The notes below the pieces were generated by a model that was not told the origin of the DNA, did not search any database, and was given only the letters and a program-made list of their open reading frames with translations. From the NCBI GenBank assembly GCA_963677485.1, contig OY781964.1:4096001-4160000 (forward strand): a stretch of DNA of 64,000 bases. The letters are read 5' to 3'. The stretch's first letter is position 1. Every line of letters begins with the position of its first letter. Shown piece after piece: positions 1-64,000 of this stretch. The stretch is from Armatimonadota bacterium. GTDB taxonomy: Bacteria; Armatimonadota; HRBIN16. Both the position numbers and the translations under genes were made by a program.

Positions 1-1
1 C

Positions 2-2929
2 TGGAACGGCAGCGGTGGCCCATGGATTACCCCGGACAAGTCGATGCAGAAAGTGGTGTTTACCGAGACCACCGTGGAGGGTGGGCAGGATGTCAGCGTG
101 CAGTTACCGCAGCCTGAAACCATACGAGGTTACTACAAAGACATCACGGTGATGGCCTTCCCAAAACGTGGTAGTTACCGTGTGCCTGACATTGCAGGTA
201 AGGCAGCGTATGGGCTGGGAGGAGCTGGTCAGCCGATCGGCGCAGTGCCGTCTGACAGCGTGATATCGGCGGACAGCATCATCTATCTAGACGCCTCAAT
301 GGATGCGAATGGAAAGCTTAGCTGGAAGGCTCCTGCTGGCACATGGACGGTCATGCGGTTTGGACATACCACCACCGGTGCTGTGAATGGGCCGGCACCA
401 GCTACGGGCACTGGGCTGGAGTGCGACAAGCTGAGTGTTGAGGGGGCTGAAGCGAACTGGTACGGCATGATGGGCAAGCTGCTGGCTGATAATAGGCAAT
501 ACGTGGGCAAGAGCCTGGTGGCGACGCACGTGGATAGCTGGGAAGTCGGTTCGCAGAACTGGACAGAAAAGATGCCAGAGCTGTTCCGATTCCACTCTGG
601 GTATAGCCTGACTTCATATCTACCTGCTTTCGCTGGCTATGTAGTGAACAGCGGTGAGGAGACCGAACGGTTCCTTTGGGACCTGCGTTCCACTATCTCG
701 TTTGGCGTGGTGAATAACTATGCGGGCACCATCCGAAAATTGGCGAACAAGAACGGCTTGCGTTTCACCATTGAGGCCTACGGCAGTCCATGCGACTATC
801 TACCATATGCCAAGCAGGCCGATGAGCCGATGGGTGAGTTTTGGATTGGGGCCGGTGCGATTGAAAGCTGCCGAGGCATGGCGTCCGCAGGGCATATCTA
901 CGGCAAGAACATCATCGGTGCCGAGTCGTTCACTGCGGGGTCTGACGAGCGCTGGCTGCAGTATCACGGCAGCATTAAAGCGCTAGGTGACCGCGCGTTC
1001 TGTGAGGGCATCAACCGGTTTGTGTTCCATCGATATGCCATGCAGCCATGGGTCAACCGTGAACCTGGGATGACCATGGGGCCTTGGGGACTACACTACG
1101 AGCGCACCACAACCTGGTGGCAGCAGTCAAATGCCTGGCACAAGTATCTCGCTAGATGCCAGCAGATGCTGCGCACCGGGCAGTATGCGGCCGATGTATG
1201 CTACCTGCAGCCAGAAACACCGTTCCGAGGCTTTGAGATGCGGCAACTCAACGGCTACGCCTATGATGAGGTCACGCCAGAAGCGGTGATCAACTTGATG
1301 ACGGTGAAAAACGGCCGATTTGTGCTGCCAGGCGGCATGAGCTATCGGCTGATGGTGCTGCCAGGTGAGGTCCGAATGACGCCGACGCTGGTCAGCAAAG
1401 TGCGCGACTTGGTGAAGATGGGTGGAGTGGTGCTGGGCAGTTTACCGAAACTGACTCCCGGGCTGACATACTATCCTGCGAGTGATGGCAAGCTGAAAGC
1501 GGTCACGACTGAGCTGACTGCTTATTCCGCTGCCAAGCGCCCAGCCGGCGTCGGACGTGTGCTGAGCGGAATGTCCCCCGAAGAAGCGTTGAAGATGATG
1601 GGCGTGGCCCCGGACTGCGGACGTATCAGCGGCGTCAGCATGAACTGGATACACAGGCACCTGGCCGATGGGGAGCTCTACTTTGTAGCCAACCCATCAA
1701 GTCTGGCACAAGAAATTACCCTCTCTTTCCGTGTGAAGGGCATGGTTCCTGAGCTGTGGCATCCTGAGACCGGTACTGTTGAAACGGCGGCTGTGTATGC
1801 ACCCACCGCGCAAGGCACCTCCGTGCGGCTGTCGATGCTTCCGCAGGAGTCCGTGTTCGTGGTGTTCCGGAAGGGAACCAAGCCGTCATTGCGGCTCGCC
1901 AGCCTGAAGCTCAACGGCAGCACCGTGGTCGCGCTCAGCAAGGCCTCTGCGAAGCCGTCCGCCTCCTTGCTGCAGGTGGTTTCAGCCAGATATGGTCTCT
2001 TCTCCGACCCATCCCGCACCATCGACGCGAAACCCAGGGTGGATGCCCTTCTGGCCAAAGGTGTGGAGCAGTTCCGGGTGGCCGATCTGGCGATTGGCGG
2101 CGACCCTGCGTTCAACATCGTGAAAACAGCCGAAATAGTGGTTAAGAGCAAGAACCGTACCTACACCGTCACTGGCACCGACCCTGAGATGGTCAGTCTG
2201 TCTGACCCCGAGGGTGTGGTGGCGAACCGCGCCAGCGTGCGGCCGCTTGATGCAAACAGCGCCCAACTGACGGTGTGGAGTGCCGGGAAATACGAGCTCT
2301 CTGCGTCCGACGGCAGGTCAATGGTGAAGACGATCTCTGCTTTACCCAAGGCAAAGCCTATCACTGGTCCTGTGAAGGTGCAATTCCAGCCAGGTAAAGG
2401 CGCACCAGCCTCCATCGTGATGCCGGAACTGGCCTCATGGAGCGAGAATTCAAACCCTGGCGTGAAATACTTCTCAGGAAGCGCGAACTACCTTCTGAAG
2501 GCAAAGATGAGTGCCTCTGATCTGGCACCTGGCCGCTGCTGGATGTTGGACCTGGGTAATGTGAAGGTGATTGCGGAGCTGACAGTGAACGGCAAGAAGA
2601 TTGTCACGCTTTGGAAGAGCCCATACCGATATGACATCACCGGATGGCTGCGTGCGGGAGCGAACAACATCGAAGTTCGCGTGACGAACCTGTGGCCAAA
2701 CCGCCAGATCGGTGACGAACTGCTTCCCGATGACAGTGAACGGCGAGGCGACGGCACGCTGGTGAAATGGCCGGAGTGGGTAGATGGCGCCGGCGTCAGC
2801 CCGACAGGGCGTGTGAGCTTCACAAGCTGGCGTCTGTGGGGTAAGAATGATGCTCTGCAGCCGTCCGGGTTGATCGGACCGGTGGTGCTTCGCCCTGGAC
2901 AGAAAGTTCAGGTAAAGTGGGGTGAATAG
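2..2929 (+). CDS. GH106-family alpha-L-rhamnosidase-like glycoside hydrolase, 5'-partial
   Basis: Frame is open from base 2 (WNGSGGPWITPDKSMQK). Motifs GLECDK, DSWE, MGEFW, AESFT, GINRFVFH and a C-terminal LWPNRQIGD...PSGLIGPV typical of GH106. Confidence 0.85.
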   Translation, partial: WNGSGGPWITPDKSMQKVVFTETTVEGGQDVSVQLPQPETIRGYYKDITVMAFPKRGSYRVPDIAGKAAYGLGGAGQPIGAVPSDSVISADSIIYLDASMDANGKLSWKAPAGTWTVMRFGHTTTGAVNGPAPATGTGLECDKLSVEGAEANWYGMMGKLLADNRQYVGKSLVATHVDSWEVGSQNWTEKMPELFRFHSGYSLTSYLPAFAGYVVNSGEETERFLWDLRSTISFGVVNNYAGTIRKLANKNGLRFTIEAYGSPCDYLPYAKQADEPMGEFWIGAGAIESCRGMASAGHIYGKNIIGAESFTAGSDERWLQYHGSIKALGDRAFCEGINRFVFHRYAMQPWVNREPGMTMGPWGLHYERTTTWWQQSNAWHKYLARCQQMLRTGQYAADVCYLQPETPFRGFEMRQLNGYAYDEVTPEAVINLMTVKNGRFVLPGGMSYRLMVLPGEVRMTPTLVSKVRDLVKMGGVVLGSLPKLTPGLTYYPASDGKLKAVTTELTAYSAAKRPAGVGRVLSGMSPEEALKMMGVAPDCGRISGVSMNWIHRHLADGELYFVANPSSLAQEITLSFRVKGMVPELWHPETGTVETAAVYAPTAQGTSVRLSMLPQESVFVVFRKGTKPSLRLASLKLNGSTVVALSKASAKPSASLLQVVSARYGLFSDPSRTIDAKPRVDALLAKGVEQFRVADLAIGGDPAFNIVKTAEIVVKSKNRTYTVTGTDPEMVSLSDPEGVVANRASVRPLDANSAQLTVWSAGKYELSASDGRSMVKTISALPKAKPITGPVKVQFQPGKGAPASIVMPELASWSENSNPGVKYFSGSANYLLKAKMSASDLAPGRCWMLDLGNVKVIAELTVNGKKIVTLWKSPYRYDITGWLRAGANNIEVRVTNLWPNRQIGDELLPDDSERRGDGTLVKWPEWVDGAGVSPTGRVSFTSWRLWGKNDALQPSGLIGPVVLRPGQKVQVKWGE

Positions 2930-2941
2930 AAGGCGGAATAG

Positions 2942-3017
2942 TGGTGGGCCCGGCTGGATTCGAACCAGCGACCAATCAGTTATGAGCCGACTGCTCTAAC
3001 CACTGAGCTACGGGCCC
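2942..3017 (-). tRNA. tRNA-Ile2 (anticodon CAT, lysidine type)
   Basis: Reverse complement GGGCCCGTAGCTCAGTGGTTAGAGCAGTCGGCTCATAACTGATTGGTCGCTGGTTCGAATCCAGCCGGGCCCACCA. Cloverleaf with CAT anticodon and encoded CCA; body resembles ileX rather than tRNA-Met. Confidence 0.85.
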
Positions 3018-3033
3018 TCAGGGCAGCTTCTGT

Positions 3034-3062
3034 ATTATAACAAACCTGCCTGGGTTGAGCAA
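3034..3062 (-). promoter_or_regulatory. sigma70-type promoter of tRNA-Ile2
   Basis: Minus strand TTGCTC-17 nt-TATAAT with a TG extension, just upstream of the tRNA. Confidence 0.6.
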
Positions 3063-3091
3063 TACTCAGGCAGAAAACCAATGAGGATAAT

Positions 3092-4075
3092 ATGACATCA
3101 CGTGAACGGGTCTTAGCAGTCATCAATCACCAGCGGCCAGACCGTGTGCCAATCTATGGATGGGTCGTGGCAAACCTGAGCGAGCAGATCAACCAAAAAT
3201 GGGGAAGCCTAGCCGCATTTGAAGACAAATACGAGTTCGATTACGCCCACCTGTTCGGGGGGCCAGGCAACTACCGCGGCGAAGATATGGCCGAGTGGTT
3301 CAAAACTTTCAACATGGATACCGAACCTGGCACGCTGCTTGATGTCCCTTTGACAGACCCGAACGTCTCCGGTGACTACGATGGCTTGCGTGCCGAAGTG
3401 GCGCACCATAAGGTACAACGTGACAAATGGGTGTATGTGCAGACGAACGGATTTTTCGAATGTCATAACGGGCCCTACGGTATCGAAAACCACCTGGCTT
3501 ACCTTGCCGAATACGAGGACCAACTGCACGAAGTGTACAAACGGCAGGCTGAGTGGACCATCCAGTTTGCTAATAACTGCCTGGATATCGGAATAGACAT
3601 GATCCACATCTCGGATGACTGGGGTGGCCAACACTCGTTGATGTTCAACCCGCGTGTCTGGAAGCGGCTGATCGCACCTTATCATAAGATGATTATCGAC
3701 GCGGTGAAAGCGCGCGGAGGATATGTCAGTCTGCATACCGACGGCTGTAACAGCAGCGTGGTGGATGGCATTGTAGAGCTCGGTTTCGACGTGGTTCATC
3801 CCTGGCAGGAGAGTGCAGGCATGAGCTACGAGCTGTATGACCAGTATAAAGACAAGTTCACTATCATGGGCGGCCTGGATGTTCAGACCACCATCGGCTT
3901 CGGCCGCCTAGACGCTCTGGTGGCGGACATCGAGCGGGTGTTGGGCCGGTTCCGTGACGGCAATATGCTATACTGCACCTCGCACTTCGTGCAGGACCAC
4001 TGCAGCATGGAGGAGCTTGAGCTGGCGTTTGACACCGTGCTGCGGGTCGTGCGCGAGCAGCAGGCGAAAGGGTAG
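3092..4075 (+). CDS. Uroporphyrinogen decarboxylase/MtaA-CmuA family protein
   Basis: MTSRERV...PDRVP start, DDWGGQ, LHTDG and GGLDVQ motifs of URO-D-like proteins. Confidence 0.8.
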   Translation: MTSRERVLAVINHQRPDRVPIYGWVVANLSEQINQKWGSLAAFEDKYEFDYAHLFGGPGNYRGEDMAEWFKTFNMDTEPGTLLDVPLTDPNVSGDYDGLRAEVAHHKVQRDKWVYVQTNGFFECHNGPYGIENHLAYLAEYEDQLHEVYKRQAEWTIQFANNCLDIGIDMIHISDDWGGQHSLMFNPRVWKRLIAPYHKMIIDAVKARGGYVSLHTDGCNSSVVDGIVELGFDVVHPWQESAGMSYELYDQYKDKFTIMGGLDVQTTIGFGRLDALVADIERVLGRFRDGNMLYCTSHFVQDHCSMEELELAFDTVLRVVREQQAKG

Positions 4076-4079
4076 GGAA

Positions 4080-4220
4080 GAAGAGCAGAAGTTAGGAGAG
4101 CAGGAGATAGGAGATGCTGTATCTTCTCCTATCTATCTGAACTTAACCGCGTAATCCGTGGTTCAGACAACCCAGCGGTTCAATCTCTCCTGACTCCTGC
4201 TCTCCTTACTCCTTACTCCA
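4080..4220. repeat. Intergenic composite inverted repeat (purine-rich arms around TCTGAAC...GTAATCCGTGGTTCAGAC)
   Basis: GGAGAGCAGGAG on the left is complementary to CTCCTGCTCTCC on the right. Inner TCTGAAC at 4136 and GTTCAGA at 4161; the motif recurs at several other loci. Confidence 0.7.
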
Positions 4221-4232
4221 TGCCCCCACGCC

Positions 4233-5393
4233 CTACCCGTTTTCCTTCCACTTTCCATCAGCTTTCAACAGGGCCACTAACTCCGCCACGCCATCGGACT
4301 GATGCACTGTCTTCACGGGCTGCTTGCCGCGGTAGAGAGTGATCTGGCTGGCGCCTTTGCCTACGTAGCCGTAATCCGCGTCCGCCATCTCGCCAGGACC
4401 GTTCACAATGCAGCCCATCACCGCGATGTCCAGTCCAACCAGGTGCTGCGTGGCCTCGCGAACCTCGGAAAGCACCCGCTGGAGGTCAAACTGCGTCCGG
4501 CCGCAACTGGGGCATGCGATATATTCCACTTTGGTTTTGCGATGCCCGGTGGCTTGAAGCAGCTCGAAACAGACCGGTATCTCCTTCTCAGGGTCCTCAG
4601 AAAGGCTGACTCGGATGGTGTCTCCGATGCCCTCCAGAAGCAGCGTGGCGATTCCCGCGATGCTCTTGGTGCGGCCGTAGCTGCCGTCACCCGCTTCGGT
4701 CACTCCAAGGTGCAGCGGACAGTCGAGACCCTCTTCGGCCATGCGAATCGCTGCCAGGCGGTTCGCAGCGAGCATGGTAGGAACACGACTCGCCTTGAAT
4801 GAGATGACGATGTCCTCAAAACCCAGCTCCCGGCAGATGCGTGCATACTCCAGCGCGGACTGCACCATGCCCTCGGGCGTGTCGCCGTAGCGCAGCATCA
4901 TGCGTGGCGCCAGGCTGCCATGGTTCACGCCCAGCCTCAGGCAATGCCCATACGCACGGAGCTCAGCGAGCAGGGGAGATAGTGCGTCGGTGATCTGTTG
5001 TTCAGCTTCCGATTCGCTCCAAATTTCATCTGCCGGCTGCATCACATACAGACCTGGGTTGATGCGCACTTTGTCGACGGCGCTCGCCACCCGTATGGCG
5101 ATCTTCTGCCCGGTGTGGTGGACGTCGGCAATGAGCGGAGTATCGCAGCCGTCAGCCAGAAGCTGCTCGCGGATGCGGTGTGCAGCTTCTGCATCGGCCA
5201 TCGTGGGCACAGTAAAGCGTACTGCTTCAGCACCGGCCTCAGCCAGTCGTTTGACGGCCTCCACCGCTGCGGGCACGTCGTGAGTGGGCACATTGATCAT
5301 CGACTGCACCAGAACCGGTGCGTCTCCGCCAATGAATTGACGGCCAAGTGCGATCTTGCGTGTATGTCGGCGCGGGTATTCGGTTTGCCACAT
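4233..5393 (-). CDS. ispG: 4-hydroxy-3-methylbut-2-en-1-yl diphosphate synthase
   Basis: [60 protein letters not shown]. Start placed at MWQTEY (5393). Confidence 0.95.
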
Positions 5394-5514
5394 GTGGTGT
5401 ATTATCCCCAGGTAAAATCGTGTCATGTTCATTTTACACCCATGCCATGGTGTGACGTTTGTTGCATCGATTGGGCGGCGGAGGCATAATATTAAATGAG
5501 AGGTGATGTGATAC

Positions 5515-5835
5515 ATGCCCACATATGGTTACCGATGCCAGGACTGCGGCTACGAGTTTGAGGAGTTCCAGAGCATTACTGCCGACTCCCTGACCGTATG
5601 TCCGAAGTGTCAGGGTGAGATCAAACGGAAAATTTTTGCCGCCGGGATTATTTTCAAGGGTTCGGGATTCTACGTGACAGATAACGCGAAAGCGGTAGCA
5701 CCTGGCGTGGTTCCACCCAGCGAAACGCCCTCCAGCGATACTCCGTCTACCGAAACCCCAACTACCGTTACTTCAACTAGCGATGCCTCAACTGGTGGTT
5801 CTACACCAACCGCACCGTCGAGTGATATAAAGTAG
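5515..5835 (+). CDS. FmdB-family zinc-ribbon protein with Ser/Thr/Pro-rich tail
   Basis: [12 protein letters not shown]...CPKC...[12 protein letters not shown] signature; RBS GAGGTG. Confidence 0.85.
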
Positions 5836-5843
5836 CTACGATG

Positions 5844-5881
5844 AAAATGGCGTTGCAGAACACAAACTGCAACGCCATTTT
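5844..5881. terminator. Bidirectional intrinsic terminator
   Basis: AAAATGGCGTTGCAG / CTGCAACGCCATTTT perfect 15-bp stem between convergent genes. Confidence 0.8.
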
Positions 5882-5908
5882 GATTTAGAATCTACGGATC
5901 AAATCGGC

Positions 5909-7117
5909 TCAGTCCTGGTTATCACCCAACTGGTTAATATCATTGGTTATCTGCTTCATTTCTGGCATAGGTTCGTCGGTGATCTCGGTTGGGTCAAAGC
6001 CCATTTCGTCTTCTAGTGTCATAAACAACCCAACGATCGATGAGCCCATGAATGGATCCTGGCCGTAGCCATCCCCGGTTTCAGACGAATACCACTCTCT
6101 GTAGCTGCTTTTATCCAGTATATTCAATGACAGTTTGGCAAGCGCGGTGGCTTCATCCATGAACCCATATTTGCGCAACCCTTGGAACACAAGGTAGTTT
6201 ATGGAGATATACGTGCTGGCTCGCCAGTTCCTGCCCTCTTCACCTTCAATCAACTCATCGCGATACCCCGGTTCGGTGGCAGCCAAGGCGGGGATGGGAT
6301 AACGGCGCCAAAACTCATCAGGGTTCATCAAGTGCTCTTTCACCAAACGGTCGGCTTGCTCTTGCGTGCAGATACCGGCGAATAAGGGAAAGAATGTGGA
6401 GACTGCTTTAACGGGAATTTGCTCATTCGTGCGGACATCAAGGTCGAAATACATCCCTTGTTCTTCATTCCACAATAGCGACTGAATCGCATCGGTTCGT
6501 GTATTGGCGGCTTCCTGCCAGCGTTCAGATTCAATGGATCGACCGACCCGCTGATATAGCAGCGATAACGCCTGGCACTCGCGCACCAAAGTAGCGTTTA
6601 AGTCTACGCCAGCACAATAGGCCTCGCCATTTTTACCAAGACGTTCCGTCTGGTTTTCCATTACATGGCTGGCGCCTTCCCATACACTGAGGTTTATGCC
6701 GCTGACATCACGCCGAAGCATCCAATGGGTCAGATACTTTTCCAACGCATCCAGCAGGCCATGGGTGACCCAACCCCATTCATTGATGTATGCACCGGTC
6801 AGCACGCATGTTTGAGCTAGCCAAGGCTTGGCGTGTTCTCCGCGGGTACTGGCGATAGGTGGTACGGATCGCGGCAGCAGGCCTGTGTTTCGATCCTGGT
6901 ATGCGAAAAACACACGAACTCCATTTAATGCGAATACCGGAGGCCAGCCTAGATAAAACTGTGTGATCGCTTCAAAATACTGATCGTAGTCAAATAGCGT
7001 TTTCTTCGTATATCCGGAATAGATGGTAAGCCTTGTTCGGTCGTTGGTGTGTTGTCCGCTCTTCATTAGCTCTCTAGCTTCAGTGGCAAGATCAGCTAAT
7101 AAAAGTCTCTCATCCAT
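5909..7117 (-). CDS. GH63/trehalase-like (alpha/alpha)6 glycoside hydrolase
   Basis: LFDYDQYF, VDLNA, LWNEEQGMYFD, WRASTYISINY and REWYSSETG motifs; RBS GGGAGG before MDERL. Confidence 0.7.
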   Translation of the reverse strand: MDERLLLADLATEARELMKSGQHTNDRTRLTIYSGYTKKTLFDYDQYFEAITQFYLGWPPVFALNGVRVFFAYQDRNTGLLPRSVPPIASTRGEHAKPWLAQTCVLTGAYINEWGWVTHGLLDALEKYLTHWMLRRDVSGINLSVWEGASHVMENQTERLGKNGEAYCAGVDLNATLVRECQALSLLYQRVGRSIESERWQEAANTRTDAIQSLLWNEEQGMYFDLDVRTNEQIPVKAVSTFFPLFAGICTQEQADRLVKEHLMNPDEFWRRYPIPALAATEPGYRDELIEGEEGRNWRASTYISINYLVFQGLRKYGFMDEATALAKLSLNILDKSSYREWYSSETGDGYGQDPFMGSSIVGLFMTLEDEMGFDPTEITDEPMPEMKQITNDINQLGDNQD

Positions 7118-7272
7118 ACATACATTCCTCCCAGTCATAAGACATCCTTATATATTGTGACCGATAACGAATTATAAAAGTATGTGAATTCTCAGGATTA
7201 TACAAGGAATATAGGTGCAGTTTCTCGAATACTAATAAGAAGACGTGCCATTCCATCATACGAGGAAATATC

Positions 7273-10200
7273 ATGCAGAAATACCCCCAAGTCACTCAGA
7301 CACGTATCCGACGATTCATCGACTGGACGCTGGCCCCACTGATCTGGAAGGATCAAGTGGTGATGCAGGCGTCGATGGCTCAACCCGACCATAATCTCGA
7401 CCCTTCACTGGCCCATACTGTGGACTATGCGCCGATAAACCCAGGGCAAGCTTGGGGACCAATCTGGAGTAATGCATGGTTTAAGCTGGAAGCTCAAGTG
7501 CCTGAACAATGGGCGGGCAAACCGCTGGTGGCACGGATAGAATTGGGTTCAGAAGCCACCGTCTGGGATGGCAGTAATCCGGTTCAAGGCATTGATCATA
7601 ATCACCGCGAACTAAATTTGACTGACTGTGCAGAATCTGGTCATGTTTATACCCTTTACGTGCGAGCCACGGGAATGAACCCTAATGTGCAGTGTGAAGT
7701 GGAGCCATGGGAGCCATCAAGCACGCCGTTTGTGTTTCAGTTCGCGTTCCTGAACGTGGTGAATGATCCGCTGCTGCAGCTTTATTGGGATGTGAGCTTG
7801 TTGCTGGACATCTACAACAACATGCCAGATACGGAACAACCGCGGAAGTCGAACATACTGTATGCCATGAATGATGCGGTGAACCAGTTTGACGAAAATG
7901 ATGCTGATACCATCGCCGCGGCGCGTGAAGCCATGGCTTCGGTATACGATACACCGGCTCACGCCTCGTCGCATCAAATCACGGCGATTGGTAATTCCCA
8001 CATCGACAGTGCCTGGCTGTGGCCCATCGAGCGCACCCAGCATAAATGTATGCACACCTTCAGCACGGTGTTGAACTACATGAAGAAGTATCCAGAATAC
8101 CGCTTCCTGGCATCGCAGGCCGTGCAGTATCAATGGATCAAGGACTTGGCCCCGGAGTTGTTTGAGCGCATTAAGAAAGAGGCGCAAGAGGGCAACTGGG
8201 AGGTGGCCGGCAGCATGTGGGTGGAAGCCGACTGCAACATCACCGGCGGCGAAAGCCTGGTGCGGCAGGTGGTATATGCCAAGCGGTTCTGGATGCAGGA
8301 GTTTGGCATTGAGACGGTGGAACTGTGGCTGCCCGACGTGTTTGGATATAGCGCCGCACTGCCTCAGATACTCAAAAAGTCCGGTGTCGACTATTTCCTG
8401 ACGCAGAAGATCAGTTGGAACCAGTTTAACAGGTTCCCACATAGCAGCTTTATGTGGAAGGGCATCGACGGCACGGAGATATTCAGTCACTTCCCACCGG
8501 TCGACACCTATGTAGCCGGCGTGAACGCGGATGAGCTATATAGAGCCGTCAAGAACTACGGTGAGCACGACCGGGCGAATATGAGCGTGATGCCTTATGG
8601 TCACGGCGATGGGGGCGGCGGCCCGACCATCGAAATGCTTGAGCGGTTACGGCGTTTGAAGGACTTTGAGGGTCTGCCCAAGGTGGAGCAGGGCACCATC
8701 CGCGGTTTCTTCGAAGATGCCATCAAGCAGAGCGATGATTGGCCGGTGTGGGTTGGCGAGTTGTATCTTGAGGTTCACCGTGGAACATACACCACACAGG
8801 CCAGAACGAAGAAGGGCAACCGCAAGAGCGAATTCCTGCTGCGAGACGCGGAGTTCTTCGCGCTGATGACCGACCCTACGGGTGCCAGTTACCCGCATAA
8901 GGTGCTGGAAGATGCCTGGAAGAAGGTGTTGCTGAATCAGTTCCACGACATCATTCCTGGCTCATCGATCAATGAGGTCTACAAAGACGCAGAGGCTGCG
9001 TATGCCGAAATCGAGCAGACAGGCTTGGCAGTCGTCAACACCGCCCTGGGCAGCCTTGCCACCAAGATCGACACCACCGAGATGGAAAACCCGGTGATGG
9101 TGACACGCAACCTGGATGGTTTCGTGATAGGCTCTGTTGCGAAGGTGCCATTGCCAGACGGGTTCACACCCAAGTCGGTAAGCTACGATGATGATACCCA
9201 TGCTGTCGTGCAGATCATAAATGAGGATGGTCAGCGGTGCGCCCTCTTTAGTCCTACGACTGAAGAAGATGGACATGGGTACACAGTCTATGACCTGAGC
9301 ACTAAGAAACCTGGTGATGAAGGTCATGACCTTAGTGTCAATAACCGGTTGATCGATAATGGTGTGCTTCGTGTTGAGTTCGACGAAAATGGTCTCATCA
9401 GCCAGATTTTCGACTACGAAGTAGGCCGTAATGTGATGCATGAAGGCGACAAGGGCAACCTTCTTCGTCTGCATGATGACAAGCCAAACTCATACGACGC
9501 CTGGGACATCGACCTGTTCTACAAAGAGAAATACGAGGATCTGACATCGCTTGACTCCGTAAAAGTGATCGAGCAGGGCCCGATCCGCGCGGCTCTGCGG
9601 TTCGAGCGATCCTTCGGCAGCAGCCATATCAGCCAAATTGTGCGGTTGGCAGCCGGCAGCCGACGCATTGAGTTCGTGACCGATGTGGACTGGCACGAAC
9701 GGCGCAAGCTGCTGAAGGTGGGCTTCCCTGTGGAAATCAACAGCTCACGTGCGACGTATGAAATCCAGTATGGCAGTGCAGAGCGGCCAACCCACATGAA
9801 CACAAGCTGGGATATGGCCCGGTTTGAGGTTTGCGCTCAGAAGTGGGCCGACCTCAGCGAAGGCGACTACGGCGTGGCACTCATTAACGACTGCAAGTAT
9901 GGGTATGACATCCTTGGACGGACCCTGAGGTTGTCGCTGCTGAGATCACCCAAGGCACCAGACCCTCAGGCTGACATGGGCCATCACCGGTTCACTTACG
10001 CGCTGATGCCGCACCTTGGTGACTACACTATGGGCGGAGTGGTAGAACATGCCTACGACTTGAACAGCCCGAGCCGGGTGATGATGCTTCAGCCCAACCA
10101 GCCTGGCATGTTACCGAAGGAACTGACCGTGTTCCAGGTGGACCGAGAAGGTGTGATGATTGAGTGCATCAAGCGAGCCGAAGATGACAACTCTGTGATC

Positions 10201-10410
10201 GTGCGGTTATACGACGCATGGAACAGCCGCGGTCCCGTGGTGTTGACCACACCGCTGGATGTCAAGCGCGCGTCACTGGTGGACCTGATGGAGCGTGAGA
10301 TCAGCGAGATCGACTGCACCGCAGGCGATATTACGCTGGAGATCCGTCCGTTTGAGATACAGACCATCAAGCTGGAACTCAGCGACGACCCTCTGGGCTT
10401 ATACGAGTAG
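7273..10410 (+). CDS. GH38 alpha-mannosidase
   Basis: SHIDSAWLWP, WLPDVFGYS, YGHGDGGGGP, WVGELYLEVHRGTYT and LLNQFHDIIPGS motifs. Confidence 0.93.
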   Translation: MQKYPQVTQTRIRRFIDWTLAPLIWKDQVVMQASMAQPDHNLDPSLAHTVDYAPINPGQAWGPIWSNAWFKLEAQVPEQWAGKPLVARIELGSEATVWDGSNPVQGIDHNHRELNLTDCAESGHVYTLYVRATGMNPNVQCEVEPWEPSSTPFVFQFAFLNVVNDPLLQLYWDVSLLLDIYNNMPDTEQPRKSNILYAMNDAVNQFDENDADTIAAAREAMASVYDTPAHASSHQITAIGNSHIDSAWLWPIERTQHKCMHTFSTVLNYMKKYPEYRFLASQAVQYQWIKDLAPELFERIKKEAQEGNWEVAGSMWVEADCNITGGESLVRQVVYAKRFWMQEFGIETVELWLPDVFGYSAALPQILKKSGVDYFLTQKISWNQFNRFPHSSFMWKGIDGTEIFSHFPPVDTYVAGVNADELYRAVKNYGEHDRANMSVMPYGHGDGGGGPTIEMLERLRRLKDFEGLPKVEQGTIRGFFEDAIKQSDDWPVWVGELYLEVHRGTYTTQARTKKGNRKSEFLLRDAEFFALMTDPTGASYPHKVLEDAWKKVLLNQFHDIIPGSSINEVYKDAEAAYAEIEQTGLAVVNTALGSLATKIDTTEMENPVMVTRNLDGFVIGSVAKVPLPDGFTPKSVSYDDDTHAVVQIINEDGQRCALFSPTTEEDGHGYTVYDLSTKKPGDEGHDLSVNNRLIDNGVLRVEFDENGLISQIFDYEVGRNVMHEGDKGNLLRLHDDKPNSYDAWDIDLFYKEKYEDLTSLDSVKVIEQGPIRAALRFERSFGSSHISQIVRLAAGSRRIEFVTDVDWHERRKLLKVGFPVEINSSRATYEIQYGSAERPTHMNTSWDMARFEVCAQKWADLSEGDYGVALINDCKYGYDILGRTLRLSLLRSPKAPDPQADMGHHRFTYALMPHLGDYTMGGVVEHAYDLNSPSRVMMLQPNQPGMLPKELTVFQVDREGVMIECIKRAEDDNSVIVRLYDAWNSRGPVVLTTPLDVKRASLVDLMEREISEIDCTAGDITLEIRPFEIQTIKLELSDDPLGLYE

Positions 10411-10427
10411 ATAGGCTGCATATCCAC

Positions 10428-10462
10428 AGGCCGAGGTTCTTTTAGAGCCTCGGCCTTGTTTA
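10428..10462 (+). terminator. Intrinsic terminator after the alpha-mannosidase
   Basis: AGGCCGAGGTTCT / AGAGCCTCGGCCT stem followed by TGTTT. Confidence 0.7.
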
Positions 10463-10576
10463 CTTTTACCGCTTGGGATATAGGGTATAATTCATGCATA
10501 TTCCGGCCGAGTGCAGGAATATCATCTCGTAAACCCACCCCAGGGTTTCGACCTGGACCTGATAAGGAGGCCAGGA

Positions 10577-12583
10577 ATGGTAACTATGAACCTGCTGCGT
10601 ACACGCCTTACACAACGCACTCTCGTGCTTATTTTGACCGCATGGTTTATGCCATTCGCCCACGCGCAGCAACCCAAACTCACGGTGTCAATCGCTGGTG
10701 TTGCATCATCAGTGTCGCAAAACGATGTGATTTCAGGGACTGTCACCATCAAGCTGTCGGGATACAAGAATGGAGTGACTCTTTACGTATCTTCTGCCAT
10801 CGGGAAGGACAGTGTCATGGTCACGAAGGGTAATGCAGAGAGCCTTACTTGCCGGAAAAACGGCGTATATACACTAAGCCTCGCTCGGGATCTTACCACA
10901 TATGCCAGGGTTGATGAAGGAGAGTATGCAATTATAGTCGATGTTGGAACTATAGTTGGCAAACCGGTGCTGTCGACCTATGCACAGCGGAAGTTCATGG
11001 TGAAGCCATCCAACGATACTTTCGTCATCATTGGAGAATCCATCACGGTTGAAGATGTGAACTTGAGGGATTCTACCGAAAATCGCAAGATGGCGACTGT
11101 CAAGTATACCGTGCGTAACACAAAGTCAAAACCGAGCAGTTTAAAGGCAACAGTCACAGAGCGGATGAGTGTGTTTGGCCCTGAAGATAGACAGTTCAAG
11201 CCAGAGGCACGTCCGATGGTGATACCGGCTAAGTCGAGTATTACGACATCAAGCAAGTATAATGTTGGCTTTACAAAACCCGGATCGTATATGCTGCGGA
11301 TAAGGCTGGAATGTGCAGATTCCAAACCTATACAGCTCGAACAGCGTATTGTTGTGGGGCATGACGAGTCTAATCAGGTATCTGAGTTGAAACTCATCAG
11401 TGCTTCCACAGATGCCACTTCAGTGGATATCAGAAAACCCATCCGGCTTAAGGTGAAATATGCACTGACGAATATACGGTCGGGCTTGTGGCCTAGGGTA
11501 ACTGAGAATGTGGTGATCTCTGGCCCAGAGAACCTGTCTGGTTCGGTGATGCGTTATACAGATGACAAGACAGATGAAGAGGAAGGCGTATACGAAGCGA
11601 AGCTCTCGAAACCAGGCAGCTATACGTGGAAGATCACATTGACTAGTAACTTCGCAGATTCGGACGCTCCAGTTGTCGCCACAGGAAGTTTCACGGTCAT
11701 TCGCAAGTCTGGCCCTGCCTCAAAGACGGTGTGGGTCAGCAGCGGTGGGGTCGATAGCGGTGAACGCAGTGCCCTGCAGATCAGCGCAGGGTTTGTGGTT
11801 TATAATGATGCCATAGGGCCGGAGCGAAAGATATACACCAACCGGATGTCGTGGACTGAACCACCCCTTTCTGTCAATGAAGGGGATATCCTTGAGTTCA
11901 GAACCTCATGTACCCAAAACGAGCATGCTTATCTGGCTGGCACGTATGCGATGTCTGGCTTCGGTGGCGAAGCCTACCAGAGCTTCATCAGCATGGTGAC
12001 CTGCACCAACCCTAAAGACGGGCGTGACAGTTACAACATGAGCCTGAAGTTCATACCAAAAGATACGCAGAAGCCGTATATCGAATGGTCTGTGGGTGAG
12101 AGCCCCTACACAAACTCATATCTGGTGCGGCGGTGGACATACGAAAAACGCGAAGTCAAACCGGAGGCGGGTGAGTTGCCAACCGGCACGCTGAAGGATG
12201 TGACCCCGGTTACACCAGTAGGCCCGAAGACCAAGAGTGAGAAAAGTGGTGATGACCAGAAGAATGGCACCCTTCAATCGGCGAAGGAACCTGACACCGC
12301 TACCGAAGCTTCGGAGCACAATCTTTACAATACCATCTTACCGGGAGCAGTCGTGGCAATGAAGGAGGGTCAATGGATCATCAGCTCCTTCGATGACCCG
12401 TTCATGGCTGCCGATTTCGGAATTGCGATCGGTGATGAGATCGTGCGAATCAATGGTAAGCCAGTGCATGGGATTTCTGATTCGCAAATGGAGGCGATGA
12501 CAAAAACAGAACCAGGACAAAGTATCCGTATCGAGTTCAAGCATCCAAACGGGCAAATCGTGTCCGTTGTGATGGTTCGTTAG
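10577..12583 (+). CDS. Secreted beta-rich protein with C-terminal PDZ domain
   Basis: RBS AAGGAGG before ATG 10577; signal peptide ending AHA; C-terminal AADFGIAIGDEIVRING is PDZ-like. Confidence 0.6.
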   Translation: MVTMNLLRTRLTQRTLVLILTAWFMPFAHAQQPKLTVSIAGVASSVSQNDVISGTVTIKLSGYKNGVTLYVSSAIGKDSVMVTKGNAESLTCRKNGVYTLSLARDLTTYARVDEGEYAIIVDVGTIVGKPVLSTYAQRKFMVKPSNDTFVIIGESITVEDVNLRDSTENRKMATVKYTVRNTKSKPSSLKATVTERMSVFGPEDRQFKPEARPMVIPAKSSITTSSKYNVGFTKPGSYMLRIRLECADSKPIQLEQRIVVGHDESNQVSELKLISASTDATSVDIRKPIRLKVKYALTNIRSGLWPRVTENVVISGPENLSGSVMRYTDDKTDEEEGVYEAKLSKPGSYTWKITLTSNFADSDAPVVATGSFTVIRKSGPASKTVWVSSGGVDSGERSALQISAGFVVYNDAIGPERKIYTNRMSWTEPPLSVNEGDILEFRTSCTQNEHAYLAGTYAMSGFGGEAYQSFISMVTCTNPKDGRDSYNMSLKFIPKDTQKPYIEWSVGESPYTNSYLVRRWTYEKREVKPEAGELPTGTLKDVTPVTPVGPKTKSEKSGDDQKNGTLQSAKEPDTATEASEHNLYNTILPGAVVAMKEGQWIISSFDDPFMAADFGIAIGDEIVRINGKPVHGISDSQMEAMTKTEPGQSIRIEFKHPNGQIVSVVMVR

Positions 12584-12642
12584 GCCGTTACGGCTCATCG
12601 GCTCGGTATTTCAAAGCCTTCGGCATAAGGTGCGGATCCAAC

Positions 12643-13959
12643 CTACACCGTCTTAAGCACAAAATGGACGACGAACATCGCCGCGGCAAAGTATGTCAGC
12701 GGATGCACTTTCTTGTAGCTGCCCCGCGCCAGACAGATCACCACATAGCTGATCATGCCGAGGCCGATGCCGTCGGCGATACTGTAAGTAAATGGCATCC
12801 CAATGATGGTGATGAAGGCAGGGAAGCCCTCCTCCACGTGTTCGATGTCGATATCTTTCACGATGCCCATCATGAGGAAACCCACCACAATCAACGCCGG
12901 TGCCACAGCCGCAGAGGGAACCACCCCCACAATCGGTGCGAAGAAGGCTGCAAGCACGAACAGCAATGCAACCACCACACTCGTCAGACCTGTCCGGCCA
13001 CCCTCCGCCACACCCGAGGCGCTTTCCACATAGGTGGTGTTGCTGGAGCAGCAGAACAGACCGCCCAAAATGGCACCTATCGAGTCGGCCAGCAGCACAT
13101 TCCGCAGACCAGGCAGTCGGCCCTCTTTATCCACAAATCCGGCCTGCTCTCCCACTGAGACCACCGTTCCCATGGTGTCAAAGAAGTCGCTTACCAAAAG
13201 GGCGAAGATGAGGCTTGCGAACGTAAGGCTGAAAGCCGCTTTGATATCGGCTTTGAAGAAGGTGCTGAATGTGTCGTGGCTAAAGCTAGTAAATACCTGT
13301 GACGGTGCGTGCGTAACTGTGGAGTTGCCCATATGGATGAAAAACCCCGCGAAGGTCGCAGCCAAGATACCAATGAGGATGGAGCCCTTCACCTTCCGTG
13401 ATAGTAGCGCGATGGTCACCAGTAGCCCGATCAATGCCACGATCACGGTGGGGTCATTCACCTTACCCATGGTGACAAAAGTCGCTGGGTCGGCCACAAT
13501 GAGTCCGCCGTCTTTGAGGCCGATCAAGGCGATGAACAGACCGATCCCGGCACCGATCGCTCGCTTCAGGTTCAGCGGGATGGAGTCCATCAGCGCTTCC
13601 CGCAATTTTGTCAATACGAGTATCGCAATGATGATGCCTTCAATCACCACCATGCCCATCGCGGTTTGCCAGGGCAGCTTCATGCCGCTCACGACCGTGA
13701 ACGCCACAAACGCATTGATGCCCATACCGGCTGCCATGGCAAACGGGTAGTTGGTCATCAAACCCATCACCAGGGTGCAGATGGCCGCGGCGATGCAGGT
13801 CATGACCATGGTGGCTTCAAAGGGCATCCCTGCCGCTTTGAGAATAGTTGGGTTGACAAAGACGATGTAGGCCATCGTGAGGAATGTGGTGATTCCCGCG
13901 ATGACTTCGGTCCTGATGTCCGTCTTATTTTCGTTCAAGTGGAAGAGACGGTTTAACAC
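12643..13959 (-). CDS. NCS2/AzgA-family purine (guanine/hypoxanthine) permease
   Basis: TEVIAGITTFLTMAYI, GMGINAF, DFFDTMGT, YVESASGVAEGGRTGLT, PFTYSIADGI. GTG start with RBS AGGAG. Confidence 0.92.
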   Translation of the reverse strand: MLNRLFHLNENKTDIRTEVIAGITTFLTMAYIVFVNPTILKAAGMPFEATMVMTCIAAAICTLVMGLMTNYPFAMAAGMGINAFVAFTVVSGMKLPWQTAMGMVVIEGIIIAILVLTKLREALMDSIPLNLKRAIGAGIGLFIALIGLKDGGLIVADPATFVTMGKVNDPTVIVALIGLLVTIALLSRKVKGSILIGILAATFAGFFIHMGNSTVTHAPSQVFTSFSHDTFSTFFKADIKAAFSLTFASLIFALLVSDFFDTMGTVVSVGEQAGFVDKEGRLPGLRNVLLADSIGAILGGLFCCSSNTTYVESASGVAEGGRTGLTSVVVALLFVLAAFFAPIVGVVPSAAVAPALIVVGFLMMGIVKDIDIEHVEEGFPAFITIIGMPFTYSIADGIGLGMISYVVICLARGSYKKVHPLTYFAAAMFVVHFVLKTV

Positions 13960-14159
13960 AGATGGTTGACTCCTGTAGTGTGTGATGCGGTACGCACCAT
14001 ATATCATGATACTGAATCAGGAACGGCGTGAAAACAAACGGAGTGTGAAGCATAATGATGATGACGGTCATATTGGCGGCCATGATATCTGCCGCGACAT
14101 AAATGTCTCGGCTATTGATCAGCAAGCCCGTTGAAACGCTGATAACAGCATCATAGACT

Positions 14160-14381
14160 GCTATCCGCCCTTATTGCAGCCCAGTGTTGCCTATGTCCGG
14201 GGCGGTCTGTGCGTAGGCTAACGGCTGCAGAAGGCTCTAGACCGCGCCGGTCTTGTTCCTGACACAAATCTTTCATGGCTATCCGCCAGACCGGCGCGGT
14301 CTAGAGCCTTCTGCAGCCGTTAGCCTACGCACAGACCGCCCCGGACATAGGCAACACTGGGCTGCAATAAGGGCGGATAGC
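14160..14381. repeat. Long palindromic element, copy 1 (94-bp perfect arms, 34-bp spacer)
   Basis: 14160-14253 is the exact reverse complement of 14288-14381; related copies at 47224 and 51916. Confidence 0.9.
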
Positions 14382-14470
14382 CATTCGCATATCGATCTGT
14401 GTCCTCAGCGTGACGCATCAGTTACAGTCCGGGCTGCCGTGCCAGCATGGGAAGATGCTTGTATGTGGCA

Positions 14471-14557
14471 GGTCGTAGGGGCGTCCCTTGTGGGCGCCCT
14501 AAAAGAATTATGGTATGAACAACGATTAGGGCGCCCACAAGGGACGCCCCTACGACC
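14471..14557. repeat. GTAG-type REP doublet (REPIN-like)
   Basis: GGTCGTAGGGGCGTCCCTTGTGGGCGCCCTAA and its exact 32-bp inverse, separated by 23 bp; each arm is GTAG followed by an imperfect hairpin. Confidence 0.85.
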
Positions 14558-14696
14558 GGATCCGGCATAGCCTGGGCTGCCGTGCCTTTACGGGCGGGTG
14601 CTTGTTGTTCAATAGCCCAGACATTTATGTCGCGGCATCGAAGGCACACAATCTCGATGACTAATGTAGACCCATCGGTATGAATAAGGAGCACTC

Positions 14697-15629
14697 TTGA
14701 AACCTGAATTGAATATCATCATTGTGAACTGGAATACCGAAGCCCATCTGCGGCGTTGCCTGGAGAGCCTGAAGCCGCAACTGTGCGATGGCCGCGTGCA
14801 GGTGACGGTGGTGGACAACGCCAGCGCCGACGGCTCCGTGAAGATGGTGCAGTCGGATTTCCCGTGGGTGAAGCTCATCGCCAGCGAGACCAACCTGGGA
14901 TTCGGGCGGGCCAACAACCTGGCATTGAAGCAAGCCGACGGTGAGTTCGCGCTGCTGCTGAACAGCGACATCGTGGCCTATGAGGGCGCCATCGAGGCGA
15001 TGCTGGCCCAGATGAGTGCCAATCCGCGCTGCGGTGCCTTAGGCGGCCGACTGATCTTACCCAGCGGGCGAACGCAGAGCTCGGTAGGGGAGATGCTGAA
15101 CCTCTGGTGGCTGTTCTGCGAGCAGAGCCTGCTGGCGAAGGTTTTTCCGCGCACCAAACTGTTCGGCGGATATAACTACACCTGGTGGGACTATGAGTCG
15201 GAACGGCAGGTGAAGCAGGTGGTAGGCGCCTGTCTGATGATGCGGCGGATAACCGACGGGCAGTTCCCGCTATTCGATGACCGCTACTTCATGTATGCCG
15301 AGGACACCGAACTGTGCGACCGCATTGCGAAAGCCGGTTTTGAGCTGCATTACACTCCACTGGCGCGTTTCCGACATGAGCTGGGTGCCAGCAGTGAGCA
15401 ATCTGAGGTACGTACCAGCATGATCGCGCATTACAATATAAGCCGATTGCTTTTCTTTCAGGATCATGGCGGCCGCGGTGTGCGGTTACTGTGCCAGTGG
15501 ATACTGGTCGGTGGTGCTCTGCTGCGAATGCTGATAGCCTTCCCACGGGCGATACTACGCCCACGAACCTACCCCACCAACGCCGCGATGTGGCGCAATG
15601 TACTCGCCCGCACCATCAGAGGGCGGTGA
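14697..15629 (+). CDS. GT2 glycosyltransferase (WbbL-like rhamnosyltransferase type)
   Basis: IIVNWN, VVDNASADGS, NLGFGRANN, LLNSD, GACLM and FMYAEDTE motifs. Confidence 0.88.
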   Translation: MKPELNIIIVNWNTEAHLRRCLESLKPQLCDGRVQVTVVDNASADGSVKMVQSDFPWVKLIASETNLGFGRANNLALKQADGEFALLLNSDIVAYEGAIEAMLAQMSANPRCGALGGRLILPSGRTQSSVGEMLNLWWLFCEQSLLAKVFPRTKLFGGYNYTWWDYESERQVKQVVGACLMMRRITDGQFPLFDDRYFMYAEDTELCDRIAKAGFELHYTPLARFRHELGASSEQSEVRTSMIAHYNISRLLFFQDHGGRGVRLLCQWILVGGALLRMLIAFPRAILRPRTYPTNAAMWRNVLARTIRGR

Positions 15630-15657
15630 TTGCACCTGCCTCCCCACGGTCTTTGGT

Positions 15658-15711
15658 TTGACAAACAGCACACAGAGTCATACAATATGACTGGAATACA
15701 AATATAGTCAT
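15658..15711 (+). promoter_or_regulatory. sigma70 promoter with putative TetR operator
   Basis: TTGACA(15658)-17 nt-TACAAT(15681), followed by the inverted repeat ATGACT-N13-AGTCAT (15687-15711). Confidence 0.65.
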
Positions 15712-15730
15712 CAGTCAGAGGAGGCGGTCG

Positions 15731-16333
15731 TTGCAAAAGTCAGACTCGACTCACGATATCAAAGAACAGATATTGGCAGCGACTGGCCGTTTACTCCCGC
15801 GGTACGGTTATAAACGCATGACTGTGGACGACATCGCCAAAGAAGCTGGGATTGGCAAGGGCACTATCTACCTTCACTTCAACAGCAAGTCGGATGTGGC
15901 ACTGCAGTGGTTGGGTGATTTCAATGTGAAGCTCAGGGTTGAGTTGATGCAGGTCGCCGATCTGGACATACCACCGATTGACCGTATCAAGCAGATGCTT
16001 TACCTCCGCGTCATCCGTCGTTTCGATAGTTCCCTTCACTTTACCGAGAGTTTCGATGAACTGTTCGCCGCTATACGGCCGGCCTTACTGGGATCTCGTG
16101 TATGTAACCATAAAGCAGAATCCCTCCTGCTAGCAGAAGTGATTAAGGATGGTTGTGCAGCCGGTGTATTCAGATGCGATGATGTGGCTGATACGGCCTA
16201 CTGCATGGTGTTGGCTACCAACTCGCTGCTGCCCTACAGTCTCAGCGCTCAGCAGCTTGGTGAGCGCGAAGAGATCGAACGGTACGTGAGGCTGATATGT
16301 GATTTGGTGATTAATGGCATTGTGAGCCGATAG
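15731..16333 (+). CDS. TetR/AcrR family transcriptional regulator
   Basis: GYKRMTVDDIAKEAGIGKGTIYLHFNSK helix-turn-helix; RBS GGAGG. Confidence 0.93.
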   Translation: MQKSDSTHDIKEQILAATGRLLPRYGYKRMTVDDIAKEAGIGKGTIYLHFNSKSDVALQWLGDFNVKLRVELMQVADLDIPPIDRIKQMLYLRVIRRFDSSLHFTESFDELFAAIRPALLGSRVCNHKAESLLLAEVIKDGCAAGVFRCDDVADTAYCMVLATNSLLPYSLSAQQLGEREEIERYVRLICDLVINGIVSR

Positions 16334-16545
16334 GCTCCGTCTTGTCCCTGTTTTTCAGAATGAACCTGCACTTCATCTAGCAGCAATGCCGCTGACTATG
16401 TCGCAAAGTCGCACGGCAAGTGCTCAATCGAACTAGCTCAAACGAACTAGCTCACCAGAACGAAATACGGCATCAAAATTATTGGTGAGCTGCTAGACCG
16501 CAGTCACCAATAATCGATGCATTGAAGATGAGGTCAGTTTCATCC

Positions 16546-18135
16546 ATGTCGATTAATGGCACCGTGCGCCATATTCCGGAATACTCCGAATACACTAGCA
16601 CCATGCGTTGGCTCATACTGATAGCCTTGATGCTGGGCACGATGATGCAGGTGATCGACACCACCATCGTGAGCGTGGCGATCCCGCAGATGATGGGCAA
16701 CCTTGGTGTGACCGTCGATCAGATCGCTTGGGTGACCACGGGTTATATCATCTCCACCGTGATTGTGCTGCCGTTGACAGGTTGGTTGTCCTCGTTTTAT
16801 GGCCGCAAGAACTACCTCACCGCCTCAATCATCATATTTACCGTCTCCTCGTTTCTCTGCGGCATCTCCTGGGACCTCAACTCGCTGGTGTTCTTCCGCG
16901 TACTGCAGGGTCTGGGAGGCGCGGCACTTCTTTCCGTAGCGCAAGCCGTCATCATGGAGATATTCCCACCGGCGCAGGTAGGTATGGTGCAGGCGATTTA
17001 CGGTCTGGGTGTAATTGCCGGCCCTACCATCGGGCCAACCCTGGGCGGGTGGATTACGGACAACTATAACTGGCCCTGGATATTCTTCATCAATGTGCCC
17101 ATTGGTATCATCGCTGCCACCATGACATTTATGTTCATCCACAACTCGAAGCACCAGACACCATCCAGCCGTGTCGACTTTATAGGCATCGGGTTGATGG
17201 CCGTTGGCTTGGGCACCATGCAGACCATTCTGGAGAAGGGCCACCGAGAGGGCTGGTATGAATCGCCGCTCATCATTTGGATGACCATCATCTCGATTGC
17301 CACGCTGATTGCGTTTGTGGTCTGGGAACTCCGGATAGATCATCCGGCAGTCAACTTGCGGGTGCTAAAAAACCGCGGTCTGGCCGCTGGGTCGCTTTTT
17401 GGCGCGGTGCTTGGGTTTGGGCTGTTCGGAGGCACCTTTGTCATCCCCCTGTTTCTACAGGGAGTCAGGCATTACACCGCCCAGCAATCCGGATTCATGC
17501 TGTTACCAGGAGCGCTGGCCACCGCCTTTGTGATGCCCATAGTGGGCAGGCTTGTTTCCAAGGTGTCGTCGCGCTTGCTGGTGGCCCTGGGAGCGGTTGG
17601 GTTTGTGATCTCTATGTTTATGCTTCAGACCATGACCATGGACACCGGCCCGGATCAGATGTTCTGGCCTCTGGTCATCCGAGGCGCATCCATGGGGTTT
17701 CTATTTGTGCCTCTGACCATGGCCACACTGCTGGGTCTTCGAGGCCGTGATATCTCGGAGGGTTCCGGGTTGTTCAACCTGACGCGGCAGGTCGGCGGCA
17801 GCATGGGCATCGCCGTTCTATCAACTATGGTTGATCATCGCACCATTATGCATAGAGCGAACCTGGTGGAGTATGTCAGCTTGTTGAATCCGATCGCATT
17901 GGAGCGGTTGCGCGGAGTTCAGATGATGCTGATGTCCAAAGGTGCATCGCTGGAGGCCGCGCGTCTTGGTGCGTTGAAGATGATCGACGGTGCCGTCCAT
18001 GGTCAGGCCACCATCATGGCGTTTGAGGATGTGTTCCATTTCGTGGCTGTGTTCTTCCTGTGTGCGCTCCCGCTTCTGCTACTGTTCAACAAGGGAAAAG
18101 CATCCAGGCAGGCAGGCCCAGGGCCGATTGACTGA
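16546..18135 (+). CDS. DHA2 MFS efflux transporter (EmrB/QacA)
   Basis: MQVIDTTIVSVA, WVTTGY, GPTLGGWITDNYNWPWIFFINVP; about 14 transmembrane segments. Confidence 0.92.
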   Translation: MSINGTVRHIPEYSEYTSTMRWLILIALMLGTMMQVIDTTIVSVAIPQMMGNLGVTVDQIAWVTTGYIISTVIVLPLTGWLSSFYGRKNYLTASIIIFTVSSFLCGISWDLNSLVFFRVLQGLGGAALLSVAQAVIMEIFPPAQVGMVQAIYGLGVIAGPTIGPTLGGWITDNYNWPWIFFINVPIGIIAATMTFMFIHNSKHQTPSSRVDFIGIGLMAVGLGTMQTILEKGHREGWYESPLIIWMTIISIATLIAFVVWELRIDHPAVNLRVLKNRGLAAGSLFGAVLGFGLFGGTFVIPLFLQGVRHYTAQQSGFMLLPGALATAFVMPIVGRLVSKVSSRLLVALGAVGFVISMFMLQTMTMDTGPDQMFWPLVIRGASMGFLFVPLTMATLLGLRGRDISEGSGLFNLTRQVGGSMGIAVLSTMVDHRTIMHRANLVEYVSLLNPIALERLRGVQMMLMSKGASLEAARLGALKMIDGAVHGQATIMAFEDVFHFVAVFFLCALPLLLLFNKGKASRQAGPGPID

Positions 18136-18260
18136 TGGCATATTCCAGCCGATACTGGCAGAGCAACTTATAGATAACATCCGCCAGAAAAGATCGGATT
18201 TCACTGTATACATAACGCTAACCCGTCTAGGTGTATAAACCATACCTGAAGGAGATTTCC

Positions 18261-19856
18261 GTGAGCAACAAAGAGACTGCTGATACCAACGAAAGACGTA
18301 AGTCCAACACTTTGTCTGGCTACTTACGTGACAGAAGGGATTCTGGACCAAACGGAGCATTTGTCACCCTCGGTGTAGTGGTGCTCATCGCTGCCGTGGT
18401 TGCATTAGGATACCACTACTGGAAATATGCATCCACTCACGTGGGCACCGATGATGCGTATCTGACGGCTAACATCGTGCAGATAGCTCCACAGGTGAGC
18501 GGCACCGTGACGCAAGTCTACGTCGATGACAATGAACCCGTCAAGCGGGGACAGCTTATCGCCGTTCTCGATGACGCACCTTACCAGGCGGCCGTCAGAC
18601 AGGCCGAAGCAAACCTCAATGCGGCGCTGGCCGCTGTGGACAGCAGCAACATCAACGTTGCTCTGACCGGCGACACCGGCAATGCACAGATCAAACAGTC
18701 AGAGGCCAATGTCGCCCAGGTGGAGGGAGCCGTTGGTAGTTCGCTGGCGGATGTCCAGCGCATCAAGGCGCAGGTCGGACAGGCGAATGCGACGGCAGCG
18801 GGAGTAAAGGCGAACATTAACACCGCTGAGGCTGGTGTCCAAGCGGCGATCGCTATGAAGCAGCGCGCCGATGCTTCCATGGATTCGGCATCAGCCCAAG
18901 TGCTCACAGCGGAAGCCGGCGTCAGGTCTGCGCAGGCCTCACTGGAATCCGCCAAAGCGATCTGCGAGAAGGCGATCCGCGATAATGAGCGGTATCAAAA
19001 GCTTGTAGCCCGCAGCGTGATCGGCACACAAATGGCAGAACAGGCTGCTGTTGCGGAGCAGACCGCCAAGTCGCAGCTTCAAGCCGCACTTGAGCAGGTG
19101 AACTCCAGTAAGGCGGCTTTGAGTTCCAAAAAGGCCGAATTACGAGCCGCGAAGGAACAGGTGAACGCGGCACTAGCGACTGTTGATCAGCAGCGTTCGT
19201 TATACGCGGCTTCGAAGCAGCAGTACCTGGCGGCAGATGCGGGCGTGGCTCAAGCCAAAGCTCAGTTACAGTCATCTGTCATGTCTGTGACACAGTCTCA
19301 GGCCCGACACAAACAGTCGCTGGCCCAACTGGATCAGTCCAACACTGCACCCAAGCTACTGAAAATGAGTATGGCGACCGCTCATCAAGCGCAAGCCAAA
19401 GTGGACCAGTTGCGGGCAGCGCTGGTCGATGCGAAGCTGAAGCTGTCATATACTCGTATCCTGGCACCGGTAGATGGGCGCGTGAGCAAGAAAAGCATCA
19501 ATGAGGGCGTGCTGGTGCAACCTGGCACACCTTTGATGGCCATCATACCTCCACCATCCCAGAACATGTGGGTTGTGGCGAACCTGAAAGAAACCCAACT
19601 TGCACATGTCGCAGTGGGACAGCATGCGGTGATCACGGTAGACAGCTACCCAGGTATGTCGTTCAATGCCACAGTTGGCAGCATCTCTGCAGGCACTGGT
19701 GCGAGTTTCTCACTGCTTCCACCTGATAATGCGACAGGCAACTTCACCAAGGTCGTGCAGCGGGTACCTGTGAAACTCATCATGGATCCTGGTCAGAAAG
19801 ACATAGATCGATTACGCAACGGGATGTCTGTGGCTGTGAACATCACGTTAAAATAG
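18261..19856 (+). CDS. EmrA/HlyD-type membrane fusion protein with long coiled-coil
   Basis: TDDAYL...IAPQVSG, ILAPVDGRV, FSLLPPDNATGNFTKVVQRVPV. GTG start after AAGGAG. Confidence 0.9.
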   Translation: MSNKETADTNERRKSNTLSGYLRDRRDSGPNGAFVTLGVVVLIAAVVALGYHYWKYASTHVGTDDAYLTANIVQIAPQVSGTVTQVYVDDNEPVKRGQLIAVLDDAPYQAAVRQAEANLNAALAAVDSSNINVALTGDTGNAQIKQSEANVAQVEGAVGSSLADVQRIKAQVGQANATAAGVKANINTAEAGVQAAIAMKQRADASMDSASAQVLTAEAGVRSAQASLESAKAICEKAIRDNERYQKLVARSVIGTQMAEQAAVAEQTAKSQLQAALEQVNSSKAALSSKKAELRAAKEQVNAALATVDQQRSLYAASKQQYLAADAGVAQAKAQLQSSVMSVTQSQARHKQSLAQLDQSNTAPKLLKMSMATAHQAQAKVDQLRAALVDAKLKLSYTRILAPVDGRVSKKSINEGVLVQPGTPLMAIIPPPSQNMWVVANLKETQLAHVAVGQHAVITVDSYPGMSFNATVGSISAGTGASFSLLPPDNATGNFTKVVQRVPVKLIMDPGQKDIDRLRNGMSVAVNITLK

Positions 19857-19884
19857 CGGGATGTGTCGAGGAATATGGAGGTAT

Positions 19885-21225
19885 ATGATGAATCACACTC
19901 TTAAGATCGGCCTCTGCAGGGTGACTGGATCGGCTCTCCTGGTATACGGTTTTCTGACGGCATCTATGGCCAAGCCGGTGAGTATAGACGAATGCGTTCA
20001 GACGGCGCTTGTTCAGAACCGGTCTGTACTTCAGTCTGAGCAGAACGCGAAAAGTGCGGCTGGTAAAGTGAAAGAGCTGGCCGGAGCCGGGCTTCCTAAG
20101 CTCAGTGTTTTCGGTGTCGCCAGCCAGAGAACGGACGAGATCACGGTTCCTCTGGCGGTGGACATCGACGCCAACATGAAGCTGGTGACGGTCGACGCTC
20201 CGCTGGTGCCCAGCTACGTGGCCTCGGCAGGCGTGGCACTGACGCAGGTGCTGGATGTGAGCGGCCTCACCCGCACCGGCGTGAATGTGGCCCGGCTTGG
20301 CGAAAAGGTGGCAATGCTGGATATCGGGCGCACACGCAATGATGTGGTGCTTCTGACGAAGCTGGCGTATTACGATGTGCTCCGTAGCGATGAACTCGTG
20401 GCGGTGGCGCAGGAAGTGATGAAGAACGCGCAGATACGCAAGAAGACCGCCGAAGCGCTGGTGGAAACTGGGATCAGCTCTAAAGTAGATGTGATTCGCG
20501 CCGATGCTGCGATATATGCTGCCCAGCAGAACATCATCAGCTCGCAAAATGCACTGCAGGTGAGTAAGTCGGTGCTGAACCGCGTGCTTGGGCAGGATGT
20601 GAACGCACCGATTGACCTGGTGAAGCCTGATGACGTTAGTGTGAACTATCCGAGTTATGATGAGTGTCTGACGGAGGCACTTGCCAACCGTCCCGAGGTG
20701 GCGATGGCCTCCACCGCGATTGATGTCTCCAAAGGGCGTCACAAGCTGGCGAAGCGCGGGATGGCTCCAGGAGTCTTGCTGAGTGCTGCAGCGCAGTCTG
20801 ACGTCGCGCACGGTAGTCCCAGCGACGAGAACGCCTCCATTGGCGTGAAGATCAGCATCCCGCTCTCCGATGGCGGTGAAACCAGAGGCCGTGCAGAACA
20901 GGCGGCGTCGGAGATACAGTCTGCGATCATCGCCGACGCTGAGATGAAAGCACAGGTCTCGCTGCAGGTCAAGAGCGCCTATGTTCACATACAGAACGCG
21001 GCCGAGAAGCTTAGCACCGCAAACAAGCAGTTGGAGCAGGCGGCTGAGAGCCTTCGGCTGTCGCGCGAACGGTATGAAGAGGGTATGGCCAGCCAGGTTG
21101 AGCTAAGCGATGCTGAGCTGTTATATACGCAGGCCCAAACCAGCGTGGTCAACGCCCGGTATGAGCAGTTCGGCACTCAAGCGGAGCTGGATAGAGCACT
21201 GGGCAAAAACGCGCATAGTCATTGA
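19885..21225 (+). CDS. TolC-family outer membrane efflux protein
   Basis: Signal peptide, duplicated OEP-like repeats (AYYDVL...ETGISSKVDV; RERYEEGMASQVELSDAE), operon context. Confidence 0.88.
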   Translation: MMNHTLKIGLCRVTGSALLVYGFLTASMAKPVSIDECVQTALVQNRSVLQSEQNAKSAAGKVKELAGAGLPKLSVFGVASQRTDEITVPLAVDIDANMKLVTVDAPLVPSYVASAGVALTQVLDVSGLTRTGVNVARLGEKVAMLDIGRTRNDVVLLTKLAYYDVLRSDELVAVAQEVMKNAQIRKKTAEALVETGISSKVDVIRADAAIYAAQQNIISSQNALQVSKSVLNRVLGQDVNAPIDLVKPDDVSVNYPSYDECLTEALANRPEVAMASTAIDVSKGRHKLAKRGMAPGVLLSAAAQSDVAHGSPSDENASIGVKISIPLSDGGETRGRAEQAASEIQSAIIADAEMKAQVSLQVKSAYVHIQNAAEKLSTANKQLEQAAESLRLSRERYEEGMASQVELSDAELLYTQAQTSVVNARYEQFGTQAELDRALGKNAHSH

Positions 21226-21324
21226 TGTAGATTAACTAATCAGCGGTTTAGATAGCCAGCACAGCTGCTCCGAGTGCAGTAAATGTATGTATTACAATGA
21301 ACAGACGCGGAGACGGGAAATGAT

Positions 21325-22089
21325 ATGGAAACATTACACGATGCAGAGCACGATGCAGAGCAAGCGCATCTGGCTAAGGTCGCACTTGAACACGATGATG
21401 CGGATACACGCAGAGATGCTGTTGACCGAATAATCGATCAGCCGTTGTTGGCGATGCTTGCATTGGAGGCTGATGATGTCGTGGTACGCAAAATCGCCTT
21501 CGCTAAGTTAACAGATCATGATTTGGTTTTGAAGCTGGCTCGTGATGCCAATGAGATATATGCACGCAGGATTGAGACACTAAACATGGCCGAACAGGCC
21601 AGACTGGCAGGCATTGCCGAGGGACAGAATAGCGTTGCTGTCAGAAAATCGGCTATACGGCAGCTTGCCGATCAGTCTGTGTTAATGCGTTTGGCGCGAA
21701 CAGATGAAAACACCGATATACGCATTACGGCACTCAGAAAAATGAACAATCAGGCTGCCTTCACCGAATTGGCCTTTTCCGACAAAGATGAGTGTGTGCG
21801 TATGGATGCCGTAAAACACCTTTCTAGTGATGTCCTACTTGAGAAGCTGGCCCTGGAGGACGAATCTGCACGCGTCAGGAACGTGGCAATCTGGCATATC
21901 GACGATCAAACAATGCTTGCGAACCTGGCACTTACTGCGTCAAGAATCGACGTTCGCAAGACCTCCGTTACTCGCCTAACTGACCGTCTATTGTTGACCA
22001 CATTGGCTCAAAGTGATGGAGACGAACAGGTCCGAAAACTAGCTGCGAAGAGGTTAAGGGATATCGAAGCTGATTCGCATCCGGTCTAG
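21325..22089 (+). CDS. HEAT-like helical repeat protein
   Basis: About 25-aa repeats of the form LxxxAxxDxxxxVRxxAxxxLxDQ. Confidence 0.7.
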   Translation: METLHDAEHDAEQAHLAKVALEHDDADTRRDAVDRIIDQPLLAMLALEADDVVVRKIAFAKLTDHDLVLKLARDANEIYARRIETLNMAEQARLAGIAEGQNSVAVRKSAIRQLADQSVLMRLARTDENTDIRITALRKMNNQAAFTELAFSDKDECVRMDAVKHLSSDVLLEKLALEDESARVRNVAIWHIDDQTMLANLALTASRIDVRKTSVTRLTDRLLLTTLAQSDGDEQVRKLAAKRLRDIEADSHPV

Positions 22090-22147
22090 AACCTTTATGA
22101 TTCATGAAAAGGTAGAGATAACCAAGCTGCCATCCCTACGCTAGAAA

Positions 22148-23680
22148 TCACTTCACGACGATCACCTGTGACGCTTTGTGCTGCTGCCCAAAGTAGTCGG
22201 TGGCGGTGAAGTGCATGGTGGTGCTGCCACGCTTCATACCTGACGGAAGTGAGCATTGCCACAGGTGCGGGTTTTTACTTCCATTCCACAATGCATACGC
22301 CGTTGCTGCGACCTCACCCTTTGGCGTCCAGCCTTTTTCGGTGCGCGACATCGGCAAGACAGGGAAACCTGCGATTTGCATCTCAATCTTGGCGCCTTCG
22401 CTGCCCACAAAGAAGTTCACCAGCACATCAGTCGAACCTGCATCCGCCGCAGACACGACGTCTGGTGCAGCGATCTGCATCTGGTAATCGGTGGGCTTGC
22501 GGGCGGCCTTATATCGAATGCTGAAGCGGTTGCCGTTAAAATGCACTGTGGCGTAGCCGTTGGGAGTGCCATCGCTCATCATCGCATTCGGGATGCCAGT
22601 CTCATCAACTGCGCCGCCCCACCAGTTGCCGCAGGATGTGCCCAGCACCACATTCAACAACGGCTGCGGTTGGTCCCAGCCCACGCTTTTACCCATCTGG
22701 CTGAAATATTGGTTGTGCCAGTGGGCAGACATCGCCAGAAGGTTCGGATGATCAGCCAGAAGTGCGAACAGCTTTTTACGGTTGTCCGCTTCCATCTCGG
22801 AAAATGGGATGTGTGACAACATGACCACCAGTTGGTCTTTGGGCAGGAAAGTAAGGTCGGATTTGATGAAATACATCTGCTGGATGCCGATGCTTCCTGT
22901 GTATGTTCTAAAGTCAACCGTAGAGAATGCCGGATTGTCGATGACGAGGAAATGCACCTTCCCCACATCATACGAGTAATAAGAAGGGCCAAAATGCCGT
23001 TCGAAGGTCTCATTGATATATTTGGAGTGTTCATATCCGTCGTAGTTGGTGTCGTGATTCCCTTTGACGTAATACTGTGGGTTGCCGATCTGGCCCATCA
23101 CGGGGATGATATCTTTATATACAGAGAGATCGTCGAACACGATGTCACCAAGAATGGCGGTGAAAGCCGCTTTGGTGCCGATCAGCTCCGCCACGATGTC
23201 GCGCGATAGGTAACCCACCTCTTTGGCGTTCCGCACCTGGGTATCACCCAAGATGATCGCATCGAACTGGCTGGGCTCCGACACGGGCGTTAAAGGAAAG
23301 TCGATGCTGGTTGGCAGGGGACCAGTCGGCTTATTCCCGGCGTATTTCAGTTTTGGAGAGCCAGACGGTTTATAAGTGTAGAAGAACTTTGGGCGGTTCT
23401 GCGCGTCTACGGGTGGCTTCCACTGACTGGGTTTGATGACAAAGATGATATCACCATCGCGGATTGGCAACTGGTATGTGCCGTCTTTGTCGGTGGTGGT
23501 GATGACACGTCCGTTGCTGACGCGCACATCAGGCAAACCTGGTTCGTTGAGTTCACGCGTCTTGTTGGCGTTGAGGTCACTATAGACAATGCCTTGTGCC
23601 CAGGTGGTGTCAGCGTGAGATATCATCGGGCTGCTGGCCTGCAGCGACAATGCGATCATGACTATTACGGGATGCTTCAT
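22148..23680 (-). CDS. Secreted calcineurin-like metallophosphoesterase with N- and C-terminal accessory domains
   Basis: GDTQ, LGDIVFD, GNHD, HIP, AHWH, CGNWW and DGTPNGY motifs; signal peptide MKHPV. Confidence 0.85.
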   Translation of the reverse strand: MKHPVIVMIALSLQASSPMISHADTTWAQGIVYSDLNANKTRELNEPGLPDVRVSNGRVITTTDKDGTYQLPIRDGDIIFVIKPSQWKPPVDAQNRPKFFYTYKPSGSPKLKYAGNKPTGPLPTSIDFPLTPVSEPSQFDAIILGDTQVRNAKEVGYLSRDIVAELIGTKAAFTAILGDIVFDDLSVYKDIIPVMGQIGNPQYYVKGNHDTNYDGYEHSKYINETFERHFGPSYYSYDVGKVHFLVIDNPAFSTVDFRTYTGSIGIQQMYFIKSDLTFLPKDQLVVMLSHIPFSEMEADNRKKLFALLADHPNLLAMSAHWHNQYFSQMGKSVGWDQPQPLLNVVLGTSCGNWWGGAVDETGIPNAMMSDGTPNGYATVHFNGNRFSIRYKAARKPTDYQMQIAAPDVVSAADAGSTDVLVNFFVGSEGAKIEMQIAGFPVLPMSRTEKGWTPKGEVAATAYALWNGSKNPHLWQCSLPSGMKRGSTTMHFTATDYFGQQHKASQVIVVK

Positions 23681-23745
23681 GTTCACTCCTCGACGGAAAT
23701 CTAGTATGTAACTGCTCGTTATAAAGATCATGCCGCCAAACTGCG

Positions 23746-23932
23746 ACGGGTTCCATCAGCCCGCTAAAGCAGGCCTCGTCACCCGTCGCTTATCATCTGG
23801 CTGTCCGCTGAAGCGGACGCGGGGATACGCCCTGCGCCGGCCGGAGCGAAGCGACGCCGGCCGCTAATGATCAGCCACGCGGTGAGGAAATCCTCGTAGG
23901 GACGCCAGTCCCGTGGGGTGACTGAACCCGTG
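23746..23932. repeat. Multi-hairpin palindromic element (REP/IS200-end-like or structured RNA)
   Basis: Closing stem ACGGGTTC...GAACCCGT. Internal hairpins GTCCGCTGAAGCGGAC, CGGCCGGAGCGAAGCGACGCCGGCCG, GAGGAAATCCTC and GGGACGCCAGTCCC. Confidence 0.55.
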
Positions 23933-24122
23933 GCCATTTGCCGAAATCATCAGTTACACCATGGGCTGCCGGGCATGCACGGGCGGGTGCTTGTTATTAA
24001 TATGTTACCGCTAACGCGGGAACACTGGGCGGCTTAACCCAGGTAGGTTAATGTAATAGCGGTACAATAACCGTAGGATCATAGCGCAAATTGACCATGA
24101 GTATGATCACGAGGAGACACCG

Positions 24123-25496
24123 ATGAAAAAGAGTGTGGTAAGCTGCCTGACCATGATGCTGGCGTTGTTGATTGTCAATACTGCGATGGCACAGACAGGA
24201 AATGAGATTGTCCGCGCGTTAAAAAGCAACCCTGTCTATATCAGCCCGAGTATGGAAGGGACGGCGGACGTCGCAAAACTTGAGTCTGTTGTCAGTAAAC
24301 TGAAGCCATTTAACACATATATAGTTGTGGTTCGGAATGTAAATGGCGGTTCTACGCGGCTGGATCAGCTATCCAAATGGCTCAGGACGCAGGTCGGTGT
24401 GAAGAACGGTGTGGTGATCGTGTTGAGCCAGACTGGTGTCCGGGCCAGCTCTGATCGTCGCACACCAGATGATGTGACCTCGGTGTTTCAGTCCACCAGA
24501 AGCCTGTATACCCGCGGTGATGCTACCGCGTTCTTGACGGCGTTCGCTGAGGGTATCGCCGCTGCACGAGCCACGTCACAGCCCATCTCCACGGGCATTG
24601 CTGGTCCAATCAACCTCTGGCCGGCTGTGGGCGGCATCGCACTGTTGGGCGGTGTGGCCTGGGTGGTGGTTCGCCGGAACCGCATGAAGGCGGTCCGTCA
24701 GTTTGCGGATAATCTGAAGCCCAAGCAGACGCAGGTGGTGGACAAGATCATGTCGCTGGACCGCGACATCCAGTTCCTTCCCACCAGCGAGGATGCGCTT
24801 CTGGCGCAGGAAGAGCGGCAAACCTCCGCGGAGCTGCTGGAAAAATCCACGGCCTTAATTAACACCGCCTCAAGGGCGGAGCAGGTGTGGCGTGCTGAAG
24901 AGCTGCTGGACCGCGCCATTGAGCGCACCCACCGATCTGAACTGTATGTGCAACGGGCGAAGGGTGAAAAGGTGGATGTGCCGAAAGAGAGCGTTGAGGA
25001 GAAGATGCGCGACAAGAAGGAGTTCCGCTTAAACGGCTGCTTCTTCTGCAGCAAACCCGAAGGCGTGAACATGGAGCCGGTGGAGATGACGCTGGGGAAC
25101 ACCCAGAAGCGTGTGTATGCCTGCCATGATTGCGCGGAGAAAGTGAAGCGCGGTGAACAACCGCTGATGGCCACCATATCCAGTGGTGACCGCCGGCGAC
25201 CATGGTATGAGGCGGATGACTACGACCCTCGCTACCAGTACGGCAGCTATGGCGGTATGGATATGTTCAGCATGATGGTGATGAGTGACATCATGTTTGG
25301 CGGTTGGGGTCATGCCGGTTACGGCAACAATGGCGGCTGGAACGATAATTCCGGCGGGTTTGGTGACGGCAACAGCGGTGCAGATAACGTGGACTTCGGC
25401 AACACCGACTTCGGCGGCGATGCTGGCGGAGGCGATTTTGACATCGGCGGTTTTGACGGCGGCGACATCGGCGACATCGGCGGCGGCGATTTCTAG
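24123..25496 (+). CDS. Membrane protein: TPM-like exported domain, TM helix, CxxC..CxxC zinc site, Gly/Asp-rich tail
   Basis: Signal peptide, single TM (WPAVGGIALLGGVAWVVV), CFFC and CHDC, and a GGDFDIGGFDGGD tail. Confidence 0.6.
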   Translation: MKKSVVSCLTMMLALLIVNTAMAQTGNEIVRALKSNPVYISPSMEGTADVAKLESVVSKLKPFNTYIVVVRNVNGGSTRLDQLSKWLRTQVGVKNGVVIVLSQTGVRASSDRRTPDDVTSVFQSTRSLYTRGDATAFLTAFAEGIAAARATSQPISTGIAGPINLWPAVGGIALLGGVAWVVVRRNRMKAVRQFADNLKPKQTQVVDKIMSLDRDIQFLPTSEDALLAQEERQTSAELLEKSTALINTASRAEQVWRAEELLDRAIERTHRSELYVQRAKGEKVDVPKESVEEKMRDKKEFRLNGCFFCSKPEGVNMEPVEMTLGNTQKRVYACHDCAEKVKRGEQPLMATISSGDRRRPWYEADDYDPRYQYGSYGGMDMFSMMVMSDIMFGGWGHAGYGNNGGWNDNSGGFGDGNSGADNVDFGNTDFGGDAGGGDFDIGGFDGGDIGDIGGGDF

Positions 25497-25530
25497 CGAT
25501 TACCCGGATTGGGAAGGGCTCACAGGAACG

Positions 25531-25765
25531 TCTGAACCACGGATTACACGGATTTACAGGATGACACGGATGGAGAGGGAACGCCTCACGCGAGGACGCG
25601 AAGGTCGCGAAGGTTTGGAGAGTGAAGCTTTGCTTAGGGATCGATCCGTCCGATTCTACTAATCCGTCGGACCGTACGTCTGAACCACGGATGACACGGA
25701 TTAATTGGATGATACGGATAAGAGACGGAACGCTTCATCCGAAGACTCTGAGGACACGAAAAGTC
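25531..25765 (+). repeat. Two tandem copies of the TCTGAACCACGGAT 9-mer array plus CGCGAAGG array, left of tnpA
   Basis: TCTGAACCACGGATTACACGGATTTACAGGATGACACGGAT at 25531 and a near copy at 25679. Confidence 0.8.
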
Positions 25766-25776
25766 AGGGCGGCAAA

Positions 25777-26427
25777 CGCCCCGGAGGGGCAAGATTCTTT
25801 ACAGCCACGGGTAAGCGAAGCGCAACCCGTGGAGGGTAATCAGAAACCATCTACCCACGAACGTGGGTCGAATGGTTCGATGGAGGTGTATATGTCTGGG
25901 TCACTGGTATCCAACCACGTTCATATAGTATTTAGCACCAGAAAACGAGCTGAATTGATCCGATCTGACCATATGCAGGCCATCATCGCCCAAATGGTCG
26001 ATGTAATAGAAAAATACCATTGTCCGGTTCGGGCGATCGGTGGAACTAGTAACCACATGCACATACTTATATCGCTCAACCAAGAGTGCCGATTGTCATA
26101 TGTGGTGAGGGATGTTAAGGTGGCAACCTCCCATTGGATGCATGAGCAAGGTCTGAATTTCGAATGGCAGGCAGGTTATGGTGCCTTTTCAGTGGGACAA
26201 CGTGAGTTGGGTTTGGTGACGAACTACATAAGAGCACAGGATATACACCATGCGCGGTTTACATTTGATGAGGAATTCATTAAGATGCTGCGGCATGCTC
26301 AGATTGATTTCAACCCGGAGTATGTATTTGGGTGACAGACCCCTTCGGGGTAGAGGGCTTGTTGCTGCTTACCAGGGGTATCGCTTCGCTCACCCCTGGC
26401 TGTAAGGAATCCTGCCCCTTCGGGGCG
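25777..26427 (+). mobile_element. IS200/RAYT-like element: Y1 transposase between 56-bp hairpin-rich inverted repeats
   Basis: 25777-25832 and the reverse complement of 26372-26427 match at 48/56 by eye; each contains two hairpins. Confidence 0.75.
25892..26335 (+). CDS. tnpA: IS200/IS605-family (RAYT-like) HUH Y1 transposase
   Basis: HIVFST, NHMH (HUH), WQAGYGAFSV and YIRAQ (catalytic Tyr); RBS GGAGG. Confidence 0.9.
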   Translation: MSGSLVSNHVHIVFSTRKRAELIRSDHMQAIIAQMVDVIEKYHCPVRAIGGTSNHMHILISLNQECRLSYVVRDVKVATSHWMHEQGLNFEWQAGYGAFSVGQRELGLVTNYIRAQDIHHARFTFDEEFIKMLRHAQIDFNPEYVFG

Positions 26428-26519
26428 CCGGAGGATGCAGACGACATTGGTAATCGTAGATGTCAGACGATACAAGGTGTCGGAGATTGCTGACATTGGC
26501 AAACGCAGTATATGCTTCT

Positions 26520-26672
26520 CCCTCTCTCTCCTTCGCGGCCTTCGCGTCTTCGCGTGAGACATTCCCCTCCATCCGGGCCATCCGTGTAATCCGTGGTTCA
26601 GATAAAAAGCCAGCGGTTGAGACAATCCCGTTCCTCTTCTCCTCATCTCCTCCACTCCTGACTTCTCCCTCC
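26520..26672 (-). repeat. Inverted copy of the TCTGAACC/CGCGAAGG arrays plus pyrimidine-rich tract, right of tnpA
   Basis: Reverse complement reads TCTGAACCACGGATTACACGGATGGCCCGGATGGAGGGGAATGTCTCACGCGAAGACGCGAAGG, matching 25531-25613. Confidence 0.8.
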
Positions 26673-26701
26673 ATAGCCATATTTCCCAATCCAGAAAGAA
26701 A

Positions 26702-26744
26702 AGTAGGGATATACTTGACTTTGTAGTAGGGATTGTGACAGACT
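26702..26744 (+). promoter_or_regulatory. suf operon promoter with putative Rrf2 (IscR-like) operator
   Basis: ATACTTGACTTTGTAGTAGGGATT resembles the IscR type-1 box; AGTAGGGAT occurs twice; -35 TTGACT. Confidence 0.5.
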
Positions 26745-26762
26745 AATAGTGGAGAACGAATT

Positions 26763-27290
26763 ATGAAGATTACCGCACAAGAAGAATATGGACTTCGATG
26801 CCTGATGAACCTCGCTAGAAGGGTGCCGGGTCAGACCGTGAATGCCCGCGAAATATCCGAAGGCGAAGGACTGTCGGTGGCATACGTGGAAAAAATCCTG
26901 CATCAGCTCACACGAAGCGGCCTCACCGAAAGCGTGCGAGGTGCTTCCGGTGGATACCGCCTGAAACGCATGAATGATGCCATCACATTGCGCCAGGCGC
27001 TAGATGCGCTGGGCGGCGTGATCAACACCATGGATGTATGCGACCAGTACACCGGCTCGCATGAGGTGTGTGTTCACCAGCATGCAGGGTGTGGTATCCG
27101 AAGCGTTTGGGGATTCATCGGCGACTATCTGTCGCTGGTATTCGACAGCATCACCCTGAGGGATTTAGTCGACGGCAATTTCCCGATGCAGATGGAGCCG
27201 CTCCGGTATGCCAGGGAATCGCTGAGTCCAGCAAATACCGAAAACACTGATCAATTCGTAGCTGCGCCACAGGAGGCAGAACTTAAATGA
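26763..27290 (+). CDS. Rrf2-family Fe-S regulator (IscR/SufR-like)
   Basis: EEYGLRC, SVRGASGGY and three C-terminal Cys; heads the suf operon. Confidence 0.9.
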   Translation: MKITAQEEYGLRCLMNLARRVPGQTVNAREISEGEGLSVAYVEKILHQLTRSGLTESVRGASGGYRLKRMNDAITLRQALDALGGVINTMDVCDQYTGSHEVCVHQHAGCGIRSVWGFIGDYLSLVFDSITLRDLVDGNFPMQMEPLRYARESLSPANTENTDQFVAAPQEAELK

Positions 27291-28063
27291 GCCAGCAACC
27301 ACTTATAAATATTGAAAATCTGCATGTGTCCGTGCAAGGCAAGCCCATCCTGAAGGGTCTGAACCTGATGATGATGCCCGGCGAGATACACGCCATCATG
27401 GGCCCGAATGGTTCAGGTAAAAGCACACTTGCCTCCACGTTGATGGGCCACCCGAGCTTCGAAATTACCGATGGTTCCGTCAGCTTCCGTGGTCAGGACC
27501 TGCTGGCAATGAGCGTGGATGAGCGCGCCCGGGCGGGGGTCTTTCTGGCATTCCAGTATCCGGTGGCTATCCCGGGTGTGTCAGTGGCCAGCTTCTTGCG
27601 AACGGCTATGAAGTCACTGCATGGTGCAGACATGAGCGCCCGCGACTTCCGCGCTTCCTTGAAGAAAGAGTTCAAGCACCTCACCATGGACGAAAAGTTC
27701 GCCACACGGTATGTGAATGACGGTTTCTCGGGCGGTGAGAAAAAGCGGCTGGAAATCGCCCAACTGGGCATGATCAAACCGCACCTGGCGATCCTTGATG
27801 AAACAGACAGCGGCCTGGACATCGACGCACTGAAAATAGTGGCCGAAAATGTGATGCGCAACTTCAACGAGTCCGGCGAAATGTCACTTCTGGTGATCAC
27901 TCACTACCAGCGGCTTCTCCGGTATATCCCTCCCATGGTGGTGCATGTGCTGGCGGACGGCCGCATCATCAAAAACGGCGACAAAGAGTTGGCGCACGAG
28001 CTTGAAACCCGTGGCTACGACTGGGTATTGGCGGAGGCTGGAGTTCAGCAGGAGGTCAAGTAG
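27287..28063 (+). CDS. sufC: Fe-S assembly ATPase SufC
   Basis: GPNGSGKSTL, AFQYPVAIPG, GFSGGEKKR, DETDSGLDIDAL, ITHYQRLL. Confidence 0.97.
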   Translation: MSQQPLINIENLHVSVQGKPILKGLNLMMMPGEIHAIMGPNGSGKSTLASTLMGHPSFEITDGSVSFRGQDLLAMSVDERARAGVFLAFQYPVAIPGVSVASFLRTAMKSLHGADMSARDFRASLKKEFKHLTMDEKFATRYVNDGFSGGEKKRLEIAQLGMIKPHLAILDETDSGLDIDALKIVAENVMRNFNESGEMSLLVITHYQRLLRYIPPMVVHVLADGRIIKNGDKELAHELETRGYDWVLAEAGVQQEVK

Positions 28064-29479
28064 ATGGCTGCAGATGACAACGTCCGGAGCATAAGCCCGG
28101 AATACGAATACGGATTTCACGACGATGATTTCGTCGCTGCCTTCAAAAGTGAGCGCGGACTGACGAAACGCGTGGTTGAGATGATCTCCGGCATGAAGAA
28201 TGAGCCGACCTGGATGCTGGAACAGCGGCTGAAGGCGCTCGCTATCTTCGAGAGCAAGCCGATGCCCACCTGGGGAAACACCCAGATGCTCAACGAGATC
28301 GACTTTGACAACATCTTTTACTACATCAAACCCTCCGAAAAGATGGGCAGAACCTGGGACGATGTGCCGACTTCAATCCGCGACACCTTTGAGAAGCTGG
28401 GCATTCCAGAAGCTGAGCGCAGCCTTCTGGCTGGCGTCAGCGCGCAATATGAATCTGAAGTGGTGTATCACTCCATCCGCGAGGACCTGGAGGCGCAAGG
28501 CGTCATCTTTACGGACATGGACTCGGCGCTGCGCGAATACCCCGACATCGTGAAGCGCTATTTCGGCAAGGTGATCCCATCGGCGGACAATAAGTTCTCC
28601 GCGCTGAATACGGCCGTATGGTCAGGTGGATCCTTTGTGTATGTTCCTCCGGGCAAGAATGTGGAGATCCCTCTGCAAGCCTACTTCCGCATCAACACGG
28701 AGAACATGGGACAGTTTGAGCGCACGCTGATCATTGCGGACGAAGGCTCCCGCGTGCACTACGTGGAGGGCTGCACCGCACCGATCTACAGCTCCGACTC
28801 GCTGCACGGCGCCGTGGTGGAACTAGTGGCGCATAAGAGCGCGCATGTTCGCTACACCACCATCCAAAACTGGAGCAAGAACGTCTACAACCTCGTGACC
28901 AAGCGGGCCGTAGCGCATGAAGATGCGGTGATTGAGTGGGTGGATGGCAACATGGGCAGCAAGCTGACCATGAAGTATCCGGCCGTCTACCTGATGGGCC
29001 GTGGAGCGCGTGGAGACATGCTGAGCATCGCCTTTGCAGGCCGTGACCAGCACCAGGACACCGGCGCCAAGATGGTTCACCTGGCACCCGACACCAGCAG
29101 CACCATCGTCAGCAAGTCTATCAGCAAGGACGGCGGTCGGGCAGGCTACCGCGGTCTGGTTCAGGTGAACCCGGGGTGCACCGGCGTGAAAGCGAACGTG
29201 CGTTGCGATGCGTTGATCCTGGACGACCAGTCCCGCAGCGACACCTATCCCACGATGAACATCCGTGAGAGCGGCGTGCGCGTGGAGCATGAGGCCACCG
29301 TCAGCAAGGTCGGCGACGAGCAGTTGTTCTACCTGATGAGTAGGGGACTGACCGAGCAACAGGCCGTCACCACCATCATCAATGGCTTCTTCGAGCCGTT
29401 TGCACGGGAGCTTCCGCTGGAATACGCAGTGGAGTTAAACCGGCTGATCGCACTGGAGATGGAGGGCTCGGTAGGGTAA
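28064..29479 (+). CDS. sufB: Fe-S assembly protein SufB
   Basis: [42 protein letters not shown]. Confidence 0.97.
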
Positions 29480-30699
29480 TGGACACAACACAACAGACTA
29501 TAATGCAAAGTGCAGAGACTATAAGCCAGAGTTTGCGTGAGAACGCCTGGATGACCGAACAGCGGGCCCAGCAGGCAGAGCTGTTCAGCAGCCTGTCGCA
29601 GCCCACCCGGAGCGACGAGGGCTGGCGGCGTGCCGATATCAGCGACCTTAACCTGAACGCGTTGGCTGAGCAGCCAAATGAGTTTGAGGCCAGCTTTGGC
29701 GATGAGTGCAATACCGCACGTGAACGCGGCGTGTTTCTGGGCAGCGTGGCCACGGCGGTGGGCCATCACCCGGAAATGATGCGCGGACTTTTTGCACAGA
29801 TTCAAGATGACGACGTGTTCTTGAAACTCACCAGCATGGCGCGGGCACTGTATGGCAAGGGCAGCGCGGTGGTGGTACCCGAAGGGTATGACGCACCCAC
29901 GCCGATCCGTATGCTCAGCCATCAGGCGGGTGCCGTCGGGTTCACAAGGAACCTGGTGGTGCTTCAGCCGCACAGCCGCTTATTGGTGGTAGACGACCAG
30001 AACAGCCCAGATGGTGTGGACGCCTTCCATTCCGGTGTCACTGATCTGTTCGTGGGAGAGGGCGCGGAGCTGGTCTACGTGCAGTTCCAGCGTTGGGGAC
30101 ACGGCATGAGGGCCTTCCAGCATCAGCGCGCCGTGCTGTCCAAGGATGCCAGCCTGACCACCATCACGGTGGCACTGGGCGGTAAGCAGCACAAAGCGCA
30201 GGTGGAAAGCGCGTTGTCGGCACCAGGTGCCAGCAGCAACATGCTCGGGCTGGTGTTTGGGAACCAGAAACAACAGTTTGACATCCGCACCGTGCTGCGG
30301 CATATCTCGGCTGACACGCAGAGCGATCTGCTGTTCAAGAGCGCGCTGGAGGACGAGGCCTATTCCGTCTACTCGGGCTTGATCCGCATCGACTTCGGTG
30401 CGCAGCGCACGAATGCGTACCAGAAGAACGAGAACCTGCTGTTAAGCAGCAAGGCCCATGCAGAGGCATTGCCTGACCTGGAAATCCTGGCAGACGATGT
30501 GAAGTGCTCGCACGGCGCCACCATCTCTCCTGTGGATGATGAGATGCTGTTCTACCTGGCCAGCCGAGGCATGGACAAACGGTCGGCGGAGCGCTTGATT
30601 GTGGAGGGCTTCTTCCGGCCGGTCATCGACCGGATCATCAGCGAAGAAATGCAGGACATCGTGACCAACGAGTTGAATACCAAAATCCGACACCAATAA
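29479..30699 (+). CDS. sufD: Fe-S assembly protein SufD
   Basis: PDLEILADDVKCSHGAT, LFYLASRG; position in the operon. Confidence 0.93.
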   Translation: MDTTQQTIMQSAETISQSLRENAWMTEQRAQQAELFSSLSQPTRSDEGWRRADISDLNLNALAEQPNEFEASFGDECNTARERGVFLGSVATAVGHHPEMMRGLFAQIQDDDVFLKLTSMARALYGKGSAVVVPEGYDAPTPIRMLSHQAGAVGFTRNLVVLQPHSRLLVVDDQNSPDGVDAFHSGVTDLFVGEGAELVYVQFQRWGHGMRAFQHQRAVLSKDASLTTITVALGGKQHKAQVESALSAPGASSNMLGLVFGNQKQQFDIRTVLRHISADTQSDLLFKSALEDEAYSVYSGLIRIDFGAQRTNAYQKNENLLLSSKAHAEALPDLEILADDVKCSHGATISPVDDEMLFYLASRGMDKRSAERLIVEGFFRPVIDRIISEEMQDIVTNELNTKIRHQ

Positions 30700-30717
30700 T
30701 CATCAAGGATCAAACAC

Positions 30718-31026
30718 ATGAAATATCTATTGCAGGCATCAAACGACATAGAGAAAGGCTCCACCAAGGTGTTCGTGGTGGCTGGTCGGCGCATTCTTCT
30801 GGCACATACCAAAGAGGGCGAATATTACGCCGTGGACGATCTGTGCTCACATGATGGCGCCGCGCTGGATACCGGCGAGCTTTACGGCTATGAGGTGGAG
30901 TGCCCGCGCCATGGTGCCTGCTTTGATATCCGCAGCGGCAAAGTACTGACCCTGCCCGCCACCGAAGACATCACCAGCTACCCTGTGACGGTGGATGATG
31001 CCGGAATCAGCGTGGAGATCAACTGA
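30718..31026 (+). CDS. Rieske-type ferredoxin
   Basis: CSH...CPRHG Rieske motifs. Confidence 0.92.
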   Translation: MKYLLQASNDIEKGSTKVFVVAGRRILLAHTKEGEYYAVDDLCSHDGAALDTGELYGYEVECPRHGACFDIRSGKVLTLPATEDITSYPVTVDDAGISVEIN

Positions 31027-31029
31027 CCA

Positions 31030-32268
31030 ATGAACAGTGACTGGGCGAAAATACGAGCGGATTTCCCGATACTCAAGCGCGAGTTCTACGGCAAGCGGCT
31101 GGTCTACCTCGACTCGGCGGCGACCTCTCAGAAGCCGCGCCAGGTGATCGAGGCGCTGACCAGCTACTATAACAACAGCAATGCGAATGTTCACCGTTCT
31201 TTATACTCGCTGGCTGCGGAGGCCACGGAGCTTTACGAAAGCTCGCGCCTAAAACTCAGCCAGTTTCTGAATGCACCCTCTGTGGAGGGCGTGGTGTTTG
31301 TGAGGAACACCACCGAGGCGATCAACCTGGTGGCCAGGAGCTGGAGTGAGGCGAACCTGAAACCCGGCGACTTGATCGTGTTGACGGAGATGGACCACCA
31401 CAGCAACATCGTCCCCTGGCAGCTTGCCGCCAAACGCCACGGAGCAACTTTGCATTACGTGCCGTTTGGTGCGGATGGTCTGTTGGACCTGGATGACTAC
31501 CGCGCCGCACTGGCCAGAGGGCCGAAGATGGTGGCCTTCACGCACGTCAGCAACGCGCTGGGCACCATCAACCCGGTGCAGCAGATGACCGAGTGGGCCC
31601 ATCAGGCCGGAGCCACCGTGCTGGTAGACGGCGCGCAGTCGGCACCTCATATGCCTGTAGATATCAAGGCGATCGGCTGCGACTTCTACGCCATCAGCGG
31701 ACACAAGATGCTGGGCCCGATGGGCATTGGCGCACTCATCGCCAAGCCGGAACAGCTACAGAAGATGCCACCCTTCCTGGGCGGCGGCAGTATGATCAAT
31801 CGAGTCGAGCGTGAATACAGCACATGGGCAGAGATACCCAACAAGTTTGAGGCAGGCACGCCCAACTGTGCCGACGTGGTGGCGCTGGGAGCGGCCATCG
31901 ACTACCTTCAGGAGATCGGCATGGAGCAGGTGGCGCAGCACTCGCAGAAACTGGCTCAGCTAGCCATGGAGATGCTTCTGGCGGAGGGTGACATCGATCT
32001 GTTTGGCCCTGGTCCTGGTGTGGACAGAGGCGGGCTGATCAGTTTTAACTTCAAGCATGTACACCCACACGATGTGAGTCAGCTTCTGGACAGCGAAGCG
32101 GTGGCCGTAAGAGCAGGGCACCACTGCTGTCAGTTGGCCATGCGCAAGCTGGACGTGGCCGCCACCGTGCGCGCCAGCTTCTACATTTATAACAATGAAG
32201 AGGACATCAAAGCTCTTCAGCATAGCCTGCAAGCAGTCAGAAAGGTATTTGGCACCTACAATGGATGA
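31030..32268 (+). CDS. sufS: Cysteine desulfurase SufS
   Basis: YLDSAATSQKP, HHSNIVPWQ, SGHKM, FEAGTP, RAGHHC. Confidence 0.96.
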   Translation: MNSDWAKIRADFPILKREFYGKRLVYLDSAATSQKPRQVIEALTSYYNNSNANVHRSLYSLAAEATELYESSRLKLSQFLNAPSVEGVVFVRNTTEAINLVARSWSEANLKPGDLIVLTEMDHHSNIVPWQLAAKRHGATLHYVPFGADGLLDLDDYRAALARGPKMVAFTHVSNALGTINPVQQMTEWAHQAGATVLVDGAQSAPHMPVDIKAIGCDFYAISGHKMLGPMGIGALIAKPEQLQKMPPFLGGGSMINRVEREYSTWAEIPNKFEAGTPNCADVVALGAAIDYLQEIGMEQVAQHSQKLAQLAMEMLLAEGDIDLFGPGPGVDRGGLISFNFKHVHPHDVSQLLDSEAVAVRAGHHCCQLAMRKLDVAATVRASFYIYNNEEDIKALQHSLQAVRKVFGTYNG

Positions 32269-32689
32269 AGGACTTTATCGAGAGATCATTCTCGATCACT
32301 ATCAAAACCCGCGCCACAAAGGCTGTTGCAACACGGCCAACTGCAAGGCGCATGGTCATAACCCGCTCTGCGGCGATGACATCACCATCACGGCGCATCT
32401 GGAAGCAGGCAAGGTGAAGTGCCTCTGCTTTGACGGCAAGGGCTGCTCGATCAGCCAGAGCTCCGCCAGCATGATGACCGAGGCTGTGATCGGGCTGTCG
32501 ATCGAAGAGGCCAAGCATGAGATCAAGAAGATCAAGGCGATGTTCAAAGGCGAGGCGCATGAGGCCATTGACGAGGACAGCGACTTAGCCACTCTGGAGG
32601 GCGTGAAGCAGTTCCCTGTGCGTATTAAGTGCGCACTGCTGCCTTGGACCACCCTAGAAGAAGCATTGGAGGAACCCAGTGAAGCTTGA
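32261..32689 (+). CDS. sufU: SufU (NifU/IscU-like) sulfur-transfer protein
   Basis: LYREIILDHYQNP, NPLCGD, GCSISQSSAS, RIKCALL. Confidence 0.93.
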   Translation: MDEGLYREIILDHYQNPRHKGCCNTANCKAHGHNPLCGDDITITAHLEAGKVKCLCFDGKGCSISQSSASMMTEAVIGLSIEEAKHEIKKIKAMFKGEAHEAIDEDSDLATLEGVKQFPVRIKCALLPWTTLEEALEEPSEA

Positions 32690-32996
32690 TGAACAGCAAC
32701 TCGAAATCTGCCGCGAAACTCTGAAGAACGTGGTCGACCCTGAGCTGGCGATCGACATCGTAAACCTGGGTCTGGTGTACGGTGTGGACAGCGATGAGGA
32801 TGGCAAAGTGCTGGTGACCATGACTCTGACCAGCCCTGGATGCCCTCTGGCACCCGAGATCGAAGCTGATGTGCGCATGTACCTGAAGGAGCTGCCTTTT
32901 GTCACCGACGCCATGGTGAACTGGACCTGGAGTCCGCGCTGGGACCCTGAGACGATGGCCTCCGAAGACGCCCGCCTGGATCTGGGCCTCTGGTAG
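32679..32996 (+). CDS. sufT: DUF59/MIP18 Fe-S maturation protein
   Basis: VVDPEL, IVNLGLVY, MTLTSPGCP. Confidence 0.88.
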   Translation: MKLDEQQLEICRETLKNVVDPELAIDIVNLGLVYGVDSDEDGKVLVTMTLTSPGCPLAPEIEADVRMYLKELPFVTDAMVNWTWSPRWDPETMASEDARLDLGLW

Positions 32997-33067
32997 TCAC
33001 CGTGTGTTCGTGCGGCGTCGGGTGGCAGGATTGAGGCGAATGCGGTAAAATATTGCGGGACACATCG

Positions 33068-33144
33068 CGGGGTGTAGCTCAGCTTGGTAGAGCGCTTGCT
33101 TTGGGAGCAAGATGTCGCAGGTTCGAATCCTGTCACCCCGACCA
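33068..33144 (+). tRNA. tRNA-Pro (TGG)
   Basis: CGGGGTGTAGCTCAGCTTGGTAGAGCGCTTGCTTTGGGAGCAAGATGTCGCAGGTTCGAATCCTGTCACCCCGACCA. Confidence 0.96.
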
Positions 33145-33204
33145 CCACTTGTCCCAACTCCACAGTTTTTCTTCACAGATCATCCGCTTGTATGCATCAC
33201 CCGG

Positions 33205-33290
33205 AGAGGGAAATTCTCACGCGAAGACGCGAAGGCGCGAAGAGGGAGAGGGATTCTGTCACGCGGAGCCGAAGAGTGCGCGGAGGGATA
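33205..33290 (+). repeat. CGCGAAG(A/G) tandem repeat array at the left edge of the island
   Basis: CTCACGCGAAGACGCGAAGGCGCGAAG, the same array and orientation as left of tnpA. Confidence 0.7.
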
Positions 33291-33316
33291 GCCTGGACCT
33301 CTAAAGTCACATCCTG

Positions 33317-33952
33317 CTATTTAAAATCTATAGCTATACACTTCCAAGAATCATCTGCCTTATCCTCTTCCAACAAGCATGTAAAACTTTTCCGAAGAGT
33401 GGCCCCGAAGGCATTTTGCGAATCAAAATATCCAAAAACGCTATACTGATTTTCCGTCAACTGCTCGATTTTCACACCTTCGGCACCGGAGTTCGGAAAT
33501 ACTGCAGAAGTCGGCGACACTAGTTTTTTCTTCACAAACTCACATGCACATACCCATACTTCCGATGAGTTGAATTGTTGCTGACTAGATGCCGTAGTGG
33601 AACTTGAATCTTTTGGCTTATCTGAGTTGGTCATGCCTAGTATGAACACAATAATAACCCACACTAGAACGCTCAATGCCATTATATTGGTTTTCGTGGT
33701 AAATCGTCTGGACTGTCTGGCGGATTAACCAGGTATAGGACGTTGGTTTGCTTGTTTACCAGGAGAAACTGACGATTGTGTTCTTTGCGGTTGGCTACTG
33801 GCTTGTGCTGCTTGCTGACGCCGCTTCACCTCGTTGATGTCTGGTGCGCCAGGCCGCTGATATGGCTTGCAATAAGGGCAGTATACATCGGATTCCCGTA
33901 ATGAACGGCGGCAATTTACGCAATACACAGGATACGGGATTTTTGACGCCAT
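33317..33952 (-). pseudogene. Zinc-ribbon membrane protein interrupted by an in-frame TAA (paralog of 34050-34883)
   Basis: ORFs 33725-33952 and 33317-33682 are in the same frame, joined by TAA plus SARQSRRFTTKTNI. Both halves match the neighbouring gene. Confidence 0.8.
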
Positions 33953-34049
33953 TGTGACACCACCTCACATTCGACATGCCATAATAACAGTATTATACCT
34001 GTGTATTTACATTGAACGATCAGCATGATGATCGATCGGATATTAGATT

Positions 34050-34883
34050 CTATTCATCAAACTCAAAAGCGATTATTGTCCAATTATCACTGCTGATATT
34101 TTCTTTAAGGATACAGGTGAACCATGTTCTTAACATGGCACCGAATGAATTTTGCGAATCTACATACCCACGCACTGTATAGGAATCGGGTGAAATTTCG
34201 TTAACTACTACACCAGGTTCAGATGAATATGGAAATTGGGCAGAATGTGGTGATTTTAACTTGGCCCTGACATATTCGCACGTCATTACCCAGGCACCCG
34301 ATATATTGGCTACATGCTGAGGTGGCGCTGGTGGTGTCGGTGGAGTTTCACTCAACAACCATGGTGTGGGCTGTGGCTGTGTATTCACATTCGGCCTCGA
34401 ATTGATACCGCTAGGAGATCCAGCAGTATGAGTTTTATTAATCGATGAAGGTGTGTCAGATAAATATGAAGGACTAAACAATGCGATTAACACAATCACT
34501 CCTAGAACGCCCATTACTACATTCGAACAAGATATGCCAGACCGCACTGGTGGTATTTGCGCAGGCGCCTGCGGTACCTGTAGTCGTGCCTGTGGCGGCG
34601 GGGGTGTGATGATAGGCTCTTGTATAGGTTTCGCTTGTTGCGCTTGCTTGGCTGCTATTGCTTCTTGTTGCGTTTTCCAAGATACTGCTTGTTCATTTGG
34701 TGGTTGCGCTTGTTTAGCTCCTTGTGCTGCCTGCTGCGCTGTTTGCTGACGCCGCTTCACCTCGTTGATGTCTGGTGCGCCAGGCCGCTGATCTTGCTTG
34801 CAATAAGGGCAGTATACGTCGGATTCCCGCAATGAACGGCGGCAATTAACGCAATACACAGGATACGGATTTTGTGATTCCAT
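34050..34883 (-). CDS. Zinc-ribbon, Gln/Pro linker, TM and extracytoplasmic domain protein
   Basis: CVNC..CPYC N-terminus, one TM, C-terminal LKSPHSAQFP...VDSQNSFGAMLR domain; RBS GAGGTGG. Confidence 0.75.
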   Translation of the reverse strand: MESQNPYPVYCVNCRRSLRESDVYCPYCKQDQRPGAPDINEVKRRQQTAQQAAQGAKQAQPPNEQAVSWKTQQEAIAAKQAQQAKPIQEPIITPPPPQARLQVPQAPAQIPPVRSGISCSNVVMGVLGVIVLIALFSPSYLSDTPSSINKTHTAGSPSGINSRPNVNTQPQPTPWLLSETPPTPPAPPQHVANISGAWVMTCEYVRAKLKSPHSAQFPYSSEPGVVVNEISPDSYTVRGYVDSQNSFGAMLRTWFTCILKENISSDNWTIIAFEFDE

Positions 34884-35086
34884 AGTGATACCACCTCACT
34901 TTACAGATAGTATGCCCACGTTTGCTACAAAACGATAATACTACAAAGGTCACTTGCCCTTCTTTGTGGTTCGACCATTGGCCGGGCACGAGGACACCCG
35001 AACACTACGGTTGTTTACAAAACAACGCCGGAAATACACGGCAAAACAATATCGCCTCGGTCCTCTAGTTAGCTGCGATGAACCGG

Positions 35087-35887
35087 CTATTCATCTTGCA
35101 GTGAAACAACAGGCCCAATGGCCTGTGTTACTTCAGTATCATCTATCTTCGCTTTGTATGTCCATGCGGTTCCAGGACCTAACTAATCTATGCCTGCCGA
35201 GGTACGGCCCAACAAGCTGCCTGAGCTGTCATATAAGTCATACGTGATTTTAATATACGAAAAAGTTTTCTTTGAAGTGTTTTTGATTGTTCCAGCAATA
35301 AAACGGCTACTTCCTATGGTCTTTATATAACCCGGAGTAGCTATAAACCATATTGCAGGCTTTTTACGCTCAGTTGTTCGAGATCCTACACGCTCGAATG
35401 TTTCATCAGGCTGACCTTTTTTAATCCATTCCCACGGAGCTACTTGCTTACCGTGGTAGCCCCATAGTCCAGCCTTTACTGCCTGCGCTTTTTCTTGAAC
35501 TAGCTTATATTTCTCGCTGTTCGCCCAAGCATGGCCTTTTTCAACCATGATGGCGTTTATATCTTGGTCACCTAACTTTACATAACCTATGATAGAGTTC
35601 CAGCGGTCGCGACCTACTTCGTCCACAGTAATTTGCTTACCGTAGACCATAACACTCAGTGCTCTTGTTGAGATATTCTCGCAGAGTTGCCCAACTTCCG
35701 GTGCATCGATGCCGTATAGCGATACGTGCTCGGTCTTTCCATTTTGGCACTTTACCGTGATCGTGTTACCATCGGCTACCGCCGAAACTGTAGCTGTGAT
35801 TGGTGCCGATATACCGGGTAATGCCATCACAAATAGAACGGGTACGATTAGCCACATTGCGGAAACCGAGGCGTATATTCGGGACAT
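35087..35887 (-). pseudogene. Secreted thermonuclease (SNase) with FxLYD-like domain interrupted by an in-frame TAG at 35183-35185
   Basis: VADGNTI, LYGIDAPE, DRWNSII and MVEKGHAW are SNase-like motifs. YDLYDSSG...GID*LGPGTAWTYKA continues in frame to a stop at 35087. Confidence 0.7.
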
Positions 35888-36200
35888 GAGCGATTCTCCT
35901 TTTCAAGGCGCACTCAAGAATTGTTTTTATGATCAATCATGACTTATTCCTGTCTGTTAGCCCAGAATGTGTTCGTGTAATGACATTAGTATACCCACAT
36001 TTCTGCAGAAACGATCAGCATATTTCGTTATTTTGTATATAACCGTATGATCTGTTAATTGACCCACAGTATCCGATGTTATTTCTAAGCCGATACAGCT
36101 ACGGATCAGCTATTCTTGAGCGTTTTAGCATGCCACTGAATATGGAGGCGTAAGTTGCGTATCTTTGCTCACATTGTGCAGGCGCCACACTATGCCTGTG

Positions 36201-37208
36201 CTACTTGCGTTTTGCTATGGCCTTCTGAAGCCTTGTGATGCTTCGTTGGATTGTTTCAATCTGTGGTTGTGTTGGCACAACTCCAGTACGTCCTTCAGCC
36301 ATAGCGATCAATAGATCCAAAGCCTTCTGCTTCTCACCCATCTTTTCGTAACACATACGAAGACGGTCAAGATGCTTATATGCCGATAGGTGATCAGTCA
36401 GTTCATACATAAAATACTGCGCACACTTGACGTAGTTCTCGATCTTCCAAAAGCTCATACCATCCTCACGACGTTTCGCAAGGCTGTTGTTGATAGCAAT
36501 ATCTAGTTTGCGCCACGTGTCATGATAATTGTTATATACAAGCCGCTCTGAAAGCTCTTTTAGTGGACCAATAGGTGTCCCACTGTATATTTCATCCTGC
36601 AGCCATAACACAAGCAGATTGGAATAGTCGAGGCAATTCATTGATCCTGGAAGAGGAGGCAGGTTTTGCATTCCAGTTCGATTCGATGGCTTACCGAAGT
36701 AGTAACCAATTTCAACACTCAAAGATAAATCAGGTTGTGTGAACACATCTCTACCTGTCAGCCCACGTAGTTTCATCTGATTAGATACAAGAATCAAATG
36801 TGTGCCAAGTCCAGGGAACTTGCCATAGTTGAGGTGGAACATTGCGTCAGAAGCGCTGTAACCTTCAGGCTTATGCGGAATGATCTGAACGGTGGCTTGC
36901 GGGGGTATAGGCACGTTGTGCGATCCGACATTCGTCTCTTTGGTAGCAAGGTAGTAGATAACCACACCAAATGCAAGCAACCATAGTAGATATGTATAAA
37001 CTGTGCCTGCAATAATAACCAGCCCGATCGCACCACCTATAAGCACTTTGCGTATGGTGGGATCATCAAGCGGATTAATCTGCACTGGCTTTGCTGTCTG
37101 GCGAACTTCACCGCTGGCACTCCGTCCGCATCTGATGCAGTATTGTGATGATGCCGGCTGAAGGCTGCCACAGTGTAGGCAGGTGCGCATAGGATTAGGT
37201 GTGGGCAT
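36201..37208 (-). CDS. Zinc-ribbon membrane protein with helical C-terminal domain
   Basis: CLHC..CIRC N-terminus, hydrophobic hairpin and helical TPR-like C-terminus. Confidence 0.65.
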   Translation of the reverse strand: MPTPNPMRTCLHCGSLQPASSQYCIRCGRSASGEVRQTAKPVQINPLDDPTIRKVLIGGAIGLVIIAGTVYTYLLWLLAFGVVIYYLATKETNVGSHNVPIPPQATVQIIPHKPEGYSASDAMFHLNYGKFPGLGTHLILVSNQMKLRGLTGRDVFTQPDLSLSVEIGYYFGKPSNRTGMQNLPPLPGSMNCLDYSNLLVLWLQDEIYSGTPIGPLKELSERLVYNNYHDTWRKLDIAINNSLAKRREDGMSFWKIENYVKCAQYFMYELTDHLSAYKHLDRLRMCYEKMGEKQKALDLLIAMAEGRTGVVPTQPQIETIQRSITRLQKAIAKRK

Positions 37209-37420
37209 ATCGGAATCCTCGAGCCACAGAGATTAGTTACAGCGTTACGTTCACTGTAAGTATTCCGATATCCTTCTTTTTGCTTTGGTTTTCTGCAGCC
37301 GAAGGTTAGTTACACATCTTGCTCGATTAACATCGTTGCACATTCCGATGTATTACGCATAACGGCGTTATTAGTCTGTAGAAGAACCCATTCTCTTCAC
37401 CATACCCAGCAAATCGGCGG

Positions 37421-37587
37421 TCATCCAATATGCTCGCCGTAGAATATACCCGGTCTGCCTACCGCCTCGATAACCGCCCGTAACCAGATGACGATACCTG
37501 CCATGCCACCAATAGCAACACTAGTACCAATCCGAGCTTAAACTTCCAGCTACCATACCTTTAGGTGTAAATCCAACGATAGTGACC
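37421..37587 (-). pseudogene. Truncated remnant of a TM2-like gene (paralog of 39767-40279)
   Basis: Translates GHYRWIYT*RYGSWKFKLGLVL, then after a frameshift SVAIGGMAGIVIWLRAVIEAVGRPGIFY; the paralog reads GHFTWIYTYRYDSWKFWLGLVLSV...WAVIETVGRPDSFY. Confidence 0.8.
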
Positions 37588-37656
37588 GCATCTCTCCATC
37601 CGAACCTGTCCGTGCCATCCGTGTAATCCGTGGTTCAGACAAAAAGCAGCTCAGAC
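37588..37656. repeat. 69-bp direct repeat, left of TA cassette
   Basis: 64/69 identical by eye to 38315-38383; contains GTAATCCGTGGTTCAGAC. Confidence 0.9.
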
Positions 37657-37668
37657 TATCTGCCAAAC

Positions 37669-37977
37669 TCAACTATGAGAGTCGCGGAAATCTTCTACCA
37701 AACGCGACAACCCGTCCATTCGCTGGTAGATATCTTTACGATGGCCTGCTCTGACGATCAGTACATACAACTCCTGCTGAATGACGGCATATACAATCCT
37801 GTAGTCACCTTGGCGGATACGGTAACAGTCATCCTGCCCTGCGATCTTGCGGCATCCAGCAGGCCGAGGGTCTTCCGCTAGACGGTCAATTTGCTCTGCG
37901 AGCTTGGCTTGTATCTCTTTTGGTAGCTTGGCAAAAGAATCCATGGCTTTGGCTGTAAACTCAATGCGGTAACTCAA
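37669..37977 (-). CDS. RelE/ParE-family toxin
   Basis: YRIEFT..A, PRPAGCRKI, YRIRQGDYRIVY, GHRKDIY. Confidence 0.92.
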   Translation of the reverse strand: MSYRIEFTAKAMDSFAKLPKEIQAKLAEQIDRLAEDPRPAGCRKIAGQDDCYRIRQGDYRIVYAVIQQELYVLIVRAGHRKDIYQRMDGLSRLVEDFRDSHS

Positions 37978-38240
37978 AGCCCTAGTTCCGATTTAACCTG
38001 CTCCCAGGGTAGTGTCTTACCTTCACGGATTTCGTTCAGCGTCGCCCGTATATCGTCAGAATCAATATCATCTTCAAGCCGATCGATGATCTTTTCCAGC
38101 AACATGAGATCTTCAAGAGGGATGATGGCTACCATCTTCTTTCCGTTGCGCGTGACCACCACCCGATCTTTCGAAAACGCCGTATGGCTCACTAGCTCGC
38201 TGAATGCGTTTCTCGCTTGTTCCGCCGTGATTGTCGTCAT
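37974..38240 (-). CDS. Phd/YefM-family antitoxin
   Basis: ITAEQARNAFSELV...VVVTRNGKKMVAII; overlaps the toxin start by 4 bp. Confidence 0.9.
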   Translation of the reverse strand: MTTITAEQARNAFSELVSHTAFSKDRVVVTRNGKKMVAIIPLEDLMLLEKIIDRLEDDIDSDDIRATLNEIREGKTLPWEQVKSELGL

Positions 38241-38263
38241 TTTGAAAACCTCCAAAACTTGCA

Positions 38264-38283
38264 GACTGTACAGTTATTGTACC
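38264..38283. promoter_or_regulatory. Putative TA operator
   Basis: Palindrome ACTGTACAGT plus a second TGTAC, as in YefM-type operators. Confidence 0.55.
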
Positions 38284-38314
38284 TGAGTTTAGATACCAAC
38301 CTTGCATCCAAACA

Positions 38315-38383
38315 GCACCTCTCCATCCGAACCCATCCGTGTCATGCGTGTAATCCGTGGTTCAGACAAAAAGCAGCTCAGAC
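38315..38383. repeat. 69-bp direct repeat, right of TA cassette
   Basis: Matches 37588-37656. Confidence 0.9.
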
Positions 38384-38541
38384 AACACGATGGCTGCTCT
38401 GACGGCCAAAAATACAAATCCTGATGCATGACTCCCATAGCGCAAGCTGCCGATGTATACTGAAACCGGTAAGTGCAGTGATCAGCAAAAGACAGGGTTA
38501 CCCGGTTCTGCATGGGTGATCTGGACAAAATAGGAGCTATC

Positions 38542-39186
38542 ATGGCGATAATTGGTATAAGCGGCAGCCCCACCCCCAACAGTAATGTAGATAGAATGGT
38601 CCAGATGCTGCTACACGAAAGCGGCAAGGAAACCAAGTTTGTAAAACTGAGCAAACTCAATTTCTTTCCCTGTCGGGGATGTGCCCATCTCTGTGCAGCT
38701 ACTGCCATGTGTGGTCAGAAAGATGATTTGCATCCCTTTCTCGCTGACATCAGAGATGCGGAAGCTTTGGTCATCGGAAGTCCCAGGCATCATGGCACGA
38801 TGACGGCCTCGACATATAGCTTTTTCTCACGTCTTTGGTGTTTTCTCCACGATAACTGTGTTATTTACCATAAACCTGTCGTTTTTGTCTCATCTGGTCT
38901 TTGTGATAAAGAACATGCTCGAGGGACCTTTGGTGCTTCATTGGTTCAAGAACATGAGTTCAATGTGTTGGGTGAAGTGTATTACCAGAGCTTTAATCCC
39001 CCATGTATTAAGTGTGGCAAAGGGAATACATGTATGAACCACGGAGGGCTTTGGAATCTGCTGGGTAGAAATGAAGAGGCACTTCGGAATTACGACCTAT
39101 CAGCTCATCACTTTACCCAGTTTGAAGAGGACCAGGAGACCATCGATGAGATTATAAGGTATGGAAAAATACTTTCAACCCTCTAA
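38542..39186 (+). CDS. Flavodoxin-like iron-sulfur flavoprotein
   Basis: GISGSP..SN, CRGCAHLC...C..KDD, GSP; extra CIKC..C. Confidence 0.85.
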   Translation: MAIIGISGSPTPNSNVDRMVQMLLHESGKETKFVKLSKLNFFPCRGCAHLCAATAMCGQKDDLHPFLADIRDAEALVIGSPRHHGTMTASTYSFFSRLWCFLHDNCVIYHKPVVFVSSGLCDKEHARGTFGASLVQEHEFNVLGEVYYQSFNPPCIKCGKGNTCMNHGGLWNLLGRNEEALRNYDLSAHHFTQFEEDQETIDEIIRYGKILSTL

Positions 39187-39230
39187 ATGCATCAAGAAAA
39201 GAAACTTATAGATGACGGGAGAGAGCAAAT

Positions 39231-39629
39231 ATGACTGCGCACAATGAAAACACTGATCCGCGCGGGGGCAAAAAGACCGTAATGTCTGTTCGACCCTGGG
39301 GAGATATCCATATGGTCGTGCGGAACCAGAAATGTTCCGTTGATCTGACTCACGTTAAGCCAGGGGAGAGGGCCAGTCTCCACTCCCACGCTGTGCGTAC
39401 TGAACTTTTTCACTTTATGGACGATGGGGCCTATTTGGAAATTGATGGTGAGATCACCAGGCCAAAAGCCCACGAAGAAGTACTCATCCTGCCGGGTATG
39501 CAGCACCGTTTCTGGGCGGAAAATATAGATTTTCGCATGTTGGTGGTCTGTTTCGGAGAGTGGACGGTAGAAGATCAGGTCCGTCATGAAGATGACTACG
39601 GCCGTGAAGGCACTAGGCTAGAGATCTAA
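39231..39629 (+). CDS. Cupin protein (mannose-6-phosphate isomerase type II C-terminal-like)
   Basis: RPWG, VKPGERASLHSH..RTE, HRF, EDQVRHEDDYGR. Confidence 0.8.
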   Translation: MTAHNENTDPRGGKKTVMSVRPWGDIHMVVRNQKCSVDLTHVKPGERASLHSHAVRTELFHFMDDGAYLEIDGEITRPKAHEEVLILPGMQHRFWAENIDFRMLVVCFGEWTVEDQVRHEDDYGREGTRLEI

Positions 39630-39704
39630 CCATAAAGATTTCGTGGGAGTGAACCAAGCAGAAGCAACCAAAACCTTACCCTCGCCATCCGCAAACCCCC
39701 GTAC

Positions 39705-39738
39705 CCTCTGTGTCCTCTGTGTCCTCTGTGGTTCAGAC
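39705..39738. repeat. (CCTCTGTGT)n array ending in GGTTCAGAC
   Basis: Three 9-bp units with the same anchor as the other arrays but a different unit. Confidence 0.8.
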
Positions 39739-39766
39739 TTCTCTTCGGTCTGCATCACGGAGTAAG

Positions 39767-40279
39767 TTATACGGGATATTGTTCATAGAATGAATCCGGT
39801 CTGCCGACTGTCTCAATAACGGCCCATAGCCAGAAGACGATACTCGCTACGCTACAAGTCACCACACTTAGTACCAGTCCCAGCCAAAACTTCCAGCTAT
39901 CATATCTGTAGGTGTAAATCCAAGTGAAGTGACCAAATATGATTGCCAGGATCAACGCGGTGGATTTGTTTTTCACAGGGGCATTGGTCAGCCGATAAGG
40001 GGCCATCGGCAGCGGTTCCTGGAATCCCGGATATTGCGATTGCCTGGCCGCGATTGCTTCCTGTTGTGCTTTCCATGATATTGCCTGGCCACCTGGTTGT
40101 TGCGGTTGGCTAGCTGCCTGCGCTGCCTGCGCTGCGGCTTGTTGACGCATCTTCTCCACGTTGATGTCTGGCGCGCCCGGCGGCTGGTCTTGCTGGCAAT
40201 AGGGGCAGCACACGTCGGTTTCCCTTATTGCACGGCGGCAGTTCACGCAATACACAGGATAGGGGTTATTCGACGCCAT
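39767..40279 (-). CDS. Zinc-ribbon protein with TM2-like membrane domain
   Basis: Same YPVYCVNCRR..CPYC..PGAPDIN N-terminus as the 33952 and 34883 genes; KNKSTALILAIIFG is TM2-like. Confidence 0.75.
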   Translation of the reverse strand: MASNNPYPVYCVNCRRAIRETDVCCPYCQQDQPPGAPDINVEKMRQQAAAQAAQAASQPQQPGGQAISWKAQQEAIAARQSQYPGFQEPLPMAPYRLTNAPVKNKSTALILAIIFGHFTWIYTYRYDSWKFWLGLVLSVVTCSVASIVFWLWAVIETVGRPDSFYEQYPV

Positions 40280-40345
40280 GAAGCCACCTCGGATTTCTGA
40301 TCGGTAACGACATCAGTATACCCACGTTGACCACAAATAAGACGG

Positions 40346-40447
40346 ACCACGGATAAAACGGGTGACGCGGATTATGCGGATGGGGAGAGGGATTGGTCCA
40401 TCCGCGGTTCAGACGGGGAATGTCCTGTCTGAACCGCGGATTTACCG
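40346..40447. repeat. 9-mer array with back-to-back GGTTCAGAC/GTCTGAACC anchors
   Basis: TCCGCGGTTCAGAC (40401-40414) and GTCTGAACCGCGGA (40427-40440) form a perfect inverted repeat. Confidence 0.8.
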
Positions 40448-40462
40448 AAGGGCAGTATACCT

Positions 40463-42580
40463 TTAGTCGCCGATGGCGCCAAAATGGCGGTCAATCACCA
40501 CGTAATCGAACAGGTTGACCTGTCCATCGCCGTCAAGGTCCGCCACGGGATCGCTGCTGTTGAAGCGGCTGTCTAGCTGCACATAGTCGAACAGGTTTAC
40601 CTGGCCGTCGCCATCGGCATCGCCGTTGACCAGCGCGGCGTTCAGGCTTTGTTCTGCCGCCACATTGCTTAGCTTCGTCGTTAAGAAGTGCGGGCTGGCG
40701 ATGCGGATGTCATATGGCGGCTGCAGATAGCTGGAGAGGTTGAAACGACCGTCTGGTTGTGGGATCAAGCTGAGGCACTGACTGACACTTGGGTCTGCAG
40801 TGCTGCTGACGTATGCCGTGAGCTGCCGCGAGGCCATACTGCCTGTGAAATCGCCCAGTTGCACCTGCCCGGAGAGCTGCTTCACGCCGCGGATGACTGT
40901 GGTAGTGTTGCGATACACATCAATTGCGAGGATGCCGTTATTGGGAGCTGGCACGGAATACACCTTGTTGTCATTGCTTCCCCAGATCACCAACGACCCG
41001 TCGCGCTTCAAACCGACCGCATGTTCGTATCCGATATCCGCAGCGATGAAATCCTGGTTGGGTTCTGGCACCGTATGATACCCCCAGTTGTTATAACCCC
41101 AGCAAACGATAGACCCATCTCTCTTCAATCCGATGGTGTTTCCGTAACCTGCGGATACTGACATGAAATCAATGTTTGGTGCCGGCACTACACAAGCATT
41201 ACCAAAGGATGAGCCCCAACAGACCACTGAACCATCACGCTTAATCGCGGCTGAATGGTGAGCTCCCGCAGAGATCGCCATAAACTCCTGGTTCGGTGCG
41301 GGTACCGTGCCTTTACCCGCTTCGTTCGATCCCCAGCAGAGGACAGAACCATCACGCTTCAATCCCATCGTATGGTCATCACCCGCAGAGACCGCCATAA
41401 AGTCCTGGTTTGGAGCCGGAACACTACACTGGCCGTCAGTATTCAGACCCCAACAAGCGATCGAGCCATCCTGTCGGAGTGCCGCTGTATAGCCGATACC
41501 TACGGTTATTGAGGTGAAGCCGCTGTTGGGTTCAGGAACACTACATTGTCCAACGTCGTTCTGTCCCCAGCAAACCACCGATCCGTCAGCTTTCAATCCT
41601 GCGGAGTGGTCGGTGGTGTAGGCTACACTCGTGAAGTCTTGATTGGGTGCAGGTATGTTCAACTGGCCACTGTAGGCAGCTCCCCAAAACACCAGTGTTC
41701 CATCGCGTTTCACCCCGACGGTGTATGAATAGGCAGATGAGACCGATGCGAAATCTTGGTTGGGAGCCGGCACATTGCACTGCCCCGTGTCATTCAATCC
41801 CCAGCAAACCACTGAACCGTCGCGTCTCACGGCGGACGTATATGAATCTCCAGCATCTATAAACGCAAAGTCCTGGTTAGGCACAGGAATGTCACATTGG
41901 TTGCGGTCGTTAGTTCCCCAGCATACCAGCGTTCCATCGCGCTTCAGGCCTACAGAAAAGCCGTTGCCCGCTGAGACGGCGGTAAATTCTGAATTTGGCA
42001 TGGGTACATTACACTCGCCGTTTGCATTGGTACCCCAGCAGACTACCGAACCATCACGCTTCAATCCGATAGAGTGGGTATAAGCTGTATCGACCGCAAC
42101 AATATCTTTATTAGGTGACGGTGTTGCTGATGAATTTCCCCAGCAGACTACCGAGCCATCACGTTTCAGTCCGACTGTCTGCGTAAAGCCAATAGCGATG
42201 GCAGTGTAATCGATGTATGACGGAGGGTAGCTGCTTGGTATGCCAATGAATACTATTGTACCATCGCGTTTTATCCCATATGTTCCCGACCCCCCTGTGG
42301 ACACAGCCGTGAAACCGCGATTTGGTGAGGGCAATACACAGTTGTTGTTTAGATTAGAACCCCACAAGACGATGCTTCCATCCCGTTTCAGGCCTGCGCA
42401 GGAGCTTGATCCCGCTGCCACAGCAGAAAACCCGCTGAGTTCGCCCGGTACACTAACTTGATAACCCCAAGTCTCGATGGTCCCACCTAGTGCCAACGAT
42501 CGCGAACTGCAGTAAATCACCATGAGTAAAGAGATACACCATACCGGGATACCGATCAGTAATGCTTTCACGGACGTCAT
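40463..42580 (-). CDS. Secreted RCC1/BLIP-II repeat protein with dockerin-like C-terminus
   Basis: About 40-aa repeats SAGxxHxxGLKRDGSVVCWG; duplicated DxDGDGQVNLFDY tail. Confidence 0.85.
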   Translation of the reverse strand: MTSVKALLIGIPVWCISLLMVIYCSSRSLALGGTIETWGYQVSVPGELSGFSAVAAGSSSCAGLKRDGSIVLWGSNLNNNCVLPSPNRGFTAVSTGGSGTYGIKRDGTIVFIGIPSSYPPSYIDYTAIAIGFTQTVGLKRDGSVVCWGNSSATPSPNKDIVAVDTAYTHSIGLKRDGSVVCWGTNANGECNVPMPNSEFTAVSAGNGFSVGLKRDGTLVCWGTNDRNQCDIPVPNQDFAFIDAGDSYTSAVRRDGSVVCWGLNDTGQCNVPAPNQDFASVSSAYSYTVGVKRDGTLVFWGAAYSGQLNIPAPNQDFTSVAYTTDHSAGLKADGSVVCWGQNDVGQCSVPEPNSGFTSITVGIGYTAALRQDGSIACWGLNTDGQCSVPAPNQDFMAVSAGDDHTMGLKRDGSVLCWGSNEAGKGTVPAPNQEFMAISAGAHHSAAIKRDGSVVCWGSSFGNACVVPAPNIDFMSVSAGYGNTIGLKRDGSIVCWGYNNWGYHTVPEPNQDFIAADIGYEHAVGLKRDGSLVIWGSNDNKVYSVPAPNNGILAIDVYRNTTTVIRGVKQLSGQVQLGDFTGSMASRQLTAYVSSTADPSVSQCLSLIPQPDGRFNLSSYLQPPYDIRIASPHFLTTKLSNVAAEQSLNAALVNGDADGDGQVNLFDYVQLDSRFNSSDPVADLDGDGQVNLFDYVVIDRHFGAIGD

Positions 42581-42657
42581 ATCATACCCTCCACGGATCA
42601 GATTCGATTTGGTGCCGGCGATGGAATATGCCAGCGGTTCAGGTGTTCTAAAGATTC

Positions 42658-44769
42658 TCAGTCGCCGATGGCGCCAAAATGGCGGTCAATTACCACGTAA
42701 TCGAACAGGTTGACCTGCCCATCGCCGTCAAGGTCAGCCATGGGGTCATTGCTGTTGAAGCGGCTGTCTAGCTGCACATAGTCGAACAGGTTCACCTGAC
42801 CGTCGCCATCGGCATCGCCGTTGACAAGCGCTGCGTTCAGGCTTAGTTCTGCGGCCATATTGCTTAGCCTCGCTGTCAGGAAGTGCGGACTAGCGATGCG
42901 GATGTCATATGGCGGCTGCAGATAGCTGGAGAGGTTGAAACGGCCATCTGGTTGTGGGATCAAGCTTAGGCACTGGCTAACACTCGGGTCCGATGTGTTG
43001 CTGACATATGCCGTGAGCTGCCGCGAGGCCATACTGCCTGCAAAGTCGGTCAGTTGCACCTGCCCAGAAAGCGACTTGAGGCCACGGATGATGGCTGATG
43101 AACCACCGTTGGCTCTGATCGCCAGGATCCCGCTATTTGGGTTCGGTATGACAGAAGGGCCACTGTCATATGACCCCCAGAAGACTGCAGTTCCGTCACG
43201 CTTCAAACCTATTGCATGACCTCGACCCATGGCGATGGCCGTAAAGTCCTGGTTGGGTTCTGGTATTCTGGAAAGATAGGTGTCATTGGGCCAGATGACG
43301 ATCGAACCATCCCGCTTCAATCCTAAAGTGAATCTTTCTCCTGCAGAAACAGCCATGAAGTCACTATTGGGCTCAGGCACCGTTCGTATGGCTGAGGTAC
43401 CACCCCAGCACACGACAGAGCCATCACCCTTCAGTCCGGCAGCGTGATTAACACCTGCAGATATCGCCACAAAACCCTGATTCGGGATAGGCAAGCTGGT
43501 GTCGCTGCTTGATGTATCTCCCCAGTCCACCACTGAACCGTCACTTTTCAAACCTACCGTGTGAGCACCGGAAGTAGATACAGCAACGAAGTCTTGGTTA
43601 GGTGCTGGTACAATTAAGCCATTATTGTTTGGGCTTCCCCAACACACTATCATTCCGTTACGTCTCAAAGCCACCATGTGTCCATTCCCTGCGGATACCG
43701 ATATAAAGTCATTGTTTGGCGCAGGCACGTTGCACTGACCAACATCATTCATTCCAAAGCAGGTGATCGAACCATCCTTTCGCAATACTGCGGTATTGTA
43801 AGCCGCCACAGATACATCGATGATCTCCTCATTCGGAACCGGCAGGCCACACTCTCCATCTTGAGACCCCCATGATACCACCGTGCCGTCGCGCTTCACT
43901 CCGCAGGAGTGAGCGTATCCTGCACTGATGGAAGCCCAATCACGATTAGGTTCCGGAACTACACACTGTTTGTCCGTATTATATCCCCAGCAGACGATTG
44001 ATCCATCGCTCTTCAGACCCATGATATGCCCGGCGCCGGCACTAATTGATACGAAGTCTGCATTTGGCACGGGCACATCACGCTGACCACAAGCATCACT
44101 ACCCCAGATCACCACTGATCCGTCACGTTTTAGTCCAACTGCGAACTCAGCGCCAGCACTAATCGCTACAAAGTCTTGGTTAGGTTGAGGCACGTTGCAC
44201 TGTCCTGCACTATTGTCACCCCAACAAACCACCGATCCATCATTCTTAAGTCCCACATTAAAGGTCATGCCCGCAGAAACAGCACTGAAGTTTTCGTTAG
44301 GCTCAGGTGTGATATAGTTTGTGGGATAGCTGTCTCCCCAACAAATGATTTTGCCTTCAACTGTCAGTCCTGCCATATGCGAAAATCCCGCTGCAATAGC
44401 AGTGAATTTCTGGTCCGGGTTCCTATAACCAAAGCTACCCCAGCAAACCACCGTGCCGTCAGTCTTCAATCCTGCAGAGAACCTGAATCCTGAAACCACG
44501 GAGGTAAAACCACTGTTAGGTAAGGGAATTTTACATTGTTCTTGTCCGCTATACCCCCAACCGACAAGGCTGCCGTCGCGCTTCAGGCCTATTGTGTCCA
44601 TATATCCTGCAGTAACGGAGCGGAAACCTGTCAGTTGGCCTGGTGCCAGAACCCGCATGCCCCAGGTTTCCACAGTTCCACCCTGGGCGAAGCAGGCCGC
44701 GGTGGACATCAGAAGGAAAACAGTTGTTACTGACTTGCGGCAAAGAGACAAAAGCTGCGGCAGATGCAT
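42658..44769 (-). CDS. Secreted RCC1/BLIP-II repeat protein with dockerin-like C-terminus (paralog)
   Basis: Same architecture as 40463-42580 with a near-identical C-terminus. Confidence 0.85.
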   Translation of the reverse strand: MHLPQLLSLCRKSVTTVFLLMSTAACFAQGGTVETWGMRVLAPGQLTGFRSVTAGYMDTIGLKRDGSLVGWGYSGQEQCKIPLPNSGFTSVVSGFRFSAGLKTDGTVVCWGSFGYRNPDQKFTAIAAGFSHMAGLTVEGKIICWGDSYPTNYITPEPNENFSAVSAGMTFNVGLKNDGSVVCWGDNSAGQCNVPQPNQDFVAISAGAEFAVGLKRDGSVVIWGSDACGQRDVPVPNADFVSISAGAGHIMGLKSDGSIVCWGYNTDKQCVVPEPNRDWASISAGYAHSCGVKRDGTVVSWGSQDGECGLPVPNEEIIDVSVAAYNTAVLRKDGSITCFGMNDVGQCNVPAPNNDFISVSAGNGHMVALRRNGMIVCWGSPNNNGLIVPAPNQDFVAVSTSGAHTVGLKSDGSVVDWGDTSSSDTSLPIPNQGFVAISAGVNHAAGLKGDGSVVCWGGTSAIRTVPEPNSDFMAVSAGERFTLGLKRDGSIVIWPNDTYLSRIPEPNQDFTAIAMGRGHAIGLKRDGTAVFWGSYDSGPSVIPNPNSGILAIRANGGSSAIIRGLKSLSGQVQLTDFAGSMASRQLTAYVSNTSDPSVSQCLSLIPQPDGRFNLSSYLQPPYDIRIASPHFLTARLSNMAAELSLNAALVNGDADGDGQVNLFDYVQLDSRFNSNDPMADLDGDGQVNLFDYVVIDRHFGAIGD

Positions 44770-45036
44770 TTGAGATACCCTCGTTTACTATGTTATGACC
44801 CGATATTACCTGCAGATACAGCGAGCACAAGCAAGGAAGTGTCACATCAACGAAACACCGTGTGACCGTATACAGTCAGTAGTTTACATCAAATAGGTAA
44901 GAAAGGGAAACCATCGGATGCGAATTATTGAGACGAGTGATACTGATCATCTTGACGCTGTTACTTCAACTTTGTGCCCGTGATGGTTCAGCCACTCCTT
45001 ATCGGCTAATATGGAACTGATCTCGGTCTTCGGAGG

Positions 45037-45981
45037 GTGAATACCATGCGTCCACTGCTTCGCGAATACTTGCTCCGCCTACTGCTGGTGCTGAGCACGG
45101 GTGTGATATTCGTCGTGTTCTCCGAGCTGATGTTTTGGGGACGCTACGACTTTGCGAAAAACATCCCTGCCGAATACTTGCACACTGTGCTGGCCTATTC
45201 GTTCATGGCCTGGGTGTTCCTTATTGTGGTGCGTCTGTTCCGTGTGCGCAGTCTGCATGCGCTGTTTATGGCCGGAGCGGTGTTCGGATGGCTGTGCGAA
45301 GGCATTTTTGTTCAGACGATGTATGATGACTTTCCAATAAAAATCTCCTTCACCGGTCTGGCCTGGCACGCGTTGTTGACGGTCTGCTGCGGTTGGTATC
45401 TGTTCCGCAGGTTGATGCTGATGGACAGCCCTCTGCCGACACTGAAGGTTTCCGTTTTGGCCGGGCTGATATGGGCATTGTGGTCAGTTTGGTGGTGGAT
45501 CACCAAAGGGTTGGTGTCTACACCGGACGAATATGCCGTTTACGCCATCATTACGACCGTGATGTTGATTGTGGGGCTCCGGGTGTCAGCGATGATACCC
45601 TCGGCGGTTTTCCGACCCTCGAAGGGTGATATCATAGTCACCATGCTTTTGGTGCTGCTGTTCTACCTATTAATAACCATCAGAGCGAACCATTTGGCAC
45701 TGACTGTTCTACCGGTCTGCATGGGATTAGCCTTTTACGCGCTGAACAAGAACAGGCAGGCTGAAACCGAACCTGATGTCCTTCAGCAGCTTGACGGTAG
45801 GGTTTACCCGTGGAACTATGCTGCCATTCTGGTGATGCCTGCCGTTTCGACGGCTGTATATGCGATTCTCTATTATGCGCACATACGGCTGCGGACAGGG
45901 CCTGTGTTCTACCTGGGTTTGACCACCGCGGGGTTCACCCTGTTCTTTTACAGCTTCATCCGGCTGGTGCGCAGAAGGTGA
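45037..45981 (+). CDS. Polytopic membrane protein of unknown function
   Basis: About 10 hydrophobic segments; RBS GGAGG before GTG. Confidence 0.65.
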   Translation: MNTMRPLLREYLLRLLLVLSTGVIFVVFSELMFWGRYDFAKNIPAEYLHTVLAYSFMAWVFLIVVRLFRVRSLHALFMAGAVFGWLCEGIFVQTMYDDFPIKISFTGLAWHALLTVCCGWYLFRRLMLMDSPLPTLKVSVLAGLIWALWSVWWWITKGLVSTPDEYAVYAIITTVMLIVGLRVSAMIPSAVFRPSKGDIIVTMLLVLLFYLLITIRANHLALTVLPVCMGLAFYALNKNRQAETEPDVLQQLDGRVYPWNYAAILVMPAVSTAVYAILYYAHIRLRTGPVFYLGLTTAGFTLFFYSFIRLVRRR

Positions 45982-46003
45982 GCTGGTGCACCATTCTGTG
46001 ATC

Positions 46004-46050
46004 GTCTGAACCGCGGATTACGCGCAATCCGCGTAATCCGTGGTTTAGAC
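46004..46050. repeat. Cargo-free inverted pair of the TCTGAACC array
   Basis: GTCTGAACCGCGGATTACGCGCAATCCGCGTAATCCGTGGTTTAGAC hairpin. Confidence 0.8.
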
Positions 46051-46162
46051 AACATCACGCGGTTCGGACGAATCAACCTCCTCACACTTGAACTCAACGC
46101 CCAGAACGGGCACAATAAACACGCAATAGTCTCAAATTCGAACACACTATTAGGAGATTTCT

Positions 46163-47089
46163 GTGAATAACCTTGTGCTCACCCTTGCGGTGGGATTGAC
46201 CTTGCTGCCGTTCATTTGCCATGCCCAAACCGCTGTGGGGACCGGCTTCAGTACCAACCCGGATATGCAAATCGCCGCCGACATGGCCGCCTTTCAAGCG
46301 AAGCGTGAACTGAAAGGTGCGGCGCCGAAGCTAGTGCTGGTGGCCGATGGCTACCGCGGTGACAAGCAATTGATGCTGAACCGCATCGCGAAATACTTCC
46401 CAAAACAGACGATTTACGGCGGGATGAGCTTTGGTGCGATCTGTGACAAGGGCTTCGCACGCGGCAACAGCATCGCGGTGGTGGCGATCGCCGACCCTAA
46501 GATGAAGATCACCGCCGCGAGGGCCGATGGTGTGAAAGCCGATATGCACAAAGCGGGTGTGAGTATCGCCAACGGGCTGGGGTGCCAGGCGGGTTCCGCC
46601 GTGAGCGTGATGCTGATGGGCGACTGCCATGTGCCCACCGATCAGACGCTGGTGGAGGGTGTACAGAGCGTGTTGGGTGACAAACTGCCGATATACGGCG
46701 GCTCCACCTCCTTTGAGGCTGACAGTTACTATCAGGGCGTGGCACGCCGCGACTCGGCGTTCGGCATCGCCACTATGAACAGCAAGGCCGCCAGTGTGCT
46801 GGCCGGCGGCAGCGCGAACGAGAAAGAAGCACTCGCCTTGGCCCTCCAGAGCATGAAGACAGCACTGCAAACCAACGGCAACAACAAAATGCTGATGTTG
46901 TTTGAGTGTGCGGGTCGACAAGGGTTGTTCAGCGACTGCGACCTAGAGCGCCAGATATTGATGGCACAGATGGGTAAACAACTGCCGATCTTCGGCTTCT
47001 ACGGCTCAGGTGAGATCGGTCAGCCAGACGGCAGCAGCAAGTCTGAGGGCCGAGGCGTCCACGTCAGCGCAGCGGGTGTCGGCTGGTAG
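46163..47089 (+). CDS. FIST-domain protein with signal peptide
   Basis: FIST-like IYGG, PIYGGS, FECAGR and GFYGSGEIG; N-terminal LVLTLAVGLTLLPFICHA-Q. Confidence 0.75.
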   Translation: MNNLVLTLAVGLTLLPFICHAQTAVGTGFSTNPDMQIAADMAAFQAKRELKGAAPKLVLVADGYRGDKQLMLNRIAKYFPKQTIYGGMSFGAICDKGFARGNSIAVVAIADPKMKITAARADGVKADMHKAGVSIANGLGCQAGSAVSVMLMGDCHVPTDQTLVEGVQSVLGDKLPIYGGSTSFEADSYYQGVARRDSAFGIATMNSKAASVLAGGSANEKEALALALQSMKTALQTNGNNKMLMLFECAGRQGLFSDCDLERQILMAQMGKQLPIFGFYGSGEIGQPDGSSKSEGRGVHVSAAGVGW

Positions 47090-47223
47090 GTTTGCCGCCC
47101 CATTGTCATCGGTCTTGAGCCACGAATGGCGGGGGAGCCTACGCAAGGACGCAAAGGTAGTTAAGTGGATTATTTGATATTCATACGCCATCCGGTTATG
47201 GGTTTGGTCACGGAAGTGTCTTG

Positions 47224-47393
47224 ATTGGCTATGTCCGGGGCGGTCTGTCAGTACGCCTGCGGAGGCCACTGTCTATTGACCGCGCCGGTCTTGTTCCCGA
47301 CACGGATCTTTCGTGGCTATCCGCCAGACCGGCGCGGTCTCGAGCCTTCTGCATCCGCTAACGTACGCACAGACCGCCCCGGACTTAGCCAAT
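47224..47393. repeat. Long palindromic element, copy 2 (imperfect arms)
   Basis: GGCTATGTCCGGGGCGGTCTGT...GACCGCGCCGGTCT...AGACCGGCGCGGTC...ACAGACCGCCCCGGAC. Confidence 0.88.
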
Positions 47394-47644
47394 ATAAGGG
47401 TGCGGATCAGTTACAACCTGGGCTGACTTGAAACCAAGAGCGGTGCTATCTCCCAACCGGTCCATGTAAAACCTGTGTAAATTACGTTGAATTACCGCCA
47501 GATGGCTGCCTTCATAGCGGAATATTGGTTACCGTGGTCATGAAATGCGTCTAATATATTGAAAGTGCTAAAGGGTAACTCCCGCAGCCTTCCCCGGCAC
47601 GATGGAGTGCTGAGAGTGAGCGACGGTGAACAGGAGGCCTTCAA

Positions 47645-48451
47645 ATGTCCCGTGACAAGCATCAGAGCGGTTTCACGCTAATAGAGCTGCTCGTAGTCAT
47701 CGCGATCATCGCGATATTAGCATCGATCCTCTTCCCTGTTTTCGGCACCGCCAGAGAACGGGCCAAGCAGATCAGTTGTATGAGCAATATCAAACAGATC
47801 GGGCTTGCCATCAGGCTTTATGCCGATGATGCTGATGGTGTTTTTCCAAATGGATGTTCCGGTGAAGAGGGCACCCCAACGCAGATGCCCAACTGGATCA
47901 TCAACAACACCGTGCCTGATCCAGCTCCAACCGCAGGACCAGGCGCAGTGGCCGGTGCCTGTGGCGATAATGCCCGGTTCTATAGGTTCTTGATGAACTA
48001 CCAGTTGGCCAACTACCTTAAAGCACCCAGCATGTGGTATTGCCCCAGCAGCCAAATAAGGATCACACCCGAAAACAAAGCTCAGGGGCTGCAGACTTAC
48101 GTTTGGGCGACAAACTGGATATACAACACGTGCGATGGAACTAACCCGTGCGTGAACTACGGCACTACGGCCGATCCTGAATACCGCAACCTATCGACTG
48201 ACCCTATGAGCGACTCCAGTAACTATGTATCTGAACGTATGCTGCTGGCCGACTACGGCTTGATGGGCTGGGACGGACCAGATGCACGCGACGACAACAA
48301 CAACCCGGTGACGGATCGAGCCAACAGACGCAACCACGACCGAGGTTACAATGTGGTCTATTTTGACGGACATGCAGGCTTGACTAAGTTTGGTCGGAAA
48401 TGGCTGACCACTCCGGCCACCGGTTGGCCTGCATCCATGGCACCTCAGTAA
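47645..48451 (+). CDS. Prepilin-type N-terminal cleavage / DUF1559-like / H-X9-DG protein
   Basis: [41 protein letters not shown]; C-terminal [13 protein letters not shown]. Confidence 0.9.
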
Positions 48452-48506
48452 AGATATACGATGGTCCATGAGCCCATGTTGAAATGGGACAAGACCGAAC
48501 CATACA

Positions 48507-48532
48507 AGGGCAGGCCTCTGTGCCTGCCCTAC
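48507..48532 (-). repeat. Single GTAG-type REP
   Basis: Minus strand GTAGGGCAGGCACAGAGGCCTGCCCT. Confidence 0.6.
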
Positions 48533-48827
48533 ACCGCATAACCTCGCCGGTCGTGTCCGGCTCTGCGCCACCAACGCTGTCCACCAAGCCATATCCCCCT
48601 GAACTAACTCTCTGCAAATATTCGTTCACAGTGATGGTTTTGTGCTTGAATGGTATTTCATGATACAATTCTACTGGACAATGCCCGTCCGTGACGCGCC
48701 GATTTACTGGGACTATCCACGAAGAATCCCCCGTGTCTCATCCTTTGAATCATCCGCCAGGCGGGCGATATCACTGTATCTGAGGCTGCCATATGCACCT
48801 CTATATCACTTCGAGAAGGCGAAAAAA

Positions 48828-49322
48828 ATGGAACTCTCAACTCAAAAGAGCATTCTAGACATCCTTGAGCGTGACGCTCGCACTACGACTGCACAGATTG
48901 CAGCCATGCTGGACATCAATGAGGCAGAGGCCGCCGCTGCCATTGCGAAACTCGAAGCAGATGGCATTATCCGGCGCCACAAAACCATTGTTGACTGGGA
49001 ACTTTTTGGTGATGAGCGCGTATATGCCTTCATCGATGTGCGTGTCAGTCCTGCCCGCGAGGTGGGATATGATGGCGTCGCTGAGCGCATCTACCGATTC
49101 CCGCAGGTTCATGCGGTCTACCTTGTTTCTGGTGGACAGGATCTTCGTGTCATCATCAGCGGACGAACCATGAAGGAGGTCGCCTCCTTCGTGTCGGAGC
49201 GTCTGGCGCCAATTGACCGGATCGAAGCCTGCAACACTCAGTTCATCCTGAAAAGATACAAAGAGGACGATGAGATATTCGGTGAGATGGAGACAGATAA
49301 CCGATTGGTGATGGCTCCATGA
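48828..49322 (+). CDS. Lrp/AsnC regulator (YugG/AlaR-like)
   Basis: ILDILERDAR HTH, IVDW, VYLVSGGQDL, FILKRYK; coupled to an aminotransferase. Confidence 0.88.
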   Translation: MELSTQKSILDILERDARTTTAQIAAMLDINEAEAAAAIAKLEADGIIRRHKTIVDWELFGDERVYAFIDVRVSPAREVGYDGVAERIYRFPQVHAVYLVSGGQDLRVIISGRTMKEVASFVSERLAPIDRIEACNTQFILKRYKEDDEIFGEMETDNRLVMAP

Positions 49323-50485
49323 AATCACTAAATACAGTAGTTGAACAGGTACCGCCCTCTGGCATACGGCGGTTTTTCGATGTAGCGGCGCAGATGCCCG
49401 AAGCGATCTCGCTGGGGGTGGGTGAGCCAGATTTCGTCACCCCGTGGCATATACGTGAGGCCGCGATCTACTCGATCGAACGCGGGATCACCAGTTACAC
49501 AAGTAACTATGGTCTGTTAAGCCTGCGGCAGCGCATCTCCGAGCATTTGGCCAATCGATATGATGTGCATTACCGGCCAGATGACCAAGTCTTGGTTACT
49601 GTGGGCGTCAGTGAGGGCCTTGATCTAGCTTTGCGAGTTCTGCTCAATCCAGGCGATGAAGTGATCTATTTTGAGCCCAGCTATGTCAGCTACGAGCCGT
49701 GTATTCTATTAGCTGGTGGTAAACCGGTTCCTGTGCCTACAAAGCGTGAAACCGGGTTTCAACCTGAGCCAGAGATGGTAGAGCAGATGATCACATCACG
49801 CACTAAGGCGATACTGGTGTGCTACCCGAATAACCCTACTGGGGTTGTGGCATCAAAGGAGAGTTTGGAGGCATTAATGAAAATAGCCATCAAACACGAC
49901 CTTTATGTGATATCGGATGAGATTTATGATCGTCTTACATATGATGCCATCCATACCTGCGTAGCTGCTTTGCCGGGTGCAGAGGAGCGTACGTTGTTGC
50001 TGGGTGGTTTCAGTAAAGCCTATGCCATGACCGGTTGGCGGCTGGGATGGGCATGTGCTCCAGCGCATATCATCGAAATGATGATGAAGATTCACCAGTA
50101 CACCATGTTATGTGCTCCCATCACTGCCCAAAAAGCGGCTGAAGAGGCGATTATGCACGGTGAAGACGAAGTGTTGCGCATGCATGATGAGTACGATAGA
50201 CGCCGAAGATACATTGTGAAGCGGCTAAATGAGATGGGATTGGACTGTCCGACGCCCAAAGGTGCATTTTATGTATTCCCATGTATCACCAGCACAGGTC
50301 TGACCAGTGAGGAGTTCGTAGAACGTCTCCTGCTCGAAGCTAAAGTGGCTGTCGTACCCGGTAACGTGTTTGGAGCGAGTGGAGAGGGGCATGTTCGTAT
50401 GAGCTATGCGTCTTCTTTACCACGAATAGAAGAGGCGATGTCTCGTATTGAGACTTTCGTTAACAAACTCACAATTTGCGTATGA
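49319..50485 (+). CDS. Class I/II PLP aminotransferase (YugH/AlaT-like)
   Basis: SGIRRFFD, LGVGEPDF, YPNNPTG, SDEIY, FSKAYAMTGWRLG. Confidence 0.93.
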   Translation: MKSLNTVVEQVPPSGIRRFFDVAAQMPEAISLGVGEPDFVTPWHIREAAIYSIERGITSYTSNYGLLSLRQRISEHLANRYDVHYRPDDQVLVTVGVSEGLDLALRVLLNPGDEVIYFEPSYVSYEPCILLAGGKPVPVPTKRETGFQPEPEMVEQMITSRTKAILVCYPNNPTGVVASKESLEALMKIAIKHDLYVISDEIYDRLTYDAIHTCVAALPGAEERTLLLGGFSKAYAMTGWRLGWACAPAHIIEMMMKIHQYTMLCAPITAQKAAEEAIMHGEDEVLRMHDEYDRRRRYIVKRLNEMGLDCPTPKGAFYVFPCITSTGLTSEEFVERLLLEAKVAVVPGNVFGASGEGHVRMSYASSLPRIEEAMSRIETFVNKLTICV

Positions 50486-50499
50486 AGGAGACACACATT

Positions 50500-51117
50500 A
50501 TGAAGATGCTGCACGTTCTCGCGGCTGTCTCAGCCAGTTGCGTCCTCGCCGGTGCTGCTAATGCAGACAGACTGATTACAATACCGACCGCTCCCAGCCT
50601 TGGTATCGCACAGACCAAGGTTGAGGTTCTGCATGCAGATTCCCGTGGTGGGGAAACACGATACTGGGCCAACGTGGGGCTTCCCATGGGGCTTGAAGTG
50701 AGTGTAGATGGCGAATCGACTAAAACTAATAGTGATATGGGCTTTGGACTGCAGTATACCGTGCTGCCTGACACAGGCTTTACACCAGCCGTGGGCATTG
50801 GTGTGACGGACCTGACCAGCAGGACAGATGCTGGCAGCGGGCTATATATCACCTCTAGTTTCCAACTGCCCTACCTACCCGAGAACCAGTTAGTAAACTC
50901 GATCAAGCTTTTTGCCGGATTGGGTGAAGGCCGATACGCCGGTGCCTTTTTCGGTACGGAAATGGGCTTGACACACAATATGACGCTCCGTTGTGAATAT
51001 GACAGTCGTGACTTCAATACCGCATTAGATTGGCGTGCGATCAACGGCGTCTCCCTCACAGTAGCTAATCTTAACGACCAGTTGAACTACGGTGTCAGGA
51101 TACAGATCGGACTGTAG
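50500..51117 (+). CDS. Secreted/outer-membrane beta-barrel-like protein (YjbH-like)
   Basis: Signal peptide ending ANA, then DRLITIPTA, PAVGIGVTD and EYDSRDFN; alternating beta pattern. Confidence 0.55.
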   Translation: MKMLHVLAAVSASCVLAGAANADRLITIPTAPSLGIAQTKVEVLHADSRGGETRYWANVGLPMGLEVSVDGESTKTNSDMGFGLQYTVLPDTGFTPAVGIGVTDLTSRTDAGSGLYITSSFQLPYLPENQLVNSIKLFAGLGEGRYAGAFFGTEMGLTHNMTLRCEYDSRDFNTALDWRAINGVSLTVANLNDQLNYGVRIQIGL

Positions 51118-51131
51118 CCGATAGTCAGTAA

Positions 51132-51158
51132 AAGGCCACTCAGTGTTGAAGTGGCCTT
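51132..51158 (+). terminator. Possible terminator hairpin
   Basis: AAGGCCACT / AGTGGCCTT stem; weak U tract. Confidence 0.4.
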
Positions 51159-51190
51159 GTAATATGCAGCAGGAGCAAGTTGGTAACACC

Positions 51191-51892
51191 ATGAACGCGT
51201 ACCATCCTCAAGGTTCGTCTCCGACGACCGATATCCTAAGGCTACTACGAAATAGTGTAGGCGCAGAACTCGAAGACTTTTCTACGCTGACTTCATATAG
51301 TCGGAAAGAGATGATATTTAAGCCTGGTGATGAAGAGCGTAATGTTTACATCATTCAACAGGGTCGCGTCAGGTTATTCCGTCAGAACCCATCTGGAAAA
51401 GACATCACACTGAACCTGTTGGATGACAACGAGCTATTTGGCGAGATGGCCTTATTCTTTACGGGTCAGAGGATAAATGCCGCCGCTGCCCTGGAAGAAA
51501 CTAGAATATATGTCATTTCGATTGATGTCTTCAAAAAATGGATGCAGGATGTACCCGAGCTGAGTCAGAGCGTGTTGCTGCTCATGGCCGACAGACGGCG
51601 TATCATGGAACAAAAAGCGACAGAATTTGCCATATTTGAGGTCTCTCAAAGGGTGGCGCGTACGATCCTTCAGCTTTTTGCCAGATATAACGGCTACCCG
51701 AATGAGCAGTCAAAATCGATCAATGTACGCATCACGCAGGGCGAGCTTGCCAGCATCGCCGGTACCACGCGCGAGAGTGCAACCTGTCAGTTGAATAATT
51801 TCCGGCGTGAGGGCTTCATCGAGATCGTGGACCGTCGCATTGTGCTTCTAGACCGCACAGCTTTGCAGCGTGTGGCTGATAACAACCTGTAA
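51191..51892 (+). CDS. CRP/FNR family regulator
   Basis: cNMP domain (QGRVRL, LFGEMAL) and HTH ITQGELASIAGTTRES. Start position uncertain. Confidence 0.9.
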   Translation: MNAYHPQGSSPTTDILRLLRNSVGAELEDFSTLTSYSRKEMIFKPGDEERNVYIIQQGRVRLFRQNPSGKDITLNLLDDNELFGEMALFFTGQRINAAAALEETRIYVISIDVFKKWMQDVPELSQSVLLLMADRRRIMEQKATEFAIFEVSQRVARTILQLFARYNGYPNEQSKSINVRITQGELASIAGTTRESATCQLNNFRREGFIEIVDRRIVLLDRTALQRVADNNL

Positions 51893-51915
51893 AGAGCGCC
51901 TAGGTAGTAGCTGGT

Positions 51916-52119
51916 TTGGCTATGTCCGGGGCGGTCTGTCAGTACGCCTGCCGAGGCCACTGTCTATAGACCGCGCCGGTCTTGTTCCTGGCACAGATTT
52001 TTCATGGCTATCCGCCAGACCGGCGCGGTCTTGAGCCTTCTGCAGCCATTAGCCTACGCACAGACCGCCCCGGACATAGGCAACGATTGGCTGCAATAGA
52101 GGCGAACAGCCATTTGCAT
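51916..52119. repeat. Long palindromic element, copy 3 (imperfect arms)
   Basis: Left arm resembles copy 2; right arm and tail resemble copy 1. Confidence 0.88.
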
Positions 52120-52188
52120 CCACTGAAATTACTGAAGTTCAAGCACACCACCAACTGTGAGGATAGATTGCAGGCTCTTTCAAGCAAC

Positions 52189-52989
52189 ATGAGTACAGCC
52201 CGAAAACTTGGCGCTGTGTACGTATTTACTTTCCACACGATGATGGCGTACCGGGCACAGGCGTTCATTTGGATACTGACCGACGCCATCCCCGCGGTGG
52301 TGATGCCGCTTGTGTGGATAGCATCCTACCAGGGGCGTACCCAGCTAGGCGGATTCGCTCCGAACCAGATGGTGATGTACTATCTGTTCACTATGATGAT
52401 GAACAGCTTCATCACATCGCATGTGCAGTGGGACATTGCGAATGATATCCGCGAAGGCCGATTCAGCGTACCGCTGGTGCGGCCATTCCCTTATTACCTC
52501 TACATGCTTGTGACAAACTTCAGTTGGCGAGTCAACCGCACCATTCTGGCCGTGCCCGTGTTTTGCCTGGGTTTGTGGCTGTATCGGGATATGATCACTT
52601 TTACTGGTTTTACACTGGGTGCCGGGTTCTGGGCGACGCTGTTCGCAGGGCATCTTCTATCGTTTAGTATGGTGTTTTGCATGGGTATACTGGCATTGTA
52701 TTTTCAGGAGATACGGAATGTGCTTGATCTATATTACATCCCCATGCTGTTCCTCAGCGGATCCATCGCTCCTGTGGCCTTACTGCCTCATTCAGTGCAA
52801 GCTGTCAGCACCTATCTACCGTTCAGGTTCACGCTCTCAGTCCCGCTTGAGGTTCTGATGGGGCGTCTTCACGGTGCTGACATGTGGTGGGCGTTCGCTA
52901 ACCAACTCGGCTGGATTGCACTGTTTGGTGTGCTCTCCATCATCATGTGGAAGCGTGGGCTCAAACACTATACCGGGGTGGGGATGTGA
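52189..52989 (+). CDS. ABC-2 type permease (DUF990-like)
   Basis: MAYRA, DIREGRFSVPLVRP, FLSGSIAP, YLPF, GLKHYTGVG. Confidence 0.85.
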   Translation: MSTARKLGAVYVFTFHTMMAYRAQAFIWILTDAIPAVVMPLVWIASYQGRTQLGGFAPNQMVMYYLFTMMMNSFITSHVQWDIANDIREGRFSVPLVRPFPYYLYMLVTNFSWRVNRTILAVPVFCLGLWLYRDMITFTGFTLGAGFWATLFAGHLLSFSMVFCMGILALYFQEIRNVLDLYYIPMLFLSGSIAPVALLPHSVQAVSTYLPFRFTLSVPLEVLMGRLHGADMWWAFANQLGWIALFGVLSIIMWKRGLKHYTGVGM

Positions 52990-53783
52990 AGCTCAATAGA
53001 ACTGTCGCGGTATACAAGATGTTCCTGGCGAACAGCTTTCGTCGCGAAGTGGAGTTCAAAGCCAACTTCTGGGCCAAGGTGCTGAGCGGGTTAGCATGGC
53101 TGTTCTTCTTCTTGTTGACCATGCAGCTTATCTACAGCCAGACCCCCAGCATTGCGGGGTGGAACAGGCCGCAAGGGTTTATGCTGATGGGCACTTGTTA
53201 CCTGATGGGGGCCATTGCACAACTCACTTTCTACGGTAATCTGAGCCAGTTTCCTATCATGATACAGACCGGCGTTTTTGACTTCGCGTTGGTGAAACCC
53301 GTCAACACACTGTTTTGGGTGGGATTTCGATTTGTGAACCTGGATGCCATCGCGAGCATCATCGGCTCAATCGGCATGTTGATATGGGGTGGAACCCAAC
53401 TCGGAGTGGAAACGCCAGGTGCTGTGGATTGGGTATTCTATCTAGTGATGTTCATCTGCGGATTAGTGATCTATTTTGGCATGTATCTGCTGATGATGAG
53501 CACAGCCTTTTGGTTTGTGCGCGTGGAAAATCTGACAGTGCTGATGGACATGCTGAGCTGGACGGCCCGATTCCCGCTGGATATCTTCCGGGGAGCAACA
53601 CGGGTACTGCTGACATATGTGTTACCGGTCGCCTTTTTAGCTAGTCTGCCGTGCGGTGCCTTGCTTGGCCGGCTTCCATACTGGTGGCTGGCTGTCGGCG
53701 TGCTTATGGCGGTTACGGTGCTTTCTGCGGCAGTCGGCTTCTTTCGGTATGCCATCAGCAGTTACAGCAGTGCCAGCAGTTAA
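52986..53783 (+). CDS. ABC-2 type permease (DUF990-like), second subunit
   Basis: EFKANF, IAGW, GVFDFALVKPVN, RFPLDIF, YSSASS end; GTG overlaps the upstream stop. Confidence 0.85.
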   Translation: MKLNRTVAVYKMFLANSFRREVEFKANFWAKVLSGLAWLFFFLLTMQLIYSQTPSIAGWNRPQGFMLMGTCYLMGAIAQLTFYGNLSQFPIMIQTGVFDFALVKPVNTLFWVGFRFVNLDAIASIIGSIGMLIWGGTQLGVETPGAVDWVFYLVMFICGLVIYFGMYLLMMSTAFWFVRVENLTVLMDMLSWTARFPLDIFRGATRVLLTYVLPVAFLASLPCGALLGRLPYWWLAVGVLMAVTVLSAAVGFFRYAISSYSSASS

Positions 53784-53887
53784 CGTGCGCAATTGACAAT
53801 AACCAACTCAGAACGGACAATGAGTAATTGGTGTATTGCAGTTACCTTGTTCAGTGGACCTATCTCTAACGAAAAGTGAATCACTTT

Positions 53888-54658
53888 ATGCAGCAACTAG
53901 ATATGGAAACCCCCGCGGTGAAAGCCGCCATACAAGCTGGTCTTGACTTGCAGCGGATCCCTGCGCACATCGCCATCATTATGGATGGAAATGGCCGCTG
54001 GGCTGCAGGACGAGGACTGCCACGGCTGATCGGCCACAGGCAAGGATACAAGACGGTGCGCAACATCGTGCGTGAAGCCTCGGACCTTGGTGTGAAAGCT
54101 CTCACCCTGTATACTTTCAGCACGGAGAACTGGCGACGTCCTGAGGAAGAGACGACAGGGTTGATGAAGCTGATTGGTGAAGCAGCCCGTCAAGAGCTAC
54201 GCAGCATGTATCAAAACGGTGTCCGAGTGCAGGTGAGCGGACGTATTAACGGTCTGCCCACAGAGGTGCGTGAGGAACTGCAGCGAGGGATCGAAACCAC
54301 CAAAAGCAATGACCGGATTATACTCAATCTTGCCATCAACTATGGTGGGCGTGCTGAGATAGTGGATGCGATGCGTATCATTGCCGCGCAGGTGGCGGCT
54401 GGTGAAATCACTCCCGAACAGATTGATGAACAGACTGTAGCCGCCCATCTTTATACACATGGACTGCCCGACCCTGATCTATTAATCCGTACAGCAGGCG
54501 AAATGCGCCTGAGCAACTTTTTGATCTGGCAGACCGCTTACTCGGAGCTGCACATCACCCCCACACTCTGGCCCGACTTTACACTGGCGCATCTGGTGGC
54601 TGCCATTGACGACTACCAGAAGAGGGTGCGCAAGTTTGGCGGGGTGGTGAGCTCTTAA
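53888..54658 (+). CDS. uppS: Undecaprenyl diphosphate synthase
   Basis: HIAIIMDGNGRWA, FSTENWRRP, NYGGR, DLLIRTAGEMRLSNFLIWQ. Confidence 0.96.
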   Translation: MQQLDMETPAVKAAIQAGLDLQRIPAHIAIIMDGNGRWAAGRGLPRLIGHRQGYKTVRNIVREASDLGVKALTLYTFSTENWRRPEEETTGLMKLIGEAARQELRSMYQNGVRVQVSGRINGLPTEVREELQRGIETTKSNDRIILNLAINYGGRAEIVDAMRIIAAQVAAGEITPEQIDEQTVAAHLYTHGLPDPDLLIRTAGEMRLSNFLIWQTAYSELHITPTLWPDFTLAHLVAAIDDYQKRVRKFGGVVSS

Positions 54659-55797
54659 TGATACGAGTAGCGGTTCTTGGGTCCACCGGCTCCATCGGCA
54701 CTCAGACTCTTGATGTGATCGCCCGGTTGAGCTACCGGCTGCAGGTGGTTGCTTTGGCCGCCCACAGCAACGTGAAGCTCCTAGCTGAACAGGCGAAGAA
54801 GTTTGATGTCCACCATCTATGCCTGATGAACCCGGATGCCGCGAAGGCCCTCAGTCAGGACCTTGATGGACTGCCCGTGTTGAGCGGTGATGATGGTCTG
54901 TGCACATTGGCTCAATTACCCGAAGTGGATGTGGTGGTCATCAGTGTCGCCGGTGTGTGCGGACTTGGAGCCACTCTGGCGGCCATCGAGGCCGGTAAGG
55001 GTATCGCCCTGGCCAGCAAAGAGGTTCTCGTGGCGGCTGGCGAAAGTGTGATGCGTCTGGCTCGTGAGCGCGGCGTGGTGGTGGCACCTATTGACAGCGA
55101 GCACAGCGCCATATTCCAGTGCCTGCAGGGATATCGAAGTGAGGACGTGGCGAAGATACTGGTCACCAGCTCCGGCGGAGCTGTACGCGATGTGCCCGTA
55201 GAGGACTTGCCTGATGTGAGCCCTGAGCGCGCGCTGAAGCACCCCAACTGGAGCATGGGGGTGAAGATCACCATAGATAGCGCCACGTTGATGAACAAGA
55301 GCCTTGAGGTCATAGAGGCCTGCTGGTTATTTAATGTGCCCTTCGAGCGGGTGAAGGTGATCATCCACCCACAGAGTATTGTGCATAGCCTGGTGGAGTT
55401 CAACGATGGCTCGCTGTTGGCGCAACTGGGGTTGCCTGACATGCGTCTGCCTATTCAGTTGGCGTTGCTGCATCCGGCGCGCATTGACACCGGTTTGCCT
55501 CGGCTTGACCTGACTCAGGTGAGTGCGTTGAGCTTCCTGCAGCCTGATCCCGCCCGCTACCCCTCACTGGAGCTCGCCACATTGGCCATGGACGCAGGTG
55601 GTACGATGAGCGCAGTGATGAACGCCGCCAACGAGCTGGCGGTATCTCGTTTCGTCAACCGCGAAATCGGGTTTACTCAGATTGTGGACTTGGTGCGCAG
55701 CGTGATGCTGCAGCATGATCCTCTGGAAGCCAGCCTGGGTAATGTGTATAGCACAGACGAATGGGCGCGCCAGCAAGCCCTCAGCTGGCAGGCGTAG
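54658..55797 (+). CDS. dxr: 1-deoxy-D-xylulose-5-phosphate reductoisomerase
   Basis: LGSTGSIG, PIDSEHSAIFQ, HPNWSMGVKITIDSATLMNK, PDMRLPI, NAANE. Confidence 0.97.
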   Translation: MIRVAVLGSTGSIGTQTLDVIARLSYRLQVVALAAHSNVKLLAEQAKKFDVHHLCLMNPDAAKALSQDLDGLPVLSGDDGLCTLAQLPEVDVVVISVAGVCGLGATLAAIEAGKGIALASKEVLVAAGESVMRLARERGVVVAPIDSEHSAIFQCLQGYRSEDVAKILVTSSGGAVRDVPVEDLPDVSPERALKHPNWSMGVKITIDSATLMNKSLEVIEACWLFNVPFERVKVIIHPQSIVHSLVEFNDGSLLAQLGLPDMRLPIQLALLHPARIDTGLPRLDLTQVSALSFLQPDPARYPSLELATLAMDAGGTMSAVMNAANELAVSRFVNREIGFTQIVDLVRSVMLQHDPLEASLGNVYSTDEWARQQALSWQA

Positions 55798-56116
55798 GAG
55801 CTTATCCAGACATAAGCAACGCTTGCTGTAAATCTCACCGCCCGGCCCTTCGCTACTTCGTACTCCTATATACTGCTCAACCGAACCCACACTATTACCA
55901 GTTTTTACTCATGCCTCCATCATAACGAAATTGTGGCTGTAACATAAGGTACAATGTTTCAAATACAGTTGAAATCGCCAGCATTTATTCAACTAATCAG
56001 TCGCGAATCACCTCGTTATAGAACCGGGTGTTGAGACACATTTTTCGCCGTACTCGAAGATCACCCATCTTCATCATTTACGACACACTACGCACTTCTA
56101 GGAAGGTTTTGACCAT

Positions 56117-58930
56117 ATGCATCCGGAAACCAGACTTCTAGGTGAGATGCTGACTAACGCCGGTTTGATCACAAATGAGCAACTAGGAGAGGCCATCCAA
56201 CATCTGCCGAGTTATGGAAGCAGGGGAGCTCTGGTACCTGGAGCTCTTCAAAATGCGATATTCAACAGTGCTAACTTCTCAAGTATCGCCACTGACGAGA
56301 AGGGTGTCATACAGATTTTCAACGTGGGTGCTGAACGTATGCTTGGATACTCAGCCCTTGAGGTCGTTGATCGGATCACCCCGGCTGACATCTCTGATCC
56401 TCTGGAGGTGATCGCCCGTGCGGAGGCGTTGAGCCTTGAACTTGGAACACCAATCGCACCTGGTTTTGAGGCATTGGTTTTTAAAGCCTCACGCGGGATC
56501 GAAGACATCTATGAACTGACCTACTTCCGTAAGGATGGCAGCCGGTTCCCTGCGGTGGTCTCTGTCACAGCTCTCCGCGACGATCAAGACGCCATCATCG
56601 GCTATCTGCTAATCGGCACAGATAATACGGCGCGTAAACAGGCCGAAGCGGCACTGATACAGGCCGGAGCTTTGCAGAATGCCATTTTCAATAGTGCCAA
56701 CTTCTCAAGTATCGCCACCGATGAGAAAGGCGTGATTCAGATATTTAATGTGGGCGCCGAACGGATGTTAGGGTATGCGGCGGCTGAGGTGGTGGATAAG
56801 ATCACGCCTGCCGACATCTCCGATCCGCAGGAGGTGATTGCCCGGGCGGAGGAGTTGAGTCAGGAACTCGGAACGCCGATTGCGCCTGGGTTTGAAGCCT
56901 TAGTGTTCAAGGCCTCCCGCGGAATTGAAGACATCTATGAACTAACCTATATCCGTAAAGACGGCAGTAGATTTCCTGCCGTGGTGTCAGTCACAGCACT
57001 CCGGGATGAACAGGGTTCTATCATCGGCTATCTGCTGATAGGCACCGACAATACCGTACGTAAGCAGGTTGAGGCCGATCAGATGCTGCTTGATCAGCGT
57101 CTGCGGGACCAGCAGTTCTACACCCGGTCTCTGTTTGAATCGAATATCGATGCGATCATGACCACCGATCCGTCCGGCATCATCACAGATGTCAACAAGC
57201 AGATGGAGGCTCTGACCGGCCGTACCCGTGACGAGTTGATAGGTGCGCCATTTAAGAGCTACTTCACCGACCCGGCACTAGCGGAGGCGAGCATCAAGCT
57301 GGTGCTGGCTGAAAAGAAGGTCACAAACTATGAGCTTACGGTGCGAGCATGGGATGGCACCGAAACAGTGGTCTCTTATAATGCGACCACGTTCTATGAC
57401 CGTAACCGGAAACTACAGGGTGTGTTCGCGGCTGCACGCGATATTACCGAGTTAAAGAGAGTTGAGCATAGACTGGAAGGATATAATGCTGAGATAGAGA
57501 GTGCCAGAGTTGCAGCTGAAAAGGCAAATCAGGCCAAATCGGAATTCCTCTCCAGCATGAGCCATGAGTTGCGAAGTCCATTGAATGCCATTCTAGGCTT
57601 TGCTCAATTGATGGAAAATGATACTCCACCACCTTCACCATCACAAACGACCAGTATCAACCAGATACTGGAATCGGGCTGGTATCTGCTGTCCCTCATC
57701 AACGAGATTCTCGATCTGGCCACCGTGGAGTCTGGGAAAATCGCTTTGTCTATGGAGCCAGTATCTGTAGCTGATGTCTTTCGCGAAATTCAGACGATGA
57801 TGGAACCTCAGGTCAGGAAGCGTGATATCAAGATCTCATTTCCTCACATCGATACGTCCTCCTATGTGTTTGCAGATCGGACACGACTCAAACAAGTGAT
57901 GATTAATCTCATTTCAAATGCGATCAAGTATAACCGAGCCGGTGGATCTATCATCGTAGAGTGTACTGAGGTGGCTCCTTCGAATATACAGATCAGGGTG
58001 AAAGATACTGGAGTTGGGATATCATCTGAAAAAGTTGCGGAACTGTTCCAGTCATTCAATAGGCTTGGTCAGGAAAACAGCAGCGTTGAGGGGACAGGTA
58101 TAGGCCTGGTGATGAGCAAACGTCTGGTAGAGTTGATGAGCGGTGTGATCGGTGTGGAAAGCGAGCTAGGGGTTGGCAGCGAATTCTGGATTGAGTTGCG
58201 AGCGGCTGCAGCTCCCACGCTAACGCGAGAACAAACTTTTCCAGCAGAAGCATCCTTCTCCTCCGAGGTAGGTTTGGATGTACACACAATACTTTACGTT
58301 GAGGATAATCCTGCTAACCTGAAGCTTGTAGAACAGTTGATATCCCGACATCCGGACTTGAGGCTGTTGACAGCGGTGGATGCCATGTCTGGCATTGAAC
58401 TAGCGAATACTATGCAACCCGATGTGATATTGATGGACATAAATCTTCCTGGGATCAGTGGGGTAGAGGCTATGAAAATACTTCATGATCAGCCGGAGAC
58501 CGCCCATATACCCATCATTGCTGTCAGTGCGAATGCCATGTCGAGTGATATCAAAAAGGGGCTTGATGCGGGGTTCTTCCGTTATCTGACAAAACCTCTC
58601 AATATTAAGACATTTGCGAACACCATCCGAATGGCGCTCAAGCATCCCAACAACGCAGGTAGTCACCCTGTTCATGCTCCGGCTGACGTGTCTGTGCAGA
58701 CCGATGAACAGAAGACCGAAATTCCGAACAGTTTACCACTGCCCGATGATCTCATTGGTCGTCTACGTGATGCGGCATTGGGTGCAGACAATGAACAGCT
58801 CATGCTTCTCTGCAATGAAGTGGCTGAGTATAGTGTGCCTCAGGCACTCGAGATAAAAAGGGCAGTAGATACATTCAGTTACCAGCGTGTATTGAACATG
58901 CTGTCAAACGACGCTATTCAGGAGAATTAA
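56117..58930 (+). CDS. Hybrid sensor kinase: MshEN-like N-terminus, three PAS domains, HisKA, HATPase, REC
   Basis: SHELRSPLN, NLISNAIKY, GTGIGL, YVEDN..LMDINLP; duplicated PAS unit of 142 aa. Confidence 0.9.
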   Translation: MHPETRLLGEMLTNAGLITNEQLGEAIQHLPSYGSRGALVPGALQNAIFNSANFSSIATDEKGVIQIFNVGAERMLGYSALEVVDRITPADISDPLEVIARAEALSLELGTPIAPGFEALVFKASRGIEDIYELTYFRKDGSRFPAVVSVTALRDDQDAIIGYLLIGTDNTARKQAEAALIQAGALQNAIFNSANFSSIATDEKGVIQIFNVGAERMLGYAAAEVVDKITPADISDPQEVIARAEELSQELGTPIAPGFEALVFKASRGIEDIYELTYIRKDGSRFPAVVSVTALRDEQGSIIGYLLIGTDNTVRKQVEADQMLLDQRLRDQQFYTRSLFESNIDAIMTTDPSGIITDVNKQMEALTGRTRDELIGAPFKSYFTDPALAEASIKLVLAEKKVTNYELTVRAWDGTETVVSYNATTFYDRNRKLQGVFAAARDITELKRVEHRLEGYNAEIESARVAAEKANQAKSEFLSSMSHELRSPLNAILGFAQLMENDTPPPSPSQTTSINQILESGWYLLSLINEILDLATVESGKIALSMEPVSVADVFREIQTMMEPQVRKRDIKISFPHIDTSSYVFADRTRLKQVMINLISNAIKYNRAGGSIIVECTEVAPSNIQIRVKDTGVGISSEKVAELFQSFNRLGQENSSVEGTGIGLVMSKRLVELMSGVIGVESELGVGSEFWIELRAAAAPTLTREQTFPAEASFSSEVGLDVHTILYVEDNPANLKLVEQLISRHPDLRLLTAVDAMSGIELANTMQPDVILMDINLPGISGVEAMKILHDQPETAHIPIIAVSANAMSSDIKKGLDAGFFRYLTKPLNIKTFANTIRMALKHPNNAGSHPVHAPADVSVQTDEQKTEIPNSLPLPDDLIGRLRDAALGADNEQLMLLCNEVAEYSVPQALEIKRAVDTFSYQRVLNMLSNDAIQEN

Positions 58931-58937
58931 TGATTAT

Positions 58938-60047
58938 ATGGAACGTACACCGAGCATCTTGATCGTAGATGATACTCCGGCTAACCTTCATTTGCTGACA
59001 GGCATGCTGAAGGATCTGGGGTATAAGGTCCGGTCGGTCTCTGACGGGCAGTTTGCACTTCGGACTGCGAAGCATGATCCGCCCGATCTGATACTGCTTG
59101 ATGTGATGATGCCTGACATGAACGGATACGAAGTGTGCAGCCTGCTCAAAGCAGATGATGAGCTGTCAGACATACCAGTCATATTCATCAGTGCCTTGAA
59201 TGAAACCATGGATAAGGTGAAGGCCTTTCAAGTGGGCGGCCTCGACTATATCACCAAACCATTTCAACTTGGAGAGGTTCAAGCCCGTGTCGCGACGCAC
59301 TTGGAGCTGCACAAGCAGAGGCGTTTGCTGCAGGAGAGCTACGAACAGCTGCGCAAGCTTGAGGAACTCAGAGATAATCTGGTACATATGATCGTGCATG
59401 ATATGCGATCACCATTGACCAGCATGAAGGGATTTCTTGAACTGCTCGATATGGTTGAAGGTGAAGCACTATCAACCGATGGACGTGAATATGTGTCCAT
59501 CGTGTCAAAGTCAACCGACAACCTCATCGAGCTGACTACGACGCTGCTTGATGTCAGCAAGATCGAAGCCGGTGAGATGCCGATAGAGTTAAGCGAATGC
59601 CATCCCGCTAGCATAATACGTACGGTGGTAGATCGGCTCGAATCGTTACGTAAACAGCGGAATGTCTCGGTTGAAGGGCCAGATGAGACGGTGACCGTGC
59701 GAGCTGATGCAAAGATGCTGGACCGGATTATGCAAAATCTGTTGGGAAACGCCTTGAAGTTCACTCCAGATCACGGTTCTATCACTGTCGGATTTAGTGT
59801 TGATAGCAGTGGATTACATGTTTATGTCCGGGACAACGGACCTGGGATTCCAGTTGAGAGTCGTGAGAGAATCTTTGAGAAATTCGGCCAAGCGTCGCAA
59901 AACAAGAATCTACAGCAGTATTCCACTGGGCTTGGGCTCACCTTCTGTAAACTGGCTGTAGAGGCCCACGGCGGGTCCATAGGGGTTGACAGTGAGCTTG
60001 GGAAGGGGAGCACCTTCTGGTTCACTATACCGGCGAAAACTTCATAA
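58938..60047 (+). CDS. REC-HisKA-HATPase hybrid kinase/response regulator
   Basis: IVDD, LLDVMMP, DYITKP, VHDMRSPL, NLLGNALKF, STGLGL. Confidence 0.92.
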   Translation: MERTPSILIVDDTPANLHLLTGMLKDLGYKVRSVSDGQFALRTAKHDPPDLILLDVMMPDMNGYEVCSLLKADDELSDIPVIFISALNETMDKVKAFQVGGLDYITKPFQLGEVQARVATHLELHKQRRLLQESYEQLRKLEELRDNLVHMIVHDMRSPLTSMKGFLELLDMVEGEALSTDGREYVSIVSKSTDNLIELTTTLLDVSKIEAGEMPIELSECHPASIIRTVVDRLESLRKQRNVSVEGPDETVTVRADAKMLDRIMQNLLGNALKFTPDHGSITVGFSVDSSGLHVYVRDNGPGIPVESRERIFEKFGQASQNKNLQQYSTGLGLTFCKLAVEAHGGSIGVDSELGKGSTFWFTIPAKTS

Positions 60048-60091
60048 TGGCGGATCATCCCGTGGTCATTTTGTTCGTAAAACCACCGCAC

Positions 60092-60120
60092 TTGTGAAAA
60101 TCATGATTTCGGGTTATAAT
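60092..60120 (+). promoter_or_regulatory. sigma70 promoter of tRNA-Cys
   Basis: TTGTGA-17 nt-TATAAT. Confidence 0.6.
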
Positions 60121-60132
60121 ATTTTTGCTCAA

Positions 60133-60207
60133 GGCGCCATACCCAAGTGGCTAAGGGAGCGGTCTGCAAAACCGCGATCACCGGTTCGATTCCGGTTGGC
60201 GCCTCCA
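60133..60207 (+). tRNA. tRNA-Cys (GCA)
   Basis: GGCGCCATACCCAAGTGGCTAAGGGAGCGGTCTGCAAAACCGCGATCACCGGTTCGATTCCGGTTGGCGCCTCCA. Confidence 0.95.
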
Positions 60208-60217
60208 ACCTCTTACT

Positions 60218-61672
60218 CTATTTCCCACTATTCACAAACTCAGGCTTCTCGTCACTGGTATCAACCAAGCGCAGAATCTGCTCTGCGAAGAGTGCCACTC
60301 GCTTTTGTCCCCATGTGTTTAGTCGGTCTACAGTGTCTGTGGGCTTATGGTAGTCTTCGTGTAAGCCGGTAAAAAGAAACAGGCAAGGCACATGGGCGTT
60401 CATGAAGGCGGCAAAGTCCGACACACCGGAATACCCGTCTTCCTTGGATATCTGGAAGGGGATGAGCGCTTTTTGGTTGGCTTCGTCCAGCATACCACTC
60501 CATCGCTTATCACTGCCGACACACATCGCCCAAAGCTTGTCATTCCTCAGGCGGCCCACCATATCGAGGTCCAAAACGGCTTCGATCTGCTCAAGTGGCC
60601 ATGCCGGTTGTTTGATGAAGGCGTTTGAACCTAAAATTCCTTTTTCCTCGCCCATGTACGCAATGAATAGAACCGGTCGACGCAGCGGATGGTCCTTCAA
60701 CGCAGAGGCCAAAGCCAGCATCACAGCACTTCCGCTGGCGTTGTCGTCTGCACCCGGGTAGAGCGTGCCACCGACCACGCCAAGATGATCTGCATGTGCC
60801 CCAACCAGTACGGGCCGTTCGGCCATCTTCGGGTCTGTGCCTTCCAGCCAGCCGGCTACGTTGCTGGCTCCTGTGTTGACAGTCTTGAGTGTGATGCTCA
60901 TAGACACGACGGGTGATAGGCCTTTTTGAAGGGCGTCCAGCAACGGTTGTGCGGCAGACCGCTTGATGCGCATGACTGGAAGAGACATAGTGATCTGGTC
61001 ACCGGTGGGAATATCAGCCTTCCACTGGCTGTCGTCTACCACAAATAGAATCCCTTTGGCTTTCCGCATGGCGGCCTGAACGATCTTGAGCGGCAGTTGG
61101 CTTCGGCTGCTATCAAGGGCATCGTTAGTCGGTGCTCCATCGCTGATCACCACGATTTTGTCTGCAACGACTATCCCTGCATAGTCGTCATGCGAGCCAT
61201 CTGGGGCCACATATCCGTAATTCACGTATACCGCCGGCGCAGCGACCGAAGTGGAGGCACTCAGCATATCTGCGCGGTAATCCCGCTGCCACACAGGCCG
61301 TCTTGGCTGGTGTTCCCATGACAGGGTGCTGTGTGGGCTCTCGATGAAGTGGCCAAATACGGAGAATGGATGGTAATACCCTGAACCATCGCATTTGGCC
61401 GTGAGGTCATCCATTTTGGAGCTGCCAAGCATTGATAGGCCGATTCGGCTAAACTCTTGGGTGACATACTGCTGCGCTTGTCTACCGCCTTCTGTGCCCG
61501 TAGCGCGGCCGTTCATCTGTGGTGAACACAGTGCGGTATCCAGGGTGTAGAGGTGAGCCCGGCTGATCGGCTCAGCATAGATGCTGCACGATAGCTGTGA
61601 TAAGATCAAGGCCACCCATATCAGGCGGCCTAGTGGACACAGTCTATGATAGCGACTATTGTGGCTATTCAA
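60218..61672 (-). CDS. M28 family aminopeptidase with PA domain
   Basis: GRATGTEG, GAHADHLG, GADDNASG, GEEKGILGS, LDMVGR, DYHKPTD. Confidence 0.9.
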   Translation of the reverse strand: MNSHNSRYHRLCPLGRLIWVALILSQLSCSIYAEPISRAHLYTLDTALCSPQMNGRATGTEGGRQAQQYVTQEFSRIGLSMLGSSKMDDLTAKCDGSGYYHPFSVFGHFIESPHSTLSWEHQPRRPVWQRDYRADMLSASTSVAAPAVYVNYGYVAPDGSHDDYAGIVVADKIVVISDGAPTNDALDSSRSQLPLKIVQAAMRKAKGILFVVDDSQWKADIPTGDQITMSLPVMRIKRSAAQPLLDALQKGLSPVVSMSITLKTVNTGASNVAGWLEGTDPKMAERPVLVGAHADHLGVVGGTLYPGADDNASGSAVMLALASALKDHPLRRPVLFIAYMGEEKGILGSNAFIKQPAWPLEQIEAVLDLDMVGRLRNDKLWAMCVGSDKRWSGMLDEANQKALIPFQISKEDGYSGVSDFAAFMNAHVPCLFLFTGLHEDYHKPTDTVDRLNTWGQKRVALFAEQILRLVDTSDEKPEFVNSGK

Positions 61673-62426
61673 TTGGCCAGTCGTGCATCACTTTCAAGTA
61701 TGAGTCGTCGGTCAGATTCATCTGTAAAGGGGTGACCGCCACATATCCAGTTCGTACCAGGTTGACATCGCTGTCGTCGGCTTCGCCTTCTTCTACAGGA
61801 GTGCCGGTCAGCCAGTAATAGGCGCCTCCGCGAGGGTCTTGCCGTTTGTCGATGCGGTCATGGTATTGCCTGCGTCCCATGCGGCTTAGTTTCAAGCCTT
61901 TCACGCGCTCCCAGGGGGCGCTAGGTGCGTTGATGTTGATCAAAGAGCCTTCTGGCAGGCCATGCAACAACACCATCTCTGCGACGCGTGCAATCGCCTG
62001 CTCAGCCGCATCGTAGTCGCAGATGCCCGAGTTGGTGCATGTGCTCACAGCGATGCTCGGGATGCCAAAAACCGTGCCCTCCATGGCCGCCGCGAGGGTG
62101 CCTGAATAGAAAACATCCCAGCCTAAGTTCGCACCGTGGTTGATCCCGCTGACCACCAGGTCACACTGGTCGTTCATGACCGCCGAGAGAGCAAGGGTGA
62201 CGCAGTCTGACGGTGTGCCGCTGCAGCAGTATCCTGCGCTGCCGTCGGCAAGACGGGCCTGTTTCAAGCGGAGCGGCTTATGTAGCGTGATGGCATGGCT
62301 GGCCCCGCTGCGGGGGCTTTCTGGAGCCACAACCACCACTTCACCGTAGGGCAACAACGCGCGACGCAGCCTCCAGAGGCCGTCGGCATGGATGCCGTCA
62401 TCATTCGAGATTAGTATTCTTTTCAC
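61665..62426 (-). CDS. surE: 5'/3'-nucleotidase SurE
   Basis: ILISNDDG, SGASHAIT, GTPSDCV, SGINHGANLG, YSGT. GTG start at 62426. Confidence 0.96.
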   Translation of the reverse strand: MKRILISNDDGIHADGLWRLRRALLPYGEVVVVAPESPRSGASHAITLHKPLRLKQARLADGSAGYCCSGTPSDCVTLALSAVMNDQCDLVVSGINHGANLGWDVFYSGTLAAAMEGTVFGIPSIAVSTCTNSGICDYDAAEQAIARVAEMVLLHGLPEGSLININAPSAPWERVKGLKLSRMGRRQYHDRIDKRQDPRGGAYYWLTGTPVEEGEADDSDVNLVRTGYVAVTPLQMNLTDDSYLKVMHDWPIE

Positions 62427-62539
62427 AACTACAGGATAGCATATGAGGGCCTGTGTCGGCATCCAGGAAGGTTAGGCAATACATCATTATCGGCGAATGA
62501 CCACACGTATGACCCCCACACATCCCTGTAAAAATGCGG

Positions 62540-62567
62540 CTACGGGCGGCCAGATGGCCGCCCGTAG
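62540..62567. terminator. GC-rich hairpin (terminator or REP)
   Basis: CTACGGGCGGCC-AGAT-GGCCGCCCGTAG perfect 12-bp stem downstream of the trpB2 operon. Confidence 0.5.
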
Positions 62568-62606
62568 TGAGTGCGATGAAGTTTGTTGGAATATCTAGCC
62601 AGAGGC

Positions 62607-62912
62607 CTAGTAAATCTCCGTCAGCTTCCAACTGAATAGCCGAAGGGGCACATGGCGGGGACTGCGCGATTCGCGCAGCAGGCGGATGCTCTCCTTCACC
62701 TGAGCCAGTTGTTCAGCGGTGCATGCGCAGTGGATGGTGGTATTAACACCAGGCCACACGGCGGAGTTCTCACGACGGCCGTTCTCACTCATACCGCTGA
62801 CGTCCTGCGACACGGTATAGCCGGGTACCTTGGCTTCATCAAGAAGCTGAAGCACATGTTCGGAGACACCTGTATCACATACGATCAGGGCCATAAGCAT
62901 CTCGTCCGTCAT
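62607..62912 (-). CDS. P-II-like protein (PG0541-family-like)
   Basis: GYTVSQDVSG, VWPGVN and LRLFSW pattern of the P-II-like fold. Confidence 0.6.
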   Translation of the reverse strand: MTDEMLMALIVCDTGVSEHVLQLLDEAKVPGYTVSQDVSGMSENGRRENSAVWPGVNTTIHCACTAEQLAQVKESIRLLRESRSPRHVPLRLFSWKLTEIY

Positions 62913-62924
62913 TTGAACTACTCC

Positions 62925-64000
62925 TTAATCTTCCAGGTGTCCGCTGAGGTAAGCCTCATAGGCGGGCAGATCAAGCATGCCGTTACCGCTCAAGTTGAAC
63001 AAGATCACACGTTCCTTGCCTTCTTGCTTGGCCGCCAATGCCTCGTCAATTGCTGCTTTAATGGCATGGCTGGATTCCGGTGCCGGCACCGTGCCTTCAG
63101 CGCGAGCAAACGTGATCGCTGCTTCAAATACGCTGGTTTGTGGATATGAGGCAGCTTCTACCAAGCCGTGCTTGTAAGCATGGCTGACAGTAGGTGCCAT
63201 CGCGTGGTATCGTAGCCCGCCAGCGTGAATACTTGGCGGCATGAAGTCGTGCCCAAGGGTATACATCAGCATCAGGGGAGTCGTCATTGCGGTGTCCCCG
63301 AAGTCATAGCGGTACTCACCCGTCGTTAAGCTGGGGCAACTGCTGGGTTCTACTGCCAGGCAGCGGACCTTCTTACCACCCTCACCTCGAAGATTACGGC
63401 CAACCCATGGGAAAGATACCCCCGCGAAGTTGCTTCCGCCGCCTACACAGCCAATGACCACATCCGGTTCTTCGCCGGCCATCTCCATCTGTAGGATGGT
63501 CTCTTGACCGATGACCGTCTGATGCAGACATACATGGTTCATGACGCTGCCCAGCGAATATTTCGTGCCTGGGTGGGTCACGGTGTCTTCGATGGCTTCA
63601 GAGATCGCGATGCCCAGGCTGCCGGGGCAGTTCGGATCTTCAGCTAGCACGCGACGACCATAGGCGGTGTTCTCGCTTGGACTGGCGTATACGGTGCCAC
63701 CCCAGGTGTGCATCAGCAGGCCGCGGTAGGGCTTGGTCTGATAGCTAATCTTAACCTGGTATATCACACACTCGATATCAAACATCTGGCATGCCATCGC
63801 AAGGCTGGCTCCCCACTGGCCTGCACCCGTTTCCGTAGCCAACCGTTTGATACCGGCTTGTTTGTTGTAATAAGCCTGCGCGACCGCGGTGTTAGGTTTA
63901 TGGCTGCCTGCCGGACTGCCACCTTCATACTTGTAATAGATATGGGCGGGCGTATCCAGTAACTTCTCAAGGCGACGGGCTCTGAAAAGAGGGCTTGGAC
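62925..64000 (-). CDS. trpB2: TrpB2 (TrpB-like PLP enzyme), 5'-partial
   Basis: [50 protein letters not shown]; frame runs off the window end. Confidence 0.92.

Follow-up and report, generated by a model that had tools for sequence, protein, structure and literature searches.

The 9-nt-periodic repeats found in the window (the whole stretch of 64,000 nt analysed here) resemble small non-coding mobile elements of the REP/MITE type, and not the boundaries of integron-type cassettes. The explanation that we favour, with a probability of roughly 55%, is that these repeats, hereafter called arms, make up a family of mobile repeats, short and non-coding, of REP/REPIN or 'TIR-repeat' type, accompanied by a REPtron/TIRtron-like unit that carries a Y1 transposase gene. 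On this view, the genes between arms (a TA pair, an FMN reductase with a cupin, and others) adjoin insertions that occurred independently and are not cassettes.

Anchored repeats in the window

The anchor TCTGAACC occurs 13 times in the window against 1.77 expected, a number that was reached in none of 100 shuffles. Its extended form TCTGAACCRC is present 10 times (0.33 expected) and the longer pattern TCTGAACCRCRGAKKACRC eight times (0.00 expected). The extended anchors lie at 4158-4167 (-), 25531 (+), 25679 (+), 26593-26602 (-), 37630-37639 (-), 38357-38366 (-), 39728-39737 (-), 40404-40413 (-), 40428 (+) and 46005 (+), in agreement to within a few bases with a previous sequence-only reading of this DNA. 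Two partners that this reading had placed at 4136 and 46050 do exist, as the one-mismatch variants TCTGAACT (4129-4136) and GGTTTAGA (46042-46049). The anchor is fixed only roughly, since the variants TCTAAACC, TCTGAACT, GTCTCAACC, GATTGAACC and GTCCGAACC are found in the window. The bare copies of TCTGAACC at 7546, 27358 and 34216 were rejected as chance occurrences: they are inside long ORFs and lack both RC and 9-mers. An nhmmer search found 11 arms in the window. Tandem Repeats Finder detected 9-nt tandem units behind most of the 10 anchors, as had been proposed, together with CGCGAAGG arrays:

25538-25571: period-9 array, 3.8 copies
25686-25719: period-9 array, 3.8 copies
37609-37632: period-9 array, 2.7 copies
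38335-38359: period-9 array, 2.8 copies
39705-39730: period-9 array of the ACAGAGGAC variant, 2.9 copies, 100% matches
46021-46040: period-9 array, 2.2 copies
25589-25614 and 26530-26554: CGCGAAGG arrays
33219-33243: orphan CGCGAAGG array

Apart from the Y1 unit described below, the arms and related elements are the following (a strand is given where one applies):

4075..4220: compact two-armed element in a longer purine-rich palindrome; ssDNA fold z -4.94; nhmmer E 1.1e-08
33203..33290, +: orphan arm tail, GGAGAGGGAAATTCTCA plus a CGCGAAG array, without a foot or clear 9-mers
37585..37656, -: solo arm (double-foot subfamily) shortly downstream of ParE; no significant fold
38312..38383, -: solo arm of the double-foot subfamily, upstream of Phd/ParE; 92% to 37585-37656
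39693..39738, -: solo arm whose 9-nt unit is the ACAGAGGAC variant, 2.9 copies, 100%; nhmmer E 3e-06
40346..40453: arm cluster, a footless 9-mer array at 40346-40384 (+) and then two arms; fold z -5.85
46002..46052: minimal two-armed element, 45 nt between outer feet; fold z -5.10; nhmmer match

The element at 4075..4220 is located between convergent URO-D-like and ispG genes, and the arm at 39693..39738 between the cupin gene and 39767-40279. In the cluster, the arms at 40398-40415 (-) and 40426-40453 (+) are joined foot to foot and form a 19-bp hairpin. The orphan tail lies 60 nt 3′ of tRNA-Pro and is 93% identical to 26538-26566. Neither Rfam, at gathering and permissive thresholds, nor the literature searched contained a family or description matching the arms.

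According to the ORF map of the window, all 10 extended anchors lie outside genes, which bears out the claim that they are always intergenic. Their concentration at accessory junctions holds only in part: five arms are located within a low-GC block (37.5-40.5 kb) or next to it, and the remaining ones flank core genes, namely ispG (4233-5522), the Rrf2/suf operon (from 26763) and a FIST gene that retains its synteny in a relative.

The repeats had been interpreted as sites of an integron-like cassette system without a local integrase. Such a system, with attC-like sites that capture cassettes and an integrase encoded elsewhere, would explain why the four successive arms at 37.6-40.4 kb all point the same way over ~3 kb and separate small accessory gene sets, a TA pair among them, as in integron attC/cassette arrays, within a low-GC block that adjoins tRNA-Pro. 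It would also fit a gene remnant (37430-37587) that abuts the tail of the arm at 37585-37656, starting exactly there. However, Pfam scans of the 54 ORFs of the 64-kb window revealed no integrase or recombinase family other than Y1_Tnp, and thus no IntI. In addition, six of nine anchored stretches folded as single-stranded DNA no better than shuffles (z -0.07 to +2.06) and so are not attC-like palindromes. Genes between arms are on both strands, one interval contains two genes, and some arms flank core genes. Arms do bracket a Y1 transposase, the only recombinase-like gene in the window, so that an enzyme is present locally; the suggestion that a RAYT-type enzyme be looked for was right. Together with the results from other genomes given below, we consider the integron explanation extremely improbable.

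An integron attC site is an imperfect palindrome, R''/L''-L'/R', with the core GTTRRRY; the complement of the anchor, GGTTCAGA, is off this core, with a C at the first R position. The only 'filled' unit holds the transposase itself and no cargo. Finally, the arms around Phd/ParE do not stand out as a matched pair: they are 92% identical to each other, and their identity to another member of their subfamily, at 26569-26610, is similar (~90%).

As a separate observation, the remnant at 37430-37587 places at least one rearrangement breakpoint on an arm, which favours the earlier reading.

A Y1 transposase gene between nested inverted repeats

The unit at 25531-26602 (1.07 kb) comprises:

25528..25613, +: outer left arm, with the foot (ACG)TCTGAACC, about four 9-nt units, GGAGAGGGAAC and then a CGCGAAGG array
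25676..25740, +: second copy of the left arm, more decayed, following the first at a distance of 148 nt; 89% match over 44 nt; nhmmer E 1.1e-10
25768..25874, +: inner left module with three small hairpins, CCCCGGAGGGG; CCACGGGT..ACCCGTGG; ACCCACGAACGTGGGT
25892..26335, +: IS200-like HUH/Y1 transposase gene, 147 aa (P0002); Pfam Y1_Tnp 1.8e-20
26335..26434, -: inner right module, inverted copy of 25768-25874; 89% over 46 nt
26530..26604, -: outer right arm, foot at 26595-26602 by alignment and nhmmer

Alignment showed that the gene is enclosed by two layers of inverted repeats, an outer one of ~85 nt and an inner one of ~100 nt. The outer left arm pairs with the reverse complement of 26530-26602, and on either side the foot marks the exact end of this inverted repeat. 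The inner layer is formed by 25768-25874 and its inverted partner 26335-26434. Two arms (25528-25613 and 25676-25740) are present on the left of the gene and one (26530-26604) on the right, where a pseudo-foot, GTCTCAACCGC, is located upstream of the arm at ~26612-26622. The ORF listed at 25622-26335 is an upstream over-extension of the Y1 gene that reads through the second arm.

Pfam Y1_Tnp is the only domain of P0002, whose 147-aa form is present in the protein database at 100% identity. Its family profile matches the IS608 and ISDra2 TnpA structures, with 2.3e-15 for 2a6m (IS608) and 1.6e-13 for 2xm3. Scores against NCBIfam transpos_IS200 (52.2 bits, cut-off 55) and REP_Tyr_transpos (25.5 bits, cut-off 80) were below the cut-offs. 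All of the 38 homologues compared share residues H55, H57, Y112 and Q116; judged by its HUH histidines, Y112 and Q116, P0002 is catalytically intact. The motif YIRAQDIHH assigns it to subclass 1.2 of Quentin 2018, EWQAGYGAF provides the WQ motif, and Y[IVL]..Q..HH is present in 119 of 120 homologues among the matches listed. The subclass, in the sections of Quentin 2018 (PMC6006769) devoted to it, is characterized by Y---Q--HH, a size of ~148 aa, the WQ motif, low copy number and divergent intragenomic copies. P0002 shares the two motifs and, with 147 aa, the size; it is the single sequence of its 90% cluster and has a divergent paralogue, P0004, 54% identical, both entries being on 5,220,040-nt contigs.

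The same sections list subclass 1.2 as 'REP: no', without associated REPs or terminal structures, which counts against a link between the Y1 protein and the arms. P0002 and the Bacteroidota copies that we fetched differ from this description, because inverted modules flank the window Y1 copy and both Bacteroidota copies. One of the latter, a subclass-1.2 gene (L114), has inverted hairpin modules on both sides, and its upstream module is found at nine places on the replicon vs one place for the Y1 gene, an arrangement that supports the link. The inner left module of the window weakly matches the flank of this gene (E 0.033), while the two Bacteroidota loci contain no TCTGAACC arms. It is the inner module, and not the arm, whose architecture recurs at Y1 genes of another phylum, so the Y1 unit could have landed in a pre-existing doublet.

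Arms in other genomes as probable mobile units

A genome scan provided at least 113 loci, 80 of them with 2-kb flanks, and 125 arms were examined. Arms are present in at least 73 assemblies with ~20 phylum-level labels among the matches listed, including CPR groups and Dehalococcoidia, and the relative OW818647.1 has at least 20 arm-bearing loci. An arm consists of a foot, (TTG)TCTGAACC, followed by 2-5 tandem 9-nt units and often by a purine-rich tail. The units (ACGGATTAC, GCAGATTAC, ACAGAGGAC and others) keep a C-GA(T) core with variable positions between, and among the matches listed a second unit is found in 110/125 arms and a third in 93/125. On the 5′ side of the foot, conservation is down to the background level within 4 nt, which gives the arm a sharp end.

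An inverted partner lies within 400 nt of 40/125 arms, compared with 1/125 for a shuffled probe. The resulting doublets, two inverted arms with their feet outward, measure 45-324 nt, commonly 103-123 nt. Paired arms fold strongly (z < -3 in 39/39, median -8.0), whereas solo arms rarely do (6/68, median -0.65). In one doublet (L002) the arms carry different units, ACAGAGGAC vs ACGGATTAC, and pairing is impossible beyond the foot. Within genomes, doublets are 81-93% identical in a Peribacteria MAG, 87% in a Calditrichota MAG and 71-81% in the relative, while identity between their flanks is 0.39-0.58, except for one same-contig pair with a right flank at 0.75. Discrete near-identical doublets in unrelated flanks indicate that the repeat itself moves, and hence that the dispersed unit in other genomes is the repeat and not a cassette. 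In 1,394 ORFs of the at least 113 loci, excluding those that read through the repeats, no neighbour family was recurrent (the largest cross-genome clusters comprised three loci), nor was there any cassette-like content common to the neighbours.

One orthologous site could be compared. Window 46005-46049 corresponds to positions 2001-2166 of locus L076 of OW818647.1, where the relative has a 166-nt doublet. Both flanking genes are conserved in both genomes, and the difference consists of 121 nt inside the repeat, whose two termini are in the same place and better conserved than the surrounding intergenic DNA. The proposed gain or loss of genes at the anchors is therefore not what distinguishes the two genomes at this site, where no cassette difference exists. 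From the earlier interpretation, a mobile or recombination-type system and the 'empty' (two arms) and 'filled' (arms around a gene) forms stand, and the capture of cassettes is not supported.

The well-conserved termini could also mean that the arms are kept in place by selection on behalf of the host, as iteron arrays for a nucleoid or regulatory protein, mRNA 3′-end stabilisers or terminators. The same foot across ~20 phylum-level labels (among the matches listed) agrees with this idea, and so do the conserved core with variable spacers, typical of binding sites, and several window copies just 3′ of genes. Yet single genomes contain near-identical doublets whose flanks are unrelated, no arm in 33-47 kb carries a hairpin-plus-T-run terminator or a sigma-70-like site, and no Rfam family matches even at permissive thresholds. 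Moreover, 68 arms of other genomes showed no bias to gene 3′-ends (tandem 33, convergent 12, divergent 10, 'genic' 12 in a crude ORF map, edge 1). We regard maintenance by the host as improbable, although a domesticated function of the arms is compatible with our preferred explanation of REP/TIR-type mobile repeats.

The Y1 enzyme as candidate mobiliser of the arms

In 22 complete doublets, direct flank repeats of at least 3 nt were absent at offsets 0, 2 and 3 (0/22) and found once at offset 1 (1/22). The lack of target duplication fits HUH single-strand transposition. The arms are, we infer, mobilised by the Y1 enzyme or by its paralogue, with cleavage at the foot. The layout corresponds to a REPtron/TIRtron, in which an immobile low-copy Y1 gene is bracketed by repeats probably mobilised in trans. 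A doublet of ~45-190 nt would fold into a long hairpin when single-stranded, as may happen on the lagging-strand template; a Y1 dimer would bind the folded doublet and cut at or beside the conserved foot; and the doublet would then be moved or copied with no target-site duplication. Solo arms and compact palindromes may derive from later internal deletion and slippage of 9-nt units.

This link draws on arms that are non-random, intergenic and 9-nt periodic, on paired arms that fold and have sharp ends, on an outer inverted repeat that ends exactly at the feet on both sides of the Y1 gene, and on low-copy, divergent paralogues with the catalytic residues of P0002 intact. Near-identical doublets in unrelated flanks, and termini that stay fixed around a variable interior at the orthologous site, point in the same direction. 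On the other side, the case comes from a single locus: tblastn and a profile search both found no Y1 gene in the at least 113 fetched loci (80 with 2-kb flanks). The arm-rich relative OW818647.1 has no close orthologue of P0002, its best match being P0003 at 60%; P0003 is instead the orthologue of P0004, to which it is 82% identical. Single arms are not palindromes, unlike the classical REPs that RAYTs read as hairpins; the L002 arms cannot pair beyond the foot; and conservation of the C-GAT core resembles iterated protein-binding sites more than stems kept for pairing.

Several of these points would suit another origin, in which the arms are terminal inverted repeats of MITEs, with iterated subterminal binding sites, mobilised by a transposase encoded elsewhere, and the Y1 gene inserted in one doublet or arms inserted on either side of it. 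Doublet tips read TG...CA in 12/22 cases and each end holds multiple sites, namely 2-5 iterated units in which the core is conserved and the spacers vary, so that a DDE enzyme is the obvious candidate. A parent element with the same ends and a transposase would then be expected outside the window and the flanks of the at least 113 loci, where none was seen. Insertion sequences are known to target REP-like hairpins, single arms and the L002 heterodimer do not form stems, the inner module and not the arm resembles the Bacteroidota Y1 flanks, and arms abound in the relative that lacks a close P0002 orthologue. Nevertheless, the 22 doublets, in spite of their inverted repeats, lack the target-site duplication that nearly all DDE transposons make. 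No recurrent neighbour family emerged from the 1,394 ORFs of the at least 113 loci, and Y1 is the sole transposase found in the window. The outer inverted repeat ends at the feet and two arms lie on the left of Y1, as in REPtron clusters. We therefore judge the MITE origin rather unlikely.

A bolder version of the preferred explanation can be put forward tentatively, as a possibility that we rate below an even chance. The arms might belong to an undescribed, very widespread family of REPIN-like single-strand elements, with a near-invariant foot, TTGTCTGAACC, and lineage-specific 9-nt iterons, mobilised by 'orphan' subclass-1.2 HUH/Y1 enzymes that would use the C-GAT cores as binding sites and the foot as cleavage site. 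If so, the recognition logic would be unlike the hairpin-plus-GTAG of classical RAYTs.

Comparison with known Y1 systems

A REPtron is said, after work of 2010 by Nunvar and of 2011 by Bertels and Rainey, to be a RAYT (TnpA-REP) gene flanked by REP/REPIN, and REP families are usually lineage-specific. The window resembles this layout in having a low-copy HUH/Y1 gene between inverted copies of a dispersed intergenic repeat, inverted doublets that form long hairpins without target duplication and represent a REPIN-type dispersed unit, and one site occupied in both of two related species. It differs in the foot, which reads (TTG)TCTGAACC and lacks the GT[AG]G of REPs; in the single arm, a tandem array of 9-nt units instead of a palindrome of 20-40 nt; and in sharing its foot among many phyla. 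The enzyme also differs, because RAYTs, in the passages of Quentin 2018 (PMC6006769) that describe the REPtron layout, are class 2 proteins with the signature Y---NP, whereas P0002 belongs to class 1, subclass 1.2 (Y---Q--HH).

TIRtrons, as presented in the pertinent part of Di Nocera 2013 (PMC3733652), contain Y1 genes (TIRYTs) with long terminal inverted repeats and give rise to dispersed TIR families. The window is similar in that the Y1 gene lies within long inverted repeats instead of REP hairpins and copies of these repeats are found elsewhere singly, as dimers and in clusters. TIRYTs, however, are mostly of subclass 2.1 according to the corresponding passage of Quentin 2018 (PMC6006769), with ~238 aa and a C-terminal HTH or DnaA-like domain, while P0002 has 147 aa and the Y1 core only. 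The motif GGGGWSAS, which some TIRs lack in the account of Di Nocera 2013 (PMC3733652), occurs 16 times in the window against 15.9 expected, once in the inner right module (26389-26396) and in none of the arms.

The IS200/IS605 elements are the nearest structural relatives, with HUH and Y---Q motifs and no target duplication. They are multi-copy and near-identical, unlike P0002 with its single-member 90% cluster and 54% paralogue, and have same-strand subterminal hairpins, whereas the flanks of the window Y1 gene are inverted repeats, without tnpB. Class 3 TnpAY1 is associated, in the section of Quentin 2018 (PMC6006769) on that class, with CnGA-footed atypical hairpins (~600 copies in Solibacter usitatus), which like the arms are REP-like but atypical, lack GTAG and come from phyla that have been little studied (Planctomycetes, Acidobacteria). 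The CTGA in the arm foot fits CnGA, but the repeats listed in that section, of the CCGAGCCGCGACCGT... type, are unrelated to the arms, and the class 3 motif given there is Y----Q with W[TA], compared with YIRAQDIHH and WQ in P0002.

If the link between Y1 and the arms holds, it would provide a substrate for the subclass-1.2 Y1 proteins, a widespread and functionally unassigned branch of the IS200 superfamily, and would extend long-lived repeat populations of the REPIN/RAYT type to Armatimonadota, Chloroflexota, CPR and other little-studied phyla. A foot shared across phyla, next to iterons that are lineage-specific, offers in vitro studies of DNA choice by HUH enzymes a convenient tool. The result also removes a candidate 'integrase-less integron'. 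In practical terms, assembly breaks and rearrangements in MAGs are likely to fall on arms, which also give rise to spurious ORFs and to gene starts that are over-extended (25622 and 26299-26655 are examples).

Footed arms of 9-nt units occupy intergenic positions of the window

In the 64-kb window, 13 copies of the 8-mer TCTGAACC were counted (1.77 expected), 10 of the 10-mer TCTGAACCRC (0.33 expected) and 8 of a 19-nt degenerate pattern (0.00 expected) that spans the foot, one complete 9-nt unit and the beginning of the next. The same 10 extended sites that a sequence-only reading of this DNA had listed as anchors were recovered, with offsets of a few bases, while the bare copies of TCTGAACC at 7546, 27358 and 34216 lie within long ORFs, carry no extension and are chance matches. 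Tandem Repeats Finder placed period-9 arrays next to six anchors, in line with the 9-bp periodicity noted in that reading, and found CGCGAAGG arrays of period 8-9 at 25589-25614, 26530-26554 and 33219-33243. Searching the window with an arm profile, built from copies of the window and of the arm-rich genome OW818647.1 (hereafter, the relative), yielded 11 footed arms and one footless array (40346-40384); all of them were intergenic on the ORF map, as had been claimed.

Each arm starts with 5′-(T)TG TCTGAACC, continues with 2-4 units and often ends in GGATGGAGAGG and further purine-rich sequence. The units of the window are of the ACGGATTAC type, with ACAGAGGAC found once, and five arms show a further foot, degenerate in sequence, 17-20 nt upstream of the first (GTCTCAACCGC, GATTGAACCGC, GTCCGAACCGC and, twice, GTCTGAGCTGC). 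Ten window stretches were folded as single-stranded DNA and scored as z. Significant structure was obtained only in three of them, each containing two inverted arms, while the six solo-arm stretches and an orphan tail (33190-33300) showed no significant fold (z from -0.07 to +2.06).

Table. Two-arm stretches of the window with significant ssDNA folds
4075-4220, z -4.9
40330-40460, z -5.9
45990-46080, z -5.1

The arms recur in distant genomes

A scan of genome contigs with the 19-nt pattern retrieved at least 113 loci. By our arithmetic about 140 matches are expected by chance in the whole 596-Gb collection, so that the locus count is uninformative by itself and it is the sequences at the loci that are informative. 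The GA core of the second unit was present in 110 of the 125 arms at these loci and a third unit in 93, and the commonest run among the matches listed was of 4 units. Among these same matches, the GAT positions of the second unit, which lie outside the pattern, were conserved at 94, 91 and 75%, and those of the third at 71, 65 and 60%. The nucleotides 5′ of the foot were G (70%), T (58%) and T (52%); beyond them conservation vanished, and thus the outer end of the arm is sharp. About 15 loci without a second unit may be chance matches.

The arm loci came from at least 73 assemblies, counted as accession prefixes. The lineages among the matches listed were Dehalococcoidia, SAR202, Anaerolineae, Planctomycetota, Acidobacteriota, Peregrinibacteria/Peribacteria, Patescibacteria, Poribacteria, Gemmatimonadota, Bacteroidota, Calditrichota, Desulfobacterota, Burkholderiales, Thiomargarita, Verrucomicrobiota, Armatimonadota, Marinamargulisbacteria and others. 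Because the search pattern imposed the foot, the uniformity of the foot from phylum to phylum can be taken as evidence only in part; the unit flavour is genome-specific (GATTAC, GAGGAC or GATGAC). Of the at least 113 loci, 48 were scanned for tRNA genes and none was detected, and blastn of the plasmid collection with an arm gave only marginal matches (E about 0.9). In one uncultured-bacterium MAG (loci L042 and L077), arms with foot, units and G-rich tail are repeated head-to-tail every ~82 nt, as in a satellite.

Inverted pairs of arms behave as discrete mobile units

An inverted partner, defined by at least 15/20 matches, was found within 400 nt of 40 of the 125 arms among the matches listed, versus 1 of 125 with a shuffled probe. 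Complete doublets, that is, two inverted arms with both feet outward, numbered 22 and measured 45-324 nt, mostly 103-123 nt. Direct flank repeats of at least 3 nt were absent from all 22 at offsets 0, 2 and 3 and present in one at offset 1, and the tips read TG...CA in 12. With each doublet entering the statistics from both strands, ssDNA folds of z < -3 were reached by 39 of 39 paired arms (median -8.0) versus 6 of 68 solo arms (median -0.65). A Peribacteria MAG contained four doublets of 107-108 nt that are mutually 81-93% identical and whose 57-nt flanks align at 0.39-0.55, except for the right flank of one same-contig pair (0.75). Doublet identity was 72-75% in a Patescibacteria MAG, 87% in a Calditrichota contig and 71-81% in the relative. 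Such features characterise mobile elements that have defined ends and do not duplicate their target, and we conclude with high confidence that the arms form a dispersed, mobile, REPIN/MITE-like family. One doublet of the relative (locus L002, 2001-2113) is a heterodimer with ACAGAGGAC units in its left arm and ACGGATTAC-type units in its right arm, indicating that a single genome can contain several unit subfamilies with a common foot.

The integron-like cassette interpretation

The relative is the closest genome sampled among the matches listed and contributes at least 20 arm-bearing loci, one of which (L076) aligns with window positions 44018-47089 at 72-87%. Upstream of the FIST gene, an orthologous intergenic site is occupied by a doublet in both genomes, and the two doublets have matching end positions. 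They measure 45 nt in the window and 166 nt in the relative; 121 nt of interior account for the difference, and the sequence immediately outside the feet is poorly conserved. The shared termini imply that the doublet predates the split and that its ends have been maintained. The sequence-only reading had interpreted the arrays as sites of an integron-like cassette system without local integrase, and proposed looking in relatives for genes gained or lost exactly at the anchors. At the FIST site, the one comparable site, neither had occurred. Moreover, a scan of 54 window ORFs detected no integrase, and neither the fold nor the core of an attC site is seen in the arms; the cassette interpretation is therefore considered very unlikely.

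A low-GC block directly 3′ of a tRNA gene also contains arms.

33068-33144, tRNA-Pro
33145-40000, low-GC block (0.42-0.52 versus 0.52-0.59 around), encoding an SNase homologue, Phd/ParE and FMN reductase plus cupin
33725, 34050 and 39767, three paralogous zinc-ribbon proteins of the block
37587-37430, C-terminal remnant, frameshifted and covering aa 116-131 and 138-168, of a gene paralogous to that of the 39767-40279 protein

The block is probably foreign DNA; it contains no integrase, and the 3′ end of tRNA-Pro has no duplicate usable as an island att site. The arms within the block are solo copies of a subfamily common to arms elsewhere, those around Phd/ParE being 92% mutually alike and ~90% like the arm at 26569-26610. 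The remnant starts exactly at the tail end of the arm at 37585-37656. At least one rearrangement thus coincides with an arm, which is not unusual for dispersed repeats.

Elsewhere in the window, a ~190-nt dispersed repeat (23741-23937) lies between 22148-23731 and 24123-25496. In the relative, 8 loci among the matches listed resemble it at 77-93%, and arms, this type of repeat and other motifs form mosaics there.

Two nested inverted repeats enclose a Y1 transposase gene

Alignment of the left flank of the Y1 gene with the reverse complement of the right flank revealed two nested inverted-repeat layers.

Table. Features of the Y1 locus
25531-25613 versus 26602-26530, outer inverted layer, arm plus CGCGAAGG array, ~90% identical
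25676-25740, second, decayed arm on the left side of Y1
~25768-25874 versus 26434-26335, inner inverted layer, three small hairpins
25892-26335, forward strand, P0002, HUH/Y1 transposase
26299-26655, 118-aa ORF spanning the right flank of Y1, a repeat artefact

On either side, the outer layer terminates precisely at the foot. Since the Y1 gene lies inside feet-outward arms, the unit 25531-26602 shares the topology of the cargo-free doublets. In the mechanical ORF list the gene extends from 25622 to 26335, with the Pfam Y1_Tnp match beginning only at residue 98; the database form of P0002 has 147 aa and starts at ATG 25892, and the upstream portion is arm read-through from an over-extended start. 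No arm-derived N-terminal extension was seen in 120 Y1 homologues among the matches listed. The inner three-hairpin module (25768-25874, 26335-26434) is a repeat in its own right: it adjoins an arm without a Y1 gene in the relative (locus L082, 153-259) and weakly matches (nhmmer E 0.033) the flank of a Y1 gene in a Bacteroidota locus (L114, 1387-1477).

Residues H55-x-H57, Y112 and Q116 were invariant in an alignment of 38 homologues. The Y1 family profile matched IS608 TnpA (2a6m, 2.3e-15) and ISDra2 TnpA (2xm3, 1.6e-13), with no TnpA-REP entry among its 8 structure matches; a PDB search with the single sequence gave one, spurious, match, and a protein atlas search returned generic Y1_Tnp clusters only. 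P0002 scored below the cut-offs of both NCBIfam IS200 (52.2, cut-off 55) and REP_Tyr_transpos (25.5, cut-off 80). Judged by its motifs, EWQ and YIRAQDIHH, it fits TnpAY1 subclass 1.2, which the part of Quentin et al. 2018 (PMC6006769) consulted describes by a Y---Q--HH signature, ~148 aa, low copy number and 'REP: no'. The Y---Q--HH motif was present in 119 of 120 homologues among the matches listed. A second copy assigned to the genome of the window (P0004) is 54% identical to P0002 and a copy assigned to the relative (P0003) 60%; P0003 and P0004, 82% identical, are probably orthologues. Low copy number with divergent paralogues is RAYT-like, not IS-like, behaviour.

The Y1 enzyme as a candidate driver of the arm family

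We give roughly even odds to the possibility that a subclass-1.2 Y1 enzyme drives the arm family. That the outer inverted repeat ends precisely at the feet speaks for it, as do the two arms on one side of Y1, an arrangement of REPtron clusters, but none of the at least 113 arm loci contained a Y1 gene. No other protein family was found to recur beside the arms at the loci among the matches listed. The catalytic residues of P0002 are intact and the doublets lack target duplications, and REPtrons and TIRtrons offer a precedent in the parts of PMC6006769 and PMC3733652 consulted; however, the relative lacks a close orthologue of P0002, and the L002 doublet combines two different unit types. A tblastn search of the plasmid collection with the Y1 protein found two Bacteroidota megaplasmids, on both of which inverted hairpin modules enclose subclass-1.2 genes; on the 632-kb Persicobacter replicon (L114) the flanking module occurs in 9 places and the Y1 gene in one. 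This favours the link, yet the architecture common to the window and these loci is the inner module, arms being absent from them, and that module stands beside an arm without Y1 in L082.

Comparison with known repeats

The arm and Y1 system works like a REPtron/TIRtron. It differs from classical RAYT/REP systems, which have a class 2 motif, a GTAG foot and a palindromic unit, and, by its lack of an HTH domain, from TIRYTs; the GGGGWSAS motif associated with TIRs has one match in the inner right module and none in the arms. Rfam at gathering thresholds identified 3 tRNAs only in the whole window, and permissive scans (20 loci; 25300-26800) gave only sub-threshold miRNA-like or snoRNA-like hairpins; thus, no described RNA family matches the arms. 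A terminator or promoter identity was rejected, no consensus site coinciding with any arm in 33-47 kb. The 9-nt units agree at about 5/9 positions with the DnaA box, TTATCCACA; a DnaA-box reading, in which the DnaA-like HTH fused to Y1 in subclass 2.1 would recognise the units, was dropped, and P0002 has no such domain. The foot has GTCTGAA in common with the Neisseria uptake sequence, GCCGTCTGAA; in view of the arrays, of the phyla involved and of the restriction to intergenic DNA, this was judged to be coincidental. Class 3 'CnGA' repeats (supplementary file 2 of PMC6006769, in part) and CGTC-tagged REPs (PMC3733652, in part) are unlike the arms in sequence and structure.

In the literature searched, arm sequence strings appeared only as primers in unrelated papers and the two longer strings were absent from the matches listed; nothing relevant later than 2018 was found on TIRYT, TnpAY1 or TIRtron, and there was no matching repeat, with the TIRs of Di Nocera 2013 compared by text description only. 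The arms are a real feature of an ordinary kind, mobile intergenic repeats around a domesticated-looking transposase, in a variant that is apparently undescribed and unusually widespread. Repeat modules flanking subclass-1.2 Y1 genes contradict the 'no REP' status of this subclass as given in the consulted part of its publication.

Other features of the window

A second repeat family, unrelated to the arms, and several genes were also recorded. Judged by IspG, the DNA probably stems from an Armatimonadota lineage; the pilin-like gene would suit such a lineage or one of the PVC group.

14160-14381, second repeat family, two 94-nt arms, 100% complementary, with a 34-nt loop
47224-47403 and 51916-52110, further copies of this repeat, 74-90% similar
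14471-14557, perfect palindrome with 32-nt arms, near the 14160-14381 repeat
40463-42580 and 42658-44769, tandem paralogues of ~705 aa with nine RCC1 repeats and a C-terminal dockerin domain, 92% identical over the 3′ 300 nt
4233-5522, IspG, 95% identical to a protein of an Armatimonadota MAG
47645-48451, DUF1559/N-methyl pilin-like gene
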